NCBI GenBank assembly: GCA_048938895.1
Contig: JBHLLU010000025.1
Span: 1-25,409 of the forward strand
Length of the DNA stretch: 25,409 nucleotides
Reading direction: 5' to 3'
Source of the DNA: Promethearchaeota archaeon
GTDB taxonomy: Archaea; Asgardarchaeota; Lokiarchaeia; Sigyniarchaeales; SOKP01
Part shown: positions 1-25,409 of the stretch, in pieces
Numbering within the stretch: position 1 is the first letter of the stretch
Layout: every line of letters starts with the position of its first letter
Made by a program: the position numbers and the translations under genes
Notes under the pieces: generated by a model
Told to the model about the DNA's origin: nothing
Databases searched by the model: none
What the model saw: the letters and a program-made list of their open reading frames with translations, nothing else

Positions 1-1422
1 AAATATACTACTTCAGGACATAACATCAAAAATTTTTCAGGTTATCATGAAAATGGGGATGGATTTTCCTATTTCAAACCCTTCTCTCCCAATGAAGTAT
101 TTCAGATTTTAGGAAGAGCAGGAAGACCAGGATTGGATTCGATCGGTCATGGCATTATCTTAGTAAAAGATATTGAAGAGAAAATGTGGGTGGAGGATTA
201 TTATTTCAATGCCCACCAGATTAATACTCCCTTAATTCCTAAATATAGTGATCTAGTCTCAGGATTAAATAAAGTGAATATCTTAAAAGAGCAGGTCTTA
301 CTGCGGATATTCGAAGAACAGACTATCACCCTTGAGAAATTAAAGTCCTTTTTCGAAAAAACATACTTCTGGTATACCATCCAACATAAAACCAAGGATC
401 AGCAAATCCCCATCGATCAATTACTCTTGATCAAAGAAATCTCTCCCATCAATATTTTAAAACTTCATTCTGATCCAAAACAAGTCCAGTTGCTCAAGAA
501 CTATAATAATGAGATAAAAATCACAAAATGCGATAATGCTACCATCTCTGGGTATATCAAGACTGCGTTTGGGGTATATTCCTGTCAGTTCGATATCGAT
601 ACAGGAATAAAATGTTCATGCGGATTTGAAAACGGCATTTCTGATAATTTTTCGACAGAGAACAAGTTTGCTTTTGAGTTTTGCGACCATATTACTCTCT
701 TTATGCTCCATCTTATTCGGTATCCTGAACCTGGACTCCAAAGATATGTGGAAGACATCATCCCTAAAAGCATTAAGAATCAATATATCCTCAATTATCT
801 GTTTGAAAAAGGGCTCATCACGAAAAATCGAGACAATACTATCCAATGCTCCCAATTTGGTAAGTTAATTATTCGACTCTATTTATATCCCACTTCAGGA
901 GTATTAATTAGATACAAACTGGAGAATATAAAGATTGGCTCCTTCCGAGATTTAATTAAAGAAGCCTATGAAGTGCTTAAAGCAGAATTTCGAGTACGAG
1001 ACTATAAAATGCTCGATCCTATCTTGGAATGGACTGATGAGGAACCAATTGAAGAAATCTTGCACAGATACCAAATTATGACCGGCGACCTTTTCTCTGT
1101 TCGAGATGGTCTAGAAAGGATCATAACATTCATTGGAATCATTGCCCGAAACCTAAGTTCTTCAAGTTTTGATACTCATAATACCCTTGCCAATGTAGCG
1201 GAGATGTCAGAAACTTTACGAATTCGGATTCATTACGGTATTCGAGAAGAATTATTTGATTTAGTCTTGCGATTGGAAAATGTAGCAAGAGTCCGAGCAC
1301 GAGTACTATATAATGCTGGATATCATACTGCATCGCAGGTTAAAAAAGAGAGTCCCTATACTCTTAACCAGAAGACAGGATTAGGTATAAAATTGTGTAA
1401 GAAAATTTTGAAAGAGAAATAA
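1..1422 (+). CDS. hel308: Hel308/Ski2-like SF2 DNA helicase, C-terminal part (5' end outside window), with inserted SWIM-type Zn finger
   Basis: Frame 1 is open from base 1: KYTTSG...EVFQILGRAGRPGLDSIGHG contains helicase motif VI, so the track start at 133 is internal. Also present: winged-helix end 'SQFGKLIIRLYLYP', ratchet region, and domain-5 'GIREELFDLV.LENVARVRARVLYNAGY' (RAR motif). CSC...CDH at 613-690. Confidence 0.9.
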   Translation, partial: KYTTSGHNIKNFSGYHENGDGFSYFKPFSPNEVFQILGRAGRPGLDSIGHGIILVKDIEEKMWVEDYYFNAHQINTPLIPKYSDLVSGLNKVNILKEQVLLRIFEEQTITLEKLKSFFEKTYFWYTIQHKTKDQQIPIDQLLLIKEISPINILKLHSDPKQVQLLKNYNNEIKITKCDNATISGYIKTAFGVYSCQFDIDTGIKCSCGFENGISDNFSTENKFAFEFCDHITLFMLHLIRYPEPGLQRYVEDIIPKSIKNQYILNYLFEKGLITKNRDNTIQCSQFGKLIIRLYLYPTSGVLIRYKLENIKIGSFRDLIKEAYEVLKAEFRVRDYKMLDPILEWTDEEPIEEILHRYQIMTGDLFSVRDGLERIITFIGIIARNLSSSSFDTHNTLANVAEMSETLRIRIHYGIREELFDLVLRLENVARVRARVLYNAGYHTASQVKKESPYTLNQKTGLGIKLCKKILKEK

Positions 1423-1427
1423 GTAAG

Positions 1428-1739
1428 GTGAGGTTAATGGATACTCAATCAGAAGAGAATGCTCAATATAAGGGATCTGGAGCAAAGAATCGAATAAAGA
1501 AATCTAACAATACTCCTAACGGCTCTACTGAACCACTTTCCCTTCTGGAACATAGGGATGAGAATCTTTCTACCTTACACAAGATCCATGCTATTTTATT
1601 AAATTGTATTAATCTAAGTGAAAAACAAAAACTAGAATTTGCAGCCAGTCAACGATACTTCATGAAATTATACCTTAAGAAATTACGGGAGAAGTTAACA
1701 ATAGAACGAAAGGAAATACTTGGTGAGCAGAAGAATTAA
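1428..1739 (+). CDS. Hypothetical protein (103 aa, helical C-terminal half)
   Basis: ORF starts 5 nt after the helicase stop, with a GGTGAGG SD-like sequence before the in-frame ATG at 1437. No recognisable motif. Confidence 0.55.
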   Translation: MRLMDTQSEENAQYKGSGAKNRIKKSNNTPNGSTEPLSLLEHRDENLSTLHKIHAILLNCINLSEKQKLEFAASQRYFMKLYLKKLREKLTIERKEILGEQKN

Positions 1740-1887
1740 ATAATTTCCTTGCGATAATTACAGAAAATATATACAAATAGTTATACCACCATAGGAAATT
1801 CTTGATATTTGTAGTTTCAACTATAGTTTATACTTCTTAATAATATATTTTTTTTTTAAATATTCTCATCATTATACTTTAACGATT

Positions 1888-2091
1888 ATGAGTTCTAAGT
1901 CTATAAAGAAAGAGACAGTAAGTATTGAATTTGAGATAAAAGAAGGATTCCAGGTGAAGTCACTTGCCATCCCTTATTCGCTTTTTTTTAGAAATCAAGA
2001 ATCATTTATTTATTCGGGGGAAGAGAAGATCCCTTTTAAGAAACGACACTCTCGATATAAGTCGATATTGCTTAACGAGTTTAGAGATTAA
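1888..2091 (+). CDS. Small hypothetical protein (67 aa)
   Basis: ATG lies ~26 nt after a T-tract+TTTAAATA box (1848-1862). 3' end overlaps the convergent gene by 11 nt. Confidence 0.5.
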   Translation: MSSKSIKKETVSIEFEIKEGFQVKSLAIPYSLFFRNQESFIYSGEEKIPFKKRHSRYKSILLNEFRD

Positions 2092-2608
2092 TTGTATAAG
2101 AACGATCATAAATCTTTTTTAGGATCCCCTTTTTTAGGAATTCTTTCTCAAGAAGTCGTAATTCTACCTGTGGAATCTTAAATTTATCAGCCATCACGTC
2201 AAACACGTAGTCAGGGAATCTATCGTAAGTTAAAGATATTTCTTTAAGCATAGCAGTAAACTGGATCGAATAATCTTCTTGTTTCTTTTCAGATTCATTC
2301 TGTTCAGCCTCTTCAAACTGAGAGGAAAATCCCGTAATCCTAAAATCGGTCATTGCTCTGAATTCTGGAGTATTTCCTAATTCGGATATGGCAAATTCAT
2401 TTTGTTTTTTTTTAACTTCCTCAACCGCACTAGTCATCCCCTTAACAATCTTTCCTGAATCTAAAATATCTGATACGATATGATTCTGTCCACATCGCAA
2501 ACATTTCTTTCCCTTCTGGGTAGTTTTTACATACATATATTGGCTACACTTCCTGCATGTAAAGATTAGATAGGGAGTCTCATCCTTCTTAAAAGTGGCT
2601 TCTTCCAT
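2081..2608 (-). CDS. Zn-ribbon protein (DUF1922-like N-terminus) with probable C-terminal winged helix
   Basis: YLIFTCRKC...KKCLRCG has two CxxC pairs. C-terminus 'LLEKEFLKKGILKKIYDRSYTI' resembles a wHTH end. Starts 3 nt after the hef stop. Confidence 0.7.
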   Translation of the reverse strand: MEEATFKKDETPYLIFTCRKCSQYMYVKTTQKGKKCLRCGQNHIVSDILDSGKIVKGMTSAVEEVKKKQNEFAISELGNTPEFRAMTDFRITGFSSQFEEAEQNESEKKQEDYSIQFTAMLKEISLTYDRFPDYVFDVMADKFKIPQVELRLLEKEFLKKGILKKIYDRSYTINL

Positions 2609-2611
2609 AGG

Positions 2612-4708
2612 TTAACCTACCTCTTTTTTGGTTTCTAAAATACTTTGGATAATAAAATAGACTTCCTCTTCATTATAAATGGGGAGAATCTGAATCCCTA
2701 AATCTAAATTCATTTTTTGGAGGTGAGATTGCAATTTATGCTTTTCTCCGGCATGCTGTTCCTCAAAATCAATAAAGTCCACCAGAACAATTAGTAATTT
2801 GCAAATCTCCTTTAAGTCGGAAATTTCTCCCGTAGAAGAAATAAAATCTCGAGGGTTATACACTTGGAGTAACACTTTATTTTGAATGGTTATATGTAAA
2901 TCAGAATCGACCACAGAAAACGATATGTTAGCTTGTCGTAATTTTTTTCTCAAACCAAGCTTCATAGGAAGAGATTTACCTAGTTTGATATCTGGTTCTT
3001 TACGTATAGGAGGTGGGGAAGGTCCGGTAAACATTTCTAGACTTGCTTGAGGGGGAGATCGTAATGTAGGGCTAATACGTTCAAGAATTTTTATACTTTC
3101 TTCAGTTTTTGATGTAAACTTCAAATCAGATTCCTTGTTAAGCTGTTGAGGAGATTTTAAGTTTGTATTCATCTTTTTAAGTTTATTTAATGCAATATGG
3201 AGGTATATCTCATCGTGCGTTCCTTTACAGTATAATATGATAACCTTTCCTTCTCGATGTCGAGCAGTTCTTCCTTTTCTCTGGATAAGTCGAATTTCGG
3301 AAGCGACTACATCATAAAACACCACCAGATCACACTCAGCAATATCTAATCCTTCTTCTCCTACATTTGTTGATACCAATACATTATATATTCCCTTTCT
3401 GAACTCTTCTAAAATCTCGATCTGCATTTTCTGGGAAAGGCCTTTATCATCCTCAGATTTCGTCGCTTGTCCTACAAATCGAATGGGGTGGATCCCCTCA
3501 ACTTCGCTCAATCTTTTTACAATGGTTTTTAATGAGTCTCGTAGCTTTACAAACACTAAGATACGAGCTTCAGGTCTAATGGTTAGTTCGTCAGTCAGTA
3601 CTTTGTGAAGTATGTGATATTTAGGATGAATAAGGTTTTCTGGAGAAAGATCTTCATTTTTCTTCAGCTCAATAAAGACACGATGAATTCTCGAATCAGA
3701 GGCGAGTATTTTTACTGCCTTGGAGCTCGCTTTTTTCTTTTGATCTCTCCTTAATTTTTCTAGATAAATAAGCAAAACATCTAATCCTTGTTGTTCTATT
3801 AATTCTAACATATGATATACAATTAATGCCTGAGCATTGATCGATAATGCACTATAGACCCCTGTCTTATCAGTACTACTTTTAAGAATGCTTACTAATT
3901 CTTTATTTAGTCTTAGTAAGTCTTTTCGAAAGACTTTTTCGTGCAGTAGATCTGCCTTTCCATCTAGAAATCCAAGTTGCGAAAGATAATGAAGACGTTC
4001 CTCTAAGACAGAGGTCAAGACCGAATAGGTTTCAGCCATTAATCCAGTAAGATTTACTCCGATCTTATAAATATTCATAGGTTTCAAATAACTTTTCACA
4101 TCCTCATCTTTTCGAGTCCTGATATGAATATTTTCTAAAGGAATATGCAGACTGGTACATAATTGAGCAATCTTCTTCTTCGATGCCCCCGGAGATGCGG
4201 TAAGTGCAAGCGTTGTCCCATCAGGATTTTGCTCCGAATATTCATCTGCAATCATAATATAGGCATATTCTCCCGAAGCGTGATGTGCCTCATCAAAGAT
4301 GATAAGAGCAGTATCTTCAAGAGTATAACGCCTACTCACTAAATCGTTTCGAAGCGTTTGAGGAGTGTAAAATAAGATTTGGTTATGGTGGTATAATTCA
4401 GTTCTTTTTTCAGGAAGTGTTTTTCCGGTAAGTACCACAAAATTATCTTCAGGAATGTTTAAAAATTTGAGGAAGGTATCATAATGTTGATTGATAAGAG
4501 GACGCGTGGGTGCCAACACGATGATTTTGCTTTCAGGGGGAAATAGTTCAAGTGCCTTCTTTGCAACCAATACCGCTATAATTGTTTTTCCCAGCCCTGT
4601 AGGTAGCACCACGAGTGAATTTTTATTTATACAAAAGTTCGCAATGGCAACCTGATACTCTCGTACCTCTAATTCTGATATATGGTCTGAATCATCAACC
4701 ACACTCAC
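2612..4708 (-). CDS. hef: Hef/FANCM/Mph1-family DEAH helicase with degenerate C-terminal ERCC4-like domain
   Basis: Motifs: REYQ (Q), LPTGLGKT (I), APTRPLINQH (Ia), TPQ, FDEAHHA (II), LTASPG (III), RFVGQA...GLSQK.Q, STNVGEEGLDI (V), IQRKGRTAR (VI). GTG start overlaps the upstream TGA (GTGA). Confidence 0.93.
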   Translation of the reverse strand: MSVVDDSDHISELEVREYQVAIANFCINKNSLVVLPTGLGKTIIAVLVAKKALELFPPESKIIVLAPTRPLINQHYDTFLKFLNIPEDNFVVLTGKTLPEKRTELYHHNQILFYTPQTLRNDLVSRRYTLEDTALIIFDEAHHASGEYAYIMIADEYSEQNPDGTTLALTASPGASKKKIAQLCTSLHIPLENIHIRTRKDEDVKSYLKPMNIYKIGVNLTGLMAETYSVLTSVLEERLHYLSQLGFLDGKADLLHEKVFRKDLLRLNKELVSILKSSTDKTGVYSALSINAQALIVYHMLELIEQQGLDVLLIYLEKLRRDQKKKASSKAVKILASDSRIHRVFIELKKNEDLSPENLIHPKYHILHKVLTDELTIRPEARILVFVKLRDSLKTIVKRLSEVEGIHPIRFVGQATKSEDDKGLSQKMQIEILEEFRKGIYNVLVSTNVGEEGLDIAECDLVVFYDVVASEIRLIQRKGRTARHREGKVIILYCKGTHDEIYLHIALNKLKKMNTNLKSPQQLNKESDLKFTSKTEESIKILERISPTLRSPPQASLEMFTGPSPPPIRKEPDIKLGKSLPMKLGLRKKLRQANISFSVVDSDLHITIQNKVLLQVYNPRDFISSTGEISDLKEICKLLIVLVDFIDFEEQHAGEKHKLQSHLQKMNLDLGIQILPIYNEEEVYFIIQSILETKKEVG

Positions 4709-5292
4709 TCAATCCTCACCTCACAATCCTCTAGCTGGAGCATATCGATCGTTTTATTACTTTTTTTATAGGATAGAAGCAACGCTCCTAATTTTTGCGC
4801 AAATTCCGAGGGGTATAACACTCCATTTTGGCGCAAAAAGAGAAAAGGATAATAATTACAAAGATTTTTAACATTACTAAGCAGATCGGTTCCATTGGTG
4901 TCTACGTCAAACCCTTTTCCTTTCTTTACAAACTTAAACAGATATATAATATCACTCAATAAGTTAGTATCGACTTTTTTCATTCTGAGTTTTCTTGGAA
5001 TAGAACTAAGGGTAGGATTTTTCTCAGGAATAAGGTACACCTGATTATTGATAATTTTTTTCTCGAGCATGTATCCATCCATAATATGGATAAACAGATC
5101 CTGAAAACGTAAAAGTAATGACAGCAATTCATCTGCTTCTGAAGAACTTAGTTTTAAGAACTGTGCTAATTTTTCGAAGTTCAATCGTTTTTCATACCCT
5201 TCTGAAAATTTCTCGAGGACGTCAATGAATTGATGTAGCAATCGTAGTTTCTGATTACTTTTAATCTGATCCAAACTCTGATCTGCTGCCAT
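4705..5292 (-). CDS. Hypothetical protein, possibly tandem winged-helix; first gene of the hef operon
   Basis: 195-aa ORF translationally coupled to hef. HTH-like 'FEKLAQFLKLSSSEADELLSLL' and wing-like 'NGVLYPSEFAQKL'. AGGTG SD upstream. Confidence 0.65.
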   Translation of the reverse strand: MAADQSLDQIKSNQKLRLLHQFIDVLEKFSEGYEKRLNFEKLAQFLKLSSSEADELLSLLLRFQDLFIHIMDGYMLEKKIINNQVYLIPEKNPTLSSIPRKLRMKKVDTNLLSDIIYLFKFVKKGKGFDVDTNGTDLLSNVKNLCNYYPFLFLRQNGVLYPSEFAQKLGALLLSYKKSNKTIDMLQLEDCEVRIE

Positions 5293-5314
5293 TACACCTT
5301 ATTTTTGTCGAAGT

Positions 5315-5329
5315 TATAAAAAGAAAAAA
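5315..5329 (-). promoter_or_regulatory. T-tract/TATA promoter motif (TTTTTTCTTTTTATA) for the hef operon
   Basis: Anchor C is 31 nt from ATG 5292. Confidence 0.65.
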
Positions 5330-5340
5330 TTTACAAAAAA

Positions 5341-6852
5341 TTAAAGGGATTGAATAGTCGTTTTAATATAACTTTCAATTTTATTAACCACTTCTGTAAG
5401 ACTGATTCCATTGTTCTCTTCTTTATTAATACTTAATAATACTCTTCGAATGACTTCAAGCGAATAATAAAGTATCTTTGAAAGATAAAATTGGTTTTTG
5501 GCAAGTTTCTTCTGCTGTGTTGCTAACACCATTTGATTATCAAGGACCATGGTTAACGGATCTTTAAGTGAGGGTTTTGATTCCTCTAGGCTTTTATAAG
5601 CAGATAGTTCTTTTGCCCTCTGATCCAACATCCATGTGAGGTTTTTGAGGTCAATCGAGACATGGTTTAACGGTCGAATGAGTGCGATAATAATCCCTCC
5701 CACCAAAATAATTTGCCAGAGTAGAAAGATCTGAGAATAAGAATTCACAAACCTACGATAGAGAAAACCACACATGGCTATACCCACGCTTCTTCCTATA
5801 AGTCCGCTTAAGTTTCCAAGAGAAAATGCGACCGAACGTACTTCAGGAAGATTGATATCTCCCAAGATAGAATATGTAATAGAAAGGGTTGAGGAAGTCA
5901 TAAACGAAAATACCATGAGAAGACCAATAAAAAGGGGAATGGACACAGGGCTTATGGCATAGGCCGTGATTGAAAATCCCGAACCAAGTACTATGGTAAA
6001 TAGCAGAGTGATGATTTTTCCATTAGTTCTTTTCTGATATGCGCTGTCTGCTTTCTTTCCCCATAAAGAGACTCCAAATAATTGAGGAATAAAGACCATA
6101 ATTTGGGTGATCATTGCATTAAAGGGAGTAAAACTTGCATCTGTCCGTAGAAAGGTTACAAAGTAGAAGGTTATCGTACCGACAACAAAATCATGAATAA
6201 AAAAAAGTACTATAAGATTAATATTAGTGGTTGTTTTCGAGAATTTATTCAATTCTATTAGCCCTAAACGATAGTTATAGTCATTTTCAGCATTTCCCCT
6301 TTGAGGAACAGGTACAGAAATAAGTAAGAAGGTGGTTACAATCGAGACCAGAAATAAGATAAATACAAGTAGTCTCCATGAGATCGCTCCTAAAAACAAT
6401 CCAAATAACATAATACCTGCCCCCGTGCCTAGAAACAAAGCCATTCCCAATAAGGCAATGGAATTGGTTCTATTTTCTGAGGGAGAAAGGTCAACGATGA
6501 TTGAGTTGGTAAGAGGTAATAGAGCACCAAATCCGATGGCAGAAATCATCCTCGAAAGAAAAAACGGAATTAGGTCTACTGAGATACAGGTTATAAAGAG
6601 CCCACAAGAATAGAAACATAAGGAAACCACGAGTAGTTTTTTTCGAGGGTAAAAATTTTCAAGGTACGCCCATAGAAATGAAAGAATTCCAGAAAAAAGT
6701 AAAAAGAATGAATGTGTTATTCCCACCACACTGACAGATAACGATAAGCTGTCGGTTATGTCGATGATCAATGGTCCGAATACCGAAACTGATGCCCATT
6801 CTACGATAGTGAGTAAAAATAGAACTATGAAAGTAACTCTATATTTCATCAT
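5341..6852 (-). CDS. MFS transporter (about 12 TM) with ~100-aa soluble C-terminal helical tail
   Basis: MFS patterns 'WAYLENFYPRKKLL' (degenerate motif A), 'SRMISAIGFG', 'DLSPSENRT', 'DINLPEVRSVA'; two hydrophobic 6-helix halves. Confidence 0.88.
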   Translation of the reverse strand: MMKYRVTFIVLFLLTIVEWASVSVFGPLIIDITDSLSLSVSVVGITHSFFLLFSGILSFLWAYLENFYPRKKLLVVSLCFYSCGLFITCISVDLIPFFLSRMISAIGFGALLPLTNSIIVDLSPSENRTNSIALLGMALFLGTGAGIMLFGLFLGAISWRLLVFILFLVSIVTTFLLISVPVPQRGNAENDYNYRLGLIELNKFSKTTTNINLIVLFFIHDFVVGTITFYFVTFLRTDASFTPFNAMITQIMVFIPQLFGVSLWGKKADSAYQKRTNGKIITLLFTIVLGSGFSITAYAISPVSIPLFIGLLMVFSFMTSSTLSITYSILGDINLPEVRSVAFSLGNLSGLIGRSVGIAMCGFLYRRFVNSYSQIFLLWQIILVGGIIIALIRPLNHVSIDLKNLTWMLDQRAKELSAYKSLEESKPSLKDPLTMVLDNQMVLATQQKKLAKNQFYLSKILYYSLEVIRRVLLSINKEENNGISLTEVVNKIESYIKTTIQSL

Positions 6853-6873
6853 AAATTACAAAGAAGTTCAGGA

Positions 6874-6900
6874 TTTTTAAAGGAAAATTTAAAGAAAAAA
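6874..6900 (-). promoter_or_regulatory. Two T-tract/TATA motifs (TTTTTTCTTTAAATT; TTTTCCTTTAAAAA) for the MFS gene
   Basis: Anchor Cs are 42 and 30 nt from ATG 6852; could also be terminator tracts of the upstream TFB-like gene. Confidence 0.5.
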
Positions 6901-6922
6901 GAAAAAAAATGAAAAGAAGGAA

Positions 6923-8143
6923 TTATCCTACTCCTGGAGGATCTTTTCCCAGATGATAATTTCTCAATATCAGCTCAAACCATAACATAGGAGCTTTTCT
7001 TTTAAGCTGTGGTTTGTAGCTAATGGTATTATGTACTTCTAAATAACAAACAGAGAGAATATTCGAACCGATATATGGATCTACAATGCCAAATAAATAA
7101 TCATCATTTTCAAGAGTAAATACTTGCCTTGCATTCCCAAATTCAAGTTCAATTCGCTCCTCACCTTCTTCTCGTTCTTTAACAACTTCTTCTTCAAATT
7201 CTATAACGTTTAATTCAACCATAATGCTTTTAATCATTTCAGAAGAGCGAACTAATGTGGTAAATCCTTCTACCTGATAACGATCAAACAGTCGATTTTT
7301 TACCTGTTGTTGGATAGTACTCATTCTAATGTCAAGTAATTCACAAATTGAATTAATTTTTATTTCTTCTTTATACTCACAGAGCGCGGTAATTGACGCA
7401 CACAATCCCGCGATAACGTTATCAGTAGTATTTTTGATCCCGTCCCAGAGCCGATATAGTACTTTCTTAGAGAGGAAGTAAAAGGGCATCCCGAGGTCAA
7501 AATAATTAGTAATTTCTAATAATTTTTGAGAGATATATTTCTGTCTATTTCTTACTGCATAGTTCGGGAAATATGCTTTTATTTGCAGATAGAAGTTATT
7601 AAATTCTTTCTTAGTAAGGTCCGTGATATTTAAAATATCTGAGAGAGGTACTGAGATGATATCAAGTTTAAACCTAAAATAGAGAATAATGGCCACCAGT
7701 TTTTCTACATTTCTAAATTTCGTACCGGGAGCAAATTGAGCTCGAATACTTTTAAAATTGTCTAGAGCTTTTTGTTTTACAGACTCATACTCTTCCAATC
7801 CAAGGCTACTTAAAATCCGTGCAATTTCCCTTTGAGCCTTTATTTCTACGATCTTTTCATTGTCAGTTACTTTGTTGTAGTTATTCAAACGTCTTAAGAC
7901 TCTAAAATGAGGAGAGAGTTGCCGTTCTCTTTTGTTCCCAATCTGAGTATTATGTGCTTTTCGAGCATATTGAAGAACATCATAGTTATAGGGGCGATTA
8001 TACTGGAGTTTCTGTATTTTCAGTACGACAGCACATTCTCTACATACGTATCCCTCAGTTGTTTCAATAATTTCGGTAGAATCACACACATCACAGCGAA
8101 GAGTGGTCTGTGCTACTACTACCGAAGTTTTTTCTATCGTCAT
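6923..8143 (-). CDS. Divergent TFB/TFIIB-like protein (Zn ribbon + two cyclin-like repeats + acidic/extra C-terminal region)
   Basis: CDVC-x14-YVCRECAVV Zn ribbon; linker 'VLRRLNNYN'; repeat 1 'EIARILSSLGL...KLVAIILYF...VPLSDIL'; repeat 2 HTH 'IKINSICELLDIRMSTIQQQVK'. Confidence 0.75.
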   Translation of the reverse strand: MTIEKTSVVVAQTTLRCDVCDSTEIIETTEGYVCRECAVVLKIQKLQYNRPYNYDVLQYARKAHNTQIGNKRERQLSPHFRVLRRLNNYNKVTDNEKIVEIKAQREIARILSSLGLEEYESVKQKALDNFKSIRAQFAPGTKFRNVEKLVAIILYFRFKLDIISVPLSDILNITDLTKKEFNNFYLQIKAYFPNYAVRNRQKYISQKLLEITNYFDLGMPFYFLSKKVLYRLWDGIKNTTDNVIAGLCASITALCEYKEEIKINSICELLDIRMSTIQQQVKNRLFDRYQVEGFTTLVRSSEMIKSIMVELNVIEFEEEVVKEREEGEERIELEFGNARQVFTLENDDYLFGIVDPYIGSNILSVCYLEVHNTISYKPQLKRKAPMLWFELILRNYHLGKDPPGVG

Positions 8144-8200
8144 TTTTTTTGATCACTATTTTTTCTATTTTCACTAAGAAAGTTTTGTGACGGTGTTTGC

Positions 8201-8216
8201 TTTTTAAACCTTACGG
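8201..8216 (-). promoter_or_regulatory. Candidate conventional BRE-TATA for the TFB-like gene (CCGTAAGG-TTTAAAAA)
   Basis: TATA-like box preceded by a purine-containing BRE-like stretch ~60 nt upstream of ATG 8143; AGTGATC SD-like site near the start. Confidence 0.4.
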
Positions 8217-8354
8217 TTGAGATCGATATTTGTGCGTAGGGACTTTCTATCGCCCGATTCAAATTTAGATCTAACTATAAAAACCCCACTTTTTTCATTT
8301 CATTTATCATTGACATTTTTGTACATATTAAAAGAATCGAGCATGGATGACGCA

Positions 8355-8437
8355 CTTCTGATCTATCTTCCGGAATAGCCCTAACTTTTTTCAGGGAGCT
8401 TTTCCAGATGATATAGTCGATATGGAGAGATCAGGAG
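8355..8437. other. Extended imperfect stem-loop in divergent intergenic region
   Basis: CTTCTGATCT (8355-8364) pairs with AGATCAGGAG (8428-8437), one G-U pair. Inner arm 8365-8382 pairs imperfectly with 8393-8412. Confidence 0.45.
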
Positions 8438-8480
8438 AAAATGTACATTTGTGTAAAAAATCGGAAACATGGATGTAAAT

Positions 8481-8495
8481 TTTTTTCTTTATAAA
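8481..8495 (+). promoter_or_regulatory. T-tract/TATA promoter motif (TTTTTTCTTTATAAA) for the protease-RadB-like operon
   Basis: Anchor C is 30 nt from ATG 8517; divergent intergenic region, so not a terminator. Confidence 0.7.
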
Positions 8496-8516
8496 GGGTG
8501 AGAGAATTAGAATGAT

Positions 8517-9278
8517 ATGTTCGGACAAGTATTACTCTTTTCACTATTAATTTTCCCTATGATGTATATCTTGGGCTTTATTATAGAACATGCCCTTTTT
8601 AGTCGAGATATGGGAAAAGCAGGAAATATGATAAAAAATCTTGTATTCTTTGTAGGAGTTATTGTCCATGAATTATCTCACCGGATAATGTGTGCTTTGA
8701 CAGGAGTTCCCACAGACGGCATCTCAGTTAAATATCGAGATAAATATGGTCAAGTAAATCCCAATGGTTCAGTAAGTCCCCGAAATATGTATCAAATAAA
8801 CTTCATGCAAGGAGTGTTGATTAGTTTTGCTCCCTTATTGATCGGAGTTTGGGTTATTTATCTATTTCTTGTTATAGCATCTAATCCTTTTTTCGATCCA
8901 GTGATTCGAGTTATTGCTGGTGTATGTGCATTTTCGGTGTTTATTACTCTTGCACCCTCTCAAGCAGATCTTTCTATGGTTAAAATTTCCTTTCAAAACG
9001 ATCCCTCTCAAGGTATCTATAAGATTACTTTAGTCCTAGCTGCATTTTTACTCTCATGGATACTGGTAGGAATCTATAATATCGTATTTCCTGTAGAATT
9101 TTTATATTATTTTATCATCATTGGATTTTATTTTGGATTAAAATATACCATCACCTTCTTGAAATGGATTATCAATAAGATACGGTTCCGTTCAGGAGTT
9201 CCCCACTCCGCCGCAGGCTATAGAAGGTACGCCCGACGACATACTAAACCAAAAAAAGCTTATGGAGGGCAACCATGA
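8517..9278 (+). CDS. Integral membrane Zn metalloprotease (HExxH; M50/DUF3267-like)
   Basis: GVIVHELSH within a hydrophobic helix, 'SFAPLL', 'APSQADL' (candidate third ligand Asp), ~6 TM segments, basic tail. Confidence 0.8.
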   Translation: MFGQVLLFSLLIFPMMYILGFIIEHALFSRDMGKAGNMIKNLVFFVGVIVHELSHRIMCALTGVPTDGISVKYRDKYGQVNPNGSVSPRNMYQINFMQGVLISFAPLLIGVWVIYLFLVIASNPFFDPVIRVIAGVCAFSVFITLAPSQADLSMVKISFQNDPSQGIYKITLVLAAFLLSWILVGIYNIVFPVEFLYYFIIIGFYFGLKYTITFLKWIINKIRFRSGVPHSAAGYRRYARRHTKPKKAYGGQP

Positions 9279-9610
9279 AAGCGTATTGTTATTTAGTGTT
9301 GATCCTTGGATTCTTTATGTTTTACCAGCAGAATCCAGTCTATGCGGTGATCGTTATGGGAATAATCCTTGTTGGATATCTCTTTTTCAAATCCAAACGC
9401 TCACCATCAGGACGATCGGGAGGTATCTTGGGATTTATGAAAGGAAATGCTCAGCAAGACACCAGAAACTATGATGATCTCATTACATTGATGATGATCC
9501 AGCAATTAATGGATTCTAGCCATAACCACAAGACTCAGGAAATAGACACTACCCATAGTGATAAAGTGGAACAGATAAAAAGAGCTATACTTGATATTTT
9601 TGATGAGTAG
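9275..9610 (+). CDS. Small membrane protein (N-terminal TM hairpin, helical cytoplasmic tail)
   Basis: ATGA overlap with the protease gene and GGAGG SD; two hydrophobic stretches followed by basic 'KSKR'. Confidence 0.7.
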   Translation: MKAYCYLVLILGFFMFYQQNPVYAVIVMGIILVGYLFFKSKRSPSGRSGGILGFMKGNAQQDTRNYDDLITLMMIQQLMDSSHNHKTQEIDTTHSDKVEQIKRAILDIFDE

Positions 9611-9613
9611 CAC

Positions 9614-10306
9614 ATGCAAGTCCAACAGCCCCTTATCAATTTTTTAGAACGAATTATTTCTGAATATACCGTTATATCGATTTCAGGGGAATCAGGAACT
9701 GGAAAAACATCCCTTGCGGTATATTTGATTGCAAACCTAGTAAAAAATCCTGTTTGTTGTATCTGGGTTCAGGCAAGTGAGCCTTTTCCTAGAGTCAGAC
9801 TAGAAGGCATGTTTCGAAAAAATACTGAACAACAGGAGTATGTATTACAAAACACCTATATAGCTCCCAAAAAAGTAATGCACTCCTATTCAGATCAAGC
9901 CCATTTTTTCTCTACGTTTTTAGATTCGATATTTCCCCCTGATCTTCAATTTCTTATTATTGACAATATCTCCCATCATCTGCGTTATGAGCTTACTATT
10001 AGATCAGGGATTGATAAAAAAGTAAGACTTCTGGATGAGTTTTATGATACTGTAATATATCCCTTGATTTTAAAGTGTCAACGAGAGAAGGTTATCCTTA
10101 TTTTGCTCCATGAAGTTTCTTTTGATGTATCTACTCAACAGAACCGTCCCTTTTTCTACAAACTATATGAAAGAATTAAAGGAGTGCAACTAAATCTTAA
10201 TAAATCACTTTTTTCTGAAGAAAGAACAATGGAAATCGATACTGGGAGTAATCGAGTATCATTCGGTTTTACGATGAGTGAACATGGGTTCTATTTTGAG
10301 CTATAA
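9614..10306 (+). CDS. RadB/Rad51-paralog-like RecA-fold ATPase (core only)
   Basis: Walker A GESGTGKT, 'EPFPRVRLEGM' (cf. E.F...RL.QI), Walker B LIIDNIS, 'LLHEV' at the TNQV position; no N-terminal HhH domain. Confidence 0.8.
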   Translation: MQVQQPLINFLERIISEYTVISISGESGTGKTSLAVYLIANLVKNPVCCIWVQASEPFPRVRLEGMFRKNTEQQEYVLQNTYIAPKKVMHSYSDQAHFFSTFLDSIFPPDLQFLIIDNISHHLRYELTIRSGIDKKVRLLDEFYDTVIYPLILKCQREKVILILLHEVSFDVSTQQNRPFFYKLYERIKGVQLNLNKSLFSEERTMEIDTGSNRVSFGFTMSEHGFYFEL

Positions 10307-10340
10307 AAAGATATGTTACTTAACCCTTTTCTTATTCCTC

Positions 10341-10355
10341 TTTTTTCTTTAAATA
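10341..10355 (+). promoter_or_regulatory. T-tract/TATA promoter motif (TTTTTTCTTTAAATA) for radA
   Basis: Anchor C is 62 nt from ATG 10409; the leader contains an SD. Confidence 0.65.
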
Positions 10356-10408
10356 GGTTGAGTCTCAAATAGGTTTAGTAACAGTAAAGTAGGTGATGTA
10401 CAAGACAT

Positions 10409-11623
10409 ATGGCAGATTTAAGTCAAATAAAGGGAATTAACGCTCGTCAGATCAAACTTTTACTAGAAAACGGGATTAGCACTGCGGAAGCACTAGCTAT
10501 GTCTCCAAGTGGTACTGTTGCTGATATTGATGGTTTAGGAGATAAAACCGCAAAAAAACTCATTTGGAATGCCCGTAATGCACTGGGAATGACTGATTTC
10601 ATACAGGCAAAAGACATTGATGAGAATGTCGAATTCATAACCACTGGTTCTTCAGAGTTAAATAAAATTTTAGGTGGTGGATTCCAAACAGGAAAGTTAA
10701 CGGAAGTATATGGACCCTTCAAGTCAGGGAAAACTAACCTTGCTCACACTATTTCAGTTACCTCTCAACTTCCCGAAAAGAAAGGAGGGATAAATACATC
10801 TGTAGCCTATATTGATACGGAGAATACTTTTTCTAAGGAAAAGATTAAGCGAATTGCAAAACGGTTTGGACTCGATCCTAATGAAACTCTTTCTCGAATA
10901 TTTCACGCTCGGATTTACTCTTCTGATCATCAAACACAGATGATACAGAAGGCAGAAACACTCTGCAAGACTCGTGGCGTACGCCTAATAGTAATTGACA
11001 GTTTAATGGCTTTATTACGCGCAGAATATGTAGGCATTGGTCAATTAGCCCCACGTCAAGCTTTACTAAATAATATTATTCACACTTTGTCGAGGATTGC
11101 AGAAACATACAATTGTGCTGTACTACTTACCAATCAGGTCGCAGTTAAGATGATGGGTATGTTCTCAACTGATGACGCTATTGGCGGCAATATTGTAGCC
11201 CATGGTTGTCATTTTCGAGTAATGTTCAAGACCAAAGGATTTTCGTCAAATAACTCTCTAAAACGCAGGGCAGTGATAGTAGACGCTCCCGACCTTCCTC
11301 CTGAAGAGTGTGAATTTTTTATTACCCCCGCAGGCATTGCAGATACCGACAAAGTAGAGATTCCCAACGCCCCAGAATTAGCGTTTGATATGGAGACATT
11401 ATATGAAGAACAAGAATCTTCCTCAGAAGAAAACCAAGATATATCCTTAATTTCGGTGAAGGGAATCGGTAAAGGAACTGCGGAAGGTCTTGCGGCATTG
11501 GGTGTGACCTCCATCGATGCTCTGCTTGAAGCTGACCCTGAAGATTTATCCTCAAAATTGAGTGGTGCTTCAGTTAATAAAGTACAAGAATGGCAAAAAA
11601 ATGCGCAGGAGCTACAGACTTAA
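10409..11623 (+). CDS. radA: RadA/Rad51-family recombinase with additional C-terminal HhH domain
   Basis: N-terminal (HhH)2, FIQA polymerisation motif, TTGS.ELN.ILGGG, GPFKSGKT, YIDTENTF, VIDSLMALLRAEY, TNQV, GGNIVAH; acidic linker then 'SVKGIGKGTAEGLAALGV'. AGGTGA SD. Confidence 0.92.
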   Translation: MADLSQIKGINARQIKLLLENGISTAEALAMSPSGTVADIDGLGDKTAKKLIWNARNALGMTDFIQAKDIDENVEFITTGSSELNKILGGGFQTGKLTEVYGPFKSGKTNLAHTISVTSQLPEKKGGINTSVAYIDTENTFSKEKIKRIAKRFGLDPNETLSRIFHARIYSSDHQTQMIQKAETLCKTRGVRLIVIDSLMALLRAEYVGIGQLAPRQALLNNIIHTLSRIAETYNCAVLLTNQVAVKMMGMFSTDDAIGGNIVAHGCHFRVMFKTKGFSSNNSLKRRAVIVDAPDLPPEECEFFITPAGIADTDKVEIPNAPELAFDMETLYEEQESSSEENQDISLISVKGIGKGTAEGLAALGVTSIDALLEADPEDLSSKLSGASVNKVQEWQKNAQELQT

Positions 11624-11624
11624 C

Positions 11625-11700
11625 TCCTTTTTTTTTAATTCTTATTATAGAGAATTAATTGTTTGAATATATAAAAAAGTAAAAAAAGAGAATTTATTAT
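11625..11700. terminator. Probable bidirectional oligo-T terminator region between convergent genes
   Basis: T9 tract just after the radA stop; A-tracts (T on the minus strand) at ~11673-11687. Confidence 0.45.
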
Positions 11701-12716
11701 TCTTCCTCGTAAGTTGCACGTCCCTTAAAACGTCCAATGTTCCTATTTTTACTTTTGACTACAATAACTATGACCGCTGTAATTATCACCCCAAAAAAGG
11801 AGAGCAATCCCACGGTCCATTCCACTGGCATTTTAAATATATTCCTTGGGGTTGTACTGTTGGTTGGATCAGTCTGATTAGGATCCTGTATTCCACTGAT
11901 TCTATATCGCTCGATAATCGCATAGGCAATATTAGTATAGTTGACATCACTTTTTACCCCGATATCCATCGTGTAAAGTCCATCAATCGCTGTTCCAAAG
12001 AAGATACGATTTAAACCGGTGATGGGTGCCATCGTCTGATTAGTGTATATAATATAGTCAATGACAACAGGATCATAGAGCGTAAAATTTACCGAAACAA
12101 AATCACTAATTGTCGCAGCAATGGGCGAGACTCTCCCAAAACAAAACCAGTACATATAATCGGTTTTAAGCTCCACTGGCGGTGATATTATCATCCCATC
12201 CTGAAAGCGAGTAACATCATAATAAATCATGTTCTGAAGATCAGTAGCCGTAAGTTTGTCGTGAAGGCATTTTATCCATTTTTCAACTCGAATATAAAGA
12301 TTAAGATTGTAGGTAGATATAGTGGTAAATTCGATAGTATGATTGCCAGTAACCGCACAACCGAAAGGAATTTCATGATAATCTGTGTCTACATGGGTTG
12401 TAGTAAGATCTGCTTCAAAAATATCGAAATATTTCCCATCTGGATCTGTCACTGTAATGACAAGGTTACAGTTATGAGAAGTCACAATTTCCACCCAGAT
12501 AAGATAGGTATAGGGTTTCTCGAAATAGAGATCTTCAAAGGTTAAAGAATCAGATGGAGCTAGGAAGGCATATACCTTATCAGGAAATTCGGAATCACTG
12601 GATTTTACTTCTGGGTCGTTTGTCAAATTCACCGAAACAGCATCGATAGAAGGAAATAGCAAACAAAAAATAATTAAAACTGATAGTAGAATTTTAATTC
12701 CTCTCCTAATAGCCAT
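11697..12716 (-). CDS. Secreted, C-terminally membrane-anchored surface protein with two tandem beta-rich repeats
   Basis: Signal peptide MAIRRGIKILLSVLIIFCLLFP; repeats 'ITVTDPDG...IPFGCAVTGNHTI' and 'FTLYDPVV...IFFGTAIDGLYTM'; N-x-T-rich linker; TM helix then KSKNR. Confidence 0.75.
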   Translation of the reverse strand: MAIRRGIKILLSVLIIFCLLFPSIDAVSVNLTNDPEVKSSDSEFPDKVYAFLAPSDSLTFEDLYFEKPYTYLIWVEIVTSHNCNLVITVTDPDGKYFDIFEADLTTTHVDTDYHEIPFGCAVTGNHTIEFTTISTYNLNLYIRVEKWIKCLHDKLTATDLQNMIYYDVTRFQDGMIISPPVELKTDYMYWFCFGRVSPIAATISDFVSVNFTLYDPVVIDYIIYTNQTMAPITGLNRIFFGTAIDGLYTMDIGVKSDVNYTNIAYAIIERYRISGIQDPNQTDPTNSTTPRNIFKMPVEWTVGLLSFFGVIITAVIVIVVKSKNRNIGRFKGRATYEEE

Positions 12717-13032
12717 ACACCTCTAATTCGGTAAATTCTTCTTCCAATTCGTGAATAATTCCGCACTTATCAAACCTAACACAATTAAAACAGGGTTGAT
12801 CTGCCCAGAAATATGCCTTTTGGTTTGGGCGTTCGATAATAAGAACCGGAAAACCCCCATGTGGACATTGCATTGCTGAGTTCGAGATCTTTCCTCTTTT
12901 TGGTAAGGCATACGACATTTCGCATGCTTCGCATTTCATAAACCGTTTATAACTATTCGTTTTGAAGATAGTAAGAGAACATCCACAGGTAGGGCAACTA
13001 CCCACTTCTTTAATCTTTTTCATGAGTCTCAT
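12706..13032 (-). CDS. Stand-alone topoisomerase IA C-terminal-type Zn-ribbon protein
   Basis: 'GSCPTCG.SL.I.KT..KRFMKCEACE.SYALPKRGKI....QCPHGGFPVL' matches the pattern of archaeal TopA C4 ribbons; extra CFNC..C cluster; no catalytic domain. Confidence 0.75.
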   Translation of the reverse strand: MRLMKKIKEVGSCPTCGCSLTIFKTNSYKRFMKCEACEMSYALPKRGKISNSAMQCPHGGFPVLIIERPNQKAYFWADQPCFNCVRFDKCGIIHELEEEFTELEVYGY

Positions 13033-13064
13033 TTATTGTTTTTAGTATTCTCTGGTGTTCTCAG

Positions 13065-13109
13065 TATTTAAAGAAAAAATAATTTCCGAGTGAAATTTTT
13101 CTTTATATA
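13065..13109. promoter_or_regulatory. Back-to-back T-tract/TATA motifs (minus 13065-13079 TTTTTTCTTTAAATA; plus 13096-13109 TTTTTCTTTATATA)
   Basis: 41 nt from ATG 13032 and 33 nt from ATG 13134 in a 101-nt divergent gap. Confidence 0.7.
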
Positions 13110-13133
13110 TATCCAGCCTTAAGATATTCTATC

Positions 13134-13355
13134 ATGTTGCTAGATTATTTTGATCAAATGGGAGAAGCGGTAGAATTTCTAATTGCTCTCGGCTCTTTGG
13201 TGGGAGTTCTAGGACTTGTTGTAGGTATTATCGGGTTCATTTCCCTTGGTCAATTCCGCCGTCATCAGATGATAGGAGTAATAGTTGTATCCATTATGTT
13301 GTTAGTTGTGTGTGGCTCTGCCACTGGATTCAAATATTTCCATATTCGTCATTAA
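13134..13355 (+). CDS. Small 2-TM membrane protein (73 aa), pilin-sized
   Basis: Two Gly-rich hydrophobic helices separated by the basic loop QFRRHQ; own promoter-like box 33 nt upstream. Confidence 0.7.
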   Translation: MLLDYFDQMGEAVEFLIALGSLVGVLGLVVGIIGFISLGQFRRHQMIGVIVVSIMLLVVCGSATGFKYFHIRH

Positions 13356-13381
13356 AAGCTGTTTAAGTAAAAATTTAAAGC

Positions 13382-13756
13382 TTAATGATATCCAGGAGAA
13401 CTATGTTCGGCAGGTCCGATATTAATTCCAAAGATGGTGAGTACCTGTCCTGTAAGCCAACATCCAATCCATAAAAATACAATTCCAGTGGTTAACATTT
13501 TTAGGTTAAGAGAGCGTCCTCCAATAAAGATGCTGAGAATGCTATATGCCGTGAAAAATCCTCCTCCCATCAGACACAAGCCCCCTATGAAATCAAACAC
13601 CTTGGTAAACAGGTAGCCAGTTTGGTACCGTAGATGAACTGCTATGAAGGGAAAAGCGATAATAAAGGCAACTATTCCCCCGAAGATAATGAAGATGGAG
13701 GTAGATGTTTTTGAGGTTCTTCTCGACTCAAATAAATAATACTTGTTTCTTTTCAT
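13382..13756 (-). CDS. Small 3-TM membrane protein; start reassigned from 13795 to 13756
   Basis: Three hydrophobic segments. The longer ORF start overlaps the promoter-like box (13778-13792), which sits 30 nt from ATG 13756 (MKRNKYY...). Confidence 0.7.
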   Translation of the reverse strand: MKRNKYYLFESRRTSKTSTSIFIIFGGIVAFIIAFPFIAVHLRYQTGYLFTKVFDFIGGLCLMGGGFFTAYSILSIFIGGRSLNLKMLTTGIVFLWIGCWLTGQVLTIFGINIGPAEHSSPGYH

Positions 13757-13777
13757 ACACTTCCTAACTGCCCTTTC

Positions 13778-13792
13778 TTTATAAAGAAAAAA
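13778..13792 (-). promoter_or_regulatory. T-tract/TATA promoter motif (TTTTTTCTTTATAAA) for the 3-TM gene
   Basis: 30 nt from ATG 13756; overlaps the perfect palindrome TTTCTTTATAAAGAAA (13774-13789). Confidence 0.65.
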
Positions 13793-14019
13793 CATTCTTA
13801 CCTTCCAACATTATTGAAGACCTTCAGATCAATTATGGATGATTTAGAGGGAAATTCCTAGATTTTTTGTTTAAATATCTTCTGTTTGTCTATCGTTCAC
13901 CACTAAAAATAGATGTGAATTATGAAGATAAAACTTTTTTCTCGACTTGTATGGTTGTACCATCTTGTTAAGGGTTGGTAGTTTTTTTCCTTTCTTTTAT
14001 TTTTTTTCAAATTCTTTAC

Positions 14020-14033
14020 TTTTTCTTTTTATA
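14020..14033 (+). promoter_or_regulatory. T-tract/TATA promoter motif (TTTTTCTTTTTATA) for fen
   Basis: 33 nt from TTG 14058; divergent region. Confidence 0.65.
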
Positions 14034-14057
14034 GAACAAGGAAATTAATATATTACC

Positions 14058-15152
14058 TTGGGAATTAAACTTCAAGATCTTATTCAAAGAGAAATAATCG
14101 GAATTAATGAGTTAGCAGGAAAAATTATTGCAGTCGACGCTCCTAACATCATCATGGGGTTGTTTAATTTTGCAAGAAAGGACCTTGATGGCTCTTATGC
14201 CGGATTGATATTAGATAGAACTCAACGGCCAATTTCTCACCTCTATGGGCTTTTGTATCGACTCAACTTTTATTATTCGAAGAATATTTTTCCTATCTTT
14301 TGTTTTGACGGCAGAGATTCTGAGTTGAAAAAATTAGTTACGAAAGATCAACTTAGGGATTTTCGTTTTACCCAGCAATGGTATGAGCAGGCAATTCAAA
14401 ATCGAGACAAGGAAAAAGCACGACATATTGCGTTAAGTAAGGAATATTTATGGCAGAATATTATTAAAGAATCTAAAGAATTGTTAAATGCTTTAGGAGT
14501 TCCTTGTATAGAGTCACCCGCGTCAGCAGAGTCGCAATGTGCCTACTTAGTCAATCAAGGGATTGTTCATTATTCCAATTCCCAAGATTTTGATTCTCTC
14601 CTATTTGGATGCCCTCATCTAATCCAGAATTTATCGAAATCGCTCCGTAGAAAAATACAAGGGAAATGGACCTATACTAAGATAACACCGTTTCATGTTG
14701 ATTTACACAAAAACTTAAAGAAGTTAGGAATAGATCAGTTTCAGTTAGTTGATCTAGGGTTAATGGTGGGCACAGATTATTTTCAAGGGATCAGAGGGAT
14801 TGGTCCAAAAAAAGCACTAACGTTTATTCAACAATTCAAGCAAATTGAAAATGTTATAAGCCAAGAAAAGTATAATTATGATTTTGAGCAATTGACTCCT
14901 GACATCATAAAAAGAGTACGAAAATTGTATTTATTTCCAGAGGTTAATACCTCACAGCAAGAACTTTATTGGAACTTACCTCTTATGTCTCATGTTGTTG
15001 ACTTACTGTGCTATGAACATTATCTCAATAAAAATCGAGTAAAAAATAACTTACACAAATTAGTTGCTAATTATGAGAAATGTAGAACCCATTTTCTTAA
15101 TTTGCGAGATAAACCTCGTTCAGTTCAACGTACATTAGACAGTATATTTTAG
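14058..15152 (+). CDS. fen: Flap endonuclease-1 family nuclease (divergent)
   Basis: MGI.LQDL, GKIIAVDAPN, ISHLYGLLYR, FCFDG, AESQCAYL, SQDFDSLLFG, GTDYFQGIRGIGPKKAL (H3TH), C-terminal PIP box QRTLDSIF. TTG start. Confidence 0.92.
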   Translation: MGIKLQDLIQREIIGINELAGKIIAVDAPNIIMGLFNFARKDLDGSYAGLILDRTQRPISHLYGLLYRLNFYYSKNIFPIFCFDGRDSELKKLVTKDQLRDFRFTQQWYEQAIQNRDKEKARHIALSKEYLWQNIIKESKELLNALGVPCIESPASAESQCAYLVNQGIVHYSNSQDFDSLLFGCPHLIQNLSKSLRRKIQGKWTYTKITPFHVDLHKNLKKLGIDQFQLVDLGLMVGTDYFQGIRGIGPKKALTFIQQFKQIENVISQEKYNYDFEQLTPDIIKRVRKLYLFPEVNTSQQELYWNLPLMSHVVDLLCYEHYLNKNRVKNNLHKLVANYEKCRTHFLNLRDKPRSVQRTLDSIF

Positions 15153-15272
15153 TTTTGCATAATTGATATTAAAAGATATTATTTAGCTCAAAGACATTTC
15201 ATTATATTTTTTTATTTAAATAAAATGAACTTAAGCATTATTTAGAAAAAATTAATTTCTTCCCAAATTACG

Positions 15273-15860
15273 ATGACTCAAATAATAAAAAAAGAAATTC
15301 CTTGGAGCAGTCTTTCTGGAGCGCATAAATCACCTCAAAAAGAGCTAAATGGTCAAATTTTAAGTTGCTTATTTAGGGAGGAGTGCTTTGTATCATTTTC
15401 TCAAGATATTAAAGCTCTTTCGGAAATGGAAATGAGACAGATTGCCACCAAAGTACGCCTCCCTTATAAAATTGTGCGCTCTGTTATTACTAAGTTTCTT
15501 GTGGATTTGTTCTATTTTCGAAGGTTTTTACGAAGCTATAAATTCACGTATGCCTATACCAAAAGTCTTAGAAAACTAGTTATTTATCTCCATAAGCTCC
15601 ATCGTCTTGCTCCTGTATTCGATTTTCCTCGCGCAAAAGAGAATGCTCGAATCCTCAAACACAATCTATCACTTCGATGCTTTTTACCCCAGTTTGCTAC
15701 TCAACTTGCAATAGTGTTGTATGTAACCGATCTAAATGATCACAATAAGCAGTTTGTTATTAAACAGTCGAATTTACGATTATTATGCGATTGTAGTGCA
15801 TATGCCTTCCACAGGACTCGAAATAAACTCGGATTAGGAAGTAAAAAATCTTATCCCTAA
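15273..15860 (+). CDS. Basic protein with C-terminal TFB cyclin-repeat/HTH-like region, no Zn ribbon
   Basis: 'QLAIVLYVT...IKQSNLRLLCDCSAYAFHRTRNKL' resembles TFB repeat 2 (AAA.LY...TQ.EIA....S...IR.RYK.L). Confidence 0.55.
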   Translation: MTQIIKKEIPWSSLSGAHKSPQKELNGQILSCLFREECFVSFSQDIKALSEMEMRQIATKVRLPYKIVRSVITKFLVDLFYFRRFLRSYKFTYAYTKSLRKLVIYLHKLHRLAPVFDFPRAKENARILKHNLSLRCFLPQFATQLAIVLYVTDLNDHNKQFVIKQSNLRLLCDCSAYAFHRTRNKLGLGSKKSYP

Positions 15861-15870
15861 ATATTCAGAT

Positions 15871-15885
15871 TTTTTTCTTTATATA
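15871..15885 (+). promoter_or_regulatory. T-tract/TATA promoter motif (TTTTTTCTTTATATA) for the GNAT gene
   Basis: 54 nt from ATG 15931. Confidence 0.6.
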
Positions 15886-15888
15886 GAA

Positions 15889-17121
15889 ATGCTCGAATTG
15901 GATATAATAAAAACTCAAAGTGAAATTAAAATGGTTCAAACTATACAAAAATTACAGAAAAGCTATATTAAAATAAGCGAAACTGAAGATCTAACAGAAA
16001 TTGAGCTTGCTTTAAGAAATTTTTTGCGTAAATATACCCCACAAGTTAAGGAAAATGTGATTGTTAGTCTCTTAGGATATTTGGGACAAAAATTCCACAC
16101 TCCAGAATATAAAATAAAAGTTTTTATTGCCTATTATAATAGTGAACCCTATGGGATGGTCATATCTGACTTAAATCCTGAATATAAGAGTTATGGAAGA
16201 AAATGCGGAACATTTGGATGGTTATTCTGTCAAGATCAGCAAATTTGTTATGAACTGCTAAAGCAGTGTGAATTGTTTATTAAAGAAAACAGACTACGAA
16301 AAATCCGAGGTCCGATTAATTTTCCTAAGAATGAATTCGGCTTCGGTCTTCAAATTACAGGTACAGATGAACAGTTGTTGTATGGAGTTGCTCCTGCTAA
16401 TGAAAATCCAGATATCTATGATTATCTAGTAAGTTTAGGATATATCCCTGAATCAGAATATACCTGTATGCATGTTGTTGAAGAATCCTGGAAGAAAGGC
16501 AACTCGCTAGATAGCAGACTTAAATTATGCTGTTTGCCGGTCGATGAAGTAGAAGAGAAAATTGATGAGATTGTAGAATTAGCAGGAGATTCCTTCAGTT
16601 CACTGCTTCCTGATACATCAGGAGGTGGGAGGGAGAATGTAAGGGAGCTTTTGCATCTTGCTACTCATGTACCTAAGCAATATTTTCATTATCATCAAAT
16701 CTATGATCCTTTCGAGCGATACAACCATATTCAGGAATTTATTGAAGGGTGGAAGGATGTAGATCTTGAAGAGATGGTCACGGTATTTCCGATGGCTCTA
16801 GAACGGAATACCAATAAACTTATTGGAATCTTAATTGGAATCCTTGATTATTATCAGTGCTGGAATGGTCAGTATGTCTCACGGATTAACGTCCATACCG
16901 CAATGGTACGTAAAGGCTATAATGGAAAAGGAGTATTCTCTTCTCTAAACAACTTCGGGCAAGCCACCAACCGATCAATGTGGGGTACCGAATACTTTGA
17001 GGGAACGGCCATCTGGACTAGAAATTCGAAAGGAGTGAACAATGAAGATGCCGTCAACTCTATTTTTCCACACTGCCAACCTAACAGGAGGCATGTGGTC
17101 TTTGAAAAACGCGTGAAATAA
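15889..17121 (+). CDS. Tandem GNAT-fold protein (YghO-like N-acyltransferase); real start possibly ATG 15931
   Basis: 'CGTFGW', 'KIRGPINF...GL', 'NP..YDYL..LGY', 'HTAMVRKGYNGKGV' (acyl-CoA motif A). A promoter-like box ends 3 nt before ATG 15889, favouring 15931. Confidence 0.7.
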   Translation: MLELDIIKTQSEIKMVQTIQKLQKSYIKISETEDLTEIELALRNFLRKYTPQVKENVIVSLLGYLGQKFHTPEYKIKVFIAYYNSEPYGMVISDLNPEYKSYGRKCGTFGWLFCQDQQICYELLKQCELFIKENRLRKIRGPINFPKNEFGFGLQITGTDEQLLYGVAPANENPDIYDYLVSLGYIPESEYTCMHVVEESWKKGNSLDSRLKLCCLPVDEVEEKIDEIVELAGDSFSSLLPDTSGGGRENVRELLHLATHVPKQYFHYHQIYDPFERYNHIQEFIEGWKDVDLEEMVTVFPMALERNTNKLIGILIGILDYYQCWNGQYVSRINVHTAMVRKGYNGKGVFSSLNNFGQATNRSMWGTEYFEGTAIWTRNSKGVNNEDAVNSIFPHCQPNRRHVVFEKRVK

Positions 17122-17135
17122 TTTTTTTATTTTCT

Positions 17136-17207
17136 TTAAATATTTATTAGTTTTTTTAGCTTCTGGCTAATATTGATTATTGAATTATATGAGAGATCTA
17201 ATATCAT
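17136..17207 (-). other. 23-codon ORF resembling a single leucine-rich repeat (MILDLSYNSIINISQKLKKLINI)
   Basis: Manual translation; LDLSYN.I..I...L..L fits the LRR consensus; promoter-like box 31 nt upstream. Confidence 0.3.
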
Positions 17208-17229
17208 GACCTAATATAGTTGATTTCTC

Positions 17230-17263
17230 TATTTAAAGAAAAAGACATTTTTTTCTTTATATA
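17230..17263. promoter_or_regulatory. Back-to-back T-tract/TATA motifs (minus 17230-17243; plus 17249-17263)
   Basis: Plus copy is 56 nt from ATG 17311 (Roadblock operon); minus copy is 31 nt from ATG 17207. Confidence 0.6.
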
Positions 17264-17310
17264 GCTTCAATTATATTTTCATTTAAATTTACTAAGGAAA
17301 AGATAAAAAA

Positions 17311-17859
17311 ATGATAAATCACATACCAAAAATTTTGTATAAGAATAGTATTACCGAAGTACTGGACGATATAAAGTACAATTATGGAAAGTTGGTTCGA
17401 CGAGGGTACATTTATGGCTTAATTGCAATTGATCAGGATGCTAAAATTATTGCAATCGACTCTCGGTTCGATCGCAATCTTAATTATTGGGATTTGAGTT
17501 CCATCGGTGCGGCATTATACGGCGTCGCGAGGCAAGGGCAGGATTTTTTTGAGTCAAAATCACTAGAACGAGCGACCATCATCTACGACGACATGCGGTT
17601 ATTTGTTAAGTCAGTGGGAAAAGTTGAGCTCCAGAAGAAAGGAAAGCGAGACATATTAATTGTAATGCTTACGGATAATGATGTGAATTTAGGGGTTGTT
17701 TACATGCAATTAAGTAAGTTTGCGATGAAAATCAGAGAAGAAATCCAGAAAAATCAGAACGCCCAAAAAACCATGAAGATGACTGAAAAGGAAGTAAAAG
17801 AGCACATTAAAGAGTTAAAGAACGAGATTTTTTCTGATAAATTAGGGGAAATTAGTTAG
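17311..17859 (+). CDS. Roadblock/LC7 (MglB-like) protein with C-terminal helical extension
   Basis: 'GLIAIDQDAKIIA', 'LSSIGAALYGVARQ', 'LFVKSVG', 'LTDNDVNLGVV' are typical Roadblock elements; directly upstream of an MglA-like GTPase. Confidence 0.85.
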   Translation: MINHIPKILYKNSITEVLDDIKYNYGKLVRRGYIYGLIAIDQDAKIIAIDSRFDRNLNYWDLSSIGAALYGVARQGQDFFESKSLERATIIYDDMRLFVKSVGKVELQKKGKRDILIVMLTDNDVNLGVVYMQLSKFAMKIREEIQKNQNAQKTMKMTEKEVKEHIKELKNEIFSDKLGEIS

Positions 17860-17881
17860 CATTCCAGGTGATGTATCTACT

Positions 17882-18535
17882 ATGGAACTACAGGAACAGA
17901 ATAAGAAAAGTCAGTTAGACATCAGTAGCGAATTCGATTTTAATGATGCGGAAAACATGCTCCAGTTTAAGATCGTGTACTGGGGACCGGGAGAAAGCGG
18001 TAAAACCACCAACTTTTTTCGCCTTAAGGAAAAATTCGATCTCTTAAAATTATCAAAAGGATATTCGATTGAGACTACCGAAGGAAGGACACTATGGGAA
18101 GACTCGTTATATCTATTGTTTAAATTCCCCATTAAAGATGTGAAGTTTAACATTATTGCTCATGTGGTAACATGTACGGGACAAGAGCGGTTTTTGTCTA
18201 CACGGGAGTATGTACTTGATGGTGCCGATGGAATAGTGTTTGTAGGAGATTCCGATCCTGAAAAGTTAGAACAGAACAAACGTAGTTTCCGCGAGTTGGT
18301 AAGCTTTGCCTCCTCAAATAAGATACCCTATATCGTACAACTCAACAAAAGGGATTTACAGGATGCCATTAAGCTCAGTACGTTTAAAGTCGCTTTAGGG
18401 CTACCCTTATTGAAAAACTATCCCGATGGTTCAGATGTAGTATATGAAGCAGAAGCATTACAGGGAATAAATATTGTGAAATGTTTTAAGCAGATTATCC
18501 TTCAGGTTATTTTCAATTATTTTAGTGAGGAGTAA
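17882..18535 (+). CDS. MglA-like small GTPase
   Basis: KIVYWGPGESGKTTN (G1), EGRTL (G2 with intrinsic Arg), TCTGQERF (G3), GADGIVFVGDS, QLNKRDL (G4), AEA (G5). AGGTGA SD. Confidence 0.9.
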   Translation: MELQEQNKKSQLDISSEFDFNDAENMLQFKIVYWGPGESGKTTNFFRLKEKFDLLKLSKGYSIETTEGRTLWEDSLYLLFKFPIKDVKFNIIAHVVTCTGQERFLSTREYVLDGADGIVFVGDSDPEKLEQNKRSFRELVSFASSNKIPYIVQLNKRDLQDAIKLSTFKVALGLPLLKNYPDGSDVVYEAEALQGINIVKCFKQIILQVIFNYFSEE

Positions 18536-18540
18536 CGGGA

Positions 18541-20286
18541 ATGGATAGTGGGGAAGATTATATCACGCCTGAATTCCTTAATATTATATTTTTTCAGCAA
18601 AAAAACGTAGTTATCTTTCCCTATGTCGACTTGAAACATCTACACGCTCTTGAGATTTTTGCATTAGGCTATAATATAGTGGATCTTGAATCAACAGTTT
18701 TGTATGATCTGAAAAACATTTTAGAGTTTGAAGCTTCTAATTCTTATTCACAAAATCCCTCACTCTATTTTATTTATAATTTAGATAAATCGAAAGTTCA
18801 AGAGTTAACAGAGCTTAGTGGTATTCGTTGTATTTTAAATACTAATGAAAATATTACAGAGATAGCCACTAGTACTGAATTTATTATTTACAACAAGAAA
18901 AGTGGAATTTTTGTCAATTATGCTGAGAACGACTTGGAATTTGAGAAGGCATTAATTTCTTCTTCTACTAGCCTCACCATGCTTCAAGATTCGATTCAGA
19001 AAATTAAAAGTACTGCAACACAGCTCTTTGAACAGATGAACCAAGATCCCTCCCCTAATAAAGTTGCCTCTCTTCTCTGTGAATATAATATCCGCTATTG
19101 GCAGAAGATTTTAGATTATACTTCTCGGTATTTTAAGATTCAGCTACCCTCTTCATCAGAGCTCAGGAAATATGCCTCTGATGCTTCTTTTGTAAAACCT
19201 CGAAATAAACTACTCGATAAAGATTTTTCAGAAGAGTATGAATTAATCGTTTCGAAAAATAGAGCTATTGGAAAAGAGTTTGTTCAGCTTATCCATGATT
19301 ATCGGAGTGAGAAAGTAAATGCTTCTCATTTAGGATTAGAGGAGCTATATAGCCCTCTCAAGCTTTATAATTATTTGAGAAACCGGCATTGGAAAGAAGG
19401 AATTCCTGAGAGATTTATAAAAGAATGGTCTGAAATGAAACTTTCAGGCTATGAGCTTACTGAAGAAGATCTTATTGACTTTGAGGATATTTGCAGTACA
19501 TTAGAAATTAGTTTTATAGGGAAATCTTTAAGCCCACAAAAGCTTTCCGATACGAGCATTAGACCACGAATTCCTGATGATACATTTATAAGTAAAAAAC
19601 CCTCTTTACAGGAAAATTGGAGAGGCTATAAGCTGTGGCTACATGAACGTGTAGAATCTATTTCACATTTAGTCGATAAATGTATAGCGTCCCATAACAA
19701 TGAGCAGTATTCTTATTTACTGAAGGAAATCTCTCAACTCTCGAAATCAATAATCCAAGCAAAGGTTTCACCAATCAAAGAAAGTGTAAGGAACGAAATT
19801 GATACCAAATTAGCAAAAGTTAGGATCAAAGAATGGGTTGCATTGTTTAGTATCGAAGATAAATTTCGATTAGTCAGCATCTTTCGGAAATATTTAGAAC
19901 GTCTCTATAATGATTTTTTTGGGAGAGATCCCTTTAACGAAAATATTGTGCCAAAAATTAAAGCGGTAACCAAATGCTTTCAGCTTTCTATGAAACTTGA
20001 AAGCAATCTCCTCTGGTTAAATAATTTTAGAAATAAACTGACTCATGATGATAGATACAGTGATTCTGAAATTAATTTAATGCTTAGTGTAAATACACCT
20101 CGAATCAACAATATTATCATGCGGTTTATTGCTGGACTTATTACTTCTCAGTTGAGACCCCTCCTTCAAGCGAATAGACATCTAATTGATGAACTCTTTG
20201 GGTATATTCGCAGTACTTATTTCAATGCTGAATATATCTCTACACTTCCGGTAGATCTTATATACGAAAGGATTCTGGTAGTTTAG
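18541..20286 (+). CDS. Hypothetical 581-aa protein with C-terminal HEPN-like domain
   Basis: Starts 5 nt after the GTPase stop; helical C-terminal region 'FRKYLERLY...LNNFRNKLTHD' has an R-x4-H motif (20029-20046). Confidence 0.6.
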   Translation: MDSGEDYITPEFLNIIFFQQKNVVIFPYVDLKHLHALEIFALGYNIVDLESTVLYDLKNILEFEASNSYSQNPSLYFIYNLDKSKVQELTELSGIRCILNTNENITEIATSTEFIIYNKKSGIFVNYAENDLEFEKALISSSTSLTMLQDSIQKIKSTATQLFEQMNQDPSPNKVASLLCEYNIRYWQKILDYTSRYFKIQLPSSSELRKYASDASFVKPRNKLLDKDFSEEYELIVSKNRAIGKEFVQLIHDYRSEKVNASHLGLEELYSPLKLYNYLRNRHWKEGIPERFIKEWSEMKLSGYELTEEDLIDFEDICSTLEISFIGKSLSPQKLSDTSIRPRIPDDTFISKKPSLQENWRGYKLWLHERVESISHLVDKCIASHNNEQYSYLLKEISQLSKSIIQAKVSPIKESVRNEIDTKLAKVRIKEWVALFSIEDKFRLVSIFRKYLERLYNDFFGRDPFNENIVPKIKAVTKCFQLSMKLESNLLWLNNFRNKLTHDDRYSDSEINLMLSVNTPRINNIIMRFIAGLITSQLRPLLQANRHLIDELFGYIRSTYFNAEYISTLPVDLIYERILVV

Positions 20287-20288
20287 TC

Positions 20289-20534
20289 TTAACTTGGGGT
20301 TTCGAGAACACTTATCACAATTTCAGGCTCATCACCCACATAATCTTGTTGGGTAACTTCTGCCTGATATCGCATAATTCTATGGTTACCCACTATGATA
20401 TTGTATTTCGCCAGAAAGCTCAAAATACTCTCATTTTCGAATTCTAACCATTGCATTTTTCTTTCTACTTCCCGAGTTTTCGTGTAGGAGTGTAAATTTC
20501 TTCTTATTTTTAGTAGTAAAAATCTTACATTCAT
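20289..20534 (-). CDS. Small hypothetical protein (81 aa)
   Basis: AGTGATC SD-like site and promoter-like box (20579-20592) upstream; fills the gap convergent to the previous gene. Confidence 0.6.
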   Translation of the reverse strand: MNVRFLLLKIRRNLHSYTKTREVERKMQWLEFENESILSFLAKYNIIVGNHRIMRYQAEVTQQDYVGDEPEIVISVLETPS

Positions 20535-20578
20535 TTTTAGATCACTTTATTATTTTTACTACTTTACAAAAATGAGAA

Positions 20579-20592
20579 TATTTAAAGAAAAA
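20579..20592 (-). promoter_or_regulatory. T-tract/TATA promoter motif (TTTTTCTTTAAATA) for the 81-aa gene
   Basis: 53 nt from ATG 20534; divergent region. Confidence 0.6.
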
Positions 20593-20713
20593 TTATTCAA
20601 GAAATATGACATGAGGAATTTTAGTGAAAAAAGTAAACTTTTTTTAATTTTATGACTTAGAGATCTTTATAAATAAAAAAAATCAATAAAGATTTAAAAA
20701 ACAGTGATAGAAA

Positions 20714-22300
20714 ATGAGTAACGTTCCGATAATCATACTAAAAGAAGGAACTGAAGAAGTTCGCGAGAAAGAAGCACGTAAACAGAACATTAATGCAATG
20801 GTGGCAATCGCAGAAACAGTTCGCTCTACACTAGGGCCAAAGGGTATGTCAAAAATGCTCGTTGATTCAATGGGTGATGTTACTATAACAAATGACGGAG
20901 CCGAGATTTTAAAGAATCTTGACATTGAAAACATTTCAGCAAACATGATGGTAAATGTTGCTAAATCTATTGATGATGATATAGGAGATGGAACAACATC
21001 GGCAGTCATCTTTTCAGCAGCATTACTAAATAATGCATTGGAATTAATGGATCAAGATATTCACCCCAAACCAATAATCCATGGATATAAGTTAGCTGCG
21101 GATAAATCACTTAAAATTATCAAAGTTATATCAGAGAAGATCTCTGACGGAGACGATGAAGTTCTTATAAATATCGCAAAAACTGCTATGAATGCTAAGG
21201 ATATATCTCCATTAAAAGACTTTTTCTCAGACTTAGCACTTAAAGCTATGAAACATATAGCGGATGATGGAGGTAACACATTTGGTAAAGTTGCTAATGT
21301 AAAAATTGTAAAAGCTCCAGGAAAATCATTAAAAGAGACTGAACTAATTAATGGAGTTTATGTTCAAAAAGAAAAAGTAAATACTATGATGCCTGATATG
21401 ATTAAGGATGCCAAAATCGCGGTGATCAGACGCAAGCTTGACGTAAAGAAAACAGAATTTGATGCTCAAGTTCGAATTTCCAGTCCAGCTGAAATTCAGA
21501 GATTCTTAGACCAAGAAGAGAAGATCTTACTTAACTATATGAAAATATTCAAAGATTTAGGAGTTAACTTGGTGGTTAATAGTAGTGATATCTCTGATAA
21601 ATTTGGTGCTTTTTTAGCCAGAGAAGATATTGCTGCTATCAAAAATGTGGGTGAAAGTGATTATAAGTCAATCCTAAAGGCAGTTGGGGCAAATCTGGTT
21701 GATGATTTAAATTCGCTTTCAGAAGCAGATTTAGGATTCGCTGAGAAGGTTGTATTTGAAAAAATTGGTGATGATGACTATACACTTTTATCAGGTTGTA
21801 AAAACCCAAAATCCGTCTCTATTTTGCTTAAAGGTGGGCTTGATAAGATCCTAAGCACAGCAGAAGTTTCTCTTCACGATGTGCTTTCGGTTATAGCAAA
21901 AGTAATGGATACAAAAACTTATGTTGCTGGGGGCGGGGCTATCTATATGGAACTTGCTAAAAGGATTCGAGAATATTCAAATGAAATTAGTGGAAAAGAA
22001 CAACTCGCGGTCTCTGCGTTTGCACTAGCCCTTGAAGAAATCCCAAAAACTCTTATTAAAAATGCCGGATTGGAAGAGATTGAAAAGCTTACCGAATTAA
22101 GAGCAGCTCATAAAACAGACGCAGATAAATGGATTGGCATTGATACCATAGATTCAAGTTTGGGGGATAATCTCAAAAAAGGTATCGTCGAGCCTGCTGA
22201 ATTATTAGTACATATTATTAAATCTGGGAGTGAACTAGCGAACCTTATATTAAGAATCGATCGTATAATAAGCGCTAAAGGACGTAGCGTAGGAGAATAG
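20714..22300 (+). CDS. ths: Thermosome (group II chaperonin) subunit
   Basis: RSTLGPKGMSKMLVD, ITNDGAEIL, GDGTTSAV, VAGGGA, IPKTL..NAG, ILRIDRII. Confidence 0.97.
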   Translation: MSNVPIIILKEGTEEVREKEARKQNINAMVAIAETVRSTLGPKGMSKMLVDSMGDVTITNDGAEILKNLDIENISANMMVNVAKSIDDDIGDGTTSAVIFSAALLNNALELMDQDIHPKPIIHGYKLAADKSLKIIKVISEKISDGDDEVLINIAKTAMNAKDISPLKDFFSDLALKAMKHIADDGGNTFGKVANVKIVKAPGKSLKETELINGVYVQKEKVNTMMPDMIKDAKIAVIRRKLDVKKTEFDAQVRISSPAEIQRFLDQEEKILLNYMKIFKDLGVNLVVNSSDISDKFGAFLAREDIAAIKNVGESDYKSILKAVGANLVDDLNSLSEADLGFAEKVVFEKIGDDDYTLLSGCKNPKSVSILLKGGLDKILSTAEVSLHDVLSVIAKVMDTKTYVAGGGAIYMELAKRIREYSNEISGKEQLAVSAFALALEEIPKTLIKNAGLEEIEKLTELRAAHKTDADKWIGIDTIDSSLGDNLKKGIVEPAELLVHIIKSGSELANLILRIDRIISAKGRSVGE

Positions 22301-22330
22301 AAATTTCTTTTTTTTTATATTTTTTTATTA
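22301..22330 (+). terminator. Oligo-T terminator after thermosome gene
   Basis: Two T-tracts immediately after the stop codon. Confidence 0.5.
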
Positions 22331-22478
22331 TATACGAAATAAGAATTTATACTTAAACTGAGAATAAGAACTAATTGATAATAAGTCCAAATTCTATAAA
22401 TTTAATAATTATTCAAAATCTTTTTATCACACTCTAAATTAAATATTTATAAGTAAAGATTGTCATACCGAGAAGAGA

Positions 22479-24350
22479 ATGAAATTTATCGATCAGAAAA
22501 ATTTTGAAAAATTAAAAGCAATCAATAATAAAAACGTAATTAAAATTGTAGAAGAGTTTGTTGAGTTATGTAAACCTTCAAAAGTCACAGTCATAACGGA
22601 TTCAACTGAAGATATTGAATATTGTAAGCAAAGAGCCATCGAAGTTGGAGAAGAGGCTAAACTAGCAATCGAAGGACATACAATTCACTTTGATGCGTTC
22701 ATCTCAATGTCAAATCACGACCAAGCAAGAGACAAGAAAAACACTAAAGTTTTAATACCAAAAGGGGAATATCATCCTCCTGCCATAAATACAATTGAAA
22801 GAAGAAAAGGACTTGAAGAAATTCTGGATGTAATGAATGGATGTATGCGAGGAAACGAATGTGTTGTACGATTTTTCTGTCTTGGCCCAAAAAATTCTAA
22901 GTTTTCAATCCTTGCCCTTCAACTCACCGATTCCTTTTACGTGGCTCACTCAGAAGATTTATTGTATAGAACGGGTTATGAAGAATTCAAAAAGTTACAT
23001 GGATCAGATGAATTTTTCACATTCATTCACTCTTCCGGGCAGTTAACTGGTTATCCCCCAGTTACAAAAAATCTTGATAAAAGAAGAATTTATGTAGACT
23101 TACTAGAAGGTAGAGTGTTATCTGTAAATAATCAATATGCAGGAAATAGCTTAGGGTTGAAGAAATTGGCTTTAAGGTTAGCAATTTATAAATCTAGTAA
23201 GGAGAGATGGTTAACAGAGCATTATTTTATTTTAGGGGTATGTCCTAAAGAAAATGTTCGAGTATCATACTTTTGTGGAGCATTTCCAAGCGCTTGTGGT
23301 AAAACCAGCACTGCAATGTTGCCTGGTCAGGCAATAGTAGGAGATGATATTGCTTATCTTCGAGTTTGGGATGATGGTTTTGCACATGCCGTAAATATTG
23401 AAAGAGGCCTTTTTGGTATAATAAAAGACGTTAATCCTAAAGATGATCCTGTAATTTTTAATGCACTTACAACACCTAGGGAGACTATTTTTAGTAATGT
23501 ATTGGTATCTGATAATTTACCATATTGGATAGGGGATGGAAGACCAATCCCAGAAAAAGGCACAAATTTTTCAGGGGAATGGCATAAGGGTAAAAAAGAT
23601 AGTGATGGAGAAGAAATCCCTCATGCACACCCTAATGCCCGATATACAATTCGTATAGAAGAATTAGATAATGCTGATGAAAATCTTCATAATCCAGAAG
23701 GTGTTCCTATCTCTGGAATCCTTTATGGTGGCCGAGATAGTGATACAATGCCACCTGTACTTGAAAGCTTAAATTGGGATCATGGTGTTTTCATGGGAGC
23801 ATCAGTTGAATCAGAAACTACATCAGCCACCTTAGGAACTGAAGGTGTACGGATTCAGCAGCCTTTTGCAAATTTAGATTTTATTGTCATAAGTTTAGGT
23901 GAATATCTAAAGAATCACCAAGATTTTGGAAAGAGATTAAAAACATGCCCAAGAGTTTTTGCTACTAATTATTTCCTTAAAAATAAAGAGGGAAAATATT
24001 TAAATGAGATTTTGGATAAACTTTGTTGGGTAATCTGGGCAGAAGGCCGAACCCAAGGTGATTATGAGACGATTAAAACGCCAATCGGGCTTTTACCGAA
24101 GTATGCAGATTTAAAAATAATATTTGCTAAATACCTTGATAGAGAATATGAAGAGACAGAATATATTGAACAATTCTCAATTCGAACCAATAAACTCTTA
24201 GAAAAATTGGATCGTATTGAAAGCTTCTATAAAAACGAAAAAGAGATCCCCCAATTTTTCTGGGATCTTTTAACTACCCAAAGAAATGGTTTAATAACAC
24301 TGCAAAAGGAGTATGGGGAAGATACAATTTCTCCTGTTTTGATAAAATAA
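22479..24350 (+). CDS. pckG: Phosphoenolpyruvate carboxykinase (GTP)
   Basis: DQAR, QLTDSFYV, YAGNSLGLKKLALR, WLTEH, GAFPSACGKTS, GDDIAY, HPNARY, YGGRD, TNYF. Confidence 0.97.
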   Translation: MKFIDQKNFEKLKAINNKNVIKIVEEFVELCKPSKVTVITDSTEDIEYCKQRAIEVGEEAKLAIEGHTIHFDAFISMSNHDQARDKKNTKVLIPKGEYHPPAINTIERRKGLEEILDVMNGCMRGNECVVRFFCLGPKNSKFSILALQLTDSFYVAHSEDLLYRTGYEEFKKLHGSDEFFTFIHSSGQLTGYPPVTKNLDKRRIYVDLLEGRVLSVNNQYAGNSLGLKKLALRLAIYKSSKERWLTEHYFILGVCPKENVRVSYFCGAFPSACGKTSTAMLPGQAIVGDDIAYLRVWDDGFAHAVNIERGLFGIIKDVNPKDDPVIFNALTTPRETIFSNVLVSDNLPYWIGDGRPIPEKGTNFSGEWHKGKKDSDGEEIPHAHPNARYTIRIEELDNADENLHNPEGVPISGILYGGRDSDTMPPVLESLNWDHGVFMGASVESETTSATLGTEGVRIQQPFANLDFIVISLGEYLKNHQDFGKRLKTCPRVFATNYFLKNKEGKYLNEILDKLCWVIWAEGRTQGDYETIKTPIGLLPKYADLKIIFAKYLDREYEETEYIEQFSIRTNKLLEKLDRIESFYKNEKEIPQFFWDLLTTQRNGLITLQKEYGEDTISPVLIK

Positions 24351-24359
24351 TGAGCTTAC

Positions 24360-25040
24360 TTAAACAAGGTATTTTAATCCTTGTCGTACTTTGTAGGTCT
24401 TATGAATCCTATCTATTTCAATAAATCGTTTAATTTCAAGATTATTTAGTAAATCCCTCATTTCTTCACTGTTTTTATTAAGTTCTGTTCCTAATCCTTG
24501 AATATCTTGTTCATAGGTTTTTAACACTTGGATTAGGGAAGAATACTCTTCATATATTACATTAACTAAGTGCGTAATTGACTCTTTTATGTTTAATCCT
24601 GTTTTGGTGCTGGATGGAAAAATTTTACTATTTTCGGGGAGATAATTTTGAGCACGAATAACTTCTGGTGGACGAGCACCCTCTAAATCCTGTTTATTAG
24701 CTAAAAAAACAACAGGTACATCTGGAGATAATGCTTTTCTTATGGAATTCAATATCATAATTGCACTATCATCTTTTTCAGGGTGAACCGCATCAAACAA
24801 AAAAATGACACCATCAGAACCACGAATGGTTATATCTCTCATTATAGAGAATCTAAGAAGTCCGGGAGTACCAAAAAGATAACAATCAAAGCCATTTAAT
24901 TTCACCGAACCTAAGTCCATTCCGACTGTATAGTATTTATCGTCTTTACCTTTCGCTTCAACATTCAATGCATTATCATCTAGAGCTTTTATATAACTTG
25001 ACTTTCCCGACTGCAAAGGTCCAGAAACAACGATTTTCAA
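24360..25040 (-). CDS. MglA/ATP_bind_1-type small GTPase with C-terminal winged-helix-like domain
   Basis: KIVVSGPLQSGKSS, TVGMDLG, LFGTPGLLRF, ANKQDL; tail 'IQGLGTELNKNSEEMRDLLNNLEIKRFIEID'. TTG start with GGTGA SD. Confidence 0.88.
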   Translation of the reverse strand: MKIVVSGPLQSGKSSYIKALDDNALNVEAKGKDDKYYTVGMDLGSVKLNGFDCYLFGTPGLLRFSIMRDITIRGSDGVIFLFDAVHPEKDDSAIMILNSIRKALSPDVPVVFLANKQDLEGARPPEVIRAQNYLPENSKIFPSSTKTGLNIKESITHLVNVIYEEYSSLIQVLKTYEQDIQGLGTELNKNSEEMRDLLNNLEIKRFIEIDRIHKTYKVRQGLKYLV

Positions 25041-25409
25041 CCTAAATCACCACTTATAAAATAATGCAATTTTAACTTAGATTTTCCAATATATAAAGAG
25101 ATGTAATATGTTTAATTATAATTTTTTATTACATAGATAATAACCTACCTATGGGTTAAATATTAATATCTTCACTTTCATTTCAAGTTTTTGTAAAGAA
25201 TTAAGAAAATCTATATAAAATTTAACAAACGGGTTTTTCCGTAATCCTTTATATTTTAAATGTATTTTTCTGAATGATTTTAAAAATCCTATTTAAAAAG
25301 TTATTAATAATAATCATTAAGCAAAATTTTTATTTCTTTAAACCACTATCAAATCTTAAAACTTTCAGCTCTATCTAATTTTCTTTGGCTAAAACTAATA
25401 ATTTTTGCC

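Follow-up and report, generated by a model that had tools for sequence, protein, structure and literature searches.

A T-tract element at the BRE position of promoters in a conserved Promethearchaeota gene island, and a divergent TFB as its candidate reader

Genes and promoter boxes of the island

The window, i.e., the whole stretch of 25,409 nt that was analysed, carries at positions 1-20600 a part of one conserved genomic island, in which about 20 transcription units (single genes and operons) are marked by a common promoter box. In this genome the island also included displaced genes at C152:38-46 kb. It very probably extends into the end of contig C163, since in two congeners (G002 and G016) the Hel308/Hjm-like gene located at the left end of the window abuts the homologue of the C163 operon. 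The extra recombination genes of the island encode a RadA paralogue, a RadB-like ATPase and an XPG/FEN nuclease. Further products are two helicases, proteins with HhH or Zn-ribbon domains and a small GTPase module; many membrane proteins are also encoded, as is a divergent TFB, designated TFBX here. The features of the window are listed below; distances are counted from the C of the box to the start codon.

1-1422, forward strand: 3' part of a Hel308/Hjm-like helicase gene, truncated by the contig start
1849-1862, forward strand: variant box (T for C), 34 nt before a conserved 67-aa ORF (1888-2091)
5315-5328, reverse strand: exact box, 31 nt before ATG 5292 of a three-gene operon encoding a 195-aa protein, a DEAD/ResIII helicase (2612-4708) and a DUF1922 Zn-ribbon protein (2081-2608)
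6886-6899, reverse strand: one-base variant box (TTTAAATT), 42 nt before an MFS transporter gene (5341-6852)
6923-8143, reverse strand: TFBX, divergent TFB paralogue of 406 aa with a Zn ribbon, two cyclin repeats and a C-terminal extension of ~90 aa
8482-8495, forward strand: exact box, 30 nt before ATG 8517 of an operon encoding a 4-TM protein (253 aa), a 111-aa protein and a RadB/KaiC-like ATPase (9614-10306)
10342-10355, forward strand: exact box, 62 nt before the RadA paralogue gene (10409-11623)
13065-13078, reverse strand: exact box, 41 nt before ATG 13032 of an operon encoding a Zn-ribbon protein (108 aa) and a 339-aa protein
13096-13109, forward strand: exact box, 33 nt before ATG 13134 (73-aa protein, 2 TM segments)
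13778-13791, reverse strand: exact box, 30 nt before ATG 13756 (124-aa protein, 3 TM segments, 13382-13756)
14020-14033, forward strand: exact box, 33 nt before TTG 14058 (XPG/FEN-family nuclease paralogue, 14058-15152)
15209-15222, forward strand: variant box (A for C), 59 nt before ATG 15273 (195-aa protein)
15872-15885, forward strand: exact box, 54 nt before ATG 15931 (~396-aa protein, to 17121)
17230-17243, reverse strand: exact box, no ORF of at least 25 codons downstream
17250-17263, forward strand: exact box, 56 nt before ATG 17311 of an operon encoding a 182-aa protein, an Arf-like small GTPase (17882-18535) and a 581-aa protein (18541-20286)
20579-20592, reverse strand: exact box, 53 nt before ATG 20534 (81-aa protein); marks the right-hand end of the island in this genome

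A preliminary description of this DNA had placed a T-tract box upstream of 11 starts. The box was exact at ten of them, and the remaining start, 6852 on the reverse strand, was preceded by a one-base variant (TTTTTTCTTTAAATT). The eleventh exact copy, at 17230-17243, had been overlooked. It has no ORF of at least 25 codons behind it and may be an orphan, may mark a non-coding or antisense start or may be non-functional. Both variant boxes named earlier (1849-1862 and 15209-15222) were found as described. Two weaker variants that had not been mentioned are present on the forward strand at 13864-13877 (G for C) and 17129-17142.

Architecture and distribution of the T-tract element

In all 11 exact sites, T5-6-C preceded the TATA box, and the C and its register to the TATA box were invariant, without any variation in spacer length. 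The T6-C part occupies the 7 bp immediately 5' of the TATA box, which is the normal position of the BRE, and the TATA part is an ordinary TTTAWATA, often followed by G. The element is asymmetric. A purine- or A-rich BRE, as in a canonical core promoter, is not present at these sites, and T5-6-C stands in its place.

The distances from the C to the start codon fell into a short, leaderless class (30, 30, 31, 33, 33 and 34 nt) and a long class (41, 42, 53, 54, 56, 59 and 62 nt), as had been claimed (30-34 nt in six cases and 41-62 nt in the others). Seven starts of the extended island, of which the window contains six, had the C 30-34 nt upstream; the TATA box correspondingly began 29-33 nt before these seven start codons, which is leaderless geometry. 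SD-like sequences were present at the remaining starts, 41-62 nt away. All window copies but two faced a start codon at 30-62 nt, so that the expected bias in orientation and distance was indeed found. Transcription is inferred to start ~30 nt after the C; no start-site data were available.

The window contained 11 exact matches to TTTTTCTTTWWAWA, whereas 0.11 were expected from 100 dinucleotide shuffles (maximum 1). Only 56 exact copies were found in the whole genome (4.65 Mb, 31% G+C), and the share of the window in them (11/56) had a binomial P of 1.5e-14. The extended island accounts for 6.7 kb of 828 kb of intergenic DNA, yet it held 16 of the 33 intergenic copies (P 3.8e-25). Seven of the ten weight-matrix matches of at least 20 bits genome-wide were inside the block. 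The clustering of the motif and its excess over shuffled sequence demonstrate that it is real and far from chance.

It was also established that the element is not the general promoter of this lineage, an outcome that would have refuted the original proposal. Outside the island, TTTTTC upstream of TATA-like boxes was found in 1 of 203 cases with the box 29-36 nt before the ATG, in 2 of 679 cases of the 45-75 nt class and in none of 288 cases of a third set; these boxes displayed only a slight enrichment of A at positions -6 to -2. No T-tract box was found in the upstream regions of the housekeeping RadA and FEN1 paralogues or in those of the canonical TFB genes that were read. Inspection of the upstream regions of the thermosome, PEPCK (pckG) and TFB-like genes likewise bore out the earlier statement that they lack the T-tract.

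Archaeal terminators are oligo-T sequences. The T-runs could therefore be intrinsic terminators abutting TATA boxes, or nucleosome-excluding poly(dA:dT), and represent no promoter class; the genome has a low G+C content of 31%, and five of the 11 exact copies do follow a co-oriented gene. According to the gene map, however, the other six lie in divergent gaps, as had been noted (C at 8487, 13073, 13101, 13786, 14025 and 20587). Since none of these six follows a co-oriented gene, behind which a terminator would be expected, the motif copies are not just terminators. The invariant register of C and TATA, the shuffle expectation given above and the near absence of the element from promoters elsewhere in the genome also contradict this explanation, as does the retention of the box at orthologous promoters whose flanks have changed (see below). 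It may be regarded as largely refuted.

Conservation of the box and the island in relatives

The box in front of the RadA paralogue gene was retained in all 13 congeners for which upstream sequence was available, while the flanks had diverged. In six congeners with a syntenic island (26-40 kb each), 8-11 matches of at least 15 bits were found, and they preceded the same operons. The box at 17250-17263 was kept in G024, G016, G005, G011, G017 and G004, and the back-to-back pair at 13065-13078 and 13096-13109 was kept in G016, G011 and G017. Orthologues of the 67-aa ORF in G024, G005 and G011 had a scoring box just upstream. In G002, the counterpart of the box at 1849-1862 is located ahead of the neighbouring w1437 homologue. 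In G017, a box is present at the syntenic position, and the ORF that follows it best matches another small island ORF.

Judged by these sequence comparisons, the box is a phylogenetic footprint, conserved before orthologous genes while the flanks diverge. A regulon should have a shared cis element ahead of its transcription units that is conserved in relatives, and such an element was found; the conservation before orthologous congener genes with diverging flanks thus supports the regulon idea. The proposal of a distinct promoter class was supported by rarity, bias and conservation, whereas co-regulation of the island units remains an inference, as no expression data were available. The six congeners that were mapped share a conserved gene order, and some of the island genes recurred in another family (G038), where the island promoters have a related but different element, T8-10-G-C/T-TTTTATAA. 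The exact box is therefore a genus-level feature.

The island was absent from some congeners, and its RadA and XPG genes are extra paralogues. Such features would fit a mobile element or virus that had become integrated or domesticated and had brought its own TFB and promoters. Asgard mobile elements and a wyrdvirus encode TFB homologues together with many Zn-finger proteins, according to the part of the source available to us (10.1101/2021.07.29.453957), and a TFB next to many such proteins in an accessory block is also what the island contains. Nevertheless, among the island proteins that were scanned, Pfam, PHROGs and PADLOC revealed no integrase, capsid/packaging, terminase or replication-initiator protein and only generic helicase or recombinase matches. 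In the absence of such viral or mobile-element hallmark genes, the island differs from those systems as far as they could be compared; a search of viral_contigs for relatives of TFBX was negative. Together with the conserved gene order and the partial recurrence of the gene set in G038, these data make an origin of this kind very doubtful.

A conserved Asgard gene island with extra RadA, XPG and helicase copies and many membrane proteins of unknown function was thus delimited, and its genes can be considered as candidates for a regulated programme of recombination or DNA exchange.

TFBX and the possible reading of the element

The gene described earlier as TFB-like was found by profile, fold and alignment to encode a genuine, divergent TFB with a changed BRE-reading helix. 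The cysteines of its N-terminal CxxC...CxxC Zn ribbon (C17, C20, C34 and C37) were invariant in 19 sequences, and some relatives matched PF08271. The Pfam cyclin-repeat search was negative in that PF00382 stayed below threshold for TFBX, but a profile of 19 orthologues matched both repeats of the TFB core from P. woesei (1D3U/1AIS; positions 92-269, E 1.3e-4). In the AF2 model, the core had a pLDDT of 88-95, and the best Foldseek matches were TFIIB, TFB or Brf chains (1d3u_B, TM 0.73, rmsd 4.3 A). On the basis of the profile and the predicted structure, TFBX has the TFIIB fold with both cyclin repeats kept; its binding to TBP-DNA and polymerase is inferred.

The BRE-reading helix of TFBX is MSTIQxQVK, whereas each of the 11 canonical TFBs encoded in the genome has TEVTxRxR, so that TFBX lacks the canonical recognition helix. 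The base-touching residues were assumed to be those of human TFIIB (V283/R286). The altered helix was conserved over 130 representative clusters (S in 121, T in 105, I/V in 125 and Q in 88), and the subfamily comprised 163 clusters at 50% identity in Promethearchaeota (E <= 1e-30). The TFBX gene itself has a promoter of the type CCGTAAGG-TTTAAAAA, with a purine-rich BRE and without the T-tract; in the 22 loci that were read, TFBX promoters had a GGAAAAGG- or CGTAAGC-type BRE and TTTAAAA.

In 46 TFBX loci from species genomes, 98 matches of at least 16 bits were found in 683 kb, i.e., 1.43 per 10 kb, compared with 0.09 per 10 kb for the non-island part of G000, and 37 of the 46 loci had at least one match. 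An association of this kind would also be expected if TFBX were merely one more member of the island.

We consider it somewhat better than an even chance (a probability of roughly 0.55) that the boxes form a dedicated core-promoter class read by the island TFBX in the manner of a sigma factor. Observations underlie the motif with its rarity, orientation, spacing and conservation, as well as the TFB fold and the change in the helix; binding, start sites and co-expression are inferred. TFBX would be expressed from its canonical purine-rich BRE/TATA promoter and, once switched on, would make the whole island fire like a bacterial alternative sigma factor does, and the T-tract promoters would be poor substrates for housekeeping TFBs. 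That TFBX, rather than another protein, is the most likely reader of the T-tract is likewise an inference without binding data; the 11 other TFBs and the 3 TBPs of the genome are further candidates. Reading of the T-tract by shape instead of base contacts is also possible.

Alternatively, T6-C could be the operator of a separate repressor or activator overlapping the BRE position, with a housekeeping TFB transcribing the genes and TFBX being just an island gene. Overlap with BRE/TATA is the commonest mode of archaeal regulation in the portion of the review that was accessible (PMC12993045), and several Zn-ribbon proteins and small proteins of unknown function of the island could bind DNA. Moreover, TFBX was not found in four congener assemblies that hold box-bearing island genes: G004 and G008 contain island parts with boxes (G008 was negative for TFBX by profile too), and G009 and G021 contain the RadA paralogue with its box. 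Because all four assemblies are fragmented and the island contigs of G004 and G008 break off inside the island or at its edge, this absence is unresolved rather than contrary to a role of TFBX. A separate operator is at odds with the asymmetry of the element, its fixed TATA register (11/11) and its placement exactly at the BRE position, and with the specific and conserved alteration of the TFBX recognition helix. Furthermore, no HTH, RHH or wHTH regulator was detected in the island by Pfam and NCBIfam, and Pfam revealed no classical DNA-binding regulator among the other island proteins apart from Zn-ribbon and HhH domains. We therefore regard a separate operator as unlikely, while it remains a serious possibility.

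A broader version of the reading by TFBX is speculative, and we would not expect it to hold in full. It takes this large, unnamed subfamily to be a true alternative initiation factor that has a BRE code to itself (T6-C/MSTIQxQVK), switching on a self-contained recombination and membrane programme that would involve the paralogous recombination enzymes, a membrane-anchored RadA-type HhH protein, small GTPases and a 1251-aa membrane protein with HerA/FtsK-like features.

It has long been asked whether archaeal TFB paralogues act as sigma-like factors that each have a promoter code of their own. Here the sites are few, clustered and conserved, and a candidate factor with a specifically altered recognition helix is encoded among them, so the question becomes a simple in vitro test on ~20 natural promoters.

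Like the canonical archaeal core promoter (BRE and TATA, bound by TFB and TBP), the island boxes have an 8-bp TATA box with a 7-bp element directly upstream, and their spacing to the start codons of the leaderless class would fit an inferred start ~30 nt after the box begins; the canonical BRE, however, is purine- or A-rich, and the island has T6-C at this position. Haloarchaea have expanded TFB and TBP families, and promoter distinctions between their paralogues are subtle. This genome is similarly rich in paralogues (11 + 1 TFBs and 3 TBPs), but one of them is linked with an element that is sharply distinct and clustered; BRE differences were subtle in the systems studied so far, whereas here the BRE position is replaced outright.

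Bacterial alternative/ECF and competence sigma factors (ComX/SigH) have their own boxes. As in the island, the gene of the factor lies together with a regulon bearing a distinctive promoter element and has a housekeeping-type promoter itself, and competence regulons likewise combine a recombinase with helicases and with membrane proteins that handle DNA. The two systems are unlike in protein family and promoter architecture, the analysis gave no evidence for DNA uptake, and the analogy is one of logic only.

In Sulfolobus, TFB3 is linked to the UV response and lacks the cyclin core, whereas TFBX keeps the full core and has a changed recognition helix. As proposed here, a paralogue of a general factor drives a defined gene set in Sulfolobus: TFB2 controls a cell-division regulon, and its BRE was reported to be similar to that of TFB1, with different spacing, in the part of the preprint that could be consulted (bioRxiv 10.64898/2026.09.06.749720). 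The UV response there involves a hexanucleotide motif, as far as the available text of the report indicates (PMC5817253). This DNA-damage regulon resembles the island in combining DNA-transfer and repair genes under a common cis motif; the Sulfolobus motif is located upstream of the core promoter, whereas the island element occupies the BRE position itself.

Position and rarity of the box

The box, a run of five or six T and a C directly before the TATA box, at the BRE position, was searched for with the pattern TTTTTCTTTWWAWA. Eleven matches were found in the 25.4-kb window, compared with a mean of 0.11 and a maximum of 1 in dinucleotide shuffles. The sites were checked by reading 120 nt upstream of all ORFs in the window. 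The gene content, determined with Pfam and NCBIfam, is listed below.

Genes of the box-marked block, in window order (Pfam and NCBIfam)
1-1422: 3' part of a Hel308/Hjm-like helicase gene
Operon: 195-aa protein, DEAD/ResIII helicase and DUF1922 Zn-ribbon protein
5341-6852, minus strand: MFS transporter, with a variant box
6923-8143, minus strand: 406-aa protein with a faint TFIIB match (TFBX)
Operon with a RadB/KaiC-like ATPase as its last gene
10409-11623: RadA paralogue with an HhH domain
Zn-ribbon protein and 339-aa protein
XPG/FEN-family nuclease
Within 17311-20286: Arf-like GTPase between two unknown proteins
Several small ORFs

The preliminary description had placed the box before almost every transcription unit of this block. 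Its list of sites was confirmed overall, except that the copy before the MFS gene (start at 6852, minus strand) was found to be a one-base variant. The two variants that it named were present at 1849-1862 (T for C) and 15209-15222 (A for C), and the C-to-start distances fell, as described there, into a near group (30, 30, 31, 33, 33 and 34 nt) and a far group (41, 42, 53, 54, 56, 59 and 62 nt). The gene map and the upstream regions also bore out that divergent intergenic gaps hold six exact copies. An alignment of the 11 sites anchored at the C showed no variation in the T-run, in the C itself or in their register relative to the TATA box; a G directly followed the box at 7 of the sites. A terminator or an artefact of composition was excluded by the copies in divergent gaps, by the shuffles and by the conservation of the box.

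Several sites were absent from the earlier list. Weaker variants were located at 13864-13877(+) and 17129-17142(+). An exact box at 17230-17243(-), with no ORF of at least 25 codons behind it, stood back to back with the exact box at 17250-17263(+), at 17 bp from C to C. It faces the 3' end of the gene at 15931-17121 and may serve as a start for antisense or non-coding RNA, or else be inactive.

Over both strands, the genome assembly (G000; 4.65 Mb, 31% G+C) contained 56 exact copies, of which 13 were on C152, the contig whose positions 1-25409 form the window. According to rough gene calls based on the longest ORFs (4172 genes, 86% coding), 33 copies were intergenic, and 16 of these lay in the spacers of the island, which make up 6.7 kb of the 828 kb between genes (binomial P 3.8e-25). 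Scanning the genome with a weight matrix derived from the 11 exact window sites gave 10 matches of at least 20 bits, 7 of which were within the block.

It had been considered from the outset that the box might be the general promoter of this lineage. Searches for a general consensus failed: an iterative TATA search of 3130 upstream regions yielded a flat positional distribution with flanks at background level, counting 8-mers gave no useful signal in the AT-rich spacers, and ARAGORN found only 17 tRNAs, whose upstream regions did not align. Therefore, TATA-like boxes at restricted positions outside the island were used instead. TTTTTC preceded 1 of 203 such boxes 29-36 nt from ATG, 2 of 679 at 45-75 nt and 0 of 288 in the control class at 90-119 nt, and the box is thus not the general promoter. 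Positions -6 to -2 of the non-island boxes were 41-48% A in the two promoter-distance classes compared with 34-41% in the control; this weak excess of A is the expected trace of the canonical BRE. The box was not found in those upstream regions of the housekeeping RadA and FEN1 paralogues and of the canonical TFB genes that were read. To the right of the block, the thermosome and PEPCK genes, previously described as lacking the T-tract, had no box, and neither did the Ras-like GTPase gene.

Gene content, conservation and extent of the island

The island RadA is an extra paralogue, with two others in the genome at ~42% identity. It is ~80 residues longer than the matched cores of those two RadA-like genes, and its C-terminus has a weak second HhH-like match (PF10391, residues 349-382). 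A second copy of the XPG/FEN gene is located on contig C130. The hydropathy profiles of many unknown island proteins suggest that they are membrane proteins; for the 581-aa protein at 18541-20286, no usable match was obtained in the ESM-Atlas. A reading of the block as a defence system or phage was rejected, as the matches obtained with PADLOC and PHROGs were limited to generic helicases and recombinases.

Of 24 congeners searched, 14 had an orthologue of the RadA paralogue, at 76-89% identity. In all 13 congeners for which upstream sequence was available, T6-7-C-TTTAWATA was located 62-70 nt before its start, in surroundings that had diverged. Mapping of 26-40 kb around this gene in six congeners revealed the same genes in the same order, with 8, 8, 11, 10, 10 and 8 matches of at least 15 bits ahead of the same operons. 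The best-conserved island operon is that at 17311-20286, encoding the Arf-like small GTPase together with 182-aa and 581-aa proteins of no known family; its identity was 72-86% in 6 of the 7 mapped congeners, the GTPase of G004 reached 92%, and the operon is also present in G038, a genome of another family.

In the congeners G002 and G016, the Hel308-like gene adjoins a five-gene operon, which in G000 is located at the end of contig C163 (L001 10346-17372) and encodes an HhH 581-aa protein followed by 222-, 281-, 1251- and 118-aa proteins. Because the Hel308-like gene abuts the homologue of this operon in both relatives, C163 and C152 are probably adjacent, and the island probably runs on for ~11 kb over C163:46500-57577 (L001), with three further boxes at 57405, 49921 and 47752 of C163, all on the minus strand. 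Two genes that lie inside the island in relatives, for an 866-aa alpha-toroid and a 219-aa protein, are located in G000 at C152:39988 and C152:44881, respectively, and have retained their boxes. Considering the boxes on C163 and before these displaced genes, the G000 island exceeds the block originally delimited and includes ~20 marked promoters. No box was found before G000 homologues of the relatives' island genes outside C152 and C163.

In five mapped congeners (G002, G005, G006, G011 and G017), the alpha-toroid (prenyltransferase-like) protein has 843-989 aa, an N-terminal signal and a C-terminal anchor, and its gene adjoins the TFB gene. The MFS transporter takes its place in G000, where the toroid gene (L002 14579-17179) lies 32 kb off with an exact box.

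The C163 operon is a candidate for a membrane DNA-handling apparatus. The HhH 581-aa protein carries its RadA/Rad51-type HhH domain in residues 54-113 and is predicted to have two TM segments. Also encoded are two small multi-TM proteins and the 1251-aa protein, which has three TM segments. In the ESM-Atlas, the 1251-aa protein had HerA/DUF87/FtsK-like ATPases as neighbours (0.89-0.90), which is only a lead: Pfam at E <= 1 and phmmer against PDB returned nothing, and no strict Walker A motif was present.

The divergent TFB paralogue of the island

TFBX starts with a CxxC...CxxC motif, and its orthologues adjoin the RadA paralogue in 11 congeners. The Pfam TFIIB repeat was detected 22 times in the genome, in 11 further TFB genes, but it did not match TFBX. 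A profile of 19 TFBX sequences matched both cyclin repeats of the Pyrococcus woesei TFB core in the TBP-TFB-DNA crystal structures 1D3U and 1AIS (E 1.3e-4). The AlphaFold2 model had a mean pLDDT of 69, with a core at 88-95 and poor ends and last 90 residues; the best PDB matches found with Foldseek were TFIIB, TFB or Brf chains (1d3u_B, TM 0.73). The genome also has three TBP genes (C61, C120 and C37). Together with the eleven canonical TFBs (C144, C39, C91, C116, C65, C110, C47, C37, C79, C38 and C102), these represent an expansion of general factors like that of a haloarchaeon.

The upstream BRE is read by the recognition helix of the second cyclin repeat (PMC4581349). In a joint alignment, this helix had the form (V/I)TE(V/A/I)T(V/L/I)RxR in every one of the 11 canonical paralogues, whereas the TFBX family had IRMST(I/V)QxQVK. 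The family comprised 163 clusters at 50% identity (E <= 1e-30), and the helix was its most conserved feature: among 130 representatives, S was retained in 121, T in 105, I/V in 125, the first Q in 88 and the second Q in 106. Some clades have N, H or Y where the others have Q. In human TFIIB, the base-contacting positions are reportedly V283 and R286, which we assume, without computation, to match the S and Q of the TFBX helix. Database entries of the family were mostly named 'hypothetical protein' and came from Promethearchaeota MAGs; some were named 'TFIIB-type zinc ribbon', 'cyclin family' or 'TFIIB/Brf1'.

The promoter of the TFBX gene itself had, at all 22 loci read, a purine BRE of the GGAAAAGG or CGTAAGC type and then TTTAAAA, followed by a conserved ~55-nt leader and often a TTG or GTG start instead of ATG. 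The leader ends in AATAGTGATCAAA (window 8144-8300, upstream of 8143 on the minus strand; loci L092-L131), and an imperfect inverted repeat or conserved block (…AGAAGAAG-C-CTTCTT…TCAT) lies ~25-50 nt upstream of the promoter box. Judging from these elements alone, TFBX seems to be a regulator gene under tight control, with an operator of its own.

Association of TFBX with the box, and relation to known systems

In 40 whole genomes of relatives, counts of the 14-mer box pattern were dominated by background, with a reversed-pattern control of similar size. A stricter 16-mer gave just 0-3 matches per genome, in total 38 in the genus (control, 8) and 2 outside it (control, 9). Co-occurrence with TFBX cannot be tested with either count. 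Scanning species genomes for TFBX gave 46 loci, which contained 98 matches of at least 16 bits in 683 kb (1.43 per 10 kb); the rate in the non-island part of G000 was 0.09 per 10 kb. At least one match was present in 37 of the 46 loci. The congeners treated above are among these loci, related genomes do not count as independent, the background rate comes from G000 alone, and the helix formed part of the scan pattern, which left helix variants unsampled. In G038, which has part of the island gene set, no exact box was found; three of its island promoters had T8-10-G-C/T-TTTTATAA, which occurred nowhere else in its 4.3 Mb. As these three sites had served to derive the pattern, only the lack of further matches is informative.

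The simplest account would be a two-tier circuit, in which a housekeeping TFB transcribes the TFBX gene, and TFBX, with TBP on an ordinary TATA box, would read T6-C through its altered helix and fire the island promoters; there are no binding or co-expression data for these steps. The T6-C promoters would be poor substrates for canonical TFBs. Transcription would be predicted to start ~30 nt after the C, although without start-site data, and on this prediction seven transcripts, six of them in the window, would be leaderless.

The linkage is equally explained if TFBX is simply another island gene. The genome has 14 other TFB and TBP genes, and in four fragmented assemblies (G004, G008, G009 and G021) box-marked island genes were present and TFBX was not detected (in G008, also not by profile search); all three points weigh against TFBX as the reader of the box. 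In G004 and G008, the contigs that carry the island end inside it or at its edge. The main rival to reading by TFBX is a distinct regulator that binds at the BRE position. It is also possible that the island originated from a mobile element: Asgard mobile elements encode TFBs (10.1101/2021.07.29.453957), but hallmark genes (PADLOC, PHROGs) gave no support, and viral_contigs gave 33 pattern matches with no TFBX relative among them.

No description of the T-rich BRE, the TFBX subfamily or the island was found in the literature searched, supplementary files excluded. The idea that TFB paralogues partition promoters is already known, and haloarchaeal TFB families are a further case. For Sulfolobus TFB2, the authors report a BRE that is similar but differently spaced (bioRxiv 10.64898/2026.09.06.749720), and in the Sulfolobus UV regulon a hexanucleotide motif lies upstream of the core promoter (PMC5817253). 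In contrast to all of these systems, it is the BRE position itself that is replaced here. The island differs further from the Sulfolobus and haloarchaeal cases in that the recognition helix of TFBX is replaced in step with this position and that TFBX and its putative targets are clustered in one conserved Asgard island.

Follow-up and report, generated by a model that had tools for sequence, protein, structure and literature searches.

Which factor reads the T-rich element that recurs in front of the genes of a lokiarchaeial recombination and repair island, and what is the role of the TFB-like gene (TFBL) that lies among them under a promoter of another kind? The window, the whole stretch of 25,409 nucleotides analysed here, carries TFBL within an island that encodes RadA, RadB-like, FEN1, and Hef-like and Hel308-like helicases together with membrane and GTPase genes. 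The contig is 62 kb long and places the island among core metabolic genes; synteny of the island is seen between genomes.

A complete and very divergent TFB paralogue

TFBL is an ORF of 406 codons plus a stop codon, for which 123 homologues were found. Bases 8144-8216, the remainder of the 6923..8216 span first described, hold its leader and promoter. The parts of the gene are as follows.

6923..8143, minus strand: TFBL, the TFB-like gene
8033..8095, minus strand: zinc ribbon of the form CxxC...CxxC at residues 17-37, modelled by AlphaFold as two beta hairpins
7862..8032, minus strand: linker, residues 38-94, replacing the B-reader and B-linker, with motifs LQYxRPY and TQIGxxRER and no EWRAF
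7556..7861, minus strand: cyclin repeat 1, residues ~95-196, from the family profile, AlphaFold model and structure alignment
7208..7555, minus strand: cyclin repeat 2, residues ~197-312, from the model, hhalign and structure alignment
7286..7330, minus strand: repeat-2 recognition helix, residues 272-286, IRMSTIQQQVKNRLF, placed by hhalign against VTEVTVRNR of ordinary TFBs
6926..7207, minus strand: C-terminal tail, residues 313-406, with acidic E315-E334, GNAxxVFN, two weak strands, and K400-D-P-P403 near the end

Sequence libraries alone are insufficient to name this protein as TFIIB. A Pfam search of TFBL gave no TFIIB match (PF00382, PF08271) at E <= 0.01, and the 22 PF00382 matches of the genome do not include the gene; NCBIfam PRK00423 / NF001658 scored 16.7 bits, below the cut-off of 384. 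Against the PDB, the family profile recovered weak TFIIB repeat-1 matches only (best E 0.038) and phmmer a single irrelevant match (E 0.46), while PADLOC returned nothing for TFBL. PF08271 is precomputed for a few homologues, and JGI labels some family members "TFIIIB Brf1 subunit/TFIIB".

The same genome (G000) encodes 11 ordinary TFBs and 3 TBPs, the latter on contigs C61, C120 and C37. Aligned by hhalign with these 11 TFBs, TFBL shows homology from the zinc ribbon through the repeat-2 helix-turn-helix (HTH), at 98.0% probability and E 1.8e-13 over 256 columns. The ribbon aligns with theirs, and its cysteines (C17, C20, C34 and C37) are invariant in 94/94 aligned homologues. At the B-reader, GPEWRAF of an ordinary TFB stands opposite LQY--NRPYN; the TQIG that follows may be the counterpart of the B-linker GLSTxI, in a stretch where the model has low confidence (pLDDT is under 50 at linker residues 43-68). 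The cyclin repeats (residues ~95-312) are modelled at pLDDT 86-96. By VIA-align, the predicted fold matches the Pyrococcus woesei TFB core (1d3u_B) at Z 18.0 and rmsd 2.9 A with 196/201 aligned, TFB/TFIIB chains scoring Z 15-18 across both repeats; Foldseek places TFIIB/TFB on top (TM 0.78), then Brf1 and Brf2. The first-pass annotation had described a zinc ribbon, two cyclin-like repeats, an unrecognisable EWRAF B-reader, and an acidic stretch followed by ~90 extra residues, all of which are borne out, and the TFIIB fold, whose absence on profile search it had named as a refutation, is recovered. TFBL is a complete yet very divergent copy of TFB, homologous over its whole length, at 12-18% identity to canonical TFB/TFIIB and on a branch of about 3.4 changes per site.

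The tail of ~95 residues stays under pLDDT 66 throughout; a deeper alignment lifted it merely to 56-66 at residues ~330-370 and left 374-398 below 50, and an Atlas search with residues 311-406 gave no usable match. A K[GD]PP motif near the C-terminus recurs among TFBL subfamilies with otherwise differing tails. The superfamily comprises 518 clusters at 50% identity, with 2-4 copies in some genomes, helix variants, and one form that has no zinc ribbon.

The T-run box and the promoters of the island

The T-run box is TTTTTCTTTAWATA, of which the window holds 16 copies (up to 1 mismatch) against 0.41 expected, a number reached in 0/100 shuffles. We rely on exact-pattern counts, as a position weight matrix scan was biased, having been trained on contig C152 itself. 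The exact box occurs 7 times in the window, 9 times in the contig and 19 times in the 4.65-Mb genome, and its reversed control 0 times in the window and 15 times in the genome. Since the genome count barely exceeds the control (19 versus 15), the island is essentially the whole T-run regulon in G000. There is 1 box in the 170.5 kb around the 11 ordinary TFB genes versus 6 in the 18.1 kb around TFBL, and across 63 related loci there are 132 exact boxes versus 2 of the reversed control. The box is real and not due to chance. It is distributed in the window as follows.

5315..5328, minus strand: box (1 mismatch) before the operon of u195, the Hef-like helicase and DUF1922 (5292-2081)
6886..6899, minus strand: box (1 mismatch) before the MFS transporter (5341-6852)
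8482..8495, plus strand: box (1 mismatch) of u253, the divergent neighbour of TFBL
8517..9278, plus strand: u253, a membrane protein with a HELSH motif and a weak Peptidase_M50B-like match
10342..10355, plus strand: strict box before the island RadA gene (10409-11623)
13065..13078, minus strand: strict box before u108 (12706-13032), placed likewise in 12/19 loci
13096..13109, plus strand: strict box before u73 (13134-13355)
13778..13791, minus strand: box (1 mismatch) that falls within u137 as listed, at its 5' end, implying a start at ~13756; found in 5/13 loci
14020..14033, plus strand: box (1 mismatch) before the island FEN1 gene (14058-15152)
15209..15222, plus strand: box (1 mismatch) before u195b (15273-15860)
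15872..15885, plus strand: strict box before u410 (15889-17121)
17230..17243, minus strand: strict box with no ORF behind it, back to back with the next
17250..17263, plus strand: strict box before u182, the Arf-like GTPase and u581
20579..20592, minus strand: strict box before u81 (20289-20534)

For twelve of the 16 boxes a listed ORF begins 4-54 nt further on in the matching orientation, and a 13th points to a u137 shorter than listed. The ATG of u253 (8517) falls 22 nt after the TATA box, a leaderless geometry; this gene is the tightest neighbour of TFBL, forming a divergent pair with it in 38 of the 55 loci whose upstream DNA is long enough. RadA has the box in front of it in 21/26 loci despite differing flanks, mostly 53-61 nt before the ATG and once at 68. 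The MFS transporter fills a variable slot of the island, and none of the 63 loci gave an MFS match. Over 173 copies of the box, T makes up 94/91/70% at -1/-2/-3, positions that the pattern leaves free, and an initiator-like signal lies 22 nt after the TATA box (A in 75%, T/C before the A in 74%). A single C, invariant and always at the same place, is also part of the box, whose distance to TATA is fixed. Judged by its arrangement, the T-run occupies the exact BRE position of what looks like a working promoter; genome-wide, a crude promoter survey based on rough gene calling gave a weak A preference at -3/-4 before TTTAWATA. No inverted repeats of note were seen in 8100-8560, and a window-wide search found no Rfam family and no tRNA. 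A look for RNA runs covering 5300-15200 of the window returned none.

The promoter of TFBL itself is of a different kind.

8201..8216, minus strand: BRE-like purine-rich CCGTAAGG (8216-8209) and TATA box TTTAAAAA (8208-8201)
8151..8156, minus strand: GTGATC in the leader, Shine-Dalgarno-like, a putative anti-SD match; GTGAT/C lies near the ATG in 32/41 orthologues

None of the window's 16 boxes lies upstream of TFBL, and a strict box precedes 0/41 orthologues; TTTAAAA occurs in 28/41 of their upstream regions, where the 7 nt in front of it contain 5.4 purines on average. The gene had been singled out as the one unit of the block that has no T-tract motif and is served by a conventional promoter; both statements hold, and the conventional promoter is conserved.

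The recognition helix and the distribution of gene and box

In passages of PMC4581349 and PMC7289017, the TFB repeat-2 HTH is described as entering the major groove just upstream of TATA and setting direction. The BRE-reading pattern [VI][TS]E.T.R.R is present in 11/11 ordinary TFBs of the genome; the TFBL helix reads [IV][RKQ]MS[TA][IV]Q.QV in 32/32 family members, and M274, S275, Q278 and Q280 are invariant across 94 sequences. The altered helix noted at first pass, IRMSTIQQQ, is indeed found at residues 272-280, opposite VTEVTVRNR. The BRE-reading helix of TFBL is rewritten and then held fixed across the family. Genus g2 has the variant MSTINYQV yet the same kind of T-run box, so no helix-box covariation was seen between it and the rest of the family. 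A distant sister-family homologue in G143 combines the helix ITASTVYSH with a different twin box, whose 2 copies are too few for covariation.

TFBL is encoded in 97/134 genomes of the lokiarchaeial GTDB family f1, with 2 weak matches in the 14 genomes of family f3, none in the other 251 Asgard genomes scanned, and no relative in the viral contig collection. Many f1 genomes show a box excess over the control (G183, 51 versus 14; G179, 38 versus 10; G227, 43 versus 13), which is absent from most of the non-f1 genomes listed (G143, 6 versus 12; G138, 4 versus 11), with the exception of G144 of f3 (14 versus 5). In 23 loci with extra TFBL paralogues outside the island there are 24 boxes versus 0 of the control. 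The co-occurrence that the first-pass annotation asked about is seen, gene and motif being found together across the 63 related loci and in a single taxonomic family. Three assemblies seemingly have the box and lack TFBL, which would have counted against the link; in each, contigs break at the island. Five f1 assemblies in which TFBL was missing were probed with the TFBL protein sequence, and G180, G181 and G211 yielded no match to TFBL or to the island RadA, a result that fits both island loss and poor binning. What links TFBL to the box is in every case co-location inside a single family, which may go back to one ancestral event.

A proposed promoter-selective initiation factor

We propose, at about even odds, that TFBL may be a promoter-selective TFB paralogue that reads the T-run, and on the sequence evidence it is probably the private, sigma-factor-like switch of the island. 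TBP would sit on the near-consensus TATA element of the box together with TFBL, whose repeat-2 recognition helix would read the seven bases just upstream (TTTTTTC), while the zinc ribbon would recruit RNA polymerase. The T-run promoters would then switch on spare recombination and repair genes together with membrane and GTPase genes. The purine-BRE promoter of the TFBL gene would be read by one of the 11 ordinary TFBs, and the host would thereby control the timing of island expression, in the manner of an alternative sigma factor. DNA binding, contact with TBP and polymerase, and activation rather than repression are all steps that we infer. Matching of helix to bases follows general residue-base preferences: with two Arg replaced by two Gln, the helix would be suited to A:T pairs instead of G-containing BREs, and the one C:G pair of the box could be read by [RKQ]273. 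Start-site setting and DNA opening may differ from those of TFB, given the unrecognisable B-reader and the low-confidence linker. A complex prediction of the TFBL core (95-312) with the TBP core (contig C61) reached a score of 0.00, the mark to reach being 0.32, and is uninformative either way.

The alternative that survives best, although we consider it unlikely, is that TFBL is a co-activator or modulator like Sulfolobus TFB3, joining ordinary-TFB complexes while the T-run is read by another protein or via DNA shape (a stiff A-tract, histone exclusion). T-runs can exclude histones, the B-reader of TFBL is unrecognisable, and the island encodes several small zinc-ribbon proteins, such as u108 and DUF1922, either of which could be the reader. 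TFBL nevertheless retains both cyclin repeats and a fixed, distinct recognition helix, unlike TFB3, which is truncated with the cyclin core absent; the invariant C and fixed TATA spacing of the box likewise suit base reading better than shape alone. Passages of PMC7289017 do show that a TFB paralogue may work otherwise than TFB does: on DNA-damage genes, TFB3 acts in trans together with the ordinary factor.

It is improbable that TFBL acts as a brake that occupies T-run promoters or TBP and blocks initiation until removed, for example via K[GD]PP or u253. Its divergent linker, the recurrence of K[GD]PP in subfamilies with differing tails, and the conserved divergent pairing with u253 would agree with such a role, as would the control of Sulfolobus TFB2 by degradation described in part of 10.64898/2026.09.06.749720. 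The linker is, however, strongly conserved within the family (LQYxRPY, TQIGxxRER), which points to a contact that has been retained, in the simplest case with polymerase; the ribbon is intact as well, and nothing ties u253 or K[GD]PP to turnover. Slightly less probable still is co-location with no functional link, in which TFBL serves promoters elsewhere and the T-run is read by an ordinary factor, of which the genome has 11 TFBs and 3 TBPs. Against this, the standard T.R.R helix is retained in all 11 TFBs, no enrichment of boxes is seen near their genes, and the TFBL paralogues outside the island have boxes nearby. We regard as very improbable an Orc6- or cyclin-like replication or recombination protein working with the island enzymes, for although DNA-repair genes are neighbours and weaker fold matches exist (8s0b_F, Z 12.0; cyclins, Z 11.7-12.8), TFB/TFIIB chains score higher across the two repeats, alignment with TFB extends to the zinc ribbon and linker, and Orc6 is not known to have such a ribbon.

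Taken as a promoter-selective factor, TFBL resembles several known systems in part. It shares with canonical TFB/TFIIB (P. woesei, PDB 1D3U/1AIS) the ribbon, linker and two repeats ending in an HTH, and its presumed element lies at the place of the BRE; it differs in the replaced B-reader, the change of helix from T-E-V-T-x-R-x-R to R-M-S-T-x-Q-x-Q, and the tail. Haloarchaeal TFB paralogues are not known to depart from the standard helix, their BRE differences are subtle, and their sets, like that of G000, are multiple, whereas TFBL is far removed and tied to one sharp box and one island. According to passages of PMC7289017, the expanded haloarchaeal TFB/TBP sets give some promoter specificity, and the canonical BRE is A/purine-rich, unlike the T-rich element presumed for TFBL. 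In Sulfolobales, TFB3 and TFB2 are likewise TFB paralogues devoted to a gene set: that of TFB3 concerns DNA damage and exchange (in passages of PMC7289017), and TFB2 drives a cyclic wave while itself regulated, at promoters with a TFB1-like BRE and different spacing (in part of 10.64898/2026.09.06.749720). TFB3 is truncated and has TFB1 as its partner in trans. TFBL is full length, with another helix and a presumed element of different sequence.

Like Brf1 and Brf2, TFBL joins a TFIIB core to a C-terminal extension (6f42_V, Z 16.2; 4roc_A, Z 14.3), but Brf cores match it no better than TFIIB does, no likeness to the Brf homology blocks that bind TBP/Bdp1 was detected in the poorly modelled tail, and archaea have one polymerase. 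The likeness that we propose to bacterial alternative (ECF) sigma factors lies in a dedicated factor with its own element, a compact regulon that includes its neighbours, and a separately controlled factor gene, which a membrane metalloprotease-like gene adjoins; TFBL is distantly related to them if at all, and no anti-factor was identified. A homology between sigma and TFB is argued in part of PMC4581349. Asgard mobile genetic elements encode TFB homologues, some with Rad51-like recombinases and nucleases, as parts of 10.1101/2021.07.29.453957 describe; TFBL differs in that no relative turned up in the viral contig collection and in the synteny of its island among core metabolic genes. A full-text literature search returned nothing on this Asgard family or on T-run promoters and, although dedicated TFB paralogues are known, no clear case in which a rewritten BRE-reading helix goes together with a conserved and sharply different element at the BRE position.

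A broader possibility, which we hold to be doubtful, is that sigma-like TFBs form a large lineage-specific set, with TFBL as its founding example and each member paired with its own BRE-type element, in which the shared K[GD]PP would serve as an off-switch or docking handle, perhaps via the metalloprotease-like neighbour.

Reading of the T-run by TFBL, if true, would be the cleanest natural case of sigma-like promoter selection by the archaeal/eukaryotic initiation machinery, and would offer a simple test system, one protein and one 15-bp box, for new DNA specificity in the TFIIB family. Brf and Rrn7-type factors owe their origin to a gain of such specificity. For the Lokiarchaeia, TFBL marks a conserved, separately controlled island of recombination and repair.

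A divergent TFB homologue

The window makes up the opening 25.4 kb of contig C152 (62.4 kb, from the 4.65-Mb Lokiarchaeia-type Asgard assembly G000). Its minus-strand reading frame at 6923-8143 encodes a 406-residue TFB-like protein, here TFBL. Pfam returned no TFIIB or TF_Zn_Ribbon match at E <= 0.01, the score against NCBIfam PRK00423 was 16.7 bits (cut-off 384), phmmer found no relevant match in the PDB, and a profile of 32 homologues reached TFIIB repeat 1 there at no better than E 0.038. Comparison of the family profile with one built from the 11 ordinary TFBs of the same genome gave 98.0% probability (E 1.8e-13), the 256 aligned columns running from the zinc ribbon through the whole of repeat 2. 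The AlphaFold model (pLDDT 86-96 over residues 100-310) superposes on the P. woesei TFB core of the TBP-BRE-TATA complex over 196 of 201 residues (Z 18.0, rmsd 2.9 Å), and Foldseek likewise ranks TFIIB/TFB first. On these profile-profile and predicted-fold grounds, and not on curated models, we consider it settled that TFBL is a TFB homologue. The anatomy described in the first-pass annotation was right, and the predicted fold is of TFIIB type. The parts are, in order:

C17/C20/C34/C37, zinc ribbon
linker
two cyclin repeats
E315-E334, acidic stretch
to residue 406, tail (pLDDT under 66 even with 94 sequences; a search with it matched nothing)

The same annotation had called the canonical B-reader (EWRAF) unrecognisable and the repeat-2 recognition helix non-canonical, and both observations hold. 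The ordinary B-reader GPEWRAF aligns to LQY--NRPYN in TFBL, and the GLSTMI region of the B-linker to a family-specific TQIGxxRER. [quoted passage not shown] It reads [VI][TS]E.T.R.R in all 11 ordinary TFBs versus [IV][RKQ]MS[TA][IV]Q.QV in all 32 aligned TFBL family members, with M274, S275, Q278 and Q280 invariant across 94 sequences. Phylogeny against the housekeeping TFBs also sets the family apart: in a quick tree without outgroup, built from the 11 ordinary TFBs and every second row (16 of 32) of the family alignment, the branch between the two groups totals about 3.4 changes per site, with SH-aLRT values of 99 and 100.

The T-run box and the units it serves

With one mismatch allowed, the window contains 16 copies of the T-run box TTTTTCTTTAWATA; the number expected is 0.41 (sd 0.67), and none of 100 shuffles reached 16. 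Exact matches number 19 against 15 for the reversed pattern genome-wide and 7 against 0 in the window, so the box is enriched in the island (the TFBL neighbourhood of recombination and repair genes) and not in the genome as a whole.

Table. Exact T-run boxes and reversed-control matches (f1, GTDB family of the window's genome; f3, its sister family)
Window, 25.4 kb: 7; control 0
Contig C152, 62.4 kb: 9; control 0
Whole genome G000 (f1), 4.65 Mb: 19; control 15
Surroundings of 11 ordinary TFB genes, 170.5 kb: 1; control uncounted
Surroundings of TFBL, 18.1 kb: 6; control uncounted
Related loci, n=63, 974 kb: 132; control 2
TFBL-paralogue loci outside the island, n=23: 24; control 0
G183 (f1): 51; control 14
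G179 (f1): 38; control 10
G227 (f1): 43; control 13
G177 (f1): 29; control 7
G211 (f1): 14; control 17
G143 (f3): 6; control 12
G144 (f3): 14; control 5
G138 (another family): 4; control 11

Divided into TTTTTTC and TTTAWATA, the box has the sequence of a near-consensus archaeal TATA element with a T-run in place of the BRE, which is normally A-rich in archaea according to a section of PMC7289017. Downstream of 12 of the 16 window boxes an ORF starts within 4-54 nt on the matching strand. The 5' end listed for u137, an unnamed ORF, contains a 13th box (minus strand, 13778-13791), which implies a later start, probably Met14 at about 13756, leaderless and 22 nt past the TATA box; the u253 ATG (8517) has the same geometry. 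Pooling 173 instances of the core TTTCTTTWWATA (window plus 63 related loci) gives T in 94, 91 and 70% at the three unconstrained positions 5' of the core, and A in 75% at the base 22 nt past the TATA box, with T or C before it in 74%. This pair reads as the initiator signature T(A/G) at its usual distance, and independently supports the boxes as promoters firing in the predicted direction. The units served (u, unnamed ORF) are:

u195, Hef-like helicase, DUF1922
MFS transporter
u253, u111, RadB-like ATPase
RadA
u108, u339
u73
u137
FEN1
u195b
u410
u182, Arf-like GTPase, u581
u81
67-aa ORF

At 17230-17263 a pair of strict boxes is arranged back to back with 6 nt between them. One, on the plus strand, leads into u182, the Arf-like GTPase and u581; its minus-strand partner faces the 3' end of u410, has no ORF of at least 50 aa behind it and so might drive an antisense or small RNA. 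Further along C152, strict boxes precede an 869-aa secreted prenyltransferase-like alpha-alpha-toroid protein (39.9 kb; L009:14979-17588) and a 237-aa unknown protein adjoined by a CoiA-like nuclease gene (45.6 kb; L010:881-1594).

TFBL had been singled out as the unit lacking the motif, and none of the 16 window boxes serves it. Its upstream region runs CCGTAAGG-TTTAAAAA (8216-8201), a leader with GTGATC, then the ATG. The conventional promoter ascribed to it proves true family-wide: among 41 orthologous upstream regions from the 63 loci (the others had no 130 nt or clear start), TTTAAAA is found in 28, with a mean of 5.4 purines in the preceding 7 nt, GTGAT/C close to the ATG in 32, the strict box in none and a loose T-only form in one. 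Many TFBL upstream regions (L011-L061) contain a GAGAAGAAG..CTTCTTCTC- or GAGTAGAC..GTCTACTC-type inverted repeat, about 40-60 nt 5' of the TATA box and weak or absent in the window's own copy, which may be an operator controlling TFBL.

The island, its distribution and the wider family

A scan of one genome per species yielded 63 loci with a TFBL relative, all in Promethearchaeota (Asgard) MAGs, some with several. By tblastn of the window proteins, the kept order is FEN1, u137, u73, u108, u339, RadA, RadB-like, u111, u253 and TFBL, then a variable slot, u195, Hef-like helicase, DUF1922, u103 and Hel308-like helicase. Contig ends truncate many of the 63 loci, among which matches number 39 for u253, 36 for RadB-like, 33 for u111, 31 each for the Hef-like helicase and u195, 30 for DUF1922, 26 for RadA and 12 for FEN1. 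With the looser pattern TTTYTTTWWATA, 21 of the 26 RadA loci have a box ahead of the gene, in most of them 53-61 nt (once 68 nt) from the estimated ATG and with differing flanks; the counts are 12 of 19 for u108, 8 of 39 for u253, 7 of 31 for u195 and 1 of 63 for TFBL, there in T-only form 147 nt off. Where the upstream DNA is long enough (55 loci), TFBL and u253 are divergent in 38, usually with 286-624 nt between them; these include paralogue loci outside the island. u253 (8517-9278) encodes a membrane protein that has several hydrophobic segments and a HELSH (HExxH-type) motif and matches Peptidase_M50B weakly. The MFS transporter (5341-6852), between TFBL and u195, fills the variable slot, carries a one-mismatch box and has no counterpart in the 63 related loci.

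The island repair genes are spare copies: G000 encodes two better-scoring RadA/Rad51 genes (C93, C83) and a better-scoring second FEN1 (C130) elsewhere, and the island FEN1 and Hef-like proteins fall under their NCBIfam cut-offs. In the 404-aa island RadA (10409-11623), residues ~345-402 form an extra helix-hairpin-helix-like segment at the C-terminus; identity across loci is 70-85%, versus 37-61% for TFBL. The island is set among core metabolic genes on C152, and a scan of viral contigs found no TFBL relative; part of an Asgard virus preprint (10.1101/2021.07.29.453957) describes mobile elements with TFB homologues, some also with Rad51-like genes. The 11 ordinary TFB genes of G000 (C144, C39, C91, C116, C65, C110, C47, C37, C79, C38, C102; two look N-terminally short in our own ORF calls) and its three TBP genes (C61, C120, C37) form a general-factor expansion comparable to that of haloarchaea.

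Among 400 Asgard genomes (E <= 1e-20), TFBL was found in 97 of 134 f1 genomes besides the window's own, weakly (about 1e-22) in 2 of 14 f3 genomes and in none of the 251 others. The exact box stands 2- to 4-fold over its control in many f1 genomes and mostly shows no excess in other families. Exceptions are G000 and G211 of f1, without clear excess, and G144 of f3, with one.

No TFBL match was obtained in 37 f1 assemblies, and direct search of five (G158, G180, G181, G187, G211) confirmed the absence. Island-type RadA is also missing from the last four (best match 38-42% identity) and is split over two contig ends in G158 (L078/L083). G204 has a box cluster on a contig of 8.1 kb (L098, C125) with RadA (78% identity), FEN1 and u108; this contig starts inside u253, directly beside TFBL's place. 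In G187 (L099, C117) the contig with the box cluster stops 1.7 kb past FEN1. In these three resolvable cases, therefore, absence reflects an assembly break at the island, and in the other assemblies whole-island loss and poor binning cannot be told apart. Persistence of the motif without the gene had been named as a possible refutation of the proposal; no intact boxed island without TFBL was found among the f1 assemblies lacking a match. Island contigs in several MAGs break inside u253, just past FEN1 or inside RadA, and assembly or binning of the region seems difficult, which inflates apparent absences of TFBL.

An exhaustive profile search gave 518 clusters (50% identity) at E <= 0.001, 363 at <= 1e-10 and 158 at <= 1e-30. 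We aligned 32 representatives, chosen by eye among 150 listed clusters to span E-values, with a G143 homologue; most have the ribbon, Y.RPY, TQIG..ER, KNT[TK]D and the helix form I.MST[IV](Q/N).QVK. Tails vary in length and sequence, yet 15 of the representatives share [SG]K[GD]PP within a few residues of the C-terminus, apparently a short motif for docking or turnover; TFBL has it at K400-D-P-P403 (window 6935-6946). Seven members have N-terminal HTH-like repeats in place of the ribbon; this subfamily (P0244, P0245, P0254, P0255, P0259, P0264, P0265) keeps the TFBL cyclin core without the tail. The helix variant MSTINYQV belongs to TFBL of genus g2 (47-54% identity to homologue P0186 in 4 genomes), three loci of which are rearranged and still have TTTTTCTTTATAAA-type boxes, so that no covariation of helix and box is seen.

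G143 (f3; closed, 4.32 Mb) encodes a distant 411-aa homologue (profile E 2.7e-22) whose long branch groups with TFBL in the tree. Its helix is ITASTVYSH, IQYN and GTQIGNxSER are kept, and synteny is partial (FEN1-, u108-, Arf-, u182- and u253-like genes). That region has no f1-type box; TTTTTGCTTTTATAAA occurs exactly twice in the genome, both copies flanking the homologue within a 7-kb stretch around it and lying before ORFs, in locus L105 (G143:C1:1738000-1757999):

about 8741-8756, minus strand, TTTTTGCTTTTATAAA
about 15751-15766, plus strand, TTTTTGCTTTTATAAA

Suggestive as this is, the sites number only two.

Putative role of TFBL

TFBL and the box are a real, well-defined feature with a putative function. 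We predict that TFBL is a dedicated initiation factor for T-run promoters, and give this about an even chance and not more, because the B-reader is unrecognisable and the link is by co-location in one lineage. TBP would sit on the TATA half, the repeat-2 helix would read TTTTTTC and the zinc ribbon would bring the polymerase; since the TFBL gene is under an ordinary promoter, the host's standard machinery would decide when the island is switched on. Going by general residue-base preferences, two Arg giving way to Gln, together with Arg/Lys/Gln instead of Thr/Ser at 273, would fit a shift from a G-containing purine BRE to A:T pairs and one C:G.

A TFB3-like co-activator, with the box read by another factor, is the next candidate at a clearly lower probability; the unrecognisable B-reader speaks for it, the rewritten helix kept family-wide against it. 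It is rather improbable that TFBL acts as a brake removed through its tail or by u253, the divergent neighbour in most loci. Marginally less probable again is co-location of TFBL and box without any functional link, against which stand the boxes at paralogue loci outside the island. A non-transcriptional, Orc6- or cyclin-like role is very unlikely for a protein aligning with TFBs from ribbon to second repeat.

Full-text literature searching returned nothing on the TFBL family or on Asgard T-run promoters; the related literature includes a 2026 Asgard review (PMC12993045), an archaeal transcription review (PMC7289017), a sigma/TFB homology paper (PMC4581349), a cell-cycle review (PMC7617429) and a Sulfolobus TFB2 preprint (10.64898/2026.09.06.749720). 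TFB paralogues with promoter selectivity are already known, and what is unusually clean here is the pairing of a rewritten helix with an element at the BRE position. The function is a prediction, and the TFBL/T-run pairing merits a bench test.
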